Virus record (IMG/VR): IMGVR_UViG_2563366969_000004 | Span: 1-40,824 of that record | Length of the DNA: 40,824 bases | Source of the DNA: a virus | Taxonomy: Duplodnaviria > Heunggongvirae > Uroviricota > Caudoviricetes | Reading direction: 5' to 3' (one strand) | Shown here: positions 1 through 40,824 of the stretch, piece after piece | Layout: every line of letters starts with the position of its first letter | How positions within the stretch are numbered: position 1 is the stretch's first letter | Notes under the pieces: generated by a model | Database searches by the model: none | Told to the model about the DNA's origin: nothing | The model's input: only the letters and a program-made list of their open reading frames with translations | Made by a program: the position numbers and the translations under genes

Positions 1-516
1 ATGAAATTTAAAAAATGTCTTCTGCCTGTGGCAATGTTAGCGTCATTCACTCTGGCAGGATGCCAGTCAAATGCTGATGATCATGCCGCCGATGTTTATC
101 AAACCGATCAACTGAATACCAAACAAGAAACTAAAACCGTTAATATTATTTCCATTCTTCCCGCAAAAGTTGCCGTAGACAACGCCCAAAATAAACGGAA
201 CGCACAAGCCTTCGGCGCGCTTATTGGCGCTGTCGCTGGCGGTGTTATCGGCCACAACGTCGGGTCTGGCAGCAATTCCGGAACGACGGCAGGTGCAGTT
301 GGCGGCGGAGCTGTAGGCGCGGCAGCGGGTTCGATGGTGAATGATAAAACCTTAGTGGAAGGTGTTTCTTTAACATATAAGGAAGGCACCAAAGTGTATA
401 CCTCCACCCAGGTGGGTAAAGAGTGCCAGTTTACGACAGGTTTAGCCGTTGTTATTACCACGACGTATAACGAAACGCGTATTCAGCCAAATACCAAATG
501 TCCTGAAAAGAGCTAA
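1..516 (+). CDS. Lipoprotein with glycine-zipper segment (probable host flank gene)
   Basis: ATG at position 1; signal peptide ending in lipobox LAGC; Gly/Ala-rich zipper (GALIGAVAGGVIGHNVG...) typical of enterobacterial 17-kDa-antigen/YcfJ-like outer membrane lipoproteins. Confidence 0.6.
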   Translation: MKFKKCLLPVAMLASFTLAGCQSNADDHAADVYQTDQLNTKQETKTVNIISILPAKVAVDNAQNKRNAQAFGALIGAVAGGVIGHNVGSGSNSGTTAGAVGGGAVGAAAGSMVNDKTLVEGVSLTYKEGTKVYTSTQVGKECQFTTGLAVVITTTYNETRIQPNTKCPEKS

Positions 517-531
517 TAATCAGGAGGAGTC

Positions 532-1071
532 ATGAAGAAAGTTTTTCTTTGCGCCATCTTAGCCTCCTTAAGCTATCCGGCTATCGCCTCATCATTGCAG
601 GATCAACTCTCGGCTGTCGCAGAAGCGGAACAGCAAGGTAAAAATGAAGAGCAAAGGCAGCATGACGAATGGGTCGCGGAGCGCAACAGGGAAATCCAGC
701 AAGAGAAGCAACGTCGCGCAAACGCCCAGGCCGCGGCTAATAAAAGAGCGGCAACGGCAGCAGCGAATAAGAAAGCTCGTCAGGATAAACTGGACGCCGA
801 AGCCACTGCGGACAAAAAACGCGATCAAAGTTATGAAGATGAGCTACGTAGCTTAGAGATTCAGAAACAAAAACTGGCGCTGGCGAAAGAAGAAGCCCGC
901 GTCAAGCGCGAAAACGAATTTATCGATCAGGAACTGAAGCACAAAGCTGCGCAAACCGATGTGGTGCAATCTGAAGCTGACGCAAACAGAAATATGACTG
1001 AAGGCGGTCGCGATCTGATGAAAAGCGTGGGCAAAGCAGAAGAGAACAAATCGGACAGCTGGTTTAATTAA
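532..1071 (+). CDS. Secreted Lys/Glu/Ala-rich coiled-coil protein, unknown function (probable host flank gene)
   Basis: SD AGGAGG upstream of ATG; N-terminal signal peptide; highly charged low-complexity body; followed by bidirectional terminator. Confidence 0.55.
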   Translation: MKKVFLCAILASLSYPAIASSLQDQLSAVAEAEQQGKNEEQRQHDEWVAERNREIQQEKQRRANAQAAANKRAATAAANKKARQDKLDAEATADKKRDQSYEDELRSLEIQKQKLALAKEEARVKRENEFIDQELKHKAAQTDVVQSEADANRNMTEGGRDLMKSVGKAEENKSDSWFN

Positions 1072-1110
1072 TCGATGTAAGTAACTTCAAGCCTATAATT
1101 CTTGAAGATA

Positions 1111-1140
1111 AAAAACCCTCTGTAGTAACAGAGGGTTTTG
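1111..1140. terminator. Bidirectional rho-independent terminator
   Basis: AAAAA-CCCTCTGT-agta-ACAGAGGG-TTTTG: 8-bp stem flanked by A-run and T-run. Confidence 0.6.
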
Positions 1141-1267
1141 TTCATTCATAGTGCAGGGATCAAAATCATTCCCACTCAATTATTTACGGATACCATAAAC
1201 AATTGATTGATAACAACTTTCTGCAACATGATTTTCACCGTACCGTTTTATATACCGTCGCCGGAAA

Positions 1268-1765
1268 TCAGTGCCACGATTTTTGCTTCTTCAGTGAATC
1301 GTATTGCTGTTCGCAGGATTCTCCTGCAATCCGATACTTTTCAGCCTCAGCTGCTGTTGCGTTGTAAACTCGATTGCTTTCTTCAAGCATGTCGGCGAGC
1401 ACACCGATGACCTTGCTGGCTGGCGTGCCAGTGGGGAAAGATCCGGTATAGTGTTCGGCGAGTCGCTTGGTTTTGTCAAGCTCGGCGCGCAGGCTGTCAG
1501 CAGCGGCATTAGCATGCTCAGCATCAACACGCGCCACATCGATACGGGATTGTGCTTCACGTTCAATTTGTGTTTTCTCCTGATCACGTTGTGACCTGGC
1601 CTTATCATCAGCCTGTTTCTGATCTTCCTGTGCCTGCGCATACCCGGCATCGTACTGGCGGCTGCCGTGTATATTCCAGGCAACCACTCCGACGATGAAC
1701 AGAGCAGCAAGCATCAACACGATAAGCAGCTGTTTCCAATATGCTTTTACGAATGTCAGGATCAT
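1268..1765 (-). CDS. Rz-like i-spanin (lysis)
   Basis: N-terminal TM helix then charged coiled-coil periplasmic domain; immediately downstream of endolysin with 4-nt overlap. Confidence 0.7.
1291..1539 (-). CDS. Rz1-like o-spanin candidate embedded in alternate frame of Rz
   Basis: ATG at 1537..1539 (complement); signal peptide with lipobox LTAC followed by proline-rich mature region; wholly inside Rz gene in a different frame; start uncertain (other in-frame ATGs at 1522, 1513, 1507). Confidence 0.4.
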   Translation of the reverse strand: MWRVLMLSMLMPLLTACAPSLTKPSDSPNTIPDLSPLARQPARSSVCSPTCLKKAIEFTTQQQLRLKSIGLQENPANSNTIH

Positions 1766-2391
1766 ACCGCCAGCACCTTACTGGCATTGATGTATCGCGC
1801 GCGCCGGTCGTCGATGCCGTTCCGGCCACCATTGATAATCAGAGTTACACGTGCAATATCGCCGGTATACTTCATGCATCCTTTGCTGGCAAAGAACCAC
1901 GCCGCGCTACGAGCCGCATATTCGTCCTGCGCCAGCAGTTCAGGGCTCTCCAGCAGGTCAACCTTCAGACCGTTTCCGCAATCACGATAGTTATTCAAAC
2001 CGGTAATCTGGATAAGTCCGCGCCCTCGGTAATTCCAGCCATCACCAGGGGCATTGTTCCCCATGCGTTTGCTGTATACCAGATTTGCGATCGCGCGCTG
2101 GCGCTCAAGTGGCAATGGTGGTTCACCAGCACGGCGCCCCAGTGCATTAGCCTGCCCCTGAGTGAGACGCCCAGCCCGAACGAAGTTAGCCAGTCCGCTG
2201 ACACTGTAGTTGAAATTCTCTTGCAACCTGGTGAAGCCCCCAGACTCATGCCCGACTTGAGCAATAAACATTGCCTGATCTTCTGCTTTGCTGATACCAA
2301 ACTCTTTCATCGCAGAAGTTATATGCGAGAACCAGCGTGCGGCCAGTGCCTCGCTGATACCAGCAGCTCGCTGGAATTGTTTAATCTCCAT
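1762..2391 (-). CDS. Endolysin, glycoside hydrolase family 19 (chitinase-like lysozyme)
   Basis: Protein from [11 protein letters not shown]... with [12 protein letters not shown] and [12 protein letters not shown] motifs characteristic of GH19 phage endolysins; SD GAGGT 7 nt upstream of ATG at 2389..2391; the six-frame ORF extends further upstream without RBS. Confidence 0.8.
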
Positions 2392-2689
2392 GTTTAGACC
2401 TCGATACTTTAAAAATTTGAACGACGTTACCGCGCGTTTTAATAACCGCAGCCAGCATGACAGCGTTGATAATGACCTCAGATAAATCCACAGCCATTGG
2501 CGTACGTAACCAGATTGCATAGGCGACTCGAACAGGAATACTGGCCGCAGCAACAATCAGGAAATAAGCAAGCCATCCTCCCCACCTTCGATGTTGAGAG
2601 CCGTTACGCCGGAATGTGACAACGCGAATTGCTATGCCAGTGCAAATAACTGCATTGGTGATAAGCAAAAAAAACTCATGCGTTACCAT
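2381..2689 (-). CDS. Small membrane protein in lysis cassette (holin or antiholin candidate)
   Basis: About 3 predicted hydrophobic helices, 102 aa, overlaps holin end and endolysin start. Confidence 0.5.
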
Positions 2690-3080
2690 CGTCTTTTCTC
2701 CCCGGAATTAACTCGCGTGGATTATCGGAACGGTGATAGAGCCATATACCAATACGCACAGCGACAATTGCTGACACGAATGCGCCTGCAGAGAAAACAA
2801 TCCCTTTTTCAAAAGAGTCCTGCGTGATGGTAGGGATCAGGCTGGCTATGCCGATAAGAATTGATGCTGCTGGTTTGTAAAAGAGAAGGCCGCAAAGAAA
2901 GCTGAGCATCGACAGGAGCACCCGGCGACGGATGGGGTACTCTACTGCAGAGGTAACAAAAATTACCGCCCCAGCCAAAGCCCCTAAAGCAACCTCCGGA
3001 GGGACACCTGCAATAACCGCAGCAAGAGAACCAAAACTAAGCAACTGATTTAATTGCTCACTTGTTACTTGAGCAGACAT
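2676..3080 (-). CDS. Holin candidate
   Basis: 134 aa, multiple hydrophobic helices, charged C-terminus; SD CAGGAG upstream; first gene of lysis cassette. Confidence 0.55.
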   Translation of the reverse strand: MSAQVTSEQLNQLLSFGSLAAVIAGVPPEVALGALAGAVIFVTSAVEYPIRRRVLLSMLSFLCGLLFYKPAASILIGIASLIPTITQDSFEKGIVFSAGAFVSAIVAVRIGIWLYHRSDNPRELIPGRKDDGNA

Positions 3081-3361
3081 ACTTTCTCCTGTTTACTATC
3101 TATAAGCCAGTCAATTATTGATGACTAAACCCGCATAGTAAACCATATATGAATCATTATTGTTCCGTATCATATATCTCAATAAAAGTACTAATGATTT
3201 TACAGAACGAGCCAGCAGAGTGGGGGCAGTTGTACAGGAACCATAGACTTAATTTTGTATTTAATAATGCTATGGTGTAATAAACCTGAACATGTATTTA
3301 AAATACGTACTGATTCATGATAGAATTCAAAGATAACTTTTCACAAACTCCGTTTTTGATA

Positions 3362-3388
3362 CCCGCAAAATATTGCGGGCTTTTTTTT
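3362..3388 (+). terminator. Rho-independent terminator oriented for plus strand
   Basis: CCCGCAA-aata-TTGCGGG followed by T8; overlaps stop of tailspike gene; no annotated plus-strand gene upstream. Confidence 0.45.
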
Positions 3389-6300
3389 AACGTTCTTCCA
3401 GAGACTGAATCCGCTCTTTTATCTTATCCATTTCTCTGCGCTGCCATGCTGCCTCGATATAGAATAAGAGATCAGGTCTGACCCCCCATCTAGATCCTGC
3501 TGGCGTTATTTCAACGCGCTCAATGATGTCTTCCATTACCATCACTGGATTATCATCCTCATCAACAATGATGCTCCCGTCATTATCAGTCAGCGGCATT
3601 TCCCTTTGGCCAGTAATGACGTCATCATATACTGCGGGATAATCGTCATAGCAAAGAAAGGCATAGCGGCATGTTGTGCTTTCTTCTTCCATGAGTCCGT
3701 GAGAAATAAGAACATCACGAAGTTGCTGCGCGATTACACCATGATGTATCCTCGCCCCTTCTTCCCCCTTTATAGCGACAGCGTTCAGCCATTTATAAGC
3801 GATATACCTGACGTCACCCCAGGCATCCAGCAATGCTTCGTCAGGAGAGACCGGCTCTGTCTTTAATGTTCCGTCACTGGTAACCACAGGATTGGAGCCA
3901 AGATAAACTGTCGAGAACCTGTTTCCCGGACCACCAAGAGCATTTACATTATCAAGATAAGGTTTAACATCTCCGTTCTCAAAAAGATGTTCGAGTGCGT
4001 TATATACCGCGCGACGTGGAGTACTGCTTCCGGAACCATGCAACGTTATCATTGCACCATCTGCTGAAGACGTTGTTTCACCGCCGCTAACGATTAATCT
4101 CTGAGCGGTAACATCATCAGACGGTACTTTCTTCGCAATAATGGCGTAATTACCCTCAAGTTTGACTTCCGCGCGAACTTGTCCTGATGTACCTGCATGG
4201 ACAGTCAGTGACTGGACGGCAACATCATCTGTGAAATCAACGGGTACAGGAACCGTCCTCACGCCTGACGTCGACATAAAAGTAGGAAGCGTTCTGTTAG
4301 GAGTGGCTCCGTAGACAAAATCCCTTGAAACAAATTCTTCCTGTTTAATTTTCACCCTGAAACAATACAAATCAGCCGGGTGACCATCGTGAACATAAGG
4401 ATATTTTCTGTTGTTATCCCCTATGCTCCATGGGTTTAGAAAGTCTTCCCCACCGAAAATGTAGTACAGCCAGTTGTCTTTGATACAAACTGAACCAACA
4501 CCAACCGCAGAGTTAACTATTCCGCCCTGATAAATCTGATCAGTAACATTAACCCACTCTACATTATCCAGACTCCACTCATTGACGTTAACTCTGGTCA
4601 TAAATGTTCTTGGATAGTTTCCTGCATAACGGTTATCAGGTTCTCCTCCTTCCCACTCACCAAATGCGCGCTCACTGCCAAAAATAATCAGCTCATCGCC
4701 AACTTTGGCAAAAGGAAGGTTTGAGTGATGAACATTATTTGGGAAGCGAAGAGAATTCCATGATGTACCTAAATCAGAGCTTCTGTGCAATGAACTACCG
4801 GGTTGAGTACTTAATGTCCCCCTGGTCGTCAGATACAGAATGCCATCATAATATTTTACACATGGCTCAGATGCATTCGCCTCATATTCTGCAGGTATGC
4901 GTCTGCGAACAAAGCTACCAGGAGAACCGAAAGCATCAGAGAAATAGAGTATCCCAAGCTCGCGTGGACCAATATCACCATTATGGTAGCCAACAGCAAA
5001 ACTGTTATCGCTAATCGTCGCAAAACTGTGAATCTCAGTAACAGGAGTGCTTCCGTCAACAAAAGAAGGAATAGTTCCAAGACTGGTTTTTCTCCATGGT
5101 GACGAGTGAAATGATGTACCAAAACTCCAGTATCTACCCTCGTTATTCTGATCCACATCCTGGGTATTTTGCGTCGTAACTGTAAAAGTATTTTTATCAA
5201 TAACAGTAGTCACCGTCATATTCCCGGTAACACCTGTAACACCAGAGTTTGAGAAGTTGACAAAATCACCAGCAAATAATCCGTGATCAGTAATGCGAAT
5301 ATAAGCGACTTGCTGATTTGCTGCTTTCGTTATACCACCATAAACGCGAAGGCTGCGACTCATTGGGCGATCCCACAACTCTGCAACCTGCAGTTTATTT
5401 CCGCTCACGGTCCGCGTCTCAATTACAGCAAAAAGGCGATTTCTGACAACCCCCATACTCATGCAGTGATAGTTAACTGTGGGATAGTTTTCATGTAAAT
5501 CTGTAAGCCATTCCGGCGTTGTCCAGGTCTTCCCGTCATCTCCTGAGCGAACCCATGCAACATGGAGGTTATTTACACCATGGCGGTCTCCAGCCATAAA
5601 AGGCGCATAGATGACATTGTCATATACAAACGTTTTATCCTGCGTCCAGGCGTTGTACCACGGTGTATCTGTAATTTTAAATAACTCTCCCTGGATAAAA
5701 TCTTCAGAAGCATAAAAAAGAGGCTGGCCCGGTATTCTCTCAAATAAAAAACGAGCATTTTTAAATCGACTGACATCCGGAAGAGTTGATACTTTAAAAG
5801 TAAGCCCTAATCCGTCAATTTTATAACCTGGAGATGAGGCTTCAAGGCACGCGCTTATTGCAGTGGAATCGTCATTTATACCATCACCAACAGCTCCAAA
5901 ATCTTTGGGGCTAATAGCATCACGCATTTTATCCTGGAACGTTCGGTACACAGCCCCAGAACCATACTGAATAAACCAACCAAAACCACCAACAACCCCG
6001 GCGATTGCAGCATCGACATAATTACGCATTGAGCGATTATTTACAGCGTCCTGCTCAAATGATGGATCTGCAAGGTTAGAAATTTTGTTTTGCTTTGCAT
6101 CGTAATATTTTGCAAGCAAAGATGGTTTCATCAATGCACGTCTGAACCACCCAAAACATTGCTGGATCAGCATCGTCAGGTAGTCAAAGGCATCTTCATG
6201 CACTTCGGGGAAAAATTTTCCCTGATTGCGAAGGTCTGTCTCCTGCACTACATCAAGCACACGATCTATCGTAATTCGCCATCCAGTAGCAAGCGGAGAC

Positions 6301-6506
6301 GGAAGAACCACAGAACCGCCACTATAAGTGCCCGCCCCAGTTACCGTATAACCGGTATCCAGAACCAATTCTGTTACGTTTCCGTTCAGGTCAGACACCT
6401 GAACAACCAGGTCTGATTTTCTGAAAATTCGAAAAGTATACGGAAACGATGTCGTAACGCCGTTACCGGTGTATTCGTTGTGGTCAACTTCGGTTGAGAC
6501 CGTCAT
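3387..6506 (-). CDS. Tailspike / polysaccharide depolymerase with C-terminal intramolecular chaperone (peptidase S74-like) domain
   Basis: 1039 aa; N-terminal virion-attachment-like segment; motif DFGAVGDGINDDSTAI; two Asp-box motifs (SGDDGKTW, SSDLGTSW) as in sialidase-type propellers; C-terminal SDGTLK motif and conserved tail resembling the auto-cleaving chaperone of endosialidases; SD GGAG upstream. Confidence 0.8.
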   Translation of the reverse strand: MTVSTEVDHNEYTGNGVTTSFPYTFRIFRKSDLVVQVSDLNGNVTELVLDTGYTVTGAGTYSGGSVVLPSPLATGWRITIDRVLDVVQETDLRNQGKFFPEVHEDAFDYLTMLIQQCFGWFRRALMKPSLLAKYYDAKQNKISNLADPSFEQDAVNNRSMRNYVDAAIAGVVGGFGWFIQYGSGAVYRTFQDKMRDAISPKDFGAVGDGINDDSTAISACLEASSPGYKIDGLGLTFKVSTLPDVSRFKNARFLFERIPGQPLFYASEDFIQGELFKITDTPWYNAWTQDKTFVYDNVIYAPFMAGDRHGVNNLHVAWVRSGDDGKTWTTPEWLTDLHENYPTVNYHCMSMGVVRNRLFAVIETRTVSGNKLQVAELWDRPMSRSLRVYGGITKAANQQVAYIRITDHGLFAGDFVNFSNSGVTGVTGNMTVTTVIDKNTFTVTTQNTQDVDQNNEGRYWSFGTSFHSSPWRKTSLGTIPSFVDGSTPVTEIHSFATISDNSFAVGYHNGDIGPRELGILYFSDAFGSPGSFVRRRIPAEYEANASEPCVKYYDGILYLTTRGTLSTQPGSSLHRSSDLGTSWNSLRFPNNVHHSNLPFAKVGDELIIFGSERAFGEWEGGEPDNRYAGNYPRTFMTRVNVNEWSLDNVEWVNVTDQIYQGGIVNSAVGVGSVCIKDNWLYYIFGGEDFLNPWSIGDNNRKYPYVHDGHPADLYCFRVKIKQEEFVSRDFVYGATPNRTLPTFMSTSGVRTVPVPVDFTDDVAVQSLTVHAGTSGQVRAEVKLEGNYAIIAKKVPSDDVTAQRLIVSGGETTSSADGAMITLHGSGSSTPRRAVYNALEHLFENGDVKPYLDNVNALGGPGNRFSTVYLGSNPVVTSDGTLKTEPVSPDEALLDAWGDVRYIAYKWLNAVAIKGEEGARIHHGVIAQQLRDVLISHGLMEEESTTCRYAFLCYDDYPAVYDDVITGQREMPLTDNDGSIIVDEDDNPVMVMEDIIERVEITPAGSRWGVRPDLLFYIEAAWQRREMDKIKERIQSLEER

Positions 6507-6610
6507 GTTAAATCTCCAGATAGTCGCAGCACCCGTTGCGCCGCATATCTGGTTATTCTATTACCTGGAAAACCACATATGGATAGAAAGGCTGTAAATA
6601 CGAATAGATA

Positions 6611-6625
6611 TTACCTTTCAGGTAA
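6611..6625. promoter_or_regulatory. TTACC-N5-GGTAA palindrome (putative repressor operator), copy A
   Basis: ATTACCtttcaGGTAAT perfect inverted repeat upstream of small antirepressor-like gene. Confidence 0.5.
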
Positions 6626-6662
6626 TTTGCAAAACGTGCTGGATAGCAAACAAATTATTTGA

Positions 6663-6682
6663 TACTGTATAAATATACAGTT
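6663..6682. promoter_or_regulatory. LexA (SOS) box overlapping promoter of 6702..6959 gene
   Basis: TACTGTATAAATATACAGTT: CTGT-N8-ACAG with AT-rich spacer, near-consensus to enterobacterial SOS box TACTGTATATATATACAGTA; overlaps TATAAA -10-like hexamer. Confidence 0.65.
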
Positions 6683-6701
6683 ATTGCATGGAGAAGATAA
6701 G

Positions 6702-6959
6702 ATGCAGCAGTATCACTATCCACTGGAAGACGGATTTACCGAAAGGATTCACACGCCGGGAGGCGTCAGGTCACTGGTGGAGGGATCGCACTTGATGAAA
6801 TTACTCCGGGATCTCGATAAGGATGGATTTAATGTCGATGGCCCACTTGCCGAACTGACTGCACTGATTAACTACGTCACCAGCTCACAGATGTCTATGC
6901 AGGATCTGCAAACACATCTCGACTATTGTGCCGAACAATTACGAAAACAAACCCGGTAA
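6702..6959 (+). CDS. Small protein (85 aa) homologous to C-terminal domain of the Bro-N protein at 8108..8818; candidate SOS-inducible antirepressor
   Basis: ATG at 6702 with SD GGAG 8 nt upstream (the six-frame ORF start at 6684 is TTG); roughly 40 percent identity by eye over about 70 aa to residues about 165-236 of the Bro-N protein; LexA box on its promoter. Confidence 0.6.
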   Translation: MQQYHYPLEDGFTERIHTPGGVRSLVEGSHLMKLLRDLDKDGFNVDGPLAELTALINYVTSSQMSMQDLQTHLDYCAEQLRKQTR

Positions 6960-6965
6960 ATTTAA

Positions 6966-6983
6966 AGGCCGCAAGAGCGGCCT
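6966..6983. terminator. Hairpin between convergent genes (terminator-like)
   Basis: AGGCCGC-aaga-GCGGCCT; same stem sequence recurs at 9642..9659. Confidence 0.4.
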
Positions 6984-7710
6984 ATCGTTTCGCTTTGTGC
7001 TCGTCCCAGCACGTTTTGCACCATGCCATTAAGCCGTCCGCATTTTGATTATTAGGGTAAAAGCTGGTCCGTTTTCTGCGGACATTACAAATTGGGCACC
7101 ACTTCATATGGCGTGTATTCTTTGGGCCATCGAGACACCTTGCACACCACTTAGTCAATCCATCTGGATTTTTTGACGATTTCCGGAATTTGTCATATGG
7201 AAGGTTTATTCTGCATCGCAAACACTGCTTGCGGCCACTTGAAACTCTGTTAGCTGATTCTTCTTTTGGCGGCGATACAGAAGGTATTCTTGCTGGCTCT
7301 GATACTGCCTGAGGTGCTTTTTTAGATGACTGAGACGATATGTCATCACCAGGGAATCTTCCATGATATGCCGGACGCGTTGACACTCCAGGTGGAAGCT
7401 CAGCTGTAAACGGCTTTGGCTGAATCAGTTGCCTCTCTTTTGCTAACTCCTGCTGTTTATAATATGTCTGGATTACCGCACTATCATAAGCAGGAGGTAC
7501 GGAAATATCAGGCGCGTTACCTCCAGTTTTTTGAAAATGAGTAGATGTGTGTTCTATCACCTGTGTACGACTAATCGTTACCTCCCCATCTTCGGTCTTT
7601 ATCGTTTTGTTCTGATTAACGACCGTACGATCAGAGATCTTAGTCTTGTTCTGGTTGATAACGTAAATAATCACCGCAACCACACCAACAACTATCCAGA
7701 AAACTTCCAT
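6982..7710 (-). CDS. Membrane-anchored protein with tandem C4 zinc-ribbon repeats, unknown function
   Basis: N-terminal TM helix followed by basic residues; C-terminal two repeats of C-x2-C-x21/22-(DGL..W)C-x2-C; SD GAGGAAAA upstream of ATG. Confidence 0.6.
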   Translation of the reverse strand: MEVFWIVVGVVAVIIYVINQNKTKISDRTVVNQNKTIKTEDGEVTISRTQVIEHTSTHFQKTGGNAPDISVPPAYDSAVIQTYYKQQELAKERQLIQPKPFTAELPPGVSTRPAYHGRFPGDDISSQSSKKAPQAVSEPARIPSVSPPKEESANRVSSGRKQCLRCRINLPYDKFRKSSKNPDGLTKWCARCLDGPKNTRHMKWCPICNVRRKRTSFYPNNQNADGLMAWCKTCWDEHKAKR

Positions 7711-7730
7711 TGCTTTTCCTCACAATAACA

Positions 7731-7745
7731 TTACCTTAAAGGTAA
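7731..7745. promoter_or_regulatory. TTACC-N5-GGTAA palindrome, copy B
   Basis: ATTACCttaaaGGTAAT, 20 bp upstream of start of 6982..7710 gene in divergent region. Confidence 0.5.
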
Positions 7746-7823
7746 TATCTTGCTTTCAGGTGATCAAGCGTTAAACGCAATCAACCAAATACGGTTGATT
7801 TTAATATTTCTTCGCGTTTATCA

Positions 7824-7838
7824 TTACCTTTGCGGTAA
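7824..7838. promoter_or_regulatory. TTACC-N5-GGTAA palindrome, copy B2
   Basis: TTACCtttgcGGTAA between divergent accessory genes, upstream of structured leader. Confidence 0.5.
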
Positions 7839-7929
7839 ATTTACATCGCACTCCTCTTGTGCCATAGTAATCGGGCACTGGCAAAATCCAGTGCCGGGAT
7901 TGGCGTCCCGGGTTACTAAGTGGCGCATA

Positions 7930-7951
7930 CCACGCCAGACGTGGTTTTTTT
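7930..7951 (+). terminator. Rho-independent terminator/attenuator upstream of Bro-N gene
   Basis: CCACG-ccaga-CGTGG followed by T7; preceded by two further hairpins (7874..7895, 7895..7911). Confidence 0.5.
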
Positions 7952-8107
7952 ATGCGTTAAGCACAGCTATATCCGAATTATGGTGGGCTGGGCAGGGGTC
8001 CGAAAGGACGCCGGTACCACTTAGGCCGGTACGCCAACCTTGTCCAGTTCACCACCAGTAATTGGCGTTGCGGTGGTGATTAAAATCACTAAGTGGAGAT
8101 AACCACC

Positions 8108-8818
8108 ATGGCTAATGCTCAAACTTCCATCTTCAAATTTGAATCTGTTAACCCTATCCGTTCCATCATTATCGATGGCCAACCATGGTTTGTAGCCCAA
8201 GACGTTTGTAGTGCGCTGCGTATCCAAAACGTCACCCAAGCACTTGAAAAACTGGATGATGATGAAAGGTCTATGTTCAACATAGGGCATGAACATCGTG
8301 CAATTTTTGACAGCCGAGTAAAAGAGATCAACATCATCTCCGAGTCAGGCCTCTACACACTGATCCTCAGCTGCCGCGACGCAGTGACACCAGGCACTAT
8401 CCCCTACCGCTTTCGTAAATGGGTTACAGGTGAGGTTCTTCCTCAGATCCGCCGCACCGGAAGTTACATAAAAAACTCGCTCCCGCAAGAAGAACGCATA
8501 AAGATGGTTGCCGACCAGGTAGCCAACGCCACGGCGTCAGCAGTAATGCAGGCGATGAAGATAGAGAACAAAACCTACAGTGCCCCACTGAAGCCCGGCT
8601 ACCGCAGCCTGATTCACTCGCCGTCTGGTGTTCTCGGCCTGACGGAGAACTCACTGCTGATGAATCTGTTGAACCAGTTACAGGAAGACGGGCACGACGT
8701 ATCGGGCGCGGCGGCGGAGCTGACCACCATGTTCTGCTACATCGTCGGTGTGAGCAAATGCCTGCGTGATATCCAGACCCACGCGGAGTACATCAACGAC
8801 AAGGCAGGGTTCTTCTGA
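8108..8818 (+). CDS. Bro-N domain antirepressor-like protein (Ant-like)
   Basis: N-terminal Bro-N/KilA-N-like motif (IFKFES...IRSIIIDGQPWFVAQDVCSALRI...) ; C-terminal domain homologous to 6702..6959 product; ATG 8108 with SD GGAG (the six-frame ORF starts at GTG 8093). Confidence 0.7.
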   Translation: MANAQTSIFKFESVNPIRSIIIDGQPWFVAQDVCSALRIQNVTQALEKLDDDERSMFNIGHEHRAIFDSRVKEINIISESGLYTLILSCRDAVTPGTIPYRFRKWVTGEVLPQIRRTGSYIKNSLPQEERIKMVADQVANATASAVMQAMKIENKTYSAPLKPGYRSLIHSPSGVLGLTENSLLMNLLNQLQEDGHDVSGAAAELTTMFCYIVGVSKCLRDIQTHAEYINDKAGFF

Positions 8819-8889
8819 CGGCGGCGGCACAGGGATGTGCCTTTAAATAATTCTGTACGATTGCAGACCGGGGGGTGAATAGAGTACTA

Positions 8890-8904
8890 TTACCTTACGG
8901 GTGA
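8890..8904. promoter_or_regulatory. Imperfect TTACC-N5-GGTGA palindrome overlapping candidate promoter
   Basis: TTGCAG (8861..8866) - 17 bp - GTACTA promoter-like elements immediately upstream; site overlaps -10/+1. Confidence 0.35.
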
Positions 8905-8992
8905 TCCATAGCGATTAGGCACCGATACAGGAGGAGCCCACATGAGAAAATTTGACGAGTACGAAGGCGTTTAACATTCGGATAGTTTAATG

Positions 8993-9015
8993 ACGGGGCC
9001 ATTAGGCCCCGTTTT
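8993..9015 (+). terminator. Hairpin/attenuator in leader of 9034 gene
   Basis: ACGGGGCC-atta-GGCCCCGT followed by TTT; preceded by 10-codon mini-ORF (8942..8974) with SD AGGAGG. Confidence 0.35.
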
Positions 9016-9033
9016 CATGTCTGGAGACAGTTT

Positions 9034-9573
9034 GTGTTAAGTGAAGAAATGCAATTTGCCATGGCTGTGGCTCAAATCGTAAGTGCAGTCGCGGTTTCGC
9101 TTGGCTTGTTCATAGCTATCGCTACTATTATTTATAATGTAAATACAGCGAGAAAAGTACACACTTCAGTATTCCTTGGTGAAAGCAGGTTTGATGTAGA
9201 TTATAAGAAAGGCCTATCTACTATGCGCCGCATTCACGAGTCGAACAAATCATTCCGCTCTTATATGTATCCAAGCAATGGGCAGGCTGATCTTACGGAT
9301 GAAGAAAAGATAGAGAAGAGAGAAATAATTTACTGTCTAGGTTTCTACGAACGCATGGCTGTGAGCGTGAAGCGGAAAACTTATGATGAGACCATGATTA
9401 AGGAAGTATTTTACAGCTCCGTTGTAAATAACTATCAGATTGCGCTACCTCTTATACAAGCTATTAGAGAAAAAGAAAACATAAACACATATTTTAAAGA
9501 ATATGAATGGTTGGCCACACGATGGAAGGATTGTCCATTGAAGGATAAATCCCCGTGGTACAAGTTTTGGTAA
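9034..9573 (+). CDS. Membrane-anchored hypothetical protein (179 aa); candidate superinfection-exclusion or abortive-infection factor
   Basis: N-terminal TM helix then about 140-aa soluble domain; AT-rich by eye relative to flanking phage genes; own terminator; opposite strand to late operon; start GTG 9034 (SD GGAGACAG) or ATG 9049. Confidence 0.6.
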   Translation: MLSEEMQFAMAVAQIVSAVAVSLGLFIAIATIIYNVNTARKVHTSVFLGESRFDVDYKKGLSTMRRIHESNKSFRSYMYPSNGQADLTDEEKIEKREIIYCLGFYERMAVSVKRKTYDETMIKEVFYSSVVNNYQIALPLIQAIREKENINTYFKEYEWLATRWKDCPLKDKSPWYKFW

Positions 9574-9596
9574 GCCCGCGCTGCGGGCTTTTTTGT
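9574..9596 (+). terminator. Rho-independent terminator
   Basis: GCCCGC-gct-GCGGGC followed by T6. Confidence 0.7.
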
Positions 9597-9633
9597 GTCT
9601 GCGGATTCCCGCCCGGGTGGCGGTGGCATTCGT

Positions 9634-9659
9634 TAAAAACAAGGCCGCGAAAGCGGCCT
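9634..9659 (-). terminator. Rho-independent terminator for minus-strand small membrane gene
   Basis: AGGCCGC-gaaa-GCGGCCT with T-run on minus strand. Confidence 0.55.
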
Positions 9660-9671
9660 GTGACATGTCAC
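9660..9671. repeat. 12-bp perfect palindrome GTGACATGTCAC, copy 1
   Basis: Exact match; abuts terminator hairpin; overlaps stop codon of 9668..9964 gene. Confidence 0.7.
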
Positions 9672-9964
9672 GTCCCTTTTCTGAATGATAGCCATTCGAA
9701 AAATGATGACATTCCACCGCAGACAATAGCAAAGATGATCCCACCAAAGAAGAGAAGGCCAGCCTGCCACCACTCCCACCGCCATACATCCACAGCGCCA
9801 ACCATACCAACAATCGCTCCAACAAATGGAATATAGCTCACGATGAAAGCAATGGGGGCTGCAATTATCCAGTGCAATCCCCACCATGATTCAAGCCCAG
9901 CCATAATTGCTGCCAACTGAAAAAGACCAACGACGATATAAACAATGAATCCTATAGCTTGCAT
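9668..9964 (-). CDS. Small multi-TM membrane protein (98 aa), unknown function
   Basis: ATG 9962..9964 (complement) with SD AGGTGA; about 3-4 hydrophobic helices, Trp-rich loop. Confidence 0.5.
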   Translation of the reverse strand: MQAIGFIVYIVVGLFQLAAIMAGLESWWGLHWIIAAPIAFIVSYIPFVGAIVGMVGAVDVWRWEWWQAGLLFFGGIIFAIVCGGMSSFFEWLSFRKGT

Positions 9965-10160
9965 GTAGTCACCTAATTTACCCAGTAAAAATAAGAGGCC
10001 TCCCCTCAATAAGGCTTGCAACAAGAACTACTCCCTGCACAACAAAGATGAACCAGCAAATAGCTTGAGTCTGAGGGTTAAGAAAATATTTGTAGCGGTC
10101 AATAAATAACAATCCACCAGAAATTATCACACTCAAAATAATTAAAAACACAACACTTCC

Positions 10161-12635
10161 TTATTGCGGAGTGACATCCTGTGGTCGCCACCAGTATGTC
10201 TGGTTAAACTCTTTCTTCGAACGTTGCTCCATTTTACGCAAATAGCCTGGTGAAAAATACTCCTGCATCTGGTTAAAGATCATGTGATCGAGAGCCGCCT
10301 TCAAGTACCAGAGATTCGCACCAGGCATCAAACCTTTCCCCAGCTTCACCAGATCACCACCAGTCTGCTCACTCTTCCCTTCCACAGCATTTAACGGTAT
10401 GCCCTGAGCAATCTTCACTACGTCATCAACCAGACCAGCTACCGGGCCAAGCATCGACGCCAGCGCGCCGCTTCCGTACCTAGTGTGATCTGACAATAAA
10501 AAGTCACCGTAAAGGCCAAGACCACCACCTTTCAGTAGAGCACCAAGCCAGAATTTTGCGGCATCTTCTCCTGTCATCTCTCGAGGATTACGACCAGACG
10601 CAAGGTCGTTAAGTTGCTGCGACAAAGCGCCAAGAATGGTCGTACTGGCAATAAACGTCGCAATATATGCCGCACGCCCACCAGCAGACGGCATACCCAT
10701 AGCGCGTGACCAGTGACGCATAACAACCGAGATAGGGAACGATTTAAACAGGAAAACACTTCTCGTTAATTCACCTTTCCATGTTCCACGCTGAATACCA
10801 GAACCGGTTATCAGTTGCTCACGTGCTCCCGGTGTAATAACAGCCATATCAACTTCTTCAGTTACGGCACCGAGCAGTTTACGCATTGCCTCAAATTTCA
10901 CGCGTTCAGGCTCACCAAGATGTTTAACTGCTGAATCAGGGATACGCATAATGCTTTCCGGTGTCAGCATCGTATTATTACCGTTCCCCCAGTCCTCCTG
11001 TTTCGCCAGCTTCCATACGCTCCAGTCTGTGTCAGTAATCCCTTTGCTTTTCAGGATACGAAAATCAGAGTCATCGAGGCTACGAAGGTCTGGTGTCCGT
11101 GACACTACTTCTCCCAGGCTTCCCATCATGGTTACGCCATAGGCGCGCTTGTGCGCATCTGACCATGCTGTAAGCCCACTGGCACGCATTACCGCCGTTG
11201 CCGCCCAACGAGACACTGACGGCCCCATATTATCCATCGCCCAGCGGTTAACGCTGCCAAGTAGAGATTCCATCGCCAGACCAGCGCGGCGCGCCCGCGC
11301 AAGTTCTGTACGGTTCGTTGGGTCCATAGCTTCAAGCTGGTTGCGGAATAACTGGTTCATTGGAAGGTTGGTAACCTTCGCAGACAGATACATGGTTCCA
11401 AGATCAGAGAACGATGACAGCAACGCGGATCCGAGTCTGCTGGCAACCAGCCAGTTGCGGATATTGTCAGACCATCGCGCGATGTGCGGATTCGCTACAG
11501 GCTGTGTCTTTCCGGAAATAAAGTTGTACAGATTCTCTGTGTTGTTCGCCAGCCGCTCGACTTTACCGGTTTTACTCGGGTTAGCTGTTGCCGTTTCTGC
11601 CTTCACCTGATCAAGAAGAGAGCGGAAAACATGATCGGGGTTTGGGCCATATGTTTCCACCAGTGCAATATCTTTACTGATACCTTCCAGGTGACCGACC
11701 ATGATTTCCCATAGAGAGCGATCGCCATAAAGTTGCTGATATTGCAGATAGGAATCTGCATCTTTGAAATGTATCTGTCGTGATGCATTACCCCGGTTAG
11801 CACGTGCGCCGGAAATTCGCATTCCGGTATCAGTAAGCTTATTCAGCCCACCAGTAGCGATCGTGTTATAAGCCTCTCCAAGAAATGCAGACAACTCGGC
11901 ATCGTTCATCAGTTGTCCATCGACTCGGGTATAATATTTGCGATCCAGCTTACCTATAACATCGCTAACCCACTTATCCTTTGATACCGCCCCAACCTTT
12001 TCCATAGAATGATGTTGAGGGAGCCCCCAGTTTTCGAGATAGCCAATGTCCCCACCAGCATCATTAAACCGGCGGCGCAGTAGCTCTGTCACTTCTCTCC
12101 ACGCCTTAGCACCTTTTCTTGCTTTAGCATTGCCAGTATTTTGCCCTCGCATTTCATATACCAGGTCACGCACGCCAGCTTCATCTTCAAACAGGCCAAA
12201 AAAGCGAGGATCAACTGCTTCAAATGCCTCCTGCAATTGACTCAATGCATAATCACGAGTGGCTTTTGTTCTGGATTCAACAGAGAGGAAATTCGATTTA
12301 CCGTCTGCATTAAAAGCAATAGTACGGTTAAGAGCGCCAAGTTTCCCATCAGCCCCTTGATAGCTATTGATAAATTTATCCAATCTCTGACGTGCGGCTA
12401 TAGTGAGGGCCACACGACGTTTCTTTAATGCCGCTTCTCGCTGTAATTCTTCAGATGCCAATTGTGCTGCTCGATATAGCCGCTCTGATTCGGAAAGTTG
12501 TCGCCACGACATAGGGTCATCACGAGCAATGGAGCGCATATTTCGATAAATGCGGTCTTCAATGTTCTGTATTTCTCGCGCCGTTAACATGCGCTGCGCC
12601 GCCTGCTGAACCGCTTGTATACATTCCTGTCTCAT
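10161..12635 (-). CDS. Internal virion / DNA-ejection protein (large)
   Basis: 824 aa, last gene of structural operon, position and size as for podovirus core/ejection proteins. Confidence 0.6.
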   Translation of the reverse strand: MRQECIQAVQQAAQRMLTAREIQNIEDRIYRNMRSIARDDPMSWRQLSESERLYRAAQLASEELQREAALKKRRVALTIAARQRLDKFINSYQGADGKLGALNRTIAFNADGKSNFLSVESRTKATRDYALSQLQEAFEAVDPRFFGLFEDEAGVRDLVYEMRGQNTGNAKARKGAKAWREVTELLRRRFNDAGGDIGYLENWGLPQHHSMEKVGAVSKDKWVSDVIGKLDRKYYTRVDGQLMNDAELSAFLGEAYNTIATGGLNKLTDTGMRISGARANRGNASRQIHFKDADSYLQYQQLYGDRSLWEIMVGHLEGISKDIALVETYGPNPDHVFRSLLDQVKAETATANPSKTGKVERLANNTENLYNFISGKTQPVANPHIARWSDNIRNWLVASRLGSALLSSFSDLGTMYLSAKVTNLPMNQLFRNQLEAMDPTNRTELARARRAGLAMESLLGSVNRWAMDNMGPSVSRWAATAVMRASGLTAWSDAHKRAYGVTMMGSLGEVVSRTPDLRSLDDSDFRILKSKGITDTDWSVWKLAKQEDWGNGNNTMLTPESIMRIPDSAVKHLGEPERVKFEAMRKLLGAVTEEVDMAVITPGAREQLITGSGIQRGTWKGELTRSVFLFKSFPISVVMRHWSRAMGMPSAGGRAAYIATFIASTTILGALSQQLNDLASGRNPREMTGEDAAKFWLGALLKGGGLGLYGDFLLSDHTRYGSGALASMLGPVAGLVDDVVKIAQGIPLNAVEGKSEQTGGDLVKLGKGLMPGANLWYLKAALDHMIFNQMQEYFSPGYLRKMEQRSKKEFNQTYWWRPQDVTPQ

Positions 12636-12640
12636 TTAAT

Positions 12641-14443
12641 TTAACCTCTCAAGAAACACGCCACAGCGACATCAAACAGGCTGGAATCCTGTATTGCCTG
12701 CTCACTTTCCCTGTTCGCTTCATCCAGTGCTTCACGCGCACTGCGCGATTGTGGATTACCATCATCATCCAGCACGGTGATTATCATGTCAGGTGATTCA
12801 AGCAGCGAGTCTTCAGCTATGCGCAGATCAATATCTCCTGCCGGATCTGCCATCATTTTTTGTTCTGTCTGTTGCAATATCTTACCGGGCTCAAAAGGAG
12901 CTACTTCTTCTGGCGTCCTGACCTCTGCTGTTTTATAGAATGAAACAGCCTGAGCATTAAGTTCACTTTCTGCCTGCTGTCGTCGTGCCAGTTCTGCTCG
13001 AGCTTCAAAAAACTGACCTCCAGGCTCGTGCGGCGCCAACGCGTTACGAGAAAATTCCAGGCGTTCTTGTGCCTGCCGGATTCGTTGGTCAATATCGCGA
13101 AGTCTGGCCTGTTTATCTGATCGAGCACGAGATAAAGCCTTACCGCTACCGGTTGGCTCTTCTGCAAGAATTTGTGCGCGCTGTTCAGTGAGATTTTCAA
13201 TAATTCGTTGGCTATTAGCGATTTCAGACTGGTAAACCTTTCTATCGCCACGCGACAAAAGCTGCGCGGCCTGTTCTTCAAGCAACCGATTTTCTATAGC
13301 GCGCGCCGTTACTCCATCATCTACAGATGACAGAGCCTCATTAACTGCCTGAGACAGCAGACTCTTGCGCCCAGGAATTTCACTGAAAGATGCAGACTCA
13401 ACAATGCTGGCAACGTCTACAGGTCTCCCCTGGCTAACATCAGACATGGCTTTTCGCAGAGCCTGAATGTGCGAATTACGCGAAAGCACGTTGATCGGAA
13501 CGCCGGGAGCAATATCAATTTCAGCATGATGAGCGGCATTCGCCGCCAGTGCAGCATCAATATCAACTGGTGAAAAATTTGGTGCGCTTGTAGACTCGCC
13601 GCGAGAGTTAATAAATCTGCCGACACCACCAAACGCCACCCCAAGAACAGCATCAATAGCAATTGCCTGTCGATCCAACACATCATACTGGTTAGCCATT
13701 TCGCTATAGCCACCATCACGAAGCGTTTTTGCAGTAAGCCCACGCTGTGCCATACCGAACGCAATATTTGTACCTGCGGCATAGGCAATATCTGGCGTTG
13801 CACGTATTGCTGTTGCTGCGGCGCGTCGCACTGAACTTTCACCCGTCCGCGCAAGCTGAGCCGCCACACCTTCCGCCAGCGCACCACCAGCACGTAACCC
13901 GAGGCTCATAGGGATCAGTGTTCCGGCACCAGCAGTAATACCCTGCACTAATCCCGCTTCCTGCGCCGTCCTGAAATCAACACCCTGTGCTGTCAACCGT
14001 TCAAACTCAGAAAAACCCTGTAGAGAAGTTACCGCCGCAGCACCTCCGACCGGACCACCGAGCGTTGTACCGACAACAGCCTGCCCGCCCATATCGAACA
14101 ACCCATAAAGGACCTGCCCGGCGGTTCCGGTTGTCGCGGCATCAGGCGTCAGCCGCTTAACCTGCTGCTCTGCTAGTTTTCTCTGCTCAGCAATGTATGA
14201 AACTGAAGTGTCATTGAGCGAGGTGTTTTCGTTAACAAGCTGAGCAATCGGGGATACGATTTTATCCATCCCTGCCCATAGCAACTGATCTGGCTTTGCC
14301 ACCAGCCCGGAGTACAAACCAGACAATGCCGCTCCTACAGCATTGTCGAAAAAACCAACATCGCTGTTAAAGCCAACTGGATTTGATGCTGCTTCGTCAA
14401 GCTGCTGATTCTGGTTTACTGGATTAAGGCCAAAGTAACTCAT
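12641..14443 (-). CDS. Internal virion / ejection protein
   Basis: 600 aa, Ala/Gly-rich, translationally coupled to upstream gene. Confidence 0.55.
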   Translation of the reverse strand: MSYFGLNPVNQNQQLDEAASNPVGFNSDVGFFDNAVGAALSGLYSGLVAKPDQLLWAGMDKIVSPIAQLVNENTSLNDTSVSYIAEQRKLAEQQVKRLTPDAATTGTAGQVLYGLFDMGGQAVVGTTLGGPVGGAAAVTSLQGFSEFERLTAQGVDFRTAQEAGLVQGITAGAGTLIPMSLGLRAGGALAEGVAAQLARTGESSVRRAAATAIRATPDIAYAAGTNIAFGMAQRGLTAKTLRDGGYSEMANQYDVLDRQAIAIDAVLGVAFGGVGRFINSRGESTSAPNFSPVDIDAALAANAAHHAEIDIAPGVPINVLSRNSHIQALRKAMSDVSQGRPVDVASIVESASFSEIPGRKSLLSQAVNEALSSVDDGVTARAIENRLLEEQAAQLLSRGDRKVYQSEIANSQRIIENLTEQRAQILAEEPTGSGKALSRARSDKQARLRDIDQRIRQAQERLEFSRNALAPHEPGGQFFEARAELARRQQAESELNAQAVSFYKTAEVRTPEEVAPFEPGKILQQTEQKMMADPAGDIDLRIAEDSLLESPDMIITVLDDDGNPQSRSAREALDEANRESEQAIQDSSLFDVAVACFLRG

Positions 14444-16953
14444 TGCGGAATATCTCCGGAGAATCTCTGACGCTTCTGTGTCAGATCAAGAACAACGGGA
14501 GAACCATCATCTTTTAGCAGATAACCAGTACCAAGTTTCACCAGGTACTGACTATCGCCGTAACTTTGCAAACCATACTGACCAGGCGGTGTTTTTATCC
14601 CTGTGCCAACAACTTGTTCATTCCAAGCCTGATTAACCTGCTTATCGAATTGCTCTGCAGACATTCCCCACGGCAAAAGAACATTCCCCATTCCGTTATA
14701 GTCATGCACGCCACCTGTAGCTACGTTAACAGCCTGTTTCCAGATATCATTGTCAATTTCGCCTGATACCACGCCTTTTTTCGCCATCACACCAGCGTAA
14801 TAGTCCTTTGCGATCTCGTATGCCATTGATGCCCCCTGAGCATCACCAGCAAATGCATTCTTCACCATGTCAGAAAACTCAAGGCGAAGATCAGCATCTT
14901 TAGGCATCGGAATACCTTTCGCGTCATCAGTACCTTTACGAGCCGCCGCGCCAGCAAGAATTGTCTGCGCAGCGGTTTCTGGAGACACGGAAACATCCGG
15001 ATTAAACCAGTTTTTTTCTGCCAAAATACCACCTGGCTTATCCATCAGTATCCCGGCAACGGCAGCAGATGGAGCGTTGGCACTGATCTGCTGTAGTGCT
15101 GACATATACACCTGCCCACCACCAGTGCTCTGCCTGATGGTATCGAGATATGCTGCCTGTTGGGAAACGGGCGCATCACGAAAGAAAACACCGATCTGAT
15201 TGGCCTCGTCTTTGGAAAAGAACGTCAGTGGAGTGCCATATGACTTAGCAAGGTCACTGACCTGAGCAGCACGCAAGGCAACGCTCTGTCCAAAGTTATC
15301 CTTATTGCTCATGTCGATAGGCTTTGCCTGTCCGGCGGCAAGAGAGAACTGTACAGGATCAGCCTGTCGCTGCTTTATCACCTGACTTGCAGCCGACACA
15401 ACGTTGTCATAAAGAGCGGCTCGTGCCGCATAACCCTCCCCTGTCTCACCAGTATCCGGGCGTAATTGCTCAACATATGCTGTAATGCTGCTTGTCGGCA
15501 TGTTGCGGAAAGAGCCTATATACTGTCCGGCGATTTGCGTATTTCTGAACTCGGTATATCGCAGGTTTCCTTCTCTTACTCCATAAGCTGCAATAAAATC
15601 AGCCTCACCAGGTGGGTTAGGAAATTCAACGCCACGCATATACGCAGCTGTCGCATCGCGAACCTGGCTGTCAATCATCGTTTTATATTCAGCCTGCTGC
15701 TGCCGACGCAGTTGATCCGCCTGTCGCATAAAACTTGCCTGCGCCTCAGGAGATGCCGCATCGAATGCTGCATTACCGGTATAGCGTTTGGTGTTGGTTG
15801 GAATTGTTGATAAACCAAGTGCTGCACTGACACCAGCAGTTAACTGCTGATCACTGTATGGCTGGCTACCGTTCTCATGATGGATAATGGCTGCACAAAG
15901 CGCCTTCAGGGTATCAGGATTAGATGCATCGAGAGGCTCATCAGCAGAAACGCCAAGTTGTTCGCACACTGCTTTGATATACGACATAGTGTCATTTTTA
16001 TCAGTAGGCGGTGCCCAGCGATTAATTATCTCGCTGACGGTATCAATACCCTGCCTCTGATACGACATCAGGTTCCGCCCTAATGCACGAATCCCGTGTT
16101 CAGGTGTTTCGAATTTAGCAAATCGACCATCATCACCGGTCTGGCCTACCCACGGATTAGTTTTGCTGTATTCGAGATTTCCTGGGTTATTGTTGCGTAT
16201 GCCACGGGCACGCTCGGAAGAGTCACTATCTGCTACAGCACGGCGAGCTCCAGCAGCAGTATCACTTAACTCGCCATTACTTTGGATGAATGCGGTCGCA
16301 TTGTTTGCCGACCACTGGGACAATGCAGCATCAGCAACCTTCTCTTTAAACTCGATTTTCTTGGCCTGGATTTGCTCGTCACTCCAGCCATGTGCAATGC
16401 CGTAATCCTCAATTTGCTGGAAAGTTTGCTTATTAGCCAATACGTATGCGGCGTTGTCGCCATACAATGCTGCGGCATTTTTACCATTGTTCAGCAGCGT
16501 AGCCTGAAACTGGCCTTCTTCGTAGGCATTTATTTGCCCTATCTCGTGCCGCCCGGCCTGCGTAGTGAACTGAATGCGCTGCTGCTGCGCCTGCTGCATG
16601 AAAGCATTACGAGCCTGTTCATCCGGCAGCGACATAGCCAGTTGTTCGACCTGAGCATCAAACTGCTGCGTATACTCCTGACCTTTTCCAATAGCATTTT
16701 TCCCTTTCAGGTTAAGCAATCCTGTTTCAGGATTATTCAGCAGATCACTGCTTATCTGACTGAGGTTAAGAGATGCCTCCTGAGCCAGAGCGATATTGGC
16801 ACGCTGTTTTGCCTGACCAAAAACATCAATTGCCTCTGTCCCTGCCCGAACAAAAGCATCACCAATACCTGGCTGAGAAAACGTCTGCAAGCCTGCTGAC
16901 TGAACTCCACGGCTCTGAACCTGACGGCCGGATACTGTTGGTACGACTGGCAT
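14440..16953 (-). CDS. Internal virion protein, possibly with cell-wall-degrading segment
   Basis: ATG at 16951..16953 (complement) with SD GGAGG and TAATG coupling to upstream gene (the six-frame ORF start at 17028 overlaps the upstream gene by 75 nt); contains RNNNPGNL motif whose hydrolase assignment I cannot confirm. Confidence 0.55.
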   Translation of the reverse strand: MPVVPTVSGRQVQSRGVQSAGLQTFSQPGIGDAFVRAGTEAIDVFGQAKQRANIALAQEASLNLSQISSDLLNNPETGLLNLKGKNAIGKGQEYTQQFDAQVEQLAMSLPDEQARNAFMQQAQQQRIQFTTQAGRHEIGQINAYEEGQFQATLLNNGKNAAALYGDNAAYVLANKQTFQQIEDYGIAHGWSDEQIQAKKIEFKEKVADAALSQWSANNATAFIQSNGELSDTAAGARRAVADSDSSERARGIRNNNPGNLEYSKTNPWVGQTGDDGRFAKFETPEHGIRALGRNLMSYQRQGIDTVSEIINRWAPPTDKNDTMSYIKAVCEQLGVSADEPLDASNPDTLKALCAAIIHHENGSQPYSDQQLTAGVSAALGLSTIPTNTKRYTGNAAFDAASPEAQASFMRQADQLRRQQQAEYKTMIDSQVRDATAAYMRGVEFPNPPGEADFIAAYGVREGNLRYTEFRNTQIAGQYIGSFRNMPTSSITAYVEQLRPDTGETGEGYAARAALYDNVVSAASQVIKQRQADPVQFSLAAGQAKPIDMSNKDNFGQSVALRAAQVSDLAKSYGTPLTFFSKDEANQIGVFFRDAPVSQQAAYLDTIRQSTGGGQVYMSALQQISANAPSAAVAGILMDKPGGILAEKNWFNPDVSVSPETAAQTILAGAAARKGTDDAKGIPMPKDADLRLEFSDMVKNAFAGDAQGASMAYEIAKDYYAGVMAKKGVVSGEIDNDIWKQAVNVATGGVHDYNGMGNVLLPWGMSAEQFDKQVNQAWNEQVVGTGIKTPPGQYGLQSYGDSQYLVKLGTGYLLKDDGSPVVLDLTQKRQRFSGDIPQ

Positions 16954-17498
16954 TATAATCCTCCGGGTAATCTGGTTCCTGCTGCTGCCCCGATTGGCGC
17001 AGGAGTGCTTTGAGTAAACGGACTCCACGTCCCACCAAACATCTGGTACGCACCGTATGCCTTCAGAGGCGCAGTGAGCAATGTTGTTGCTGCTCCCACA
17101 TTCCCCTGTTTACGGGCTGAACTGGCTTCTGCTTTATAGTTGGCAGCCTGAACCTGATAACCGTAAGCCTCGCGTTGCGCGTTATTCACCGTCGTCAGAG
17201 AATCAAGAGCGCCAAACTGGGCAGTGTCGCCAAATATATCCAGCGCGTTACCTGTAGATAAATCAGCGCCGGTAGCCCCCATTGTCGCCGCCTGTGTACC
17301 AAGCCGCTGTCGGGTCTCTCTGCGCCGTTGCTCAGCTTCAGCGTTACCTCTGTTTATTGCATCATTTGCCTGAGCTGTGGCTATATCTGCGTTCGCTTCT
17401 GCAACCTTCGAGGCATACTTTCCCTGTTGGTACTGGGTGTATGCCTGAATGCCACTCATGGCGAGCATTGCGCCACCAGCAATAACCGGATCGCACAT
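16953..17498 (-). CDS. Virion protein (internal core protein candidate)
   Basis: 181 aa, Ala/Gln-rich, within structural operon. Confidence 0.5.
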   Translation of the reverse strand: MCDPVIAGGAMLAMSGIQAYTQYQQGKYASKVAEANADIATAQANDAINRGNAEAEQRRRETRQRLGTQAATMGATGADLSTGNALDIFGDTAQFGALDSLTTVNNAQREAYGYQVQAANYKAEASSARKQGNVGAATTLLTAPLKAYGAYQMFGGTWSPFTQSTPAPIGAAAGTRLPGGL

Positions 17499-17962
17499 TA
17501 TTTTCTCTCCATGTGAAATCTGTGGAAATTAAGACCAAGAGCACCATAAGGCGCGGCTTCTTCAAGCCTGAATCCAAGCCAGTGCAGCCATGCTTTGGCA
17601 ACATGGTTTCGCTCGTCGACATAGTTTTCCAGGCGCGGATAAACTGCCAGCATCTGCTGCAATACAGGGCGGCAGTGGCGAAGAAATGTCTTCTGATATT
17701 TTTCGATACGGCTGGTTCCGACCAGCCAGGGCGTACCATTGCCACCGATCATTGACGCCGGAGATACGCCAAACATGGTTACCAGTTCTCCGTTCGCAAA
17801 TCCTGACCAGGCCATAGTCGCAGTACGCAGACCAACACGCAGCGCATCTTCGGTAGTCATCAGTGATACCGCATACAGTTCGTCAATATCAGCCTGACGA
17901 ACATCCGGCAAAATCATCTGAAGATGCTCTTCGGTTGCGGGAATAATTTGAACATCTATCAT
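17498..17962 (-). CDS. Virion protein, unknown function
   Basis: 154 aa, within structural operon between tail tube gene and core proteins. Confidence 0.45.
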   Translation of the reverse strand: MIDVQIIPATEEHLQMILPDVRQADIDELYAVSLMTTEDALRVGLRTATMAWSGFANGELVTMFGVSPASMIGGNGTPWLVGTSRIEKYQKTFLRHCRPVLQQMLAVYPRLENYVDERNHVAKAWLHWLGFRLEEAAPYGALGLNFHRFHMERK

Positions 17963-20433
17963 CAGAATCCCCCAACAGTAAGGCGAGGAATAACGGCAAG
18001 AACAGACAGCGGCAACGGATCAAGCTGACGGATTTTTACACGTCCGTTTTTGCCCCAGTTACTGTCCAGTTTCACTTCTACTTTTCCGGTAGCATCATCA
18101 ACAGGATCATCGTAGAACTCGAATTCACGCTGTGGATATTCGTACCATTTACCGCCAGGCGTAGTCGCCCAGATGCCGCGGCTGGCATTCACAACCAGAG
18201 TAACGGAGGGGATCACCTGTTTTTTGTCCAGCAGCGTTTCCTGTCCGTTAATGTTGATATCCAGTGTTTCGAATTCAGCAGTTATTGGCAGGCCGATGTG
18301 CACAACAGCCCCAGGTGATTCCAGCGTGACGGCACCTCCGGAAACCACTTTCTGTGGTTCCACGTTCGCATCAGAGAGAATGTTTACGGTCTGGCCTTCA
18401 AGATGAGACAGGCCTCCAAATGTCCGGCGCGCCATCTGCCAGTTCGTGGTGGCCACATTCCTGAGGGATGGCGGGACGTTCCTGTTAGCACGAACCACTA
18501 CAGCGGTGTTGCTGGTTACAGAAATAATGTCGCAACGTAATTCTTTTGACACCTCATCGCCAGTATCAGGATCAGTTCCGGTATAAGGGAACTGTAGTTG
18601 CGCGCCGACATCACTACTGGTGAAGTACGCACCACCAGAAACACTGATTGTATATTCCGCGCGGTAATCCCATTCGCCAGAACCACCAGTGATGATCATC
18701 GTTCTGTCAGACGTATTTCTTCCATCATAGCTAAGGCCAGAATCAACAAAGAAAGCATCTTCATCGCTGGTAAATAAACGGCTGGACAGTCGCTCGATGT
18801 ATCTCACTGTTTGCCCGTTAACGGTTCGGTTAACGACGAAATACACCGCATCTTCATTGCCTTCGCTGATACTGCATGTGCTTTCATATTTTCCGGTACT
18901 GGATTGTGGTGCCCATGCAAAAACCTGCTGATCACGCAAATAGGTCATCACCAGTAATTTACCGTCATCACGAATGCAGAAGGCACTGGAGTAAGGGACA
19001 ATCGAGAAGCACCAGTCAACAATGCTGTGCTTCTGAAAAAGATGATTGGCAAGGATGGTCAGGTCGTTCCCCTGATAGCCGTCAACATCGAATGAGTAGG
19101 CCAGATCACGGACAACGCTGCCTTTCTCCTGGACGAACAGAGCAATATTCGCCACGGCAATTGGCGGGACGTTGCTTGAGCCATTTGATCCCTGAGAGCT
19201 GAATGCAAATGATGATGGGGTTAACACTTTGTTCTGGTCGCCGGTGATGACGTACTCACCTCCGGAAGTCAGTGCCACCAGCGAACCGACATCAATCAGG
19301 TGGCGGATCTCATTAACCTGACGCCCGGCATAGGTGTAGATAATTCTGTCGTCATCCTGCGTAGGATTGCTTTTGCCAAAATCCTTATAATCCCCGGTAC
19401 GGCTGGCCCAGATAGTCTGAGGAAACGCAGTCGATGCGGCGAAGTAAAGACGTTGTTGATAATAAACAACAGTGCCAGGATAACCATTAACACTGTTCCA
19501 GGCATATTTAGCCCATTTATAGCTGGCATTATCCTCGCCCACGACCTGCGAAGGGATATAGGAAATCACCTCGGCAGTTGCAGTAGTTCCATTTGCAGCA
19601 GTGATACGGGCAATGCCAAAACCACTGTGCAGATATTCCCACTCAATGCCAGTATCATCATCACCGGATCCGCCCCAGCCATCCCATGATGTGCCTTCTG
19701 TATGCGAAGGGCGCAAAGTACCTGTTTTGCCTACTGTAACGGCGCGATAGTAGTTACTGTCTGCACGGCGAATATCGCCAATCGACGTACTCTTACTGGT
19801 TTCCCATACCGGCACAGAATCCACTGCAGGCTGTTCCAGATAGAACAATTTGCCTACCTGCTCCGCGCCAAAAATAGAGGCGCTTGCCGTTAGCGTAATT
19901 GTCCCGGTGCTGGCGCTGGCATAAACCGTCACTGACTCGTCAATATTGATATCTTCAAATGGCCCGTTCTTCGTTACCACATCAACCAGTTGCCAGTTGT
20001 CATGCGCATAGCGGCGCAACTCTTTCGGCGGGTATGCCGGATGAACCAGCGTAAGCACGTCTGCGCTTTGCGTGAATTTAATTCGGAACAGATCGGCTTC
20101 AGTATATGGCGTGGCAATTTCATAAATAACATTGCTGCTGTTCAGCACCAACGCACCATCTTTGATAACGCGCATGTACTGGTGTCCAAACTCCAGAGCA
20201 TAAGTCTGAACCGTCGAGAACTGGAACGGGATCAGGCGGCATTTCCGATTTGGGTATTTGGCGGCACCGACAAAACGCGTACCAGGTCGATTCTCAACGC
20301 CGCCATACTGCCGCACGATAAAGTTATCGCACTTGCGCAATGCCACCTGGTACTTAGCCATGTCAATACGCCCGTACAACGACGGTCCAATCTCACCACC
20401 GGCAAAGCTGGGCTGGATCCAACTGATAGCCAT
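17962..20433 (-). CDS. Tail tubular protein B-like (T7 gp12-like nozzle / tail hub)
   Basis: 823 aa; N-terminal QPSFAGGEIGPS... resembles the conserved start of T7 gp12-family proteins; follows gp11-like gene. Confidence 0.6.
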   Translation of the reverse strand: MAISWIQPSFAGGEIGPSLYGRIDMAKYQVALRKCDNFIVRQYGGVENRPGTRFVGAAKYPNRKCRLIPFQFSTVQTYALEFGHQYMRVIKDGALVLNSSNVIYEIATPYTEADLFRIKFTQSADVLTLVHPAYPPKELRRYAHDNWQLVDVVTKNGPFEDINIDESVTVYASASTGTITLTASASIFGAEQVGKLFYLEQPAVDSVPVWETSKSTSIGDIRRADSNYYRAVTVGKTGTLRPSHTEGTSWDGWGGSGDDDTGIEWEYLHSGFGIARITAANGTTATAEVISYIPSQVVGEDNASYKWAKYAWNSVNGYPGTVVYYQQRLYFAASTAFPQTIWASRTGDYKDFGKSNPTQDDDRIIYTYAGRQVNEIRHLIDVGSLVALTSGGEYVITGDQNKVLTPSSFAFSSQGSNGSSNVPPIAVANIALFVQEKGSVVRDLAYSFDVDGYQGNDLTILANHLFQKHSIVDWCFSIVPYSSAFCIRDDGKLLVMTYLRDQQVFAWAPQSSTGKYESTCSISEGNEDAVYFVVNRTVNGQTVRYIERLSSRLFTSDEDAFFVDSGLSYDGRNTSDRTMIITGGSGEWDYRAEYTISVSGGAYFTSSDVGAQLQFPYTGTDPDTGDEVSKELRCDIISVTSNTAVVVRANRNVPPSLRNVATTNWQMARRTFGGLSHLEGQTVNILSDANVEPQKVVSGGAVTLESPGAVVHIGLPITAEFETLDININGQETLLDKKQVIPSVTLVVNASRGIWATTPGGKWYEYPQREFEFYDDPVDDATGKVEVKLDSNWGKNGRVKIRQLDPLPLSVLAVIPRLTVGGF

Positions 20434-21038
20434 CAGGACAACCTCGCAATGGTAAACTCATCAACCGGTGGCTGTGGTTCCTGTGATTCATTCTGGCTAT
20501 GCGAGCCAGCACTAAGAATCACGCGATTGTACATATTGAGGGCAAACGTACCGAGGTCTTCATTCCCAGTCAGCGCCATGTTAATAGCTGCCGCAAGACG
20601 CCAGGCCAACGCCTCCATAAAAATGGCATCAAACATGTTCACATCTGAAACGCGAGAGACATACTTGAGCCATGCCTGAGGCTGGTCTGTGTAGATCAAC
20701 TTTCCTGTTCCGTTGGTGTCTGCACCAACTTCGTACTGAACGCGCATTGCTGCTGTTGGATTGCGTACACCAGGAAGCATAATTTCAGTAATGCGCAGAC
20801 AATCGGACGGGTACTGATACGCATATTCCCAGTCAGGCGGTGGATTGCTCGTATCTGCAAGCGCCACGCGTTTGGTAGCAAAGTTCCAGTCAAAATCAGA
20901 AAGCACAGCATCACGGCAGGCCTCAAAGTGCAGCGAACATTCCCCCGCTTCCTTGCTGGCTTCCGTCAGGCTGTTAATGCTGCGGCTATTGCCAATATTG
21001 GACAGCGCACGATTGCAGATCTCTACTACAGAGGCCAT
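20433..21038 (-). CDS. Tail tubular protein A-like / head-tail adaptor
   Basis: 201 aa, immediately upstream of gp12-like gene; size as T7 gp11. Confidence 0.5.
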   Translation of the reverse strand: MASVVEICNRALSNIGNSRSINSLTEASKEAGECSLHFEACRDAVLSDFDWNFATKRVALADTSNPPPDWEYAYQYPSDCLRITEIMLPGVRNPTAAMRVQYEVGADTNGTGKLIYTDQPQAWLKYVSRVSDVNMFDAIFMEALAWRLAAAINMALTGNEDLGTFALNMYNRVILSAGSHSQNESQEPQPPVDEFTIARLS

Positions 21039-21361
21039 TACTCACCCCCATTGCCGTACAGGGTTTCAGCCGCTGATTTTTCTACATCCCCGGAAACAGG
21101 AGCGATCGCCATATCAGTGATCTGCAGATCGGCGCTGCGATTAACACCATCGTCAGTTTCTCTGGCAGACAGGCCTCGAATAACAGCTTTTGCAGTTATC
21201 ATCACTTCTGTTCCGACGCCCTGAGGTTGCGCCTTCAGCTTATTCAATGTGTCGTTATTAAGAGTGATGCACAGCCCCCACGGGTATTCATCGCGAGTTC
21301 TGGTTTCTCCGCTCTCATCCTGGTAGCTGTCAGTGCCGGTTTTGAGGTTTACGAGTTCCAT
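21038..21361 (-). CDS. Virion-associated hypothetical protein
   Basis: ATG 21359..21361 (complement) with SD AGGAG; 107 aa. Confidence 0.45.
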   Translation of the reverse strand: MELVNLKTGTDSYQDESGETRTRDEYPWGLCITLNNDTLNKLKAQPQGVGTEVMITAKAVIRGLSARETDDGVNRSADLQITDMAIAPVSGDVEKSAAETLYGNGGE

Positions 21362-21411
21362 ATACACTCCTGCAATAAAGGGGCCGAAGCCCCTTGTCGG
21401 ATTCGCGAGGC

Positions 21412-21747
21412 TTACACGCCTAGTTCTTTACGCTTATCTGCGATCTTCTCGCGGAGCGTTTCGGCTTTAGCGTTATGGTGTGGCTTCTCGTTAAAGAGCA
21501 ATTCGTACTCTTCACGGAGCTTATCCAGTTCACCATCATCTGACACATCGTTGATGATTTTGGTGCTGGTTGCTGCCATTGACACCTTTCCTGCAACTTT
21601 TGCTTTTGCCTGTCTGGCTGCATCGTTAACAGGTTCCAGTGCGCTACCAGGCTCACCTTCGTATTCGATTTCTGCCCCCTCCGGCCACAGAGTGTTATGG
21701 ATATGAGAGAGGCGCAGAACGCGGTATCTTGGTTTCTCACCTGACAT
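21412..21747 (-). CDS. Virion-associated hypothetical protein
   Basis: ATG 21745..21747 (complement) with SD AAGGTGA; 111 aa; followed by hairpin GGGGC-cgaa-GCCCC. Confidence 0.45.
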   Translation of the reverse strand: MSGEKPRYRVLRLSHIHNTLWPEGAEIEYEGEPGSALEPVNDAARQAKAKVAGKVSMAATSTKIINDVSDDGELDKLREEYELLFNEKPHHNAKAETLREKIADKRKELGV

Positions 21748-21757
21748 CAATATCACC

Positions 21758-22195
21758 TTAACCAGTTACTTTTGAGCGGATCGGATACGGCGTATTGGCA
21801 TCAACATCAAGATTGATACCCGCAGTGAATTTGCCAGCCGTTAGTGGGCCAGTTGCGACGGAGTAGTTAACACGCAGATATCGCTGAACACCGGCTGGCA
21901 CCTTTGCAGAAACAACTCGCTTACCTGCTGTCAGGGTGGCCTTTGCCAGTGCGCCACTATCATAAATAGTGGACCATGAGCTGTTATTCTCACTCGTCTG
22001 CAACTGGATGTTTACAGTTGCCTCACCACTTGCCGTGGCGGCTTCGTTAATCAGCACCCAAAACTCAAGCGGATAACCCACGCCGATATCGCGACGGTTT
22101 CCATCAATTGGACCGAGATCGATTACGTCAGTAGAAGCCGCGGTATTCGTAACCGCCTGAGCTTCGGAGAACATCAACAGTTTGTCGGTGATCAT
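21758..22195 (-). CDS. Capsid decoration / accessory capsid protein candidate
   Basis: 145 aa, Thr/Ser/Ala-rich beta-type composition, directly after major capsid gene with SD GGAGAAAG. Confidence 0.5.
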   Translation of the reverse strand: MITDKLLMFSEAQAVTNTAASTDVIDLGPIDGNRRDIGVGYPLEFWVLINEAATASGEATVNIQLQTSENNSSWSTIYDSGALAKATLTAGKRVVSAKVPAGVQRYLRVNYSVATGPLTAGKFTAGINLDVDANTPYPIRSKVTG

Positions 22196-22246
22196 CTTCT
22201 TTCTCCATTAGTGGGTCTGTTACGACCCACAGGTTAATAACAGGCG

Positions 22247-23239
22247 TTACACCACGCGGGCTTCTGTTTCCAGAAGCGCATCAGTTTCACGGATTGGTAC
22301 ACCACGGAATGAAGTCCACCACTCGCCTTCAGTCTCTTTTACGCTGATAGCCAGAGATGTTTTCTCCAGAGATTGCAGATCAAGAGCCTGGCCTACAGTG
22401 CGGTTCATGTAGAACACCGGGCGGCCCATGCCACGGTTTGGAATGCGATGCAGTGCCTTAACCATCAACTTGGCAATATTTGCGGCAGAGGATGGTTCTG
22501 AAAGATTGCTGACATCGATGTTTGCAATGCGAACAACATAACGCCAGTCACGCAGAGCAAGTCCGTTGTCCCATTTGTAATGGGTGCGATAACCTTCGTA
22601 CTTGCCGCCATTAGCATCTTCCAGTGTCACCTGGCCTTTATCTTCCATCTGGATGCCAGCCTTCTTCCCTTTCGGGAAGATGCCATGCACGGTGTTTTCG
22701 CCCCACACCACTAACCAGATTGAGGTGTTATCTGTACCCGTGCCACCAGCATCAATGATGTTCTGAGCATTACCTGCAGACAGGCTGGAATAGCGGGAGG
22801 ACAGTCCCATAAACTGCTGAGGGTTAACGCTGGAATCACCATAAAACAGCGTCTGCGCCATCTGCTGATTCATCGCTTCAATAAATGCGCGGTCTTCAGA
22901 CAGGCGGAATTCAGCGGTATTGCCGTTCAGATCAGCCAGTGACTTATCGACTTCAGCATAGGTTTCCAGCATGCCAACGGAATCGGTTACCTGCACTGTG
23001 GTTGATTTGCTTGGCTGTACGCCATAGTTCAGCAAACGCCAGGTAGCTGAAGGTAAACCAGAACGAATGGTGGTTCGGTGTCCGGTAGGAAGGTTCCCTT
23101 CGACAAAGGGCATATCCTGAAGGATCGGGTTAGTTTGACCGAGAAGCTCGATAATCTTATCGACTTTCCCGTTTGGATCGACGCGCTTACCCCAGTCAGC
23201 CAGCGTTAGCGCAGTTAAGCCTTTAACAGCCATTGTCAT
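22247..23239 (-). CDS. Major capsid protein
   Basis: 330 aa, between scaffold and decoration genes; position and size typical of podovirus HK97-fold coat proteins. Confidence 0.7.
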   Translation of the reverse strand: MTMAVKGLTALTLADWGKRVDPNGKVDKIIELLGQTNPILQDMPFVEGNLPTGHRTTIRSGLPSATWRLLNYGVQPSKSTTVQVTDSVGMLETYAEVDKSLADLNGNTAEFRLSEDRAFIEAMNQQMAQTLFYGDSSVNPQQFMGLSSRYSSLSAGNAQNIIDAGGTGTDNTSIWLVVWGENTVHGIFPKGKKAGIQMEDKGQVTLEDANGGKYEGYRTHYKWDNGLALRDWRYVVRIANIDVSNLSEPSSAANIAKLMVKALHRIPNRGMGRPVFYMNRTVGQALDLQSLEKTSLAISVKETEGEWWTSFRGVPIRETDALLETEARVV

Positions 23240-23247
23240 TTCCTCTC

Positions 23248-23949
23248 TTATTTGCCATAGAGCACTTCGGCCGCACTACGCTGGCCTTCATTACCACCGG
23301 TGACCATGCCATCTTCAGACATCGCCTTTCCGATTTTCACGAACGTTTTGACCAGATCAGGGTGATTACCCAGCCCGGTGGTGTTCAGATATTCTTTGAG
23401 CTCGGGTGTCCCGAACTGGTCAAGCGCACGCTGTGCGGCGCTAAGGTTAGAAATCAACTTGTCGCCACCAATTTCTTTGTCAGCTTTTACATCAGCAGCC
23501 CACTGCTCGGTTGTTTTCTGCCAGGCTTCTGCCTGGCGCTGCTGCACACCTGCCAGAATCTTCGGATAAGCATCAACCAGCTTTTGCGCTTGCTCGTTGG
23601 TCAGGTTTAGTTCTCGCGCCACCGGCTCGAATTCCTTCAACGCTTCTGTATCCAGCTCTACGCCTTCGGCAGCCTGAAACTCGTACTTCTCAGGCGCACC
23701 CTCTGGTTTATCGCCGCCCTTTTTTTCATCCTGCTTATCGTTTTCAGGCTTTTTGTCATCAGCAGGTTTATCGCCATCAGAAACAGGTTGTGGCTTATCA
23801 CCTTCCTGTTGTGATGGATCACCAACTGGAGCAGGGTTATCACCTGCAGGCGCTGACGGTTCTGACGCAGCCGGAGCTGCTCCACCATCGACTGGTTGCT
23901 CATTGCAAAGACGGCGATACAGCAAACGCTCAAATAAATTCATGATCAC
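23248..23949 (-). CDS. Scaffolding protein
   Basis: Acidic, Pro/Ala/Glu/Lys-rich low-complexity N-half, helical C-half; between portal and capsid genes. Confidence 0.6.
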   Translation of the reverse strand: MIMNLFERLLYRRLCNEQPVDGGAAPAASEPSAPAGDNPAPVGDPSQQEGDKPQPVSDGDKPADDKKPENDKQDEKKGGDKPEGAPEKYEFQAAEGVELDTEALKEFEPVARELNLTNEQAQKLVDAYPKILAGVQQRQAEAWQKTTEQWAADVKADKEIGGDKLISNLSAAQRALDQFGTPELKEYLNTTGLGNHPDLVKTFVKIGKAMSEDGMVTGGNEGQRSAAEVLYGK

Positions 23950-24242
23950 TCCTGTTCACTGGCCTCTTTGGCCATCTTCAAATACTGTTCAGGGCAATGC
24001 GCCATAACGCGCTGAAACAGTTCCAGCGCCAGATTGCGTTGCCCCTCATTAAATGCCATTGCCATAGCATCCATCGGAGAGATAGCGGAAAACACCCGGC
24101 CTTTCTCCAGCACCGACCAGACAACGCGACGCCCCTGTTCACTGCTCATGACAAAGCGAATGTCATCAATTTCACGCTGTGCCATGTCACGTTGCTTACG
24201 GGCGTTTTCTTCTTTCAGTTGATCGTCTTCGTAATCTGTCAT
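23946..24242 (-). CDS. Hypothetical protein in head module
   Basis: 98 aa, acidic, translationally coupled between portal and scaffold. Confidence 0.5.
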   Translation of the reverse strand: MTDYEDDQLKEENARKQRDMAQREIDDIRFVMSSEQGRRVVWSVLEKGRVFSAISPMDAMAMAFNEGQRNLALELFQRVMAHCPEQYLKMAKEASEQE

Positions 24243-25918
24243 TGTGATTGCCCACCCTGACCACTAACTGCATTCGCCATAGCTGACAAAACACTCGGAT
24301 CCGAAGTTTTAGCTTCGCTTAGCGTCTTGGCACCCTGTGCCGCCGCCATCCCCATCGCCATCATTTGTTGCTGCTGTTGTTGCTGTGCCCGTTGCTGGCG
24401 AGCCTGCTCAACCTGTTCCTGCGGAACAATGACGGTTGGAGACACTCCGGACATATCAGCGAATGCATCGATCGCCTGATCAACGTTGAGTTTGTCGAGA
24501 GCTTCTGGTTTCGCTTGCGCAAGTTGACCAATGAAGTTAACCGTGGACGCCAGACTGGACAGGCCGATAGACTTCTGCGCCTGAGCCATGACGGAAATGT
24601 ATTCGACCTTCAGGGGCATACCTTCCATCACGTCTGGCGGTGGCGGCAGCATGTTTTTACGCACCATCATCGAGAAAGAGCGGTCAATGAGAGGATTAAG
24701 ACATTCGTCGTTCAGGCGCTCCAGAACCGGCCCCAACATCAGAAGTTTTTCTTCTTTCATTTCGATCACCGCTTCCACAGGCATCGAGCGGGTATTGATG
24801 TTCTGCAACATCATGAACAGATCGACAAAGTAGGCGCTGTTAATGATTTGACGAGTGTCCTGAATGTCTGCCACCAAATCTGCTGTACTGGGGTTAACCA
24901 GATAAGCAGGCCTGAAACCATCCTGACCAGTAATCTGATCGATATACGTGATGTCGCCAGGAAGAAGGGAGGCGCGCTGATTCTTGAGGGAAGTCGGAGC
25001 AACCATCGGCGGATTGGTGGCTTTATCAATCAACTGCGACTTGCGCTTCTGGAGAAGCTGCAATGCCTTAACAGGTCCAAGCGCCAGCATACCCGGGCAT
25101 GATGATCCATAAACATCTTCGCCGTTAACTTCCCAGCGCGGAGCCATAATTGGAAACTCATCGAATCCGGACTCACGCAACAACTTGTCGTTATCGCCAC
25201 CAACCTCGTAATAAACCGATTTGAATGGCTTGTTCTTGCTATCCAGCTTCGATGTATCGCGGTCAATGTTCGGGTAAACCGAATGCATCACTTCAATCCA
25301 CTTCTCGTAGGTGCCGCTTTCCCACATGCTTTTTACGGATTCGCTGACGTTATTTAGCCCGAACTCCTGAACAAGCTGACGAACAGTCATAGAGAACTTG
25401 CGAAAACAGGTGTCCACACTGCCACGAGGTGAGTTAGCCAGGTAGTAACTGCCTATCGGGAATGGCATTGTGCGAATGATGTCCTCGTCATCCTCCAGCA
25501 CCGCCATTGCACCAGTGCTGTATGTGCCGAGGCTTCCGTATAACTGCGGAAGAGACTGGTAGAGATTCGACTTATTGAACATATCGTTCATGCGGTTCTG
25601 CACCGCCTCGAGCCACAACTTAACAGGACCATAATCCATCATTTCAGGATCTGGCGTAGCCAGGCGAAACCACGGACGCGCAGGGCTTGTGATGCCTGAC
25701 ATCATGCCGCTGGCGAGAGTGCGCGCCGCCATAGTCCCGGTCGAATCAATAATGCGTGTATTGCGTCGATCGTTACGGTTGACTTCAGAAGTCAGAAAGC
25801 GGGAACCACGCGGGTTGATGTAATCACTCAACTCGCGCCAGTGCGGCTCGAACGACTGACGCTCGCTTTCAAGTTGTGCGAACTGTTTGTTCAATCGCTC
25901 TTTAGTTGTTTCCGCCAT
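24239..25918 (-). CDS. Portal protein (podovirus head-to-tail connector type)
   Basis: 559 aa downstream of large terminase; poly-Gln/Ala C-terminal tail; size and position typical. Confidence 0.8.
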   Translation of the reverse strand: MAETTKERLNKQFAQLESERQSFEPHWRELSDYINPRGSRFLTSEVNRNDRRNTRIIDSTGTMAARTLASGMMSGITSPARPWFRLATPDPEMMDYGPVKLWLEAVQNRMNDMFNKSNLYQSLPQLYGSLGTYSTGAMAVLEDDEDIIRTMPFPIGSYYLANSPRGSVDTCFRKFSMTVRQLVQEFGLNNVSESVKSMWESGTYEKWIEVMHSVYPNIDRDTSKLDSKNKPFKSVYYEVGGDNDKLLRESGFDEFPIMAPRWEVNGEDVYGSSCPGMLALGPVKALQLLQKRKSQLIDKATNPPMVAPTSLKNQRASLLPGDITYIDQITGQDGFRPAYLVNPSTADLVADIQDTRQIINSAYFVDLFMMLQNINTRSMPVEAVIEMKEEKLLMLGPVLERLNDECLNPLIDRSFSMMVRKNMLPPPPDVMEGMPLKVEYISVMAQAQKSIGLSSLASTVNFIGQLAQAKPEALDKLNVDQAIDAFADMSGVSPTVIVPQEQVEQARQQRAQQQQQQQMMAMGMAAAQGAKTLSEAKTSDPSVLSAMANAVSGQGGQSQ

Positions 25919-25932
25919 TTCAATGACTCCGG

Positions 25933-26139
25933 TTACTGACCAAGCAGCGTTTTACCGCTGGTATTAGCGGTTGATGTGTCGCCCTGAGAACCGGTAAGCA
26001 GCGTAGAACTACGACCAGCAGCAGCGCGACGGCGACGTGTTTCTTCGTCGCGGGCATCAACAACGGCGGCATCCTGCTCCTGTGGTGCTGCCTGAACTTC
26101 TGGTGTTGCAGGCACTGATGGTGAGCTACCCATGCACAT
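25933..26139 (-). CDS. Small hypothetical protein upstream of portal
   Basis: 68 aa, SD GGAG 9 nt upstream of ATG; low complexity. Confidence 0.35.
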   Translation of the reverse strand: MCMGSSPSVPATPEVQAAPQEQDAAVVDARDEETRRRRAAAGRSSTLLTGSQGDTSTANTSGKTLLGQ

Positions 26140-26229
26140 ATCAATGACTCCGTACGCAATTAAATTATTACCAATTTAACCACATATGATTTATTTATCG
26201 TAGAAGGTTGACATTTAACGCGTTAATTA

Positions 26230-26244
26230 TTACCTTTCAGGTAA
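26230..26244. promoter_or_regulatory. TTACC-N5-GGTAA palindrome, copy C
   Basis: ATTACCtttcaGGTAAC; TTGACA hexamer at 26208..26213 just upstream; about 320 bp upstream of tRNA. Confidence 0.5.
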
Positions 26245-26566
26245 CCAAAGGGCTCATTCTGGTTACTAACCTGACTGGCTTGTCGTTAAATTAAACAGGT
26301 GGAGTGAGCTTTTATTTTGAGCAGTACGGCGTATGGCACATGCGCCGATAGCGGTCTGGATACGTTTAAGGGGCACCCTCCCTGGCTGTGGCAAACGAAC
26401 CAGGTAGCCGGAATGTGCAAGTCGAGCGGTTTTATTCCGCGCACGGGGATTCACCATCCCGGCGATTCGGTGTGACGCCTCGGAAGAGACGAGGGTACAA
26501 CGATGAGAGCATTTATGGAGCCGCGACAAAGTGTGGCGCCTTAACAGGCTAAGTGCTCTCAGCGTT

Positions 26567-26643
26567 GTGGCATTAGCTCAGTTGGACAGAGCAACCGCCT
26601 TCTAAGCGGTTGGTCGCAGGTTCGAATCCTGCATGCCACGCCA
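26567..26643 (+). tRNA. tRNA-Arg (anticodon UCU), phage-encoded
   Basis: Cloverleaf folded by hand: acceptor GTGGCAT/ATGCCAC, D-arm GCTC/GAGC, anticodon stem ACCGC/GCGGT with loop CTTCTAA, T-arm GCAGG-TTCGAAT-CCTGC, discriminator G and encoded CCA. Confidence 0.9.
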
Positions 26644-26686
26644 GAATCACGCCTAAGGACCGTGATGCCAGAAGTTCCAGGTGCTT

Positions 26687-26728
26687 GGCGGTGATGGTTT
26701 CCCTTGAAGGACTATCACCGCCCTTTTT
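26687..26728 (+). terminator. Long-loop hairpin with T-run downstream of tRNA
   Basis: GGCGGTGAT ... ATCACCGCC (9-bp stem, 18-nt loop) followed by CTTTTT. Confidence 0.4.
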
Positions 26729-26806
26729 ACAGCAGGACGCCATTGCGATGACTTCATGCTGTAAACCAGTACAGCCACGGAAGGCATAACTCATTGCTTC
26801 CAGTTC

Positions 26807-26829
26807 GCCCGGTTCGCCGGGCATTTTTT
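26807..26829 (+). terminator. Rho-independent terminator
   Basis: GCCCGG-ttcg-CCGGGC followed by ATTTTTT. Confidence 0.6.
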
Positions 26830-26840
26830 AAGGTGAGATC

Positions 26841-27263
26841 ATGAAGACAATTGATATGTTGGCTAAGTATCTAAATGAATGGCCATTAAAATATTCTCGT
26901 ATCGTTCAGGCTGAAGACTGCATTTTTTATGGCGTTTTTGCTGGTAATGAAATGCATTACGAAGTAATTCAGAGTGAGGGACTGGCCGGGTTAACTCTTA
27001 GCGAAGACCATGGTACTAGCGTTACGTACCATGACTGGATTTCAGCGCAGAAAACTGAAATGGAAAAAGGCAATGTGTTTGATATTTCTCGCGCTGTATA
27101 CGCCAAAGAAAAAAGTGATGATGATTACATGCGCGAAAACTTATACAACATGAAGTTACAATGCCTGGCTGAAGTGCTTAGTAAAAGATCTTTACTTGAT
27201 GTGGTTGGTGCTGAGCAGGACGCCAAGGCAATCAACGCCGCATTCGATAAAATAACCTTCTAA
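26841..27263 (+). CDS. Hypothetical protein (140 aa), moron between terminase and portal
   Basis: SD AAGGTGAG upstream of ATG; AT-rich by eye; opposite strand to flanking late genes; own terminator. Confidence 0.6.
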   Translation: MKTIDMLAKYLNEWPLKYSRIVQAEDCIFYGVFAGNEMHYEVIQSEGLAGLTLSEDHGTSVTYHDWISAQKTEMEKGNVFDISRAVYAKEKSDDDYMRENLYNMKLQCLAEVLSKRSLLDVVGAEQDAKAINAAFDKITF

Positions 27264-27267
27264 CGCC

Positions 27268-27279
27268 GTGACATGTCAC
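27268..27279. repeat. 12-bp perfect palindrome GTGACATGTCAC, copy 2
   Basis: Exact match 5 nt after stop of 26841..27263 gene and 5 nt before terminator hairpin. Confidence 0.7.
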
Positions 27280-27284
27280 AATCA

Positions 27285-27308
27285 GCCCGCCGATTCGCGG
27301 GCTTTTTT
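27285..27308 (+). terminator. Rho-independent terminator
   Basis: GCCCGC-cgattc-GCGGGC followed by T6; overlaps stop of large terminase gene. Confidence 0.65.
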
Positions 27309-28782
27309 ATGCAAAAGGATCATAGTCTGTGATGGCTTTGCCTTGCTGGTTCTGCTGCCCGGGAATTCGCAGACGCTTCGACACAGGGAACGCAAACGTC
27401 AGCAGTAGCGCATCGCCTTTACCAGGAGAACGCCCAAGTCGCTCTTTGATATCTTCCTTCGGTTCGATAACGATTTTACCGTCCACGCGAACTTTGTACT
27501 CTGCCGTCGACAGGTCGTCCGCTGTTTCCTGGTCATCCAGCATGCCGCCGAGCCTCAGCCATGTCTTGCATGAGTTGAACATCTCCCCACGCTTGTTGAG
27601 CATCTGCGGGTCAGTAGACGCGCCACCGAACGGAACAAGTTGCCATGTACGACCCCAGCCGTCACCGATTGACTTCAAACCGGTTCCGTAACCGAAGTCG
27701 ATGAACACCGCGTCAGCCTGATACTGGTCTTCAAAGTCAGCGATACGCTTCGCCATAATCAGATCGTCGGTAGTCTTGTTGCCAGTCCACAGCACCTTAC
27801 TGTGTAGCCCCTGCCGCAGGTATATCACCGCGTCATCAACGCCGGAGTATGCCGGGTCAACGCCGATTATCACCGGAGCATGTGCCACCTGCGCAGCGGT
27901 TACCACCCGTTTCATTGCCTCGTCAGTAAGACCGGTAGGGATAAACTGCAATTCAGATGCATCAGGGAATATGCCGCGCACACGGATTTTAACGAAGTCG
28001 CTGTCTTCCCCGTAGTCATCAACCCATTTCTGCAACTGCTGTTTGTTAGTGCCTTCCACCGTTCGGCTGTCAATCTGCGCAGTTTTCCAGCGGTGTTTAT
28101 ATTTGCGGAAACATTCGCGGAAACGTCCGGTATTACGCGTCGGGTTTCCGAACGCCACCCAGATAATCTCAGTGTCTTCGTCCGTTAGTGCACCCTCGGC
28201 AACTTCCCACACCAGATCCGCAATGTTCGACGCTTCATCGAATACCACGATGATGCGTTTGCGCTCGTTGTGTAGTCCGGCGAATGCCTCAGTGTTGTGC
28301 TCAGACCAGGGGATTGCGTCAGCTCGCCACCGCTTGTCGTGTCCAGGATCATTGCTGTACATCGCGGTAGCGGTACAGGTAAACCAGTCTTTCGTGATAG
28401 CAAGGTTCGACCACTTGATAATTTCCGGCCAGGTCTTCGTTCGTAGCTGGTTGTCGGTGTTGGCGGTCACCACAACCTTACAATCCTCGCAAGTGGACAT
28501 GCCCCAGTTGATCAGCATTGAGATGAATGCGGATTTACCAATACCGTGACCAGAAGCGCGTGCCAGCATAAGCGGCTGATAACGCGTCTCTGGATTCTGC
28601 AGGTGATCACGTATCTCTCGGAACGCATCGGCCTGCCACTGACGTGGACCGGTAGCATGTGCCAGTTCAGTCCCCTCTTCCCCCCAAGGGAACGCATAGA
28701 GGGCATAGCCAAGCGGATCGTGAGTGAACCCTGCAATATCTTCGATTAACTGCTCTTCAGGAGATAACGCTGCATCTGTCAC
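27307..28782 (-). CDS. Terminase large subunit
   Basis: 491 aa; Walker A-like GHGIGKS; C-terminal nuclease-type acidic motifs (VDPAYSGVDDAVI); directly downstream of small terminase. Confidence 0.85.
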   Translation of the reverse strand: MTDAALSPEEQLIEDIAGFTHDPLGYALYAFPWGEEGTELAHATGPRQWQADAFREIRDHLQNPETRYQPLMLARASGHGIGKSAFISMLINWGMSTCEDCKVVVTANTDNQLRTKTWPEIIKWSNLAITKDWFTCTATAMYSNDPGHDKRWRADAIPWSEHNTEAFAGLHNERKRIIVVFDEASNIADLVWEVAEGALTDEDTEIIWVAFGNPTRNTGRFRECFRKYKHRWKTAQIDSRTVEGTNKQQLQKWVDDYGEDSDFVKIRVRGIFPDASELQFIPTGLTDEAMKRVVTAAQVAHAPVIIGVDPAYSGVDDAVIYLRQGLHSKVLWTGNKTTDDLIMAKRIADFEDQYQADAVFIDFGYGTGLKSIGDGWGRTWQLVPFGGASTDPQMLNKRGEMFNSCKTWLRLGGMLDDQETADDLSTAEYKVRVDGKIVIEPKEDIKERLGRSPGKGDALLLTFAFPVSKRLRIPGQQNQQGKAITDYDPFA

Positions 28783-29384
28783 TGATTGCCATCCTGACGT
28801 TCTTTCAGTCTCTTCCTGGCTGCCGCTATGCGATCAGCAATTGTCACATTCACATTAACATCCAGGCGTTCTTTGAATGCATTGACATCGACGTGCTTAC
28901 CAATCAGTTCGAGGTTCTTCACCTTGTCAGGCCATTTAATTTTTTTGAGGATTGTCTCTATCGAATCCTCGTCCATGTTCATGATGGTCGATGACAGATC
29001 AAAGCCGCTAAGCGTAGTGCGCCAGATTTTCGGCCACTCGCGGATTGGCTTAAGGCTCCCATCGTCGTTGAGGATATCAATCACGTCCATCTGGTCGATC
29101 TCCACCAGGCGCATGAGAACGTAATCAGCACTGACGCGCATTCGTTTGTTGCGCTCCTCCATCAACTCGGCAATCCGTTTCTGAATGCGTTCATCGCGCA
29201 TCATGACACTGGCTTTAACTGCCGCTGTATTTGGGGAGAATCCTGCATTAATCGCAGCCTGAGTCTGATTTTCAGGCGTTTTGATGTATGACTGGCAATA
29301 AGCCTCCTGCATTGCTGTTAGTGGCTTAAATTGCGTTGATTTGCGTTTATAGGTTTTAGGTTCAGCAGGCATCATAACCACCAT
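28779..29384 (-). CDS. Terminase small subunit (Terminase_2-like)
   Basis: LTAMQEAYCQSYIKTPENQTQAAINAGFSPNTA matches conserved N-terminal HTH of the small-terminase family; start uncertain (in-frame ATGs at 29384, 29375, 29372; the six-frame ORF starts at TTG 29453). Confidence 0.65.
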   Translation of the reverse strand: MVVMMPAEPKTYKRKSTQFKPLTAMQEAYCQSYIKTPENQTQAAINAGFSPNTAAVKASVMMRDERIQKRIAELMEERNKRMRVSADYVLMRLVEIDQMDVIDILNDDGSLKPIREWPKIWRTTLSGFDLSSTIMNMDEDSIETILKKIKWPDKVKNLELIGKHVDVNAFKERLDVNVNVTIADRIAAARKRLKERQDGNQ

Positions 29385-29449
29385 GGTAATAGTTACCGTT
29401 GTGGTAATAGTACCATGCAAAATAAAGCCGCCATAGTTGGCGGCAGTAT

Positions 29450-29662
29450 TCAAAGTCCATCAAATTCATCGTAAAAACTCTCGTCAAGATACCCTTCCCA
29501 TTTACCGCGAATGAAAATTACATCCTCGCCGCAAGGGTGCTGACTGTCGATAACTATATCCCTCCTGGCGCAACCATACTTATGCATGAGAAATTTAACC
29601 TCTTTCGGAAAATTTGCTGAGTTATCTCTCATATCTTCAAGGTCGTAGCGTATTTTTGGCAT
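29450..29662 (-). CDS. Small hypothetical protein (70 aa)
   Basis: ATG at 29660..29662 (complement) with SD GAAGGTG; palindrome copy 3 lies just upstream. Confidence 0.4.
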   Translation of the reverse strand: MPKIRYDLEDMRDNSANFPKEVKFLMHKYGCARRDIVIDSQHPCGEDVIFIRGKWEGYLDESFYDEFDGL

Positions 29663-29671
29663 AACACCTTC

Positions 29672-29683
29672 GTGACATGTCAC
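29672..29683. repeat. 12-bp perfect palindrome GTGACATGTCAC, copy 3
   Basis: Exact match immediately upstream of the SD of 29450..29662 gene and overlapping the end of 29680..30021 gene. Confidence 0.7.
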
Positions 29684-30021
29684 ACTATTAATTTCGTTTC
29701 ATGCCAGCCTTTAGTCACCCAGCATTGCGAGTCACCATTACACGGGCATGAATTAACGGGAACTCTCTCGCCGCACTTACCGCAAAGTTTTCTGCTGATC
29801 GATTTTATACGCCCGCGCACACGTGCATCATCCTGGCGGATCAGCAGCGCGATGTACTCGGCCATTTCATAGGGATCGTGACCAGGGCGCCGGGCGGCGC
29901 AGTTCCGCGCCAGCATTTCCTGCTCCTGCTTATCCAGCACCAGTTCAATTTTGCGCTCACCGGCGGCGGACTGCCGAGCGCGCTGCGCGGCTTTGCGCTC
30001 TGCTGCTGATTTAGCCATCAA
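29680..30021 (-). CDS. Hypothetical protein with C-terminal zinc ribbon; possible regulator
   Basis: 113 aa; basic N-terminus, C-terminal CGKCG...CPC cysteine cluster; last small gene before terminase genes. Confidence 0.45.
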   Translation of the reverse strand: MMAKSAAERKAAQRARQSAAGERKIELVLDKQEQEMLARNCAARRPGHDPYEMAEYIALLIRQDDARVRGRIKSISRKLCGKCGERVPVNSCPCNGDSQCWVTKGWHETKLIV

Positions 30022-30292
30022 TATTCACCTTTATAGCGAACACCTTTACCGGTTTATCGCCGAAGTGCGGATGTGTGATTGTCTTGATTTCATATCCGTC
30101 ATACGGGACGTCAATTCTGCGGCTGGAATCGTCGCGCTTCGGATATCCCTTTGTGATAATCAGGCGGTCATACTCGCGGAACATAATTCGCTTATTCCAG
30201 TAGTCATTGCACAGGCGATACTCTTCCGTTTTCTCTCCGCGAATCATGGCATCGAAGTATTCACCTTTAACGGCAAGTTGCAGGTTAGCCAC
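30011..30292 (-). CDS. ASCH/DUF3850-like small protein
   Basis: 93 aa; MANLQLAVKGEYFDAMIRGEKTEEYR resembles N-terminal pattern of ASCH-fold phage proteins; assignment from memory. Confidence 0.4.
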   Translation of the reverse strand: MANLQLAVKGEYFDAMIRGEKTEEYRLCNDYWNKRIMFREYDRLIITKGYPKRDDSSRRIDVPYDGYEIKTITHPHFGDKPVKVFAIKVNIDG

Positions 30293-30572
30293 GACCTTCC
30301 TCCTTTGGCTTGTGAATTTGTATCGTCATGCCGCTTTGAGTGGTGACTACAACGACAGAACCAGGCTGAAGACTGTTAAGATTGAATGCTTCGTAAAACG
30401 AAGCCAAGGCCAGCGCTTTTTTATTCTTTCGGTTCCACCAACGCCATCCATTGCTACAGGCTACACTGACAATCCACTGTCCACTCCTGTAAGCCATATA
30501 AAACCAGATGAGCAAAACCTGAATGAATGCTATCCAGTCAATAATCGTATATTTCGCGAAGGAGACCATCAA
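30285..30572 (-). CDS. Small membrane protein, unknown function
   Basis: 95 aa with N-terminal hydrophobic helix, Trp-rich. Confidence 0.4.
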   Translation of the reverse strand: MMVSFAKYTIIDWIAFIQVLLIWFYMAYRSGQWIVSVACSNGWRWWNRKNKKALALASFYEAFNLNSLQPGSVVVVTTQSGMTIQIHKPKEEGRG

Positions 30573-31294
30573 TTAACCTCCTGCGGCGGTTCCGGTAGAG
30601 GCATCCAGTACAAGGCGTTCCCTAACCACGATAAAGTGCCGTCGCTCAACTCCACGTATTCCCCTTGTACCTGTCCTGCCATATACTCGCCGTGCTTTGA
30701 ATAAATTAAAATCCAATCATCTTGAGCGGGCATTCGCTCACTACAGCTTATCCAACCATCCGGAGTTACCGGATAGTTGCCAGCCTGAACAGTAGGCATA
30801 TCAGGACCTTTGCGAATCGCCCTGGCAAGATCGATTGGGTCGTCGTACAACCAGTCACCTGTTTGCGGATGATTGGCTTCTGCCAATTGTGCAGCCCACT
30901 CCAGGCCGTCTTTGTGTCCTTGCAGATAGTCCAGCGGTAACTCATCACTATTACTTACAGGTTCGGCTTCCAGTTCTGCAATGCGCTTCTCTGCAGCTTC
31001 CAGCTCAACACGCAGCTTCTCAAGCGTTAGAGCCATCTCCATGTTCTCTTCCAGCAGTTCAATCACATCAGGATCGCTATCATCAACTACTGTTATGCGC
31101 GATTTTTTGTAATGCTCGTCAGCATAAGTTCGTCCAGTTTTGAAGCATCCGTCGTCCTCCATGCCGGAACAGGCATAAACAACATGTGATCCAGATATGC
31201 GCTGCATTGACATTTCCTCGCCACAAACAGAGCATTTAGGCGCTGGTTTCGGTGAAAAACGTTCACGTAACGTCTGATAGTAAAGCTCGCTCAC
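30569..31294 (-). CDS. Ea22-like protein with N-terminal zinc ribbon and C-terminal DUF551-like domain
   Basis: GTG start at 31292..31294 (complement) preceded by perfect SD AAGGAGG and overlapping upstream stop (GTGA); CSVCG...C..C ribbon; coiled coil; C-terminal ...YWMPLPEPP typical of DUF551. Confidence 0.55.
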   Translation of the reverse strand: MSELYYQTLRERFSPKPAPKCSVCGEEMSMQRISGSHVVYACSGMEDDGCFKTGRTYADEHYKKSRITVVDDSDPDVIELLEENMEMALTLEKLRVELEAAEKRIAELEAEPVSNSDELPLDYLQGHKDGLEWAAQLAEANHPQTGDWLYDDPIDLARAIRKGPDMPTVQAGNYPVTPDGWISCSERMPAQDDWILIYSKHGEYMAGQVQGEYVELSDGTLSWLGNALYWMPLPEPPQEVN

Positions 31295-31839
31295 TGGCTG
31301 CCTCCTTTGCGAATCTGTTCCGCCCATTCTTCAAGGGATTTCTCCGCATATTCACCGGACAGGCCATCAATCGGGTGCGGTTCATTAGCCAACTCTTCTT
31401 TCGCTGACAGAATCATGCGTGTAACGTCGAAAACTTCACGTAAAGACTTATTGATAAATCCGTGGTTGAAAGCAGCAGCAAGACGGCTTGCGGTATAGTT
31501 AATCCCCTCGTTGCGAGCCTCCGCACGAATTTCAGCCAGAAAAGCATCGGTGGCTGGAGTTTCGCTGTGGTGCAGGGCATCGTTGATAATCATTGCAGCA
31601 ACTCCGGCCTGCCCTGCATCCGTGACCGACACATGCTCAAGAGTTACAGCCATTGCATGTTTCAGCCCCGCATTCTCCACAGCCAGCGCATTAGCACGCA
31701 CCAGTTGCACTTCCAGTTGCGTTGCCAAATCGCTGATCAGCTTTGCCACACTGCGCATATCAACGGCACCACATTCTGCTTTCAGTTCCGAAGCCATCTC
31801 ATGCCCGGCGGCAACTAACCCTTTGATATTACTTTCCAT
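31291..31839 (-). CDS. Hypothetical protein (nin-like region)
   Basis: 182 aa, acidic helical protein. Confidence 0.45.
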   Translation of the reverse strand: MESNIKGLVAAGHEMASELKAECGAVDMRSVAKLISDLATQLEVQLVRANALAVENAGLKHAMAVTLEHVSVTDAGQAGVAAMIINDALHHSETPATDAFLAEIRAEARNEGINYTASRLAAAFNHGFINKSLREVFDVTRMILSAKEELANEPHPIDGLSGEYAEKSLEEWAEQIRKGGSQ

Positions 31840-31900
31840 CTTTACCCTCGCTTATCCACATAACTTATTGATTACATTGATAACTAAAAAGATCGTCGAT

Positions 31901-32248
31901 TCAGAACTCTTCGATGTTCCAGCCACCACCTGCTTTCTTTGGTTTAACCGTTACCCCGATGATTCGGAACGGATACTGATCTGCGGCGACTTTGGTTTTC
32001 ACCCTGGCGTCGTCGGTCCAGAATCCCCCTTTCACTTCGTGCAGCTCCATCTCGCCGGTGGCGAGCATCACAGCAAAATCGGGCGTATAGAACGTGTTGT
32101 CAGCTAACCGCAGCTTGATACCCTCAAATCGATACCAGACGATTTCTCCTGCACGTTTACGCATCTCAAGGTGCTGGCAATACGCAGATTCTGTTTTGTT
32201 CATCTGGCCTGTTTTGAGTCGACCAAGAGCCTGTATCTGTTTTCTCAT
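31901..32248 (-). CDS. DUF1064-like phage protein
   Basis: 115 aa; pattern ...YTPDF...E.HEVKG...K.K resembles DUF1064 family; assignment from memory. Confidence 0.45.
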   Translation of the reverse strand: MRKQIQALGRLKTGQMNKTESAYCQHLEMRKRAGEIVWYRFEGIKLRLADNTFYTPDFAVMLATGEMELHEVKGGFWTDDARVKTKVAADQYPFRIIGVTVKPKKAGGGWNIEEF

Positions 32249-32251
32249 GAT

Positions 32252-32266
32252 TTACCTCTGAGGTAA
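32252..32266. promoter_or_regulatory. TTACC-N5-GGTAA palindrome, copy D
   Basis: TTACCtctgaGGTAA immediately upstream of DUF1064 gene start. Confidence 0.5.
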
Positions 32267-32313
32267 TTAAAAACCACATAAGACACGAAATCAATAGAGT
32301 TTAGAATATTTTG

Positions 32314-32328
32314 TTACCCAACAGGTAA
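32314..32328. promoter_or_regulatory. TTACC-N5-GGTAA palindrome, copy E
   Basis: TTACCcaacaGGTAA between P-like gene stop and DUF1064 gene. Confidence 0.5.
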
Positions 32329-32365
32329 CTATCAAGACATAAAAAAATGCGCTATCGCGCTGGTA

Positions 32366-33142
32366 TTACTTGATAAATCCTGCCGCCTTTCCCCGCCTGT
32401 ATTCCTCCATCAGCCACTGCGCCGGTGTTATTCCCCCCAGGGTGGCGGCGTTAGGCATGCACCCGAAACTTCGCCCTAGCGGGTGGTAAACGTCTCTCCC
32501 TGTGTCCGGAGGCGTACTCATGGGTTCTGGCTTTGCCTGTATGCTGATCACCGGATCGGGTATCTGCTGTCCGGAAGCCACCTTTTTCGCCCAATCATCG
32601 AGCAGCCTGCGCGCGTGTTTCTCAACCTCAATCTCGCTAAGCTGGCGCTGATACATTGCACGGCGGGTATCACATACGACCCAGTACATAACCGGATGCC
32701 GCCACGGGAATCTTTCGGGACCACCAGGATATAAACTTTTTTCCTTGCTGTACCGGTGAAACTCCGCCATCACATCGTCAATGGTGACGCCAAGAACCAT
32801 CTTGCTGTCTTTACACCACTTGATGAATTGCCCTGGCGACGGCCAGAACGGAGACTCACTGGCGCGGGCGTGGCGCATACCAGCGTTAACCTGTTCCATT
32901 GTAGTGATCCCATTCTCCAGAAACGCAAGCATCCATTGCTTACGGAATTCATTAAGTTTGTTCTGCTCCCTTATGGTCGAAACGCTTGCAGGAAATGCAG
33001 CCTGTAACTGGACAAATAGTTCATTGAAAATTCTAGCGACCTGCTCCTTTTTGCCATTGCTGTCACGCCGCTCTTCATGCACAGCAACACCATACTCACG
33101 TAAGCGATCGTACTCATTGAGAAGTTCTGGAGTTGATTTCAT
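32366..33142 (-). CDS. Replication protein P-like (helicase loader)
   Basis: Segments FLENGITTMEQVNAGMRHAR and FWPSPGQFIKWC closely resemble the conserved core of lambda P family as I recall it. Confidence 0.75.
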   Translation of the reverse strand: MKSTPELLNEYDRLREYGVAVHEERRDSNGKKEQVARIFNELFVQLQAAFPASVSTIREQNKLNEFRKQWMLAFLENGITTMEQVNAGMRHARASESPFWPSPGQFIKWCKDSKMVLGVTIDDVMAEFHRYSKEKSLYPGGPERFPWRHPVMYWVVCDTRRAMYQRQLSEIEVEKHARRLLDDWAKKVASGQQIPDPVISIQAKPEPMSTPPDTGRDVYHPLGRSFGCMPNAATLGGITPAQWLMEEYRRGKAAGFIK

Positions 33143-33944
33143 CCCACACCCCTTCTATCCAGTCAGTGTTATTCCAGTCAAGCTCATCGCTTTTCCCGAC
33201 GTTTTTTGATTTTCCCCTGATATGATTTACGTGCCTGGCGAATTTTTGTTCCCACTGAACCTGCGTGAACACTTTGCCCTCAGCCATCCAGTAATCCCGG
33301 AATGCAGCAAGTTCAGCAGGTGTAAATTCCGGTTCCGGCAGGGCCGTTCCCCACAGCGCAGCACGCCGTCGAAAATCCGGCGACGGATGCCAGCCATCGG
33401 TCATCGGAAATTTCCCAATAGGTTCACTCAGGCCATCCAGAAATGCAGGTTCTGCCACCTGCAACGGCGTACCGTTCGCTTCACTGGTCGGAGCACCCTC
33501 GCGCACGTGCGCTATGTGTGGGGTTTTATATATATCTTCCTCTTCCTCTTCCTCTGGTAACTCCTTTTGTAACGCTGTTGGCGTTACTTTTTGCGTTACT
33601 CGTTTTCGATGCTCTGCCACTCTTCTATTCGTAAGTGCACGTTTTTTCGATGATTCTCCATTATGTCGCTCAAAGTTTGGAAGAATTAGTTTGCCGTCAT
33701 GATAAGCAAGCCATCCGACGCTAATGAGGGCGTCAGCAAATCCTGTAATAAAAGCGAGTCTATCAAGTACTCCTTTTGTAACGCTGCCAGCGTTACCGTC
33801 TATTGTTTGCTGGTCAGCCCATGCCCATATACGAACCAGCTTTCCAAGAACAGCATCTGGATCAATACCCAGAATTTCTGCTATCTGAAAAATTTCAGGT
33901 TTATCAGGAGTGATAACTTCAACCTTAATCCAGCTGCTTGCCAT
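33114..33944 (-). CDS. Replication initiator / replisome organizer (lambda O-like role) with DnaT-like C-terminal region
   Basis: ATG 33942..33944 (complement) with SD GAGGGG; acidic EEEEEE linker; iteron-like DNA repeats inside the gene; immediately upstream of P-like gene. Confidence 0.6.
   Translation of the reverse strand: MASSWIKVEVITPDKPEIFQIAEILGIDPDAVLGKLVRIWAWADQQTIDGNAGSVTKGVLDRLAFITGFADALISVGWLAYHDGKLILPNFERHNGESSKKRALTNRRVAEHRKRVTQKVTPTALQKELPEEEEEEDIYKTPHIAHVREGAPTSEANGTPLQVAEPAFLDGLSEPIGKFPMTDGWHPSPDFRRRAALWGTALPEPEFTPAELAAFRDYWMAEGKVFTQVQWEQKFARHVNHIRGKSKNVGKSDELDWNNTDWIEGVWDEINSRTSQ
33560..33599. repeat. Iteron-like repeat 1 inside initiator gene (putative origin)
   Basis: ACTCCTTTTGTAACGCTG-ttg-GCGTTAC plus extra GCGTTAC half site; palindromic arms GTAACGC/GCGTTAC. 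Confidence 0.5.
33769..33796. repeat. Iteron-like repeat 2 inside initiator gene (putative origin)
   Basis: ACTCCTTTTGTAACGCTG-cca-GCGTTAC; same 18-nt core as repeat 1 but read in a different codon frame. Confidence 0.5.
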
Positions 33945-34137
33945 AGGTTTCCCCTCTTGCACTCTTTAGTGCACAAGCAAATTCATTACGATGGCGGTTG
34001 GCGCTATTCATTGCACATTCAACACATGTTCCGTTCAGAACATACCTTTCAGAGAGATGGCCGTGACGGCACCGCTTTCCTGTGAAATAGCGATTTAACC
34101 CGGCTTTTGCGGCCTCCATTCTGGTTACTATCTTCAA
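33925..34137 (-). CDS. Small Cys/His-rich hypothetical protein
   Basis: 70 aa from TTG start with SD AGGGG (ATG alternative at 34117..34119); CRHGH...CVEC motif. Confidence 0.4.
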   Translation of the reverse strand: MKIVTRMEAAKAGLNRYFTGKRCRHGHLSERYVLNGTCVECAMNSANRHRNEFACALKSARGETYGKQLD

Positions 34138-34215
34138 TTTTTCCGCCCCTTTTTGTTATTGATATTGGCTATTTTGCACAATTGGAAAATTTGATCAACC
34201 AGATTTGGTTTTTTA

Positions 34216-34230
34216 TTACCTTTGAGGTAC
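34216..34230. promoter_or_regulatory. Imperfect TTACC-N5-GGTAC palindrome
   Basis: ATTACCtttgaGGTAC just downstream of the terminator that follows the Cro-like gene. Confidence 0.35.
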
Positions 34231-34240
34231 GAATAGATAT

Positions 34241-34263
34241 GAAAAGACCGCCGGGTGGCGGTC
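34241..34263 (-). terminator. Rho-independent terminator after Cro-like gene (tR1-like position)
   Basis: On minus strand GACCGCC-accc-GGCGGTC followed by TTTTC. Confidence 0.55.
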
Positions 34264-34285
34264 TACAGAGGGTTGTAGCTGGATA

Positions 34286-34516
34286 TCATGAGTAGAAGAA
34301 GTATGCCAGTTCTGCTTTTGAGCGCAGCCATTGTCTTGTTTTACAGGCTTTAAAAAGCCCATTCATCAATACCTTACCTGGCATTTTGCGCTTGCCTGTT
34401 AAGTGAGTCTGGATATAGTGACTCGTCGTTCCGGCTTCCTGTGCGAAGGCTTCACGCTCATCCGGAGTAAGTGCAAGCCAGTGCTTTTTGAAATCGAAAT
34501 GTCCGTTATCGCTCAT
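34286..34516 (-). CDS. Cro-like HTH regulator
   Basis: 76 aa; HTH-like segment EAFAQEAGTTSHYIQTHLTGKRKMP; divergent from CI-like gene across operator-rich 154-bp region. Confidence 0.6.
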   Translation of the reverse strand: MSDNGHFDFKKHWLALTPDEREAFAQEAGTTSHYIQTHLTGKRKMPGKVLMNGLFKACKTRQWLRSKAELAYFFYS

Positions 34517-34583
34517 AGCTATTGCCTGATATTTATTTCAGATAATAAATATTCACCCATAAGGTAACAAAAATCAAGGATGG

Positions 34584-34598
34584 TTACCTATGAGGTGC
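34584..34598. promoter_or_regulatory. Imperfect TTACC-N5-GGTGC palindrome (OR-like region)
   Basis: TTACCtatgaGGTGC, 2 bp from next copy. Confidence 0.35.
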
Positions 34599-34600
34599 AT

Positions 34601-34615
34601 TTACCTGTTGGGTAA
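34601..34615. promoter_or_regulatory. TTACC-N5-GGTAA palindrome (OR-like region)
   Basis: TTACCtgttgGGTAA between divergent Cro-like and CI-like genes. Confidence 0.55.
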
Positions 34616-34670
34616 TATTGCTTTAAATTGAATCATCTACTGATTCATATATGAGGCGATTTTCCAGAAA

Positions 34671-35255
34671 ATGAAAAGTATCCAGGACGTCCGCAGGCAA
34701 AATCTCAACGACTTGATCGACCGTGAATTCAATGGTGTTCAGACGCGGATGGCAGAAAAACTTGGAACTCAGGCAAATCTGGTAAACCGCTGGGCTCTTG
34801 GCAAGAAGGTTATCGGCGACCAGGTTGCGCGAAAAATTGAAGCTGCCGCCAATAAACCCCGTAACTGGCTTGATATCGATCGCTCGCTTTCTCAGGAAGG
34901 TTTTCAGCCTGTCGGCCCAAGCGACATTGGTCAGCTGGCGGCTCACAACCTGGAACGCTGGATGAGCGAAAGCCGCGACCTTTCAACACAGGGAAAACTT
35001 CACCGCGCATCCGGCGTCGCCCAGGTGACAATCAGCCGCCTGTTAAACAATGAGGTCAGCGTTTCCATTTCCACCCTGGAGAATGTTGCATCCGCATTCG
35101 GGCGTCACGGATATGAACTACTGATTCACCCGCACGACCCTGCGACTATCAACTATGACCGCTCACGCTACGCATTGTTACCCGAAACCGAGAAAGCAAA
35201 GATCGAAAGTTACATTGAATTTGTCATCAACCAGAACGAAAAAAGCAAACAATAA
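34671..35255 (+). CDS. CI-like prophage repressor with two HTH (XRE-type) segments, no S24 peptidase domain
   Basis: 194 aa; HTH-like QTRMAEKLGTQANLVNRWALGKK and SGVAQVTISRLLNNEVSVSISTLENVA; no Ser-Lys autocleavage module recognisable; no SD within 10 nt of ATG; strong terminator follows. Confidence 0.6.
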   Translation: MKSIQDVRRQNLNDLIDREFNGVQTRMAEKLGTQANLVNRWALGKKVIGDQVARKIEAAANKPRNWLDIDRSLSQEGFQPVGPSDIGQLAAHNLERWMSESRDLSTQGKLHRASGVAQVTISRLLNNEVSVSISTLENVASAFGRHGYELLIHPHDPATINYDRSRYALLPETEKAKIESYIEFVINQNEKSKQ

Positions 35256-35275
35256 AACTATATTTTTCAGTAAGT

Positions 35276-35299
35276 AAGCCGCCTCATGGCGGCTTTTTT
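35276..35299 (+). terminator. Rho-independent terminator after repressor gene
   Basis: AAGCCGCC-tcat-GGCGGCTT followed by T6. Confidence 0.65.
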
Positions 35300-35312
35300 A
35301 TTGCCATCAAGA

Positions 35313-35327
35313 TTACCTTATGGGTAA
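35313..35327. promoter_or_regulatory. TTACC-N5-GGTAA palindrome (OL-like region)
   Basis: TTACCttatgGGTAA. Confidence 0.55.
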
Positions 35328-35374
35328 TTTTTTTAACTCATATCTATTGACATCAAACCAAATACGCATAATCA

Positions 35375-35389
35375 TTACCTCAACGGTAA
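35375..35389. promoter_or_regulatory. TTACC-N5-GGTAA palindrome (OL-like region)
   Basis: TTACCtcaacGGTAA about 20 bp upstream of small ORF start. Confidence 0.55.
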
Positions 35390-35408
35390 CAAGCCGAGGT
35401 AACAAGTT

Positions 35409-35561
35409 ATGCAGTGGAAAATCATCAACGGTTGGTACTGCGTTACTGCATGCGGATTCATGAGCTGGAAGTTCCGCACCTTACAGGAAGGCATCAAGTG
35501 GGCTTTCGTCAGCAAAGAAGCTCGCGATGTGGCAAACGATAACGAGATATGGGAGGGCTGA
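35409..35561 (+). CDS. Small ORF (50 aa), first gene of early-left operon
   Basis: ATG with SD GAGGT; not in supplied ORF track (below size cut-off); hand translated to a TGA stop at 35559..35561. Confidence 0.35.
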   Translation: MQWKIINGWYCVTACGFMSWKFRTLQEGIKWAFVSKEARDVANDNEIWEG

Positions 35562-35563
35562 TA

Positions 35564-35863
35564 ATGAACGTTAATCAGCAGAAAAATCTTCAAAAAATCA
35601 TGCTGGCATTCGACAAGGACTACCGCCTGTCAGAACAGCTATATGACCGACAAGTTGAACTGATTGAGAGCATCCGACTTCATCAACTGTCCTCAACTTT
35701 CGACGTTGTAACAGGCAAAGGCGTTCGTCAGGAAGTGCTGGAGGCTGCTAAAGACAGCCCTGAGTTCGAAGAACTGATGGATGCCTACCGGCGCGAGGCA
35801 ATGGCAATTATCGCCCGCTGGGATCTGGCGGATCAGCTTGATGGACAGAGGGACGCGGCATGA
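35564..35863 (+). CDS. Hypothetical early protein
   Basis: ATG 35564 with SD GGGAGGG; stop overlaps start of exonuclease gene (ATGA). Confidence 0.5.
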   Translation: MNVNQQKNLQKIMLAFDKDYRLSEQLYDRQVELIESIRLHQLSSTFDVVTGKGVRQEVLEAAKDSPEFEELMDAYRREAMAIIARWDLADQLDGQRDAA

Positions 35864-36681
35864 ATCCGGGAATTTATTTCGATATCAGCAACGAAGACTA
35901 CCACGCCGGTGACGGCGTGAGTAAGTCGCAACTGGACATGGTTGCCAAGAATCCGGCGCTTCTTAAATGGGTTCAGGCAGCACCAGAAGACGAAGAGAAA
36001 AAGTCTGCACTGGATATGGGAACCGCATTGCACTGTCTGCTTCTGGAGCCTGGAGAGTTCGACAAACGCTTCATTGTTTCACCGAAATTCGATCGTCGGA
36101 CGAAACAAGGTAAAGCTGACGAAGAGGCATTTCTTCGTGATGTGGCGGATATGGGGATTACGGTACTTGATGCCGAGCAGTGGCGGAAACTGGAGCTGAT
36201 GCGTGATAGCGCAATGGCTCACCCGGCGGCACGCTGGATGTTGGAAGCACCTGGTTACTGCGAAGCGTCAATGTACTGGAACGATGAAGAAACGGGTGAG
36301 TTGTGCCGAATTCGTCCAGACAAATGGCTGAACGAGCACAACGTGATCATCGACGTGAAAAAGGTTGCAGATATGGACCGTTTTGCACGTCACATCGAGG
36401 AATTCCGCTACCACGTGCAGGACGCAATGTACCGCGAAGGCGCAATGAGGGTTACTGGTCAGCCGCATGGTTTTTTCTTTCTTGCCGTGAGCGAAAGCAT
36501 TGATTGTGGTCGGTATCCGGTACGCGTGTTCGAGCTGGATGCGCCGGATGTCGATGCCGGGCACGCTCTGTTCCGCCGGGATCTGAATACCTATCACGAA
36601 TGCCGCATCAACGATGAGTGGGGCGGAGTGGAAATTATTAAACGCCCTGACTGGGCACGTAAACAGGATATGTACGTATGA
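35860..36681 (+). CDS. PD-(D/E)XK exonuclease (RecE-like short form), partner of RecT-like protein
   Basis: 273 aa; acidic/Lys motif region ...RIRPDKW...IIDVKKV...; translationally coupled (ATGA) to downstream annealing protein gene. Confidence 0.65.
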   Translation: MNPGIYFDISNEDYHAGDGVSKSQLDMVAKNPALLKWVQAAPEDEEKKSALDMGTALHCLLLEPGEFDKRFIVSPKFDRRTKQGKADEEAFLRDVADMGITVLDAEQWRKLELMRDSAMAHPAARWMLEAPGYCEASMYWNDEETGELCRIRPDKWLNEHNVIIDVKKVADMDRFARHIEEFRYHVQDAMYREGAMRVTGQPHGFFFLAVSESIDCGRYPVRVFELDAPDVDAGHALFRRDLNTYHECRINDEWGGVEIIKRPDWARKQDMYV

Positions 36682-37559
36682 GCAATGATATCGCAATCAC
36701 ATCACAACCAGGCGCAACTGTAGGCACTGCTGCGGCAATCTTCAGCCCCGAGGGAATGAATCAACTGGTGCGTTTCGCTGAGTTGATGTCACAAAGCAAA
36801 GCGACTGTACCGAAACATCTTGAAGGCAAACCTGCCGATTGCCTGGCGGTGACCATGCAGGCGGCACAGTGGGGAATGAACCCTTTCGCCGTGGCGCAGA
36901 AAACGCATGTGGTAAACGGAACGTTAGGCTACGAAGCACAGTTGGTAAACGCGGTCGTATCCTCGTCAAGCCTGCTGGCGACACGCCTGAATTATCGCTG
37001 GAGCGGTGACTGGTCGAATGTTAACGGCAAAACAGATAAATCACCGAATCTGACGGTAACTGTGTCAGCAGTTCTTAAAGGAGAAGCAGAACCACGTGAG
37101 CTTACCATCAGTATGGCGCAAGCCGGAGTGCGTAACTCTCCATTGTGGGAACAGGATCCTCGCCAGCAGCTTGCCTATCTTTGCACGAAACGATGGGCTC
37201 GCCTGCACGCTCCTGATGTACTTCTCGGTGTTTACACCCCTGACGAATTACAGGAAACGGCACCGCGCGTTGAACGAGACATTACTCCGCAAACAACTAC
37301 TGCTGCGGGAATGAACAGTCTGATCAACGCTAAACCAGTGAAAAAGCCTGATGAGCAAACGCGTAAAGCGGATAGCCGTGATCCAGAAGAAATGCTGATG
37401 GCCTTTACCAGCGCAGCGATGAATTACAGCACTGTCTCCGAACTGGATAAGGCTTACAAATACATTGCACAAAAACTTTCAGATGATGACGAACTGCTGG
37501 CAAAAGCAACCGACGTTTACAGCGTTCGTCGGGAAGAATTAAACGAAACATCTATGTAA
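36678..37559 (+). CDS. RecT-like single-strand annealing protein
   Basis: 293 aa; central region CLAVTMQAAQWGMNPFA resembles RecT family core; gene order exonuclease then annealing protein. Confidence 0.6.
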   Translation: MSNDIAITSQPGATVGTAAAIFSPEGMNQLVRFAELMSQSKATVPKHLEGKPADCLAVTMQAAQWGMNPFAVAQKTHVVNGTLGYEAQLVNAVVSSSSLLATRLNYRWSGDWSNVNGKTDKSPNLTVTVSAVLKGEAEPRELTISMAQAGVRNSPLWEQDPRQQLAYLCTKRWARLHAPDVLLGVYTPDELQETAPRVERDITPQTTTAAGMNSLINAKPVKKPDEQTRKADSRDPEEMLMAFTSAAMNYSTVSELDKAYKYIAQKLSDDDELLAKATDVYSVRREELNETSM

Positions 37560-37608
37560 CCACCACCGCGGCGCCACACGCGCCGCACTGCAACCAAGAG
37601 AGGTATTT

Positions 37609-37857
37609 ATGAAAGGTGCATTAGGTAAGAAGGAACTCCTGGCGGTGGTGCCACTGTCATGGAGCACTATCGACCGTATGGAGCGCGCAGGGGAATTTCC
37701 TAAACGCTGGTATATCACTGACAAACGCTGCGCATGGAACCGTGACGAAGTTGAGCGTTGGCTTGATGAACGTCAGGCAGCAAGTCCGGCAGAGTTCCAG
37801 GGTAAAAAACCTCCTGTTCAGCAACGTGTATATCGTCCCGTGAGCAACGCTGCATGA
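37609..37857 (+). CDS. AlpA-family HTH regulator / excisionase candidate
   Basis: LSWSTIDRMERAGEFPKRWYI...WNRDEVERWL matches AlpA pattern; SD GAGG. Confidence 0.75.
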   Translation: MKGALGKKELLAVVPLSWSTIDRMERAGEFPKRWYITDKRCAWNRDEVERWLDERQAASPAEFQGKKPPVQQRVYRPVSNAA

Positions 37858-37966
37858 GTGCGCTGCTAAGGCACTGGAGCAAATGGTCAGGATGGTACTT
37901 ATTCCTGGCCTCTGTTTCAGCATGGCTTTATCTGCTGGCATTAATTTTCAGAGAGGGTTGGATTAA

Positions 37967-38266
37967 GTGAGAAAGTTAAGCCGACTTGAAAAATATCACA
38001 TGAATAAGGTTTCAATGCGTAGTCCGTCAAAGATTGTCGCCGTTACTCCTGCGGCGATAGAGATCGAAAAACGCGCGATTGAAAGAGAAAAAAAAGGGCA
38101 GTTCCGCATTGCCGCTCACCTTTGGCTTCAGTGTATGGATGTTGCTTCTGGTGATGTTGAGCGAGCAAGGATTGCGGTTCGCAGGGACCAATGTATCACA
38201 AAAGGTAACGGCCTTCGCCGTGGCGACTATAGCGGCATAGGATGTTGTGGGGTGGTTTATGACTAA
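37967..38266 (+). CDS. Small hypothetical protein (possible small regulator)
   Basis: GTG start with SD GAGAGGG; 99 aa; overlaps methyltransferase start by 8 nt. Confidence 0.4.
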   Translation: MRKLSRLEKYHMNKVSMRSPSKIVAVTPAAIEIEKRAIEREKKGQFRIAAHLWLQCMDVASGDVERARIAVRRDQCITKGNGLRRGDYSGIGCCGVVYD

Positions 38267-38909
38267 GAAATACACACTAATCTATGCAGATCCACCCTGG
38301 GTATACCGGGACAAAGCCGCAGATGGTAATCGCGGTGCCGGTTTTAAATATCCGGTTATGAGTGTGCTTGATATCTGCCGCCTTCCTGTGTGGGATTTGG
38401 CCGATGAAAACTGTCTGTTGGCCATGTGGTGGGTGCCAACACAACCACTCGAAGCACTAAAAGTTGTTGAAGCCTGGGGATTCCGTCTGATGACCATGAA
38501 GGGCTTCACGTGGATAAAATGTGGTAGTCGACAACAAGATAAACTGGTTATGGGTATGGGTCACATGACTCGCGCCAATAGTGAAGATTGCCTGTTTGCA
38601 GTAAAGGGAAAACTACCTCCGCGCATTAATGCAGGGATCGTTCAGTCATTTACCGCACCGCGGCTTGAGCATTCAAGAAAACCAGATGTCGTTCGTGAAA
38701 AACTTGTGCAATTGTTAGGCGATGTTTCTCGCATTGAACTGTTCGCCCGCCAGTCGTCTCATGGCTTCGATGTTTGGGGTAATCAGTGCGAAGACCCGGC
38801 AGTGCAACTACACCCTGGATACGCGTTGGCTATTGGCGGATTAACAAATGCATTCAGCAATGCTCCGCTGTCACCAACAGACAACCAGGGGCGGGAGCGT
38901 TCAGCATGA
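38259..38909 (+). CDS. DNA N6-adenine methyltransferase, MT-A70 family (orphan)
   Basis: N-terminal IYADPPW motif; no adjacent restriction endonuclease gene. Confidence 0.8.
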
Positions 38910-39565
38910 ACCTATATCAACGCATCAATGGCGCTGACTGGTGCAATATCTTCGTCGTCGGCGATCTGCATGGGTGCTACACGCTGCTGATGAACGAACT
39001 CGACAAAGTTTCATTCGACCCGGCGCGCGATTTGCTTATTTCCGTTGGTGACCTTGTTGACCGCGGCGCTGAAAACGTCGAATGCCTGGATTTGATTACT
39101 ATGCCGTGGTTCCGAGCTGTTCGTGGCAACCATGAGCAGATGATGCTGGATGCACTGGTCAACGGCGGAAGTTTCGGACATTGGATGTCAAACGGCGGTG
39201 GATGGTGGCGCCAACTTGATTCTGAGCAGGATGTGCAACTCAAATACCTTCTGCCAAAGGTTACCAACCTCCCGATGATTATCGAACTGGTTACCGGCAA
39301 TAAGAAGGTCGTCATCTGCCACGCAGACTACCCCCACAACGAATACGCATTCGATAAGCCAGTACCGGAAGAAATGGTGATATGGAATCGTGAGCGGGTT
39401 AGCGACGCGCAGGACGGTATTGTCTCGGAGATAACCGGTGCCGATTTGTTCATCTTCGGTCATACGCCAGCACATCACCCACTAGTGTATGCAAACCAGA
39501 TGTACATCGACACCGGCGCAGTGTTCTGCGGAAATCTGACGCTTACCAAAGTCCAGGAAGGATAG
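38906..39565 (+). CDS. Ser/Thr protein phosphatase, lambda-type metallophosphatase
   Basis: GDLHG, GDLVDRG and GNHE motifs; ATG 38906 overlaps methyltransferase stop (ATGA) with SD GGGAG. Confidence 0.85.
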
Positions 39566-39567
39566 AA

Positions 39568-40824
39568 TTATTTATTACTGTCTTCCATCCACTTCTCAAA
39601 CTTCGACGGGGAGAACGGAATCAGATCCGTATGCTCCCCGTTAATCCAGGAATCAATCATATCGGCCCACTGCTGCAACATGTAGGCGCGCTGTCTGGCG
39701 TATTCCGCTTTGTTATATACGGCGCGCACACCTTTCTGCTCATGTGCCAGAGCCTTTTCAATCCAGTCTGAAGGATAACCAGCCTCATGCAACAACGTAC
39801 TGGCTGTACGGCGCATATCATGTACAGTGAAGTCCTGAATATACTCACCATCTTCATTTATTATTTTCACCGTTCTGTCGATCAGAGAGTTCAGTGCGGC
39901 ATTAGATAATGGCTTCCGGAAATTGTAACGACCAGGAACCAGATATTCACTTCCACCAGCGCACATCTGCAACCCAACCAATATATCCTGTGCCTGTTTT
40001 GGCAGGTAAATAACGTGCGCCCGGCTTCCCTTCATGCGGTCTGAAGGAATTGTCCATGTCCATTTTTTAAAATCTATTTCGTCCCACGTTGCATTGGTGA
40101 ATTCGCCTTTACGAACCATAGTGATAAGCACCAGTTTTAAAGCCATTTTCATAGTGCCCATAGCACCAATGGCATCCAGCGTGCGGAAGAAAAGACCAAT
40201 TTCTTCTGGTGTCAGCGTTCGCTCTCGTGGTTTAAATATGGCGATAGACGAAGGCTTAATATCAGCCGCAGGATTAAACAAACCATGACCGCGGTCATTG
40301 GCGTGACGGTATACGCTGCTGATGATCTCCCTGGCCTGCACTGCTGTTGCCCGGCCACCGCGTTCGACAATCCGGTCACACAAATCACGAACCATCGATG
40401 TGGTAATTTCAGCCATCATTTTGTTGCCAAGAACCGGAAGTATGTCACGGTCGATCACCGCCTGCTTCATTGCGCGGGTACTGTCAGCCAGGATGACGTG
40501 TTTCATATAACTGTCGGTATGTACCGCAAACGTCTCGGCACCACGAATCTTTTTGATACCGTCACGTTTAGCCGCAGCCGGCGACTGGCCTGCTTTAAGC
40601 AACTTCTTTGCAGCAATCAGTTCTTCCCGCGCTTCTGCCAGGCTGATACCGTCACGCCCATACTGCCCGATTACCAGTGTTTCGCGGCGACCGTTGATAC
40701 GGTAGTCATAGCGAAACGAGACCGTACCTGACGTAAGCACAGCTACATACAGCCCGTCACGATCGGAGACCTTGTACAGTTTGTCCTGCGGCTTGAGGTT
40801 TTTTAATTTTGTATCGGTAAGCAC
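39568..40824 (-). CDS. int: Tyrosine integrase; GTG start codon at 40822..40824, flush with window edge, so true N-terminus may lie beyond
   Basis: N-terminal arm-binding-type domain; C-terminal catalytic region with HxxR and terminal Tyr segment (HDMRRTASTLL...RAVYNKAEY). Confidence 0.85.
   Translation of the reverse strand: MLTDTKLKNLKPQDKLYKVSDRDGLYVAVLTSGTVSFRYDYRINGRRETLVIGQYGRDGISLAEAREELIAAKKLLKAGQSPAAAKRDGIKKIRGAETFAVHTDSYMKHVILADSTRAMKQAVIDRDILPVLGNKMMAEITTSMVRDLCDRIVERGGRATAVQAREIISSVYRHANDRGHGLFNPAADIKPSSIAIFKPRERTLTPEEIGLFFRTLDAIGAMGTMKMALKLVLITMVRKGEFTNATWDEIDFKKWTWTIPSDRMKGSRAHVIYLPKQAQDILVGLQMCAGGSEYLVPGRYNFRKPLSNAALNSLIDRTVKIINEDGEYIQDFTVHDMRRTASTLLHEAGYPSDWIEKALAHEQKGVRAVYNKAEYARQRAYMLQQWADMIDSWINGEHTDLIPFSPSKFEKWMEDSNK

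Follow-up and report, generated by a model that had tools for sequence, protein, structure and literature searches.

Lambdoid 'boundary sequences' and T4-type PeSL (promoter-stem-loop) cassettes are regulatory cassettes that drive modular shuffling, and roadblock repressors, such as LacI at O2 or CodY and CcpA, have their site inside or at the end of the transcribed unit. The REP elements of enterobacteria (~35 bp) are palindromes at operon 3' ends or between convergent genes, near terminators, while the ribbon-helix-helix (RHH) repressors (P22 Arc and Mnt, CopG, omega, and the ParD and TacA antitoxins) bind promoters upstream of their own operons. MatP is present in the Enterobacterales, Vibrionales, Aeromonadales and Alteromonadales. 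In E. coli it organises the Ter macrodomain of the chromosome and unloads MukBEF (PMC12756933, PMC8669397), and the consensus of its site, matS, is the 13-bp sequence GTGACRNYGTCAC (PMC6907758).

The palindrome analysed here belongs to an epsilon15/phiV10-type (Uetakevirus) prophage of E. coli, integrated beside guaA and outside the Ter region (PMC9782041). In the window, by which is meant the whole stretch of 40,824 nucleotides, the 12-bp palindrome GTGACATGTCAC has exactly three copies, as the first-pass annotation had reported; dinucleotide-preserving shuffling of the window (n=100) gave a mean of 0.01 copies, and 0/100 shuffles reached three. The palindromes and the features around them are:

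6966..6983, minus strand, second AGGCCGC-N4-GCGGCCT terminator, without an adjoining palindrome
9642..9659, minus strand, intrinsic terminator hairpin AGGCCGC-TTTC-GCGGCCT with T-tract, abutting copy 1
9660..9671, palindrome copy 1, closing the virion-gene operon and abutting the terminator hairpin
9668..9964, minus strand, 98-aa membrane-protein gene (PHROG 3075), terminating in the TGA of copy 1
24179..24190, copy with a single mismatch, GTGCCATGTCAC, within a gp5-like ORF
26841..27263, plus strand, 140-aa moron gene (PHROG 4846), with a TAA-cgcc-palindrome-terminator unit at its 3' end
27268..27279, palindrome copy 2, bounded on one side by the TAA of the plus-strand 140-aa moron and on the other by the bidirectional terminator after the TerL stop
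27284..27303, plus strand, terminator hairpin of the moron transcript, with copy 2 lying 4 nt upstream
29374..29408, two tandem repressor-type operators (ATTACC-N5-GGTAAT family), placed between the terminator and the ATG of terS (29372)
29427..29444, minus strand, terminator of the early-right unit (gp49-family gene and 70-aa gene)
29450..29662, minus strand, 70-aa accessory gene (PHROG 1541), an insertion immediately following copy 3
29672..29683, palindrome copy 3, cGTGACATGTCACa, holding the TGA of the gp49-family gene
29680..30018, minus strand, gene for the 112-aa RHH and Cys-rich protein, the proposed binder of the motif

At all three sites, in the window as in epsilon15, the order is stop codon, palindrome, terminator. 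The TGA at 29680-29682, within copy 3, is the stop codon of the gene for the 112-aa gp49-like protein, a feature that the first-pass annotation did not contain; its placing of this copy just upstream of the small gene before the terminase genes was correct, the distance being 9 nt to the ATG (29662) of the 70-aa gene that precedes terS. That gene is missing from phiV10, epsilon15 and APEC E16002, and in epsilon15 and phiV10 a hairpin matching 29427-29444 comes 22-45 nt after copy 3. Copy 1 had been described as lying between gene ends and next to a terminator: the adjacency stands, the hairpin at 9642-9659 following immediately downstream in the direction of late transcription, but the simple intergenic location does not, since TGA 9668-9670 within copy 1 is the stop codon of the PHROG 3075 gene. 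The recurrence of the stem AGGCCGC-N4-GCGGCCT at 6966-6983 and 9642-9659 was likewise found as claimed, and the two hairpins flank a 2.66-kb accessory island (6984-9641). Copy 2 does adjoin a terminator, the hairpin at 27284-27303, which on the opposite strand doubles as a weak terminator after TerL. The palindrome itself was considered as an intrinsic terminator and rejected, because its folding energy (-1.2 kcal/mol) equals that of shuffled sequences and the true terminators are those at 9642-9659, 27284-27303 and 29427-29444. These sites resemble REP elements in standing at operon 3' ends or between convergent genes near terminators, but they differ in length (12-14 bp), in sequence, in having a negligible RNA hairpin and, as set out below, in being carried by phages and tied to one phage gene.

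Conservation in related phages, which had been proposed as a check, is extensive. Epsilon15 carries the palindrome at 2142, 19517 and 39612, the same three places as in the window; phiV10 carries it at 2262 and 19493, with a one-mismatch third copy lying across the ends of the record when this is circularised; and it was found in most of 160 related contigs. Of 80 related loci, 70 have copy 1 in exact form and seven have it with a single substitution, the remaining three loci being incomplete, while copy 3 occupies the same position in 77 of 80 and keeps it in epsilon15, N15, YenM_201.16, AH07, a lambda-like phage and Paraglaciecola. At copy 2 the palindrome is exact in 51 of 78 loci and has one mismatch in about six; in 20 it is missing together with its terminator, so that copy 2 is dispensable. 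The further suggestion that the palindromes mark module junctions is borne out by their flanks. Copy 1 has at least four left flanks unrelated to one another, the PHROG 3075 gene being one, and these combine freely with at least three right flanks; past copy 3 the DNA of the window, phiV10 and epsilon15 diverges from the first bases after the palindrome; and accessory genes adjoin all three sites. In the locus L065 a PHROG 4846-type moron lies between the protease and major capsid genes with a palindrome on each side, and has the same TAA-cgcc-palindrome-terminator unit as copy 2 in the window, turned the other way round with respect to the late genes.

Comparison across phages showed that the 12-bp palindrome is the core of a general 14-bp motif, Y-GTGAC-NN-GTCAC-R, composed of two inverted YGTGAC half-sites separated by a strict 2-bp spacer of free sequence. 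Eight genomes contained 20 sites with the 2-bp spacer against 0.3 expected; in the same genomes all other spacers tried (0, 1 and 3-10) gave only one site, with no enrichment, and the everted arrangement of half-sites was almost lacking. A pyrimidine occupies position -1 in all 27 sites (54 half-sites), and the -1/+1 flanks obey this half-site rule (Y...R) with no base-pair covariation, C...A combinations being common. A symmetric motif of this kind, unconstrained at its centre, would suit a symmetric dimer, such as an RHH dimer that places a two-stranded sheet in the major groove. The motif is not printed anywhere in the searchable literature.

The 112-aa protein whose gene ends in copy 3 belongs to a family (PHROG 536) that includes epsilon15 gp49, phiV10 p55 and N15 gp46 and has members in many E. 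coli, Salmonella, Klebsiella, Yersinia and Vibrio prophages. In the model, an RHH fold whose N-terminal helix is basic is joined to a C-terminal tail rich in Cys, and the strand-helix-helix core of the CopG/Arc/MetJ superfamily is present. For the C-terminal half the comparison also covered TraR/DksA-type zinc-finger binders of RNA polymerase, in which a long helix comes before a four-Cys zinc ribbon. Against Pfam and NCBIfam nothing passed threshold, the weak matches being to RepB-RCR_reg, RHH_1, RHH_5 and YbfE (E 0.004-0.07), and none of the known families gives the protein a function. The neighbours of the gp49-family gene differ in every phage lineage and include neither a partner ATPase nor a conserved gene. 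A role as a type II RHH antitoxin was rejected, as no toxin-family gene adjoins the gp49-family gene in any lineage. The protein departs from known RHH repressors in its extra Cys-rich C-terminal domain and in having no adjacent toxin or partner gene, and its putative sites depart from theirs in lying at the 3' end or stop codon of the gene and at operon ends beside terminators, which is an unusual place for a phage regulator site.

The motif travels with this gene. In the phages examined, a homologue of the 112-aa protein was always accompanied by the motif, in one to three copies; they include ZF40, N15, P2-like Yersinia phages, a Vibrio phage, Pantoea AH07, a lambda-like phage and a Paraglaciecola prophage. 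ZF40 carries TGTGACATGTCACA three times, once at 3 bp past the stop of its gp22 homologue; N15 has three of the form GTGAC-TG/CA-GTCAC, one of them on the stop of gene 46; the motif is also present in YenM_201.16, Vibrio K303, Chlobot, YenM_42.18 and YDC107_1. Nearly always, the gene for the protein has one site within its 3' end and takes its TGA stop from that site, and in the Paraglaciecola prophage this holds despite 33% protein identity; the other sites are dispersed. Among 81 lambda-like control loci (1.50 Mb) the motif was found only in three pieces, from two contigs, that have a homologue of the gene, where it stands at the gene's 3' end. In the reverse test, 120 IMG/VR pieces chosen solely by TGTGACATGTCACA contained the gene in 32 cases (within a mean of about 9.5 kb); two or more sites were present in about 30. 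As the site on the gene's own stop codon would be inherited together with the gene, only the dispersed sites, about 17 in the genomes examined, count as independent evidence. In other phages some sites lie inside genes (ZF40 gp08 and gp12, N15 repA, the Q-like gene of AH07), and some precede a start codon by 9-25 nt and have no terminator close by, so that adjacency to a terminator is not a general rule. A boundary role is favoured by the order of stop codon, palindrome and terminator in the window and epsilon15, and by one site each in N15 and YDC107_1 that comes after the final gene of the repA operon and 24 nt before the -35 of the promoter that follows.

The association of motif and gene across many otherwise unrelated temperate phages leads us to infer that the palindromes are docking sites at which the 112-aa protein physically binds. 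On the sequence evidence we judge it somewhat probable that the three copies are its cognate sites and act as boundary elements at the ends of transcription units. The earlier proposal that they are binding sites for a phage regulator is thereby supported, indirectly but strongly, by the co-occurrence of motif and gene and by the absence of the motif from control phage DNA without the gene. A symmetric dimer of the protein would sit on the paired inverted YGTGAC half-sites, which in the window lie at three boundaries of the rightward and late transcription units: the ends of the early-right operon, of the terminase operon or moron, and of the virion operon. The most likely, though speculative, action of the bound dimer would be that of a roadblock or insulator, limiting read-through between units and into or out of accessory genes. 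The putative site would share with those of roadblock repressors a position within or at the end of a transcribed unit, and not at a promoter, but an intrinsic terminator adjoining downstream, as at the window sites, is not a described feature of roadblocks; we know of no citable established mechanistic precedent for a roadblock upstream of a terminator. Action as a sole late regulator of the Q or Ogr type was rejected: the gp49-family gene occurs alongside Q-like genes in N15, AH07 and Chlobot; in YenM_201.16 it is accompanied by a second small 'transcriptional regulator' gene where P2 encodes Ogr; and the late units of the window begin at repressor-type operators and not at palindromes.

The palindromes might instead be mainly recombination junctions, linkers carried along with terminators and moron cassettes and serving no protein. 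The free combination of flanks at copy 1, the divergence immediately after copy 3, the bracketed moron of L065 with its cassette unit shared with copy 2, the joint loss of copy 2 and its cassette in 20 of 78 relatives and the duplication of the terminator hairpin around the island at 6984-9641 would all be accommodated. Exchange by homology, however, leaves unexplained the invariant 5-bp half-sites, the pyrimidine at -1, the 2-bp spacer with its free centre, the retention of the stop-codon site at 33% protein identity and the co-occurrence with the gene among phages that share no other DNA, and 12 bp is short for homologous exchange. A scar would not be expected to preserve half-sites and spacer while the linked protein diverges so far, and the first-pass suggestion of recombination scars, taken as the primary nature of the sites, is accordingly disfavoured; this explanation is unlikely, and junctions may simply gather at conserved regulatory sites in permissive gaps between operons. 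Boundary and PeSL cassettes similarly combine a short motif with a stem-loop at the borders of accessory genes, with reassorting flanks, but the present element is a 14-bp palindrome of protein-binding type, tied to one trans-acting gene, and is not a promoter. That the element acts as RNA, as a small hairpin or protein-binding sequence at the 3' ends of mRNAs or between cistrons, governing mRNA stability or translational coupling to the next gene, is hardly probable at all. Sites do lie at stop codons in transcribed DNA and 9-25 nt before the next start in the window, N15, Chlobot, AH07, K303 and L065, and a palindrome would be present in transcripts of either strand; yet the 12-mer folds no better than shuffled sequence, positions -1/+1 lack covariation, and the modelled fold of the linked protein is typical of binders of double-stranded DNA.

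Two further possibilities were weighed. The sites could be bound by a host protein, either MatP or another nucleoid protein: the GTGAC/GTCAC half-sites and their inverted orientation are identical to those of matS, the hosts seen are all Enterobacterales, Vibrionales, Aeromonadales or Alteromonadales, the orders in which MatP is present, and Vibrio K303 has one true 13-bp matS-consensus site. Against this, all 27 sites have a spacer of 2 bp and not the 3 bp (RNY) of matS, the window contains no 13-bp matS even with one mismatch allowed, the motif is absent from 1.4 Mb of same-host phage DNA lacking a gp49-family gene, and matS sites cluster in the chromosomal Ter macrodomain, whereas the phage sites are on a prophage at guaA; we regard a host protein as highly improbable. 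Alternatively, the phage protein may bind the sites for a non-transcriptional purpose, organising, bridging or marking phage DNA in replication, segregation, packaging or nucleoid interference, preferentially in cis. Sites are few per genome (1-3) and dispersed, some falling inside genes such as N15 repA; the one beside the protein's own gene recalls cis-acting systems; and MatP, itself an RHH protein that reads identical half-sites, organises the chromosome and unloads MukBEF. This seems quite unlikely given that the gene has no partner ATPase or conserved neighbour, that the phages integrate or possess their own partition system (sopAB in N15), and that searches for homology with MatP turned up only the generic RHH fold. 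Alignment of the two by hhalign gave a probability of 0.2, MatP did not appear among the PDB sequences matched by HMM at E<=10, and the phage protein has neither the four-helix bundle nor the coiled coil of MatP, but a Cys-rich tail instead. It is very unlikely that the gp49/N15 gp46 family is a functional analogue or very distant relative of MatP, with half-sites one base closer, whose few sites, one always next to its own gene, mark phage DNA as different from host matS; were this so, the sites might serve to manipulate the nucleoid machinery, for example to keep MukBEF-type SMC complexes off phage DNA or to tether or bridge it, or might be used as protein-dependent terminators insulating units and morons. 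The identity of half-sites raises a possible interplay with host chromosome organisation.

The preferred reading, sites for the 112-aa protein at unit boundaries, matches a precise DNA motif to a family of phage proteins that is widespread but uncharacterised, and so offers a testable candidate pair of regulator and site. A boundary role, if true, would show how temperate phages insulate their late operons from accessory genes. The sites also flag points at which accessory genes are swapped, which should help in reading mosaicism in this phage group. The one-mismatch copy at 24179 is retained in relatives as coding sequence and is probably not a functional site. On the terS side of the boundary at copy 3, the next transcription unit begins at the tandem operators at 29374..29408.

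The window is a prophage of E. coli that belongs to the epsilon15/phiV10 type (genus Uetakevirus); a closely related E. coli genome carries the prophage next to guaA, a location published for phage ZX5 (PMC9782041). The first-pass annotation had pointed to three exact copies of a 12-bp palindrome, and these were recovered: GTGACATGTCAC occurs at 9660, 27268 and 29672 (copies 1, 2 and 3), against a mean of 0.01 in dinucleotide-preserving shuffles, of which 0 out of 100 reached three. Once mismatches are allowed, one copy is added in the window, GTGCCATGTCAC at 24179, within an ORF. The flanking sequences of the three copies are unrelated to each other, so that the 12-mer is not a piece of a longer repeat, and a chance origin is ruled out by the shuffles together with the conservation in relatives described below. 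The palindrome is real and biologically meaningful.

The minus strand of the window is the conventional forward strand of the phage. Read in that direction, each copy marks the end of a transcription unit, with the following terminator-like hairpins in the vicinity:

9642-9659, minus strand, terminator-like hairpin beside copy 1
27284-27303, plus strand, terminator-like hairpin beside copy 2
29427-29444, terminator-like hairpin downstream of copy 3 and the 70-aa gene

Copy 3 terminates the early-right operon, its TGA being the stop codon of the gene for a 112-aa protein (29680-30018, minus strand; homologue of epsilon15 gp49 and phiV10 p55), and is followed in order by an extra 70-aa gene, the terminator, two repressor-type operators and terS. 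Copy 2 lies past the TerL stop codon and a bidirectional terminator; a reverse-oriented accessory gene, the 140-aa moron, has its stop codon on one side of this copy and its terminator on the other. Copy 1 closes the long virion-gene operon. A small membrane-protein gene takes its stop codon from the TGA of this copy, and the terminator hairpin begins on the very next base. Along the transcript that ends there, the order at all three copies is stop codon, palindrome, terminator. The stem AGGCCGC-N4-GCGGCCT, also reported in the first-pass annotation to occur twice, is indeed present at 6966-6983 and 9642-9659. The moron region that separates TerL from the portal operon also contains a tRNA-Arg(TCT) gene followed by a terminator hairpin with a long, 14-bp stem (26687-26722; together 26567-26722).

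The palindrome is not the operator of the phage repressor, which is a different motif. ATTACC-N5-GGTAAT, annotated in epsilon15 as the 'repressor' binding site, is found in 15 copies with at most two mismatches between 2721 and 35390 (for example at 6610, 7730, 26229, 29374, 29392 and 35312), when 1.2 are expected. Just before terS there is a tandem pair, the portal operon is preceded by one copy, and the accessory island at 6984-9641 contains four, a placement which suggests that the late units are directly under repressor control. The start codon of terS is probably the ATG at 29372 (MPAEPK, as in epsilon15), downstream of terminator and operators; an alternative, longer ORF with a TTG start at 29453, as in the phiV10 annotation, would traverse both.

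Epsilon15, whose DNA is about 80% identical to the window, has the exact palindrome at three syntenic positions (2142, 19517 and 39612). In phiV10 there are two exact copies, and GTGACATGTTAC spans the record ends: the record opens inside the palindrome, immediately past the stop codon that ends its last gene, a start point that looks like an annotator's choice. Two things argue against a pac or cos site: there are three copies per genome, and phages of other packaging types also carry the motif. The pattern search in relatives that had been called for found the palindrome to be kept, as follows.

Conservation of the three copies in IMG/VR relatives
Copy 3: 80 loci in which the 112-aa gene has a close homologue; exact on the stop codon in 77 of 80; one of the three exceptions cut by a contig end
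Copy 2: 78 loci extending far enough; exact in 51, single substitution in about 6, absent with its terminator in 20
Copy 1: 80 loci; exact in 70, single substitution in 7 (four independent variants), 3 loci cut short

In the relatives without copy 2, other AT-rich reverse genes begin right after TerL. At copy 1, the palindrome and the terminator stem next to it show point changes about equally often; conservation of the 12-mer is therefore roughly on a par with that of a functional terminator stem, yet the sequence is not immutable. Among these loci, the 10 kb early region upstream of the 112-aa gene contains the palindrome only in L065, an epsilon15-like variant (IMGVR_UViG_2901726420_000012).

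The 112-aa protein belongs to PHROG 536, labelled 'transcriptional regulator', and tblastn against GenBank phages revealed homologues in phages with nothing else in common with epsilon15. The motif was present in every homologue-carrying phage examined.

Homologues of the 112-aa protein (with protein identity) and the sites in the same genomes
Pectobacterium myovirus ZF40: 68%; TGTGACATGTCACA three times, once 3 bp after the gene
N15 (gene 46): 38%; GTGAC-TG/CA-GTCAC three times, once on the stop codon
N15-like YDC107_1: 34%; all three N15 positions retained, flanks diverged
P2-like Yersinia YenM_201.16: 43%; GTGACGCGTCAC on the stop codon
P2-like Yersinia YenM_42.18: 37%; a single site
Vibrio K303: 34%; three sites, of which one precedes terS by 20 nt
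Pantoea AH07: 58%; two sites, one on the stop codon
Lambda-like Chlobot: 81%; a single site
Paraglaciecola prophage: 33%; GTGACAGGTCAC, on the stop codon

Eight genomes together contain 20 instances of GTGAC-N2-GTCAC where 0.3 would be expected, while all other spacers from 0 to 10 gave one match in total and the everted arrangement almost none. Since a pyrimidine precedes and a purine follows in all 27 sites tabulated, the motif is Y-GTGAC-NN-GTCAC-R; its central pair is free, even inside one genome. Two N15 sites, at 28550 and 33237, correspond to sites in YDC107_1 at 32995/40477 and 28630/44838, with positions kept and flanks diverged; one of the two is 24 nt upstream of TTGACG, in the promoter region of the antirepressor operon, and the other about 620 nt into repA. 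Each appears twice in YDC107_1 because the replication/antirepressor/protelomerase region forms a large inverted duplication within the deposited record (CP025712.1).

As a negative control, 81 lambda-like loci (1.50 Mb) were searched, and the 2-bp-spacer motif was found three times, in three pieces from two contigs. These are exactly and solely the pieces with a tblastn match to the protein family, and in them the motif lies at the 3' end of the gene. The reverse test started from DNA alone, with the first 120 IMG/VR pieces listed that contain TGTGACATGTCACA: within the mean of about 9.5 kb retrieved, the gene was present in 32 of the 120 and a second site in about 30, the chance expectation for such a second site being about 1%. 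Because the stop-codon site is passed on together with its gene, independent evidence comes from some 17 dispersed sites and the strict grammar of the motif. On these grounds the predicted pairing of the 112-aa protein with the motif is well supported and appears likely to be correct.

The same grammar bears on the mosaic junctions. The first-pass annotation had suggested that the copies may mark module junctions and, as an observation, this holds: accessory genes adjoin all three copies, and flanks reassort at the sites. At copy 1, four unrelated left flanks and three right flanks occur, in seven of nine possible combinations; after copy 3, the window, phiV10 and epsilon15 differ from the first bases on. 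In L065 two exact palindromes bracket a PHROG 4846-type moron (15504-16129) between the protease and major capsid genes, the first of them supplying the protease stop codon. This moron encodes 190 aa, the C-terminus of which matches the 140-aa moron of the window, and a TAA-cgcc-palindrome-terminator unit is common to the L065 moron and to copy 2 of the window, in opposite orientation. The 2.66-kb island at 6984-9641 (a 242-aa gene, a 241-aa gene and a DUF4760 gene) is flanked on both sides by the same terminator hairpin (6966-9659), and in island-less relatives palindrome and terminator are followed directly by the sequence that follows 6966 in the window. The further proposal that the copies are primarily recombination scars is not supported, because homology-driven exchange would not maintain the motif grammar in lineages without other shared DNA; we read the junctions rather as exchange at conserved functional elements in permissive gaps.

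No family in Pfam or NCBIfam was found for the 112-aa protein, and Foldseek against viral models returned a same-family fragment as the sole match. AlphaFold2, given 40 members of the family, predicts a fold (pLDDT 91.6) with a basic N-terminal helix in which R8 and R13 are invariant, an extended segment, two helices, a Cys-rich loop region and a short C-terminal helix. Two cysteines of this region are invariant in the family, one is nearly so and a fourth varies in position. The C-terminal half gives a weak HMM match to TraR (E 0.2), unsupported by fold searches. PADLOC gave no matches and there is no conserved partner gene, and a toxin-antitoxin or defence function was accordingly rejected.

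What the protein-site complex does we infer from the placement of the sites. The protein is not the general late activator of the phage: N15, AH07 and Chlobot carry Q-like genes in addition to the homologue, a P2-like phage that carries the homologue has another small regulator gene, placed at the Ogr position, and the late units of the window start at repressor-type operators. Nor is the palindrome a divergent -35-like element, despite the resemblance of GTGACA to TTGACA: the N15-type sites are unlike a -35, and, as judged by eye, only copy 3 of epsilon15 has a plausible -10 at 17 bp. The recurrent location is instead the transcription-unit end. The motif coincides with the stop codon of the protein's own gene in six lineages and stands before terminators at all three sites in both the window and epsilon15; in N15 and YDC107_1 one site follows the last repA-operon gene and precedes the -35 of the next promoter by 24 nt. 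A boundary role is therefore favoured, if tentatively, for a putative site-bound dimer, which would limit read-through from unit to unit and also between late genes and the morons convergent with them. A general link to terminators sits poorly with the sites that lie within genes, with the many that precede the next start codon by 9-25 nt and have no terminator, and with the dispensability of copy 2. A role of the palindrome at the RNA level is unlikely: as a hairpin it is energetically negligible, the 12-mer folding at -1.2 kcal/mol, the same as shuffles, and the flanking positions obey the half-site rule rather than pairing covariation.

The half-sites of the phage motif are those of matS, GTGACRNYGTCAC (PMC6907758), the E. 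coli site of MatP, which contacts matS through both a ribbon-helix-helix domain and a four-helix bundle (PMC12756933) and which unloads MukBEF (PMC8669397). However, the spacer is 2 bp rather than 3 bp, the phage sites lie outside the Ter region, the domain set of the phage protein is not that of MatP, no sequence homology between the two proteins was found, and there is no true matS in the window. Membership of the MatP/matS system thus fails on every defining feature tested, and a MatP-like reading of the phage protein is very improbable; the likeness of the half-sites may be a coincidence or a distant link. Small ribbon-helix-helix repressors with symmetric operators are the closest functional kind, from which the phage case differs in its site placement and its added Cys-rich domain. 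A full-text literature search found the motif and its variants in no relevant paper, and the papers found on regulation in Uetakevirus deal solely with the repressor, the antirepressor and the integrase. The probable regulator-site pair is widespread in temperate phages of enterobacteria and their relatives and undescribed in the literature searched, and is unusual in the placement of its sites and in their likeness to matS. Vibrio phage K303, which has three 12-bp sites, also contains one 13-bp match to the matS consensus, GTGACACCGTCAC at 19491-19503, the TGA of which is the stop codon of gene 0027.

Follow-up and report, generated by a model that had tools for sequence, protein, structure and literature searches.

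The putL and putR RNAs of phage HK022 are cis-acting, factor-independent processive antiterminators, one copy of which lies in each early operon. They act via the β′ zinc-binding domain of RNA polymerase and suppress pausing and termination. RNase P matures the C4 antisense RNA of phages P1 and P7, and in eukaryotic MALAT1 it cuts beside the tRNA-like mascRNA. GOLLD and ROOL are large structured prophage ncRNAs of unknown function that are often tRNA adjacent; both are much larger than the RNA described here and belong to other bacterial phyla. Phage P1, the Stx2c-converting phages, and the phiV10/epsilon15 group are well studied, and some of them are medically relevant. Here, we analyzed a 40,824-nucleotide stretch of phage DNA (the window), whose interval 26160-27310 is best explained as an early RNA cassette under repressor control in a Uetakevirus (epsilon15/phiV10-like) prophage.

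The cassette is flanked by the portal gene (24239..25918) and a 68-aa gene (25933..26139) on one side and by the large terminase gene (27307..28782) on the other, all on the minus strand, as the preliminary description had indicated for the flanking genes, and is oriented away from the late genes on both sides. The proposal of an accessory insertion was not borne out, as the identical portal/terminase slot is used by the cassette across Uetakevirus-like phages of E. coli, Salmonella, Enterobacter, and Klebsiella. The cassette is thus a standing, divergently oriented early unit of the epsilon15/phiV10 genus, ancestral rather than recently inserted. GC content is ∼57% in the leader, 40 to 45% in a 140-aa ORF, and 53 to 58% in the flanks. 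The ∼600 nt after the promoter-like site lack a plausible ORF and hold a 5′ hairpin, a ∼240-nt pseudoknotted RNA, a tRNA-Arg(UCU), and two terminator-like sites; the cargo ORF comes only after them. The tRNA, TTGACA hexamer, operator, terminators, and 140-aa ORF reported previously were all found where they had been placed. The tRNA-Arg and the 140-aa ORF are real, but routine when taken alone.

The promoter-like site on the plus strand (26208..26236), as read from the sequence, consists of a −35 TTGACA hexamer (26208..26213), a 17-nt spacer, and a −10 TACCTT hexamer (26231..26236). It fails a strict consensus scan because TACCTT, the best −10, agrees with TATAAT at only three of six positions. 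We infer a promoter here from TTGACA and its spacing, from the operator that overlaps the site, and from the conservation seen in relatives; the TTGACA-17-TACCTT arrangement occurs 89 nt upstream of the RNA in all phiV10-type loci. The repressor operator, a TTACC-N5-GGTAA palindrome at 26230..26244, overlaps the −10 hexamer and the start site. Its sequence, TTACCTTTCAGGTAA, is identical to the site at 6611, and the family accounts for 22 matches in the window (≤3 mismatches) versus 0.83 expected. At the corresponding location in epsilon15, the record annotates an IHF site and a site for the lysogeny repressor.

The ∼320 nt upstream of the tRNA had been regarded as its leader, an assignment that does not hold. 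On comparative evidence, the 3′ 240 nt (26326..26568) are an independent, conserved, structured RNA that is the constant component of the cassette, and at 70 of 107 usable loci this RNA is present without any tRNA. Its architecture combines four covarying helices, an H-type pseudoknot, and a long closing helix. Among 81 distinct sequences, 97.5% of the cells in the four helices are paired and 203 are compensatory; none of 500 shuffles reached the observed level, and slid controls were 28 to 46% paired. All elements of the fold lie on the plus strand. The core (26326..26494; 144.5 bits with our covariance model R1) comprises the P1 hairpin (26327..26347), helix S2 (26351..26359 with 26400..26408), which encloses a variable hairpin, the near-invariant strand GGUAGCCGGAAUGUGCAAG (26403..26421), a variable hairpin (26426..26440), and hairpin S4 (26446..26460), with the loop UUCACCA, in which ACCA is invariant. 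The pseudoknot pairs CACC (26452..26455) with GGUG (26469..26472), one C-G pair changing to A-U in three sequences, and hairpin S5 (26478..26494) completes the core. Pairing of the S4 loop with a downstream UGGUGAA was also considered and rejected, being unsupported by mEp460-type sequences; the pseudoknot with CGGUGU, by contrast, covaries. The 3′ domain (26497..26568) consists of helix S6 around a variable insert, with the strands ACAACG-AU-GAGAGCA (26497..26511) and UGCUCUC-AG-CGUUGU (26554..26568). S6 covaries, with no fewer than three sequence versions preserving the helix (GAGAGCA/UGCUCUC, AAGAGCA/UGCUCUU, and GAGCGCAC/GUGCGCUC), and the tRNA begins with the last two bases of this helix. 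Near-invariant single-stranded stretches are also present in the fold. Further upstream, the Uetakevirus-specific version of the transcript has a 5′ hairpin (26248..26313, plus strand; 13-bp outer stem in the MFE fold), whose stem is kept via changes on both strands (GGCUCA/UGAGCU to GCGCGC/GCGCGC in Tyrion, PAT1, and epsilon15). An 'RNaseIII' processing site is annotated over the equivalent stretch in the epsilon15 record.

Rfam 15 has no family for the leader (26245..26566): in gathering mode over the whole window, only the tRNA passes its gathering score there, and in E-value mode (E ≤ 5; 26100..27350) nothing was found on the plus strand within the leader. Five related loci searched in the same way gave no family for the RNA either. 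PGAP leaves it unannotated, and literature searches covering the RNA sequence, put-like RNAs, Stx2c early regions, and the P1 trnI-ban interval turned up no account of the element. A protein-coding leader was rejected: core lengths are spread over every residue class modulo 3, and no open frame exists in 14 of the 81 sequences. It is extremely improbable that the block instead encodes a small protein or functions at the level of DNA, for example as a protein-binding site or as the boundary of a recombination module. Such explanations could draw on the mosaic joints between unrelated phages that the block marks, on one contig in which a decaying second copy lies in tandem around an inserted gene, and on the 122-aa ORF annotated across the block on the opposite strand in the mEp460 record. 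The compensatory base-pair changes are, however, strand-specific evidence for RNA, no reading frame is conserved, indels are not multiples of three, and the block is always sense to the early promoter. ORFs annotated across the element, e.g., mEp460_037, are probably spurious.

The RNA abuts an intact, argU-like tRNA-Arg(UCU) with encoded CCA (26567..26643, plus strand), already recognized in the preliminary description and called here by both ARAGORN and the Rfam covariance search (RF00005; 73.3 bits versus a gathering score of 29, full model, no noncanonical pairs flagged). Its 7-nt anticodon loop is CUUCUAA, and the 3′ end reads ...AUGCCAC-G-CCA, ending at 26643. PGAP annotates a tRNA-Arg in E. 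coli genomes, and one is also annotated in O157 typing phages 9 and 10; these two phages and phiv142-3 carry the same gene in the same slot, with ∼97% identity over the tRNA-containing block. The suggested support of AGA-codon translation is plausible insofar as AGA is moderately enriched in the window ORFs (5.7 per 1,000 codons; 9.4% of Arg codons). AGA clusters in tail genes, and a 1,039-codon gene (3387..6506) holds 16 of these codons. Judged by its occurrence in relatives, the tRNA is an optional part of the cassette: Tyrion, PAT1, and an Enterobacter prophage do without it, and in relatives its position is taken by a tRNA-like domain (domain X) or an RprA-like sRNA. Domain X is a 78- to 160-nt, multibranched structure closed by GUUGUGG/CCACAAC, with a hairpin directly against the 3′ strand and sometimes CCA next. 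ARAGORN does not call it a tRNA. The conserved 3′ boundary of the RNA (...CGUU|GUGG) coincides with the 5′ end of the tRNA. A hairpin, AUCACG...CGUGAU (26646..26666, plus strand), follows the tRNA, or domain X in relatives; AAUCACGCCUNAGGACCGUGAU likewise follows domain X in L045, L069, L086, L105, L125, and Tyrion.

Terminator-like sites, defined as a GC-rich hairpin followed by a T run, numbered three on the plus strand, in agreement with the two predicted after the tRNA and the one after the 140-aa gene. The first, t1 (26687..26722/26728; a 14-bp stem, then a T run), closes an untranslated transcript of ∼490 nt, and a strong terminator (about −20 kcal/mol) lies behind the RNA in nearly all non-P1 loci. 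The second, t2 (26807..26822/26829; GCCCGG-UUCG-CCGGGC, then a T run), is conserved in Tyrion and epsilon15; in the latter, the record's annotation includes a rho-independent terminator immediately ahead of the cargo gene. The third, t3 (27284..27303/27309), follows the cargo ORF just before the convergent terminase gene. The cargo ORF itself (26841..27263, plus strand) encodes 140 aa and has its own Shine-Dalgarno sequence, AAGGTGAG (26830..26837), as described earlier. It corresponds to PHROG 4846, which has no function assigned (E = 6e-92, residues 1 to 140 versus profile positions 1 to 140), and is conserved without a recognizable motif. The idea of an anti-defense factor found no backing, as the protein matches no defense or anti-defense family. 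Unrelated ORFs fill this slot in phiV10-type phages, epsilon15, and PAT1, so the 140-aa ORF is, by sequence comparison, one among several unrelated cargo genes. Of the traits of a moron, the gene has an AT-rich sequence, a terminator of its own, and a variable slot; the promoter scan found no promoter-like site between t1 and its ATG, and the sole promoter upstream carries the repressor operator. This operator predicts expression in lytic growth, not in the prophage, and the gene is therefore probably no classical moron.

These data make it very doubtful that the interval was inserted recently as an accessory element, with the upstream 320 nt being merely a processed tRNA leader, the tRNA supplying AGA decoding, and the 140-aa protein being a moron or an anti-defense factor. 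An intact tRNA, AGA usage that clusters in tail genes, and an AT-rich, conserved ORF without assigned function would fit such an origin. The part concerning the leader is already contradicted by its conservation with covariation in tRNA-less loci and in lambdoid and P1-like phages, and the ancestral slot, the operator, and the missing match to defense families speak against the rest.

Beyond the window, the RNA was found in 1,072 of 5,426 complete E. coli genomes (∼20%), and it lies behind repressor-controlled early promoters in three unrelated temperate enterobacterial phage groups: epsilon15/phiV10-like, N-less lambdoid/Stx2c, and P1-like phages. Among 120 IMG/VR loci, 41 occupy the Uetakevirus slot, 61 adjoin a cI-type repressor, and 15 lie in a P1-like ban operon. 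Strong sigma-70 promoters occur 30 to 125 nt upstream of the RNA (e.g., TTGACA-16-CATAAT, 11 of 12 matches, in Stx2c phages), and the RNA is always in sense orientation relative to them. In lambdoid phages without an N gene it directly follows PL; the mEp460 early region has a single copy and none on the PR side. In P1, where the ban operon is under C1 repressor control, the RNA lies between trnI and ban, starting directly after trnI, 2.3 kb from the promoter; this copy lacks S6 and has no strong terminator behind it. Epsilon15 has lost most of the RNA along with t1 and retained t2 and the cargo gene. A wider spread suggested by a GTDB pattern scan (Pirellulaceae, Bacteroidota, Clostridia, and Acidovorax), for which we estimated about nine chance matches, was rejected, none of these hits matching the covariance model. 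One "Bacillota MAG" does match the model; its contig is 1.7 kb long and may be a contaminant.

We propose, with a probability of roughly 0.35, that the RNA is a cis-acting early leader that carries transcription past downstream terminators, analogous to put and unrelated to it. Once repression is lifted, the cassette would be transcribed early. The RNA would target either the transcript that contains it or the complex making that transcript, enabling transcription to continue through the long untranslated stretch and past strong terminators; in the window, readthrough would let transcription reach the cargo gene, and in N-less lambdoid phages it would allow the whole PL operon to be transcribed. 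An RNase P cut at 26566/26567 would separate the structured RNA from the tRNA, which would add decoding of AGA, a codon overrepresented in the tail genes and the tail-spike-like gene. Being the constant component of the cassette, the structured RNA is probably also its primary one. Consistently with a role in cis, same-strand genes lie behind the terminator without an intervening promoter, and PL is the only strong promoter in Stx2c phage L006. The PL operons of mEp460 and the Stx2c phages contain no N-like gene, their first ORFs encoding a 120-aa protein without an arginine-rich motif and then YfdQ- and YfdR-like proteins; another way past the terminator is therefore needed.

Several observations sit uneasily with this proposal. 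Transcription that resisted the terminators would enter the terminase operon in antisense orientation, a seemingly harmful outcome, and a genus-wide 240-nt RNA merely for variable, dispensable cargo is not parsimonious. Epsilon15 keeps t2 and its cargo gene without most of the RNA and t1, and the P1 copy is remote from its promoter and has neither S6 nor a strong terminator behind it. The tight coupling to a tRNA or tRNA-like domain is left unexplained. A search of the HK022 immunity region with R1 gave no hit, and a single copy per phage contrasts with putL plus putR.

Many of these features would suit a stable trans-acting early ncRNA, e.g., a sponge or decoy for a host protein, defense factor, or RNA-processing factor, whose exact 3′ end would be set via RNase P cleavage by the adjacent tRNA or tRNA-like domain. 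This possibility is tentative and ranks close behind the role in cis. In this phage group the RNA has a promoter of its own under operator control, a strong terminator ∼490 nt later, a large fold with a covarying pseudoknot and near-invariant single-stranded stretches, and conservation across the genus, unlike the downstream ORF. Its 3′ boundary is the tRNA 5′ end, domain X begins at that same position in tRNA-less relatives, the P1 copy starts directly after trnI, and epsilon15 lost the RNA and t1 together, like a single gene. An action in trans leaves unexplained, however, the exact position between PL and the early genes and the strong terminator to be passed in lambdoid phages, and domain X is not called a tRNA. 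A sensor, riboswitch-like or tRNA-sensing, that decides termination behind it and ties early-operon expression to a metabolite or to host RNA state is unlikely. An aptamer-like layout, in which a complex pseudoknotted fold precedes an intrinsic terminator in a 5′ leader, the invariant ACCA in the S4 loop, and the mutually exclusive helices that GUUGU can form with an upstream ACAAC (S6) or a downstream ACAAC (the domain X stem) are suggestive of such a device. Nevertheless, the terminator hairpin is self-contained and lies 80 to 300 nt beyond the conserved core, we found no conserved competing sequence, P1 copies have no terminator, and no Rfam riboswitch family matches.

Taken jointly, the odds are somewhat better than even that the RNA represents a new class of phage early RNA, being either a factor-independent antiterminator unrelated to put or an RNase P-matured ncRNA with swappable small-RNA cargo (tRNA-Arg, an RprA-like sRNA, or domain X). 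A conserved pseudoknotted RNA heading repressor-controlled early transcripts would be a missing regulatory piece of P1, Stx2c, and phiV10/epsilon15 phages. Acting in cis, it would explain expression of the early-left operon without an N protein, Stx2c phages included, and be a second, independent case of RNA-only control of RNA polymerase. Acting in trans, it would represent a new phage RNA of the early phase, with a site at which a tRNA or small RNA can be attached as a module. Either way, the RNA has gone unannotated until now in phage P1 and ∼20% of complete E. coli genomes, and the covariance model could serve to annotate more than 1,000 of the latter.

Compared with the known systems, the RNA resembles GOLLD and ROOL as a structured, prophage-borne ncRNA often next to tRNA genes; both are in Rfam, and neither matches here. 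With C4 and MALAT1-mascRNA it shares the position of an ncRNA directly against a tRNA or tRNA-like structure. Rfam searches show that C4 is also carried by the same or related phages; it has, however, no sequence or structure similarity to the RNA, and RNase P cleavage is here a prediction. The tRNA itself is no different from other phage-encoded tRNAs, and what is new is that it fills the place of a tRNA-like domain on a conserved RNA. Lambda nut (boxA and boxB with N) is similar in its position after PL, in the resemblance of the S6 3′ strand (UGCUCUC or UGCUCUU) to boxA, and in the GC-rich hairpin 12 nt beyond the boxA-like strand in mEp460, Tyrion, and SopranoGao. In contrast to nut, the boxA-like strand belongs to a helix, where it varies freely along with its partner (e.g., GCGCCGUUU and GUGCGCUCC), no N-like protein is encoded at the operon head, and the window has the tRNA in the hairpin position and no boxB hairpin. 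A lambda-type nut site was rejected as the main explanation on account of the covarying helix and the lack of an N-like ORF. The ∼70-nt HK022 put RNA has two stem-loops and a triplex (PMC9378689). Homology to it was rejected, as R1 has no match in HK022 24500..30500 (E ≤ 1) and the architecture differs (PMC9378689). Like put, the present RNA is highly structured, lies just downstream of a repressor-controlled early promoter in lambdoid phages without an N protein, and precedes terminators that the early operon must pass. Unlike put, it has a core of ∼165 nt plus a closing-helix domain, with other helices and a pseudoknot, it is found in one copy per phage instead of two, and its distribution extends to the late region of a podovirus and the ban operon of P1.

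The part of the cassette that the preliminary description set aside as an unassigned leader of the tRNA is where the value of the finding lies: it is a widespread pseudoknotted RNA backed by covariation; the remainder consists of ordinary features that had been seen correctly, a known phage tRNA and a member of a PHROG of unassigned function. The conserved part of this leader (26326..26566) recurs at 72 to 82% identity in unrelated phages: lambdoid phages (mEp460, cdtI, Ayreon, many Stx2c phages, and some Stx2a phages), P1-group members (P1, P7, D6, SJ46, and RCS47), Klebsiella and Enterobacter phages, and one Stenotrophomonas phage. tRNA-Arg(UCU) directly follows the RNA at 24 of 107 usable loci and tRNA-Ile2 directly precedes it at 13 (P1 type), whereas the other 70 have no tRNA. 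A plain tRNA leader within an accessory insertion, as originally proposed, has little support, and we regard it as very improbable. The near-invariant 19-mer GGTAGCCGGAATGTGCAAG (26403..26421) is found in more than 120 IMG/VR contigs, and megablast with 26200..26740 located the region in 1,072 of 5,426 complete Escherichia coli genomes. No Rfam family, annotation, or literature match was found for the structured RNA: Rfam 15, in gathering mode and with E values up to 5, gave no family for the leader or for five related loci; among the matches listed in the E. coli genomes, tRNA-Arg was the only annotated feature beneath the match; and full-text literature searches for the sequence and for related topics, with incomplete coverage of subscription journals, returned no description of the element. 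In the GenBank/PGAP records examined, the element is blank or overlaid by a hypothetical ORF, such as mEp460_037 (JQ182728; 122 aa), which runs antisense across it; a minus-strand ORF of 87 aa (26266..26529) does the same in the window.

Alignments of the element revealed conserved single-stranded blocks alternating with hairpins that vary in length and sequence. Four helices were defined by hand and then tested against 500 shuffles and slid controls. In 38 representatives, 95.3% of the cells were paired, with 12 compensatory pairs in 74 cells (shuffles, 0 of 500; slid controls, 27 to 46%), and inclusion of two candidate pseudoknots gave 97.4% paired cells and 12 pairs in 73 cells (0 of 500; 25 to 48%). 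Both alignments were made without the covariance model; that of 81 distinct sequences, which leans toward structure because it was fitted to the model, yielded 97.5% paired and 203 compensatory cells (0 of 500; 28 to 46%). The first pseudoknot is of the H type and joins the S4 loop (CACC) to a downstream GGUG. In mEp460-type sequences a C-G pair is replaced there by A-U with pairing kept, possibly as a single event, since only three, related, sequences show the change. A second pseudoknot is possible between the loop of helix P1 (GCAC) and GUGC of the invariant strand, a pair that is invariant in all sequences. The long closing helix S6 (26497..26511 with 26554..26568) encloses a variable insert, and its pairing survives in three or more sequence versions. 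Folding z scores were -2.9 for the leader (26245..26566) and -4.8 for the full transcript (26244..26735). The element is not coding: core lengths are spread over all modulo-3 classes (34, 13, and 34 of the 81 distinct sequences) and 14 of the 81 lack an open frame. Covariation and the absence of frame conservation make the two antisense ORFs probably spurious gene calls. The alternative that the region is a DNA-level or coding feature has little support and is hardly credible.

The cassette lies between the portal gene (24239..25918) with its neighboring 68-aa gene (25933..26139) and the large terminase gene (27307..28782), all called on the minus strand, and is carried on the opposite strand, as had been stated. 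The expected TTGACA hexamer is present (26208..26213, plus strand; read from the sequence); its best -10 partner, TACCTT at a 17-nt spacer, is weak, and the resulting promoter fails a consensus promoter scan of the window. The operator copy at 26230..26244 (TTACCTTTCAGGTAA) has an exact twin at 6611, and TTACC-N5-GGTAA matched 22 times in the window (up to 3 mismatches) versus 0.83 expected, and is therefore a real operator family. Its copies (6611, 7731, 7824, 32252, 32314, 34601, 35313, and 35375, plus others) mark at least 5 or 6 repressor-controlled places in the prophage. The only tRNA called by ARAGORN in the window is a tRNA-Arg (anticodon TCT; 26567..26643, plus strand), which the Rfam tRNA model covers in full at 73.3 bits (gathering score, 29) with no noncanonical pairs, confirming that the gene is intact; its 3' end reads ...AUGCCAC-G-CCA, so CCA is encoded. 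A terminator scan recovered terminator-like sequences at all three reported plus-strand sites, two after the tRNA (t1, 26687..26722; t2, 26807..26822) and one after the 140-aa gene (t3, 27284..27303). The 140-aa ORF (26841..27263, plus strand) is preceded by its own SD, AAGGTGAG, and is indeed AT rich, with 40 to 45% GC compared with ~57% in the leader and 53 to 58% in the flanks. The t1-t2 spacer (26735..26806; …GCCAUUGCGAUGAC…UGCUGUAAACC…) is kept in epsilon15 and Tyrion despite differing surroundings and is able to fold into a hairpin, ACAGCA…UGCUGU.

Comparison with relatives did not bear out the idea of an accessory insertion. Positions 26200..26740 match the chromosome of E. coli O1:K1:H7 APEC E16002 (NZ_CP126944) at 100% identity, and 26100..27350 shares 93 to 98% identity with Uetakevirus phages such as phiV10, O157 typing phages 9 and 10, TL-2011b, PAS61, and HEMP4. 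In the records of these phages the cassette runs opposite to its neighbors, the portal-side small gene on one side and the large terminase on the other. Epsilon15, Tyrion, PAT1, and Enterobacter and Klebsiella prophages use the same slot. This constancy throughout the Uetakevirus relatives indicates that the cassette is ancestral to the genus rather than recently inserted. At the equivalent positions, the epsilon15 record carries an annotated lysogeny-repressor site, an IHF site, and a putative RNase III site. DNA similarity with most relatives breaks off at ~26840; among those compared with 26100..27350, DNA similarity extends into the 140-aa gene in PAS61 and HEMP4 alone, and unrelated ORFs fill the slot in O157 typing phage 9 (phiV10 type), epsilon15, and PAT1. 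Judged from these sequences, the 140-aa ORF is variable cargo. The tRNA is likewise an optional part, missing from an Enterobacter prophage and from Tyrion, PAT1, and epsilon15. The leader sequence is present in every one of these relatives, with only a remnant kept in epsilon15.

Over its full length, the 140-aa protein belongs to PHROG 4846 (E = 6e-92), a family labeled without function. Its 107 homologues reach down to ~40% identity and come from Escherichia, Salmonella, Citrobacter, Klebsiella, Enterobacter, and Hafnia; both divergent homologues with examined context (Enterobacter and Klebsiella) occupy the same portal/terminase slot. The ORF is a real gene. It had been said to encode no recognizable motif, and Pfam, PADLOC, and PDB gave no sequence match either. 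An AlphaFold model (mean pLDDT, 79.6; pTM, 0.51) predicts an alpha/beta part at the N terminus and a helical hairpin at the C terminus, and its only match in BFVD was a weak one to an unnamed phage protein. Since the scan detected no promoter-like sites between t1 and the ATG, expression of the gene probably requires transcription to read through t1 and t2.

The tRNA resembles argU, and its annotation in relatives is long-standing. In the 43 long ORFs of the window, AGA occurs at 5.7 per 1,000 codons (9.4% of Arg codons), a modest enrichment over the roughly 2 per 1,000 of E. coli K-12. These codons are concentrated in 3387..6506 and the tail genes; the portal and large terminase genes lack them, as do the ORFs that separate these two from the tail genes (21758..24242). 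The 1,039-codon minus-strand ORF at 3387..6506, whose size and position resemble those of a tail spike gene, accounts for 16 of the 68 AGA codons of the window, plus 8 AGG codons, and would be the most obvious client for tRNA-Arg(UCU). AGA codon supplementation by this tRNA would be a plausible, conventional role. Another tRNA-Arg(UCU), paired with tRNA-Asn, occurs on the E. coli AW1.7 chromosome (locus L163, 216..369); it matches the window tRNA in its anticodon arm and variable region but differs in its acceptor stem.

The conserved end of the structured RNA reads ...CGUU followed by GUGG, and the tRNA starts at this GUGG, two bases inside S6; the 3' end of the tRNA lies just ahead of the hairpin AAUCACGCCUAAGGACCGUGAU and t1. 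In tRNA-less relatives, the exact tRNA interval is filled by a 78- to 160-nt multibranched RNA, domain X (L003, 3243..3380; the Stx2c phage L006, 2738..2855; L008, 2780..2915; and others), closed by GUUGUGG(U)/(A)CCACAAC and trailed by the same hairpin and terminator. ARAGORN makes no tRNA call on domain X; its hairpin lies directly against the 3' strand, like the T arm in a tRNA, and CCA sometimes follows. In Stenotrophomonas phage vB_SmeS_BUCT708 (L007, 2631..2750), the place of tRNA-Arg after the structured RNA is taken by an RprA-like sRNA (50.2 bits, below the Rfam RprA gathering score of 70) with an identical AAUUGCUGUGUGUAGUCUU and then a terminator, possibly a phage-encoded mimic of the host sRNA. 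This shared interval, together with the 24/13/70 split of loci, indicates that the tRNA is exchangeable small-RNA cargo on a constant RNA. If RNase P cleaves at the 5' end of the tRNA, the structured RNA would thereby acquire a defined 3' end. On the minus strand of locus L028, tandem copies of the RNA ~640 nt apart (4804..4972 and 3997..4167, the second degenerate) flank an opposite-strand ORF, which looks like cargo insertion with partial duplication.

Classification of 120 IMG/VR loci placed 61 beside a cI-type repressor (32 of them with a YfdQ-type early-left operon), 41 in the Uetakevirus portal/terminase slot, 15 in a P1-like ban operon, and 3 in unclassified contexts. The lambdoid order is cI, cI terminator, strong promoter (TTGACA-16-CATAAT; 11 of 12 matches), ~50 nt, the RNA, another structured domain, a strong terminator, and the early-left genes, with no second promoter between the early promoter and these genes and no N-like gene in the operons. 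In P1 (71009..71200 of NC_005856), the RNA lies directly 3' of trnI and ~100 nt ahead of ban, within the C1-controlled ban operon. It is sense to a repressor-controlled early promoter in all three settings and is therefore predicted to be produced when the phage infects or is induced rather than in the lysogen. At nearly all non-P1 loci, the RNA is followed after 80 to 300 nt by a terminator of about -20 kcal/mol. Elsewhere in the window (7875..8059), just downstream of operator copies 7731 and 7824, an isrK-like RNA (67.7 bits) directly precedes a C4 antisense RNA (66 bits), both above gathering scores; this pair also occurs on the PR side of mEp460 and an Stx2c phage, both carriers of the structured RNA; these unrelated phages thus exchange several RNA modules.

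With a probability of roughly 35%, we tentatively favor a cis-acting leader that carries early transcription past terminators. With the help of the RNA, transcription from the early promoter would survive an untranslated stretch of ~600 nt and pass the terminators. This reading is supported by the unvarying placement of the RNA after early promoters, by the terminator that regularly precedes promoterless genes, and by the absence of N from lambdoid carriers. The objections are serious, however: each phage has one copy; read-through in the window phage would enter the terminase genes in antisense; epsilon15 kept a cargo gene although the RNA and t1 were lost together; the P1 copy is not near its promoter and has no strong terminator after it; and the reading does not account for the coupling to a tRNA or tRNA-like domain. 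That coupling, along with the dedicated promoter and terminator in the phage group of the window, speaks for the main rival, in which RNase P matures a stable RNA that acts in trans; we consider it possible but doubtful. An attenuator sensing a ligand or tRNA ranks next and seems improbable. For the favored cis-acting leader, HK022 put offers a precedent (PMC9378689); the structured RNA has no similarity to put, a further point against this reading. The structured RNA heads predicted early transcripts in three classic temperate-phage groups and bears a modular site at which a tRNA or small RNA is attached.

Follow-up and report, generated by a model that had tools for sequence, protein, structure and literature searches.

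Dispersed repressor sites are already known in epsilon15, the GenBank (RefSeq) record of which marks them ('protein_bind: repressor') in front of terS, gp3/portal, the tail fiber gene and nin. We found no paper treating late-gene control in this phage group, and the view of an earlier note on the DNA analysed here, that its late-gene control is unresolved, holds for the group. The late promoters of P1 possess a -10 and lack a -35, with a conserved element located within the spacer. Late activators of the RinA/ArpU type are found in Gram-positive temperate phages (PMC3152322), and AlpA of P. aeruginosa represents a DNA-site-loaded antiterminator that is unrelated to Q (PMC7969949).

The window, i.e. 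the complete stretch of 40,824 nucleotides that was analysed, is a Uetakevirus prophage with 96-97% identity to HEMP4, ZX5 and TL-2011b. The phage is an ordinary epsilon15/SPC32H-type E. coli prophage without lambda-style antiterminators, and its control logic is that of the epsilon15/SPC32H type and not lambdoid. The following genes are of relevance:

6665..6959, plus strand: LexA box and antirepressor gene (SPC32H Ant homolog)
27307..29372, minus strand: terS-terL unit
27307-28782, minus strand: terL
28779-29372, minus strand: terS
29450..29662, minus strand: 70-aa ORF (phrog_1541)
29680..30021, minus strand: gene for a 113-aa protein (epsilon15 gp49 / N15 gp46 family, phrog_536)
34286..34516, minus strand: cro-like repressor gene (phrog_35)
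34671..35255, plus strand: repressor gene (SPC32H Rep homolog)
35409..35561, plus strand: 50-aa ORF, first of the early-left operon (phrog_898, epsilon15 gp37-like)

The repressor, a protein with two HTH domains that lacks an S24 peptidase domain, matches SPC32H Rep (PDB 5d50_A, E 3.5e-42); it is not cleavable, being inactivated instead by an antirepressor. A perfect LexA box, CTGTATAAATATACAG, at 6665-80 precedes the 85-aa antirepressor gene (6702-6959, plus strand), whose product matches SPC32H Ant (PDB 5d50_E, E 4.1e-47), and the window holds a second, P1-like antirepressor module consisting of isrK and C4 RNAs and a KilAC-type Ant, for which the C4 antisense RNA gave an Rfam match above the gathering score. 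The earlier remark that the repressor gene lacks a Shine-Dalgarno (SD) sequence was borne out, as the GAGG closest to its ATG (34671) lies about 15 nt upstream and is not well placed; no -10 hexamer is present upstream of 34671 where a leaderless repressor transcript would require one.

The 15-bp operator TTACC-N5-GGTAA was found to head nearly every lytic transcription unit, with 14 sites in the window at no more than one mismatch (0.7 expected) and 11 exact cores (0.23 expected). In epsilon15 and Tyrion the operators are found at corresponding locations despite diverged flanks, and a search of lambda for the same dispersed operators revealed none. The sites and associated promoters are:

35313..35389: OL region, operators TTACCTTATGGGTAA (35313-27) and TTACCTCAACGGTAA (35375-89) flanking a PL-like promoter
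35347-35375, plus strand: PL-like promoter, TTGACA-17-AATCAT
34542..34615: OR region, operators at 34553-67, 34583-97 (2 mismatches) and 34601-15
34570..34542, minus strand: PR-like promoter, TTGTTA-17-TATTAT
34216..34230: operator-like site immediately past the cro terminator, heading the replication-gene unit
32252..32335, minus strand: junction of the P gene and the nin-like genes, operators at 32314-28 and 32252-66 and a promoter-like TTGATA-16-CAAAAT
29375..29407: head of terS, operator TTACCACAACGGTAA (29393-407) and a degenerate second site (29375-89)
26178..26244, minus strand: head of the portal/head/tail unit, operator at 26230-44
6571..6625, minus strand: head of the tailspike unit, operator at 6611-25, common to the divergent ant gene

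The operator-like site at 34216..34230 has a counterpart at the matching location in Tyrion (35365). The site at the P/nin junction, where operator 32252-66 overlaps the SD of the first nin-like gene, corresponds to a repressor site in the epsilon15 annotation (35906). The same annotation applies to the terS-head operator (12-27 in epsilon15), which in the window is one base off the OL copy, the degenerate site beside it overlapping the SD and start of terS. No operator is present at the head of the lysis unit in this window. Binding of Rep at the dispersed sites is presumed from these sequences. The operators at 6611, 7731 and 26230 are located in divergent intergenic regions and may serve plus-strand genes and not the late units; the plus-strand genes beside them are ant, the isrK/C4/ant module and a tRNA moron.

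Intrinsic terminators had been proposed to follow the Cro-like and repressor genes, and folding confirmed both:

34245..34264, minus strand: tR1-like terminator after the cro-like gene (-15.0 kcal/mol, z = -4.7)
35276..35295, plus strand: terminator after the repressor gene (-21.1 kcal/mol, z = -5.7)
29427..29444, minus strand: third terminator, between the 70-aa ORF and terS (-16.2 kcal/mol, z = -4.9)

The cro terminator, positioned 22 nt past the cro-like stop codon, is composed of the hairpin AGACCGCC-ACCC-GGCGGTCT followed by TTTCAT, such that its U-run is broken (UUUUCAU), and an A-to-G change in Tyrion retains the pair as G-U. The repressor-gene terminator, AAGCCGCC-TCAT-GGCGGCTT followed by TTTTTAT, combines an 8-bp stem with a U-run. 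The third, GCCGCCA-ACTA-TGGCGGC followed by TTTATTTT (29444..29427), divides the early-right operon from terS; it is invariant in 73 of the 73 related contigs with an extractable terS junction, and is retained in Tyrion and in epsilon15, where it is annotated as a rho-independent terminator. This terminator, the dispersed operators and two further exact copies of the palindrome discussed below had been missed in the earlier note.

Scans of every early ORF against Pfam, PHROGs and NCBIfam identified no member of an N or Q family, and the reported absence of an N- or Q-like protein was thereby confirmed, the profile search matching neither family. In addition, no boxA was detected near PL or PR, no boxA/nut or put-like RNA was found, and no Rfam match was obtained at E <= 1 across 29-37 kb. 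The PL and PR leaders, as read from promoter and start-codon coordinates, measure just ~27 and ~19 nt and therefore leave no room for nut or put RNA. The early-left operon, located on the plus strand, contains no strong intrinsic terminator candidate on that strand, and hence none that would need N. The premise that lambda-like functions are hidden in small ORFs is unsupported, given operators dispersed at unit heads and an early-left operon without such a terminator. The three ORFs put forward as candidates for these functions, and the palindrome, are present as described. For the 50-aa ORF we find no support, as it specifies a conserved protein that is neither N-like nor Arg-rich and has no RNA site nearby. 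The case for the 70-aa ORF is weakened: it is an optional moron that fills the slot bounded by palindrome copy S1 and terminator 29427-29444, and since epsilon15, Tyrion, TL-2011b and over half of the 78 related contigs do without it, it cannot be a core regulator. In relatives this slot is empty, or contains an 8-codon remnant or a LexA box with a umuD-like gene.

The late units carry a sequence of their own, ATAT[AG][TC]GGTT, all three copies of which are in late orientation and head the portal, tailspike and lysis units (0.3 expected, both strands); the pattern likewise occurs at late-unit heads in epsilon15 and Tyrion. The extended form, ATATRYGGTT-N7-TAWNAN, is conserved in the three late units and has no -35 hexamer, with an ambiguous assignment of the -10:

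26187..26178, minus strand: portal unit element ATATGTGGTT, with a -10-like TAATAA 7 nt further
6580..6571, minus strand: tailspike unit element ATATGTGGTT, then TAATAG/TAGAAT
3141..3150, minus strand: lysis unit element ATATATGGTT, about 60 nt upstream of the first lysis-unit gene

At the head of the portal unit a block of roughly 60 nt is conserved in epsilon15 and Tyrion. We infer from sequence that the ATATRYGGTT elements are promoters. The terS-terL unit has no such element and no recognisable promoter, and is situated behind a terminator of -16 kcal/mol; an antiterminator would be expected in just such an arrangement, which tells against the scheme proposed below.

The last gene of the early-right operon encodes the 113-aa protein, for which an N-terminal basic helix, a ribbon-helix-helix (RHH) core and a C-terminal Cys cluster are predicted. 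Its best structural matches agree with the predicted strand-helix-helix core, and R9 and R14 of the basic helix are near-invariant. The palindrome GTGAC-N2-GTCAC occurs three times in the window (0.02 expected), and all three copies are located at transcription-unit ends; the arms are invariant and the two central bases variable:

29672..29683: copy S1 of palindrome GTGACATGTCAC, positions 2-4 forming the TGA stop of the 113-aa gene
27268..27279: copy S2, 4 nt from the hairpin that ends a plus-strand 140-aa moron, directly behind terL
9660..9671: copy S3, in which the final head-tail gene (gp18-like) has its TGA stop
9659..9642, minus strand: terminator abutting S3

S1 precedes the start codon of the 70-aa ORF by 9 nt, in what is a ribosome-binding site and gene end and not a demonstrable promoter. 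Phages epsilon15, N15 and Pantoea AH07 and a Yersinia P2-like phage share the register of S1, and five lineages, together with 15 of 21 additional loci, have the palindrome on the TGA stop of the family member itself. One to three copies are found in each of the other genomes that encode the family, and S2 and S3 have counterparts in epsilon15 (2142 and 19517) and Tyrion (2702 and 20377). The 12-bp palindrome that the earlier note had placed in the promoter region of the 70-aa gene thus exists, but pairs with the 113-aa gene as its conserved cis partner and is no promoter element. The 113-aa protein, proposed in the same note to supply a missing function, is still a genuine regulatory candidate; it is not simply a substitute for Q because the family is also present in phages having Q or Ogr. 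It represents an unstudied small protein, predicted to bind DNA, with the palindrome on its own stop codon as the likely target, and we infer that it binds and acts there. Its role may be unrelated to late genes, the family being found at very different genomic positions elsewhere.

The scheme we propose, and which we regard as evenly poised between right and wrong, is that the lytic programme of the prophage consists of separate repressor-gated units with no lambda-style N/Q cascade. About eight lytic units (early-left operon, cro, replication, nin-like ending in the 113-aa gene, terS-terL, portal-to-tail, tailspike and lysis) would be set apart by intrinsic terminators or convergent plus-strand morons. 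Rep, on operators at nearly every unit head and at the terS ribosome-binding site, would silence early and late units directly until the LexA-controlled antirepressor removes it upon induction. The three large late units would each be transcribed from their own promoter-like ATATRYGGTT with a -10-like hexamer 7 nt on; the absence of a -35 suggests that a putative phage-made activator is needed, a requirement that would provide the early-to-late delay. The terS-terL unit is most likely reached via partial or regulated read-through from the early-right operon, because it has no ATATRYGGTT element and is positioned behind a good terminator. The 113-aa RHH protein most likely binds GTGAC-N2-GTCAC, and would there probably modulate transcription across unit boundaries, up or down; the presumed sites are its own stop codon at the early/late junction and two other unit ends. 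Besides the arrangement at terS, the scheme is weakened by the ambiguity of the late-unit elements, the divergent location of operators 6611, 7731 and 26230 and the varied genomic positions of the 113-aa family. Cro, too, could shut down the late units if it recognises the operators of Rep, and the model offers no account of how this is avoided.

The 113-aa protein might alternatively be a functional Q analogue, loading from GTGACATGTCAC, a DNA site ahead of intrinsic terminators, onto passing RNA polymerase to allow terminator read-through, in which case terS-terL would be reached by the one early-right transcript and, late in infection, polymerase would pass the terminators at unit ends. Its gene, last in the early-right operon and directly upstream of terS, takes the position of lambda Q, DNA-site-loaded antiterminators unrelated to Q, such as AlpA, are known (PMC7969949), and all three palindromes adjoin a hairpin or terminator: on the late (minus) strand, a terminator directly abuts S3 (0 nt) and another comes after S1, at a distance of 227 nt here, 41 nt in TL-2011b and 22 nt in epsilon15; S2 is 4 nt from the terminal hairpin of the plus-strand moron. 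A copy in Vibrio phage K253 is furthermore located 19 nt before the terS ATG. We nevertheless consider this reading decidedly improbable, as N15 and Pantoea AH07 have Q beside a member of the family and a Yersinia P2-like phage has Ogr beside one, a gene start and not a terminator follows the palindrome in AH07, N15 and Pantoea/Erwinia prophages, and a convergent gene but no late genes are found downstream of S2. Moreover, the palindrome lies outside any conserved promoter, the GTGACA-17-TAAATT of epsilon15/Tyrion being missing in the E. coli phages, and RHH proteins are typically repressors.

The 113-aa protein may otherwise be an autoregulatory repressor or roadblock, a 'gatekeeper' that limits transcription out of the operon end, into terS here, xis in Pantoea phages and morons elsewhere; nothing but the release of Rep and the strengths of promoters and terminators would then govern the late genes. 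The RHH fold, the overlap of the site with the protein's own stop codon, often 9-19 nt ahead of the next ATG, the variable morons in the slot behind it and the spread of the family across unrelated phage types with their own late regulators speak for this reading. We judge it unlikely, since an early-made negative regulator of terS is counter-intuitive for lytic growth and neither copies S2 and S3 at late-unit ends nor the intrinsic terminator after the site are explained. Antitermination without a protein signature, by an HK022 put-type cis RNA or a host factor, could account for terminators in the path of rightward transcription although N and Q are missing, and for the conserved ~60-nt blocks upstream of late units. 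This seems highly improbable, as a put-like element would not fit into the short PL and PR leaders, Rfam gave no such match, and the conserved blocks follow terminators and operators, where promoters are expected, and not PL or PR directly.

The prophage thus compares most closely with epsilon15/SPC32H, with which it shares gene order, Rep and LexA-controlled Ant homologs (5D50), the operator core ATTACC-N5-GGTAAT at the same unit heads, a terminator after gp49 and three GTGACATGTCAC copies; it differs in the extra 70-aa ORF after the palindrome, a tRNA-Arg moron, the second, P1-like antirepressor module and the lack of a lysis-unit operator. As in lambda, one strand carries the repressor gene with the early-left operon and the other carries cro and the replication and late genes, terminators follow cro and the repressor gene, and a small putative regulator gene is last before the late genes. 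In contrast to lambda, N/Q homologs and boxA/boxB are missing, as is a PR'-like promoter with a binding element, the late genes form several units that have repressor sites of their own, and the repressor is non-cleavable, without an S24 domain, and antirepressor-inactivated. With P1 (C1, C4-Ant and Lpa) it has in common a single repressor with genome-scattered operators, a C4-controlled antirepressor and late promoter-like elements that have a -10-like hexamer and lack a -35, whereas no C1 or Lpa homolog is present, the operator is symmetric and the activator is putative. Like RinA/ArpU (PMC3152322), the 113-aa protein is a small, predicted DNA-binding regulator encoded immediately upstream of terS in a phage without Q, but it has no sequence similarity to them, its presumed site precedes a terminator and is not in a terS promoter, and the family occurs away from terS too. 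With the RHH regulators Arc, Mnt, CopG, omega and TA antitoxins it shares a predicted strand-helix-helix core and presumed short inverted half-sites, while the extra N-terminal basic helix, the C-terminal Cys cluster and a presumed site at the 3' end of its own gene, instead of in its own promoter, set it apart.

The window was identified by its sequence as a complete 40.8-kb prophage of the epsilon15/phiV10 type, genus Uetakevirus, prophages of which are frequent in E. coli (EHEC strains included), Salmonella, Klebsiella and Citrobacter. Over the region from 27000 to 36000 it shares 96-97% identity with Escherichia phages HEMP4, vB_EcoP_ZX5 and TL-2011b, the annotated gene order of which agrees with that of the window, and the region studied here is typical of its genus. 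Its main landmarks are as follows:

Right end of the window, integrase
35409 to 39565, plus strand, early-left operon
34671-35255, plus strand, repressor gene
34286-34516, minus strand, cro-like gene

The early-left operon specifies 50-aa and 104-aa proteins, an exonuclease, RecT, AlpA-like and PerC-like proteins, an MT-A70 methylase and a phosphatase, and the remaining genes lie on the minus strand, reaching the lysis genes near 1.3-3 kb. The cII position, as first gene past the cro terminator, is occupied by a gene for a 70-aa Cys/His-rich protein (phrog_1081; 33925-34137, minus strand), which is kept in epsilon15 (gp40) and in the Enterobacter phage Tyrion.

The best-supported picture for this prophage is a repressor-gated architecture of multiple units without antitermination of the N or Q type, part of which is already annotated for epsilon15. 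The earlier note had recognised neither antiterminator, and this held when the early ORFs were scanned against Pfam, PHROGs and NCBIfam profiles, which returned no N or Q family; the Q families in particular (Q-lambda, Q21, Q82) were absent from these databases' matches both among the ORFs between the repressor gene and terS and in the early-left operon. No Arg-rich N is encoded first after PL: neither the 50-aa nor the 104-aa protein is Arg-rich, and both match only PHROGs of unknown function. The 50-aa ORF, named earlier as a candidate for the missing functions, is conserved yet uninformative. At the RNA level, no boxA was detected near PL or PR, the overall boxA count did not exceed chance, and Rfam gave zero matches in the 29-37 kb interval, even at E <= 1. 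The two early promoters were read from the following sites:

35347-35375, PL promoter-like site
34570-34542, PR promoter-like site

Together with the start codons, these predict leaders of only ~27 nt (PL) and ~19 nt (PR), so that nut or put elements have no space before the first genes; judged from this leader length, a put-type RNA as in HK022 (~70 nt, directly past PL and PR) is lacking. No strong plus-strand terminator candidate was found within the early-left operon, and thus nothing in that operon requires N. The AlpA-like protein (37609-37857) was considered as a Q-like antiterminator and set aside, as its matches are to the Pfam family Phage_AlpA (excisionase/regulator) and to PDB 8c3t; a search at E <= 10 linked it to no entry named for P. 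aeruginosa AlpA, a protein reported to have no homology to any known antiterminator (PMC7969949).

The lambda-like terminators which the earlier note had placed after the cro-like and repressor genes are both real by sequence and folding energy, and a third, overlooked there, sits between a 70-aa ORF and terS:

34264..34245, minus strand, terminator past the cro-like gene, -15.0 kcal/mol, followed by UUUUCAU
35276..35295, plus strand, terminator past the repressor gene, -21.1 kcal/mol, followed by UUUUUUAU
29444..29427, minus strand, third terminator, GCCGCCA-ACTA-TGGCGGC followed by UUUAUUUU, -16.2 kcal/mol, z = -4.9

The third terminator is annotated in epsilon15 and is invariant in the 73 related viral contigs with an extractable junction. 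The upstream sequence confirmed that the repressor gene is without a well-placed SD; the leaderless transcript proposed for it was rejected, as the required position is without a -10 hexamer.

Terminators and convergent plus-strand morons split the minus-strand lytic genes into units, the boundaries of which lie at:

34245-64, 29427-44, 9642-59, 6966-83 and 1112-39, unit boundaries of the lytic genes (minus strand)

The OR and OL sites have a common core, TTACC-N5-GGTAA, which at <= 1 mismatch occurs 14 times in the window against 0.7 expected, while the operator 8-base core has 11 exact copies in the whole window against 0.23 expected; lambda carries zero copies of the pattern. The dispersed sites beyond OL and OR, predicted to be Rep operators, are located as follows:

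34216, operator heading the replication genes, just past the cro terminator
32314 and 32252, operators in the interval from gene P to the nin-like genes, where a promoter-like TTGATA-16-CAAAAT also lies, the second operator overlapping the SD of the next gene
29393 and 29375, operators between the terminator and terS, the second overlapping the terS SD and ATG
26230, operator heading the portal unit
7731, 7824 and 8890, operators around the isrK/C4/ant module
6611, operator between ant and the tailspike gene

The operator at 29393 is one base different from an OL operator, and epsilon15 and Tyrion have operators at equal relative places despite the diverged surrounding DNA. Such dispersed repressor sites are not new, since the epsilon15 RefSeq annotation already gives seven sites the label 'protein_bind: repressor', among them the ones preceding terS, gp3/portal, the tail fiber and nin. 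The operators at 6611, 7731 and 26230 may mainly control plus-strand genes, because they lie in divergent regions; those at terS, nin and the replication unit are free of this ambiguity. Although the epsilon15 repressor is only 42% identical (PMC9782041), a test of heteroimmune covariation is uninformative, as epsilon15 uses an identical operator core.

Several smaller elements were encountered within this unit map. The gene for a 242-aa protein (phrog_6762; 6982-7710, minus strand) stands as a small unit by itself, with a terminator (6983..6966) at its end and the operator at 7731 at its head; the C-terminal region of the protein resembles endonuclease VII, HNH and Lar zinc modules. Between terL and the portal unit lies a plus-strand moron block comprising a tRNA-Arg(UCU) (26567-26643) and a gene for a 140-aa protein (phrog_4846; 26841-27263), with its own terminators and a LexA-box-like CTGTAAACCAGTACAG at 26759-26774. 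The head-tail unit contains, immediately past its capsid and decoration genes, a hairpin (~21375-21395, minus strand) that is GC-rich, has a UUCG loop and is followed by UUUAUUG; epsilon15 annotates a bidirectional terminator at the equivalent position, and the hairpin is probably an attenuator setting the ratio of capsid to tail proteins.

The late units are further marked by ATAT[AG][TC]GGTT, found three times in the window, in each case in the late orientation (0.3 expected on both strands) and 40-65 nt ahead of the gene that opens the portal, tailspike or lysis unit, with a like pattern in epsilon15 and Tyrion. TAATAA, TAATAG or TATGAT follows 7 nt past the motif, no -35-like hexamer was found ahead of it, and terS is without an element of this type. 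These elements, which appear to be undescribed, are putative activator-dependent late promoters. A PerC-family protein is encoded in the early-left operon (37967-38266, plus strand; Pfam PerC, E 6e-7; NCBIfam ANR_neg_reg below its cut-off). PerC-type proteins are LEE activators in EPEC and EHEC, and the PerC-like protein of the window may count among the candidates for the missing late activator.

The 113-aa protein encoded upstream of the terminase genes is a member of the epsilon15 gp49/N15 gp46 family, a small one (~145 clusters when grouped at 50% identity) for which neither Pfam nor NCBIfam offers a model; annotations of its members read 'hypothetical' or, at most, a generic 'transcriptional regulator'. 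When 54 diverse members were aligned, a basic N-terminal helix stood out, in which R9 and R14 are near-invariant, as did conserved Cys residues at 80, 83 and 100; this alignment was too diverse to serve for a genome scan, a homolog search with a five-sequence profile once more retrieved close relatives only, and viral-contig scans with three distant members yielded 0, 0 and 1 locus. The 12-bp palindrome GTGACATGTCAC is associated with this gene, the window holding three exact copies against 0.02 expected for GTGAC-N2-GTCAC:

29672, at the stop codon of the 113-aa gene
27268, 4 nt from the hairpin behind terL
9660, where the last head-tail gene has its stop codon, adjoining a terminator

Equivalent three copies are carried by epsilon15 and Tyrion, lambda has zero copies, and the association extends to distant members of the family:

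N15 (gp46), 38% identity to the window's protein, 3 copies, one of them on the gene's TGA stop
Yersinia P2-like phage, 43% identity, 1 copy, on the stop codon
Pantoea phage AH07, 58% identity, 2 copies, of which one is on the stop codon and 16 nt ahead of xis
Vibrio phage K253, 34% identity, 3 copies, one 19 nt before the terS ATG

In 15 of 21 further loci (Citrobacter, Klebsiella, Erwinia, Pantoea, Yersinia and others) the palindrome begins one base ahead of the TGA of the gene. The extra copies in N15 lie upstream of the terminator of the anti-repressor operon and inside repA (28550 and 33237), and that in AH07 lies inside the Q gene (34430). We infer from this co-occurrence that the family probably binds GTGAC-N2-GTCAC, a pairing with a stop-codon palindrome that appears to be undescribed; a full-text literature search found no paper with the palindrome sequence.

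The arms of the palindrome are invariant, variation being confined to its two central bases (AT, GC, TG/CA, CT/AG, AC), which is the pattern of a binding site for a dimeric DNA-binding protein and not that of an RNA hairpin; a boxB-like hairpin was rejected, since between families sharing 30-40% identity no covariation of the arms is seen, and they would pair into a stem of just 4 bp. The palindrome had also been placed in the promoter region of the 70-aa ORF. A Q-type late promoter would have a binding element between its -35 and -10 and a terminator past it, ahead of the late genes. The terminator is present (29427-44); GTGACA as a -35 finds a correctly spaced -10 (GTGACA-17-TAAATT) only in epsilon15 and Tyrion and not in the window, and the palindrome is retained where the 70-aa ORF is absent. 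This ORF occupies a variable slot between palindrome and terminator, which in many relatives holds an 8-codon remnant and in epsilon15 and Tyrion nothing; it is therefore a moron and not the core regulator for which it had been a candidate. In some relatives (L061, L063, L092 and L093) the slot contains a LexA box and a umuD-like gene, and these alternative contents indicate a hot spot for moron insertion past the palindrome.

As to the 113-aa protein itself, also named as a candidate for the missing functions, its gene stands at the position of Q in the Uetakevirus group and the palindrome precedes the early/late terminator, both in its favour; it is, however, not a generic Q replacement, because N15 and AH07 have Q in addition to a member of the family, and the Yersinia phage has Ogr. 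It is conceivable, if rather unlikely, that the family represents an unrecognised class of phage boundary regulators, putative ribbon-helix-helix/Zn proteins with the recognition palindrome in their own stop codon, which in Uetakevirus would serve as a Q-analogue opening the early/terS terminator and would act again at two other unit ends. The ribbon-helix-helix fold consists of a beta-strand and two helices that build an intertwined dimer.

The analysis replaces a vague 'no N, no Q' with testable parts, namely a map of repressor-gated units, a candidate late-promoter motif and a small family of regulators together with its predicted DNA site. The 113-aa family and its predicted site recur in prophages of podo-, sipho- and myovirus type and in the linear plasmid prophage N15, and if the pairing of protein and site is true it would provide a new regulatory cassette for phage annotation and a way of approaching the insulation of modules and morons against each other.

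The window carries two antirepression modules, the one beside the isrK/C4 RNAs being a second, P1/P7 immI-like module. Rfam isrK (67.7 bits, gathering score 50) and C4 (66 bits, gathering score 45) match at 7875-8059 (plus strand), directly upstream of a gene for a 241-aa KilAC-type antirepressor (8093-8818, plus strand), and Rep operator-like sites lie at 7731 and 7824. No ORF was annotated as a P1 C1 or Lpa homolog in PHROGs, Pfam or NCBIfam; as in P1-type immunity, a C4 antisense RNA precedes ant. The first module is of the SPC32H type:

6702-6959, plus strand, 85-aa antirepressor gene, SPC32H antirepressor homolog (5d50_E, E 4.1e-47)

This gene, preceded by a perfect LexA box CTGTATAAATATACAG at 6665-6680, is divergent from the tailspike gene, the operator at 6611-6625 being common to both. 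The 194-aa repressor has two HTH domains without an S24 peptidase domain and is a clear homolog of the SPC32H repressor (PDB 5d50_A, E 3.5e-42). On account of both homologies and the LexA box, the immunity switch is of the known SPC32H type, in which SOS reportedly lifts LexA repression of Ant, and Ant then strips Rep off DNA. This Rep/Ant switch of Uetakevirus is structurally solved. The window shares with the epsilon15/SPC32H circuit its two-HTH Rep, its small LexA-controlled Ant, and ATTACC-N5-GGTAAT sites, putatively bound by Rep, that head the terS, portal, tail-fiber and nin units.

Follow-up and report, generated by a model that had tools for sequence, protein, structure and literature searches.

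A probable lambda-type replication origin made of palindromes within the initiator gene of an epsilon15-like phage

The origin of replication of phage lambda lies inside the O open reading frame (ORF), where the N- and C-terminal domains meet, and in the lambda record four dyad-symmetric iterons in O are followed by an 18-nt purine run in an A/T-rich region and then by a palindrome. The Rac prophage of E. coli K-12 is reported to have an active origin, oriJ (PMC3945230), which is probably a different motif from the one reported here because K-12 Rac uses a DUF1376-type initiator. The Rac-like prophage of E. coli 442/2 encodes a protein that RefSeq names ‘phage replication initiator YdaU family protein’, and the record of epsilon15 annotates repressor and IHF sites, though no origin. 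In the literature collection that we searched, which is not exhaustive, we found neither a description of an origin for the N-terminal domain family to which the 442/2 and epsilon15 proteins belong nor a report of binding or initiation for any of its members. The initiator role of the family protein is already accepted, as its RefSeq name indicates. We analyzed a 40,824-nt stretch of DNA of the class Caudoviricetes (IMG/VR record IMGVR_UViG_2563366969_000004, hereafter the window), whose closest isolates are epsilon15-like podoviruses and prophages, namely vB_EcoP_ZX5 and TL-2011b (each at 98.6%) and BUCT554 (filed under Uetakevirus). From its sequence, and from that of its relatives, it is likely that palindromes embedded in the initiator gene are the phage’s origin of replication, of the lambda type.

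An earlier note on this DNA had reported two repeat copies 209 bp apart in the initiator gene, and the repeat finder recovered them as the single 28-nt repeat family of the region, with copies at 33560-33587 (ACTCCTTTTGTAACGCTGTTGGCGTTAC) and 33769-33796 (ACTCCTTTTGTAACGCTGCCAGCGTTAC); 25 of 28 positions agree, and the start-to-start distance is 209 nt. Within each copy lies a palindrome of 19 bp, GTAACGC-N5-GCGTTAC (sites A and B, Table 1). When up to two mismatches were allowed, the palindrome pattern matched the 40.8-kb window twice, at sites A and B, against an expectation of 0.09, and none of 100 shuffles reached two matches. The 230-bp stretch holding both palindromes also contains five of the window’s 14 GTAACGC heptamers. 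The 28-nt copies differ in codon phase (209 mod 3 = 2), again as claimed, and the peptide reads ...DGNAGSVTKG... at one copy and ...RVTQKVTPTALQKELPEEEEEEDIYKT... (also given as ...KVTPTALQKELPEEEEEEDIYKT...) at the other. The note called them iteron-like direct repeats; palindromes and half-site arrays are a better description than plain direct iterons. The neighbouring features were found where they had been placed, a run encoding EEEEEE and an A/T run, but the ‘AT-rich stretch’ is a run of only 12 nt in a 40-nt window of 40% GC, and other parts of the gene are lower in GC. A terminator-like scan match at 33502-33520 lies over the GC-rich palindrome that follows. The window has three DnaA boxes against 3.8 expected, none of them at the palindrome sites.

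Table 1 Features of the candidate origin and its neighbourhood in the window
Feature	Position	Strand	Remarks
Replication initiator gene, 276 aa	33114..33944	-	PHROGs phrog_2509 (replication initiation protein), E 4e-129, whole length
Site A, 19-bp palindrome GTAACGCTGGCAGCGTTAC (coding strand)	33778..33796	.	Gene nt 149-167; encodes G-N-A-G-S-V-T
Extra half-site GTAACGC	33593..33599	-	Gene nt 346-352; direct, 12 nt upstream of site B
Site B, 19-bp palindrome GTAACGCCAACAGCGTTAC (coding strand)	33569..33587	.	Gene nt 358-376; frame V-T-P-T-A-L-Q
Degenerate half-site GTTACC (AGTTACC on coding strand)	33557..33562	-	Abuts polypurine tract
Polypurine tract AGAGGAAGAGGAAGAGGAAGA, 21 nt, coding strand	33535..33555	-	Encodes EEEEEE
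A/T run TTTTATATATAT, 12 nt	33524..33535	.	Adjoins polypurine tract
GC-rich 12-bp palindrome GCGCACGTGCGC	33501..33512	.	Beyond A/T run; from sequence
Lambda-P-like helicase loader gene	32366..33142	-	PF06992 E 2e-55; 39% identical to lambda P
pR-like promoter match	34542..34570	-	Consensus match only; context

From its N-terminus, the initiator protein has a winged-helix-like domain and a basic helix, which together span aa 1-120, then an acidic linker and a DnaT-like domain (aa 175-247), and it ends in a lambda-O-like tail. The DnaT-like domain was the only match in Pfam and PDB searches, and neither Pfam nor NCBIfam has a model that matches the first ~120 residues. A structure model of this N-terminal part (pLDDT 80.5) has winged-helix DNA-binding domains as its best matches. 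The helicase loader gene overlaps the end of the initiator gene, and upstream of the initiator lie a 70-aa ORF, a terminator-like hairpin, a cro-like gene, the pR-like promoter match and a divergent repressor-like gene. A transcript starting at this promoter is predicted to pass through the cro-like gene and the 70-aa ORF and then through the initiator gene with the candidate origin. An initiator next to a helicase-delivery gene is a classic pairing, and among the genes downstream of 48 diverse family members, 21 are lambda-P-like, nine encode DnaC/IstB-like ATPases and eight encode DnaB-type helicases.

For a survey of the family, 160 loci encoding the N-terminal domain were fetched by peptide patterns that do not contain the site sequence, from viral contigs and from genomes of Enterobacterales, Pseudomonas, Burkholderiales, Xanthomonadales, Planctomycetota, Verrucomicrobiota and others. 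Across the 145 distinct loci, the density of the half-site (GTAACG/CGTTAC) is 14.1 per kb within gene nt 100-450 and 0.49 per kb in the remainder of these loci, a 29-fold difference. Of the two places where the sites fall, the first (nt ~149-175) has a single palindrome and the second (nt ~336-430) has two to six clustered half-sites; most homologues have the site B palindrome at the equivalent place. Inverted half-sites are typically spaced by 13 nt, giving the 7-5-7 palindrome, and direct ones by 11-12 nt; the direct 12-nt spacing, which the window shows with its extra half-site, is the second commonest in the family (36 cases). In 15 of 87 relatives, one more full palindrome lies upstream of the initiator gene, no further than 130 nt from its start codon. 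The distance between site A and cluster B falls within roughly 3 bp of whole 10.5-bp turns in 36 of 42 cases, and we give this phasing little weight because the distance is largely set by protein length. Plasmid records gave two matches only, one of them a 41-kb phage-like circle in Pusillimonas, which is suggestive of autonomous maintenance.

The N-terminal family comprises at least 3392 protein clusters at E ≤ 1e-5, its distant members having been reached by a second profile search seeded with distant sequences. Among its members are the E. coli 442/2 protein of the ‘YdaU family’, an epsilon15 gene product and Xanthomonas CP2 ORF40, and its phages infect Escherichia, Salmonella, Klebsiella, Pseudomonas, Xanthomonas, Ralstonia and Vibrio, with further members in Planctomycetota prophages. 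The window protein has the motifs that form invariant columns in three family alignments (W40, W42, D44, G50, W78, R93-H94-N95 and K100-x-R102).

In nearly all relatives, a purine-only run of the coding strand directly follows the last half-site, which has the consensus CGTTACC; where the window has the degenerate AGTTACC, relatives have an intact CGTTACC. The median length of the run is 20 nt and the maximum 39 nt, and 57 of 88 loci have a run of 15 nt or more, versus 1.3% of control windows. Enterobacteria have (GAGGAA)n and other groups often a pentanucleotide repeat, (GAGAA)n, and the encoded peptide varies by lineage (EEEEEE, EKRREEK, REEKRRE and others). Arginine is encoded by AGA in 83 of 84 cases in the tract versus 15 of 328 Arg codons among the first 100 codons of these genes, a contrast that is partly circular, as only AGA and AGG fit a purine run. 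Beyond the run, relatives have a short A/T-rich stretch followed by C/G-rich sequence, often an inverted repeat; such C/G-rich inverted repeats stand at the place of the window’s GC-rich palindrome, and the A/T enrichment downstream of the purine run is family-wide. We infer that the polypurine tract and the A/T run together are a candidate helix-opening element, whose position is uncertain because the A/T run is only 12 nt long and the region is not the most A/T-rich of the gene. It is conceivable, but rather unlikely, that the GA-only tract and not the A/T run is the universal element of the family, and that transcription of the initiator gene opens or primes the bound origin. The transcript across such an in-gene origin is purine-rich, and its RNA:DNA hybrid with the pyrimidine template could be unusually stable; alternatively, the GA tract could form a triplex.

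The note had also held that the repeats are conserved as DNA rather than as protein, and the codons of 88 homologues sharing <90% nucleotide identity bear this out. At site A the codons are nearly fixed (GGT 84/88, AAC 82/83, GCT 71/84, AGC for Ser 69/70 and GTT for Val 81/84), with a codon entropy of 0.1-0.8 bit versus about 1.7-2.0 bits at other Gly, Val and Ala columns. Elsewhere in the alignment both GGT and GTT are minority codons, GTT making up about one third of Val codons, and fourfold sites outside site A are saturated. In cluster B, the palindrome is read in phase 0 in 15 of 52 cases and in phase 1 in the other 37, and single half-sites occur in further phases. From this comparison of codons, the sites are shown to be under purifying selection at the DNA level, independent of the encoded protein.

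The site sequence follows the type of the N-terminal domain. Divergent N-terminal subfamilies (33-46% identity) keep the same layout and use other half-sites: GTCCGC in epsilon15, BUCT711, RPZH6, phiPSA1 and Carin1, at gene nt +55 to +106 (absent in Carin1) and +334 to +390, with SPN1S also among the GTCCGC users; GTAGAC in Ralstonia phage Raharianne, at gene nt +142 to +178 and +358 to +384; and, laid out in the same way, GTCAC(G) in a Vibrio phage and in a contig from a Rhodanobacteraceae genome. Actinobacillus phage pPE4 carries the window’s C-terminal DNA at 85% identity with another N-terminus and AAGGCAA/TTGCCTT repeats, and in the K-12 Rac YdaU, the C-terminal half is 83% identical to that of the E. 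coli 442/2 protein while the N-terminus is DUF1376 and the in-gene repeats are quite different. The repeat sequence therefore appears specific to the N-terminal type of the initiator, a swapped domain going with swapped repeats. Between subfamilies, the most consistent residue differences are found in the basic helix that follows the invariant R-H-N-G motif (RALTxxRV, RAQDADRK, RAQKSDRQ, RALSSDRQ or RASDAERK); this helix is a lead as the possible specificity determinant, from four or five lineages only.

From these observations, the palindromes are very probably binding sites of the phage’s own initiator, and the comparison of the in-ORF layout, the partner genes and the half-site enrichment strongly supports the embedded origin that the note had proposed. 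The four alternative explanations that we weighed are all weak. The palindromes could be operators only, at which the initiator or another phage or host regulator holds back the replication operon at the level of transcription or translation, by autoregulation or as a roadblock, with the true origin elsewhere. The palindromes upstream of the start codon in 15 of 87 relatives are placed as in an autoregulatory operator, and palindromic 7-5-7 sites are typical of dimeric repressors. However, the window itself has no copy upstream of the initiator start, and its sites are deep in the ORF at two conserved positions. The conserved polypurine/A-T element tied to the sites has no obvious role in repression, the site sequence tracks the N-terminal type of the initiator and not the neighbouring regulators, and the repeat finder showed no other repeat-rich candidate origin in the replication module. 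We regard a purely regulatory function as improbable, and some sites of the family, for example the upstream palindromes, may act in autoregulation.

Less probable still is that the conserved patch is a recombination junction, a block of homology at the boundary of the N- and C-terminal modules that promotes module shuffling. When the window was aligned with Enterobacter phage BUCT554, a Klebsiella phage and the Rac-like prophage of E. coli 442/2, the stretch CCAGAGGAAGAGGAAGAGGAAGA was invariant and similarity collapsed straight after it, as a junction would predict, and the N- and C-terminal halves are clearly exchanged among phages. The polypurine tract lies within the longest invariant stretch of this alignment, in which the palindrome arms are also invariant and their centre is variable. 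A junction leaves unexplained the presence of site A in the middle of the N-terminal domain, the frozen codons amid saturated synonymous sites, and the change of the repeat by N-terminal subfamily under a constant layout. The tract may serve both as an origin element and as a recombination junction; in the lambda record, recombination points are also annotated beside ori.

We also considered whether the palindromes are RNA or cruciform hairpins in the initiator mRNA, acting in processing, stability or translational control. Each can form a stem of 7-9 pairs, and TTTTT follows site B when the antisense strand is read, which earned it a terminator-like flag, but site A and most relatives lack this T-run. 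Among 44 distinct homologue sequences of site A, none of the seven arm pairs has changed on both sides and 12 cells break the pairing, chiefly by GCGTTAC changing to GCGTTAG in Pseudomonas, whereas the central 5 nt vary freely. As no compensatory change was found in the arms, it is the sequence rather than the ability to pair that is conserved, and this pattern fits sequence-specific recognition by a protein. In addition, many half-sites are direct repeats 11-12 nt apart that lack a pairing partner, and an Rfam scan of 32300-34800 at E ≤ 1 gave no match, which makes a hairpin function very unlikely. Finally, the probability that the repeat is accidental, or that it follows from a peptide motif (NAxSVT) which is duplicated or conserved, is close to nil: most of the family does encode N-A-x-S-V-T at both sites in the same frame, but the window’s lineage reads V-T-P-T-A-L-Q from the same DNA, 15 of 52 cluster-B palindromes are likewise in another frame, codon choice (AGC and GTT above all) is fixed well past amino-acid conservation, and the chance expectation is far below the two matches found.

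If the palindromes are the origin, we infer a sequence of initiator binding, looping, unwinding at a defined point and loader recruitment. Dimers of the N-terminal domain, with its winged-helix-like fold and conserved basic helix, would recognise the half-site (G)GTAACGC, which site A and cluster B (33557-33599) present in 7-5-7 palindromes and in additional half-sites spaced by 11-12 bp. Protein bound at both clusters, about 20 helical turns apart, would assemble a nucleoprotein complex that destabilises the adjoining polypurine/polypyrimidine tract and A/T run (33524-33555). The C-terminal part, with its DnaT-like domain and lambda-O-like tail, would bring in the lambda-P-like loader with host DnaB, and transcription of the rightward-operon type from the pR-like promoter would cross the site, as at lambda ori.

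This analysis locates a probable origin for the epsilon15-like (Uetakevirus) E. coli prophage group and gives a sequence rule for candidate origins in a large unmodelled initiator family: two clusters of subfamily-specific half-sites within the gene, the second abutting a polypurine tract. The initiator and its sites offer a natural system of co-evolution, with four specificities sharing one layout. The putative binding site also constrains the coding sequence of its own binding protein, G-N-A-x-S-V-T being the translation of the palindrome, and this constraint on the peptide is kept from enterobacteria to Planctomycetota. The general view of phage replication is unchanged.

Among the systems used for comparison, the winged-helix Rep proteins of iteron plasmids (pSK41 RepA, PDB 4pta) have no sequence-family match to the window initiator, and plasmid iterons are tandem direct repeats beside the gene, whereas the window sites are palindromes inside it. 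E. coli DnaT shares with the window protein its ssDNA-binding three-helix C-terminal domain (PF17948 E 1e-18; PDB 6aep and 4ou6, E about 1e-20). Membership in full-length DnaT (NCBIfam NF002770) was rejected at 93.3 bits versus a cut-off of 201, the match covering profile positions 82-161 only. The common annotation of these phage genes as ‘primosomal protein I / DnaT’ is a domain-level transfer and is corrected here. DUF1376 (PF07120) was also rejected, with no match for the window protein and E 3e-26 for K-12 YdaU itself, and hhalign of the two proteins gave a probability of 0.1%.

K-12 ydaU resembles the window in layout, a single repeat standing near +142 and others being clustered between +353 and +431. 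These are AAGCAGATGTTCAA-like, unlike the window’s GTAACGC, and the partner of K-12 YdaU is a DnaC-like ATPase (YdaV), whereas that of the window is P-like. In the Rac-like prophage of E. coli 442/2, the N-terminal domain of the ‘YdaU’ protein is 70% identical to that of the window and the same GTAACGC palindromes are present. Epsilon15 shares its genus, Uetakevirus, with the window’s closest isolates, going by the filing of BUCT554; it belongs to the same N-terminal family (35% identity) and has the two-cluster layout and the polypurine tract of the window, but with the half-site GTCCGC and a first cluster at gene nt 55-106, compared with GTAACG and 149-167 in the window.

The note’s comparison to lambda O holds as an analogy of mechanism and fails as family membership, the N-terminal domain having no homology to that of lambda O. 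The window protein has no match to the lambda O family (PF04492 Phage_rep_O), which lambda O itself matches at E 6e-36, and BLASTP similarity to lambda O is confined to the last ~55 residues. The C-terminal half of the window initiator carries a DnaT-like domain, unlike lambda O. The window has its sites in two clusters 209 bp apart, with two full palindromes and about two half-sites, fewer than the four adjacent iterons of lambda, and a GA-rich tract with 12 nt of pure A/T in place of about 40 bp of A/T-rich DNA. As in lambda, the candidate origin lies inside the initiator ORF where the N- and C-terminal domains meet, the putative binding units are dyad-symmetric and 18-19 bp long, and the elements come in the order of sites, purine-asymmetric tract and palindrome. 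The gene order of repressor, cro-like gene, terminator, initiator and loader is also that of lambda, the loader is a homologue of P (39% identity), and the last residues of the initiator, LDWNNTDWIEGV (~13 residues), resemble the C-terminus of O.

In the family alignment, the basic helix (residues 97-110 of the window protein) that follows the invariant R-H-N-G motif varies with the half-site type. RALTxxRV is found with GTAACG (n = 78), RAQDADRK with GTCCGC, RAQKSDRQ with GTAGAC, and either RALSSDRQ or RASDAERK with GTCAC(G); we regard the helix residues as candidate specificity determinants. GTCCGC/GCGGAC half-sites occupy gene nt 55-106 and 334-375 of epsilon15-type initiators, where they are followed by CCAGAGAAGAGAAGAGAAGAGAAGA; the epsilon15 record annotates repressor and IHF sites and no origin.

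In 15 of the 87 relatives, the 130 nt preceding the initiator start codon contain an additional full palindrome (for example, at -32/-19 in locus L004, -42/-29 in L071 and -98/-85 in L062, relative to the initiator start), which may serve as an operator for autoregulation; no such additional palindrome is present upstream of the initiator start in the window. Many relatives also carry a C-run/G-run inverted repeat, e.g. CCCCCCTAACCCCCCAAGGGGG, directly 3' of the A/T stretch, in place of which the window has GCGCACGTGCGC (33501-33512). An initiator of the same type as the window's (55% identity) is encoded by the 'plasmid' of Pusillimonas sp. T7-7, a 41-kb, circular, phage-like record whose genes include cII, NinB, Ref and Rha, and in which the gene adjoining the initiator is annotated solely as an ATP-binding protein. 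This record may be a phage-plasmid, or else the genome of a replicating phage that was captured. The initiator gene of Actinobacillus phage pPE4 has the DnaT-like C-terminal DNA in common with the window (85% identity) but a different N-terminus.

Coordinates of features in the window and in comparison loci (L-numbers)
Feature	Location	Strand	Detail
Perfect consensus DnaA box	window 31852-31860	+	TTATCCACA
Cys-rich ORF	window 33925-34137	-	70 aa; phrog_1081 (function unknown)
Strong terminator-like hairpin	window 34245-34264	-	8 pairs, then TTTCATATCT
C-run/G-run inverted repeat	gene nt ~430-470		L002, L082, L084, L163 and others
Actinobacillus phage vB_Apl-pPE4 initiator gene	L003:1256-2380	-
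Repeats inside pPE4 initiator gene	L003:1847-2339		four, AAGGCAA..TTGCCTT type
Salmonella phage epsilon15 initiator gene	L167:1201-1878		half-site region 1255-1575
Pusillimonas sp. T7-7 initiator	L175:2390-3163		NC_015459
E. coli K-12 MG1655 ydaU	L166:2120-2977		DUF1376 type
Repeats inside ydaU	L166:2261-2563		five, AAGCAGATGTTCAA-like

Around the proposed origin of the window, the DnaA box is located ~1.7 kb away, in the gap between the ORF 31291..31839 and the DUF1064 gene 31901..32248 (both on the minus strand), and DnaA-box-like sites across the whole window are in total not above chance. The hairpin sits between the cro-like gene and the Cys-rich ORF, which overlaps the start of the initiator gene, a placement that recalls lambda tR1 and cII. 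The ydaU gene of the K-12 Rac prophage has the same bipartite repeat layout as the window gene, with a single repeat near gene nt +142 and the other four between +353 and +431, although the motifs are unrelated, and these repeats are a candidate for the location of oriJ, the reported active origin of Rac, at the sequence level.
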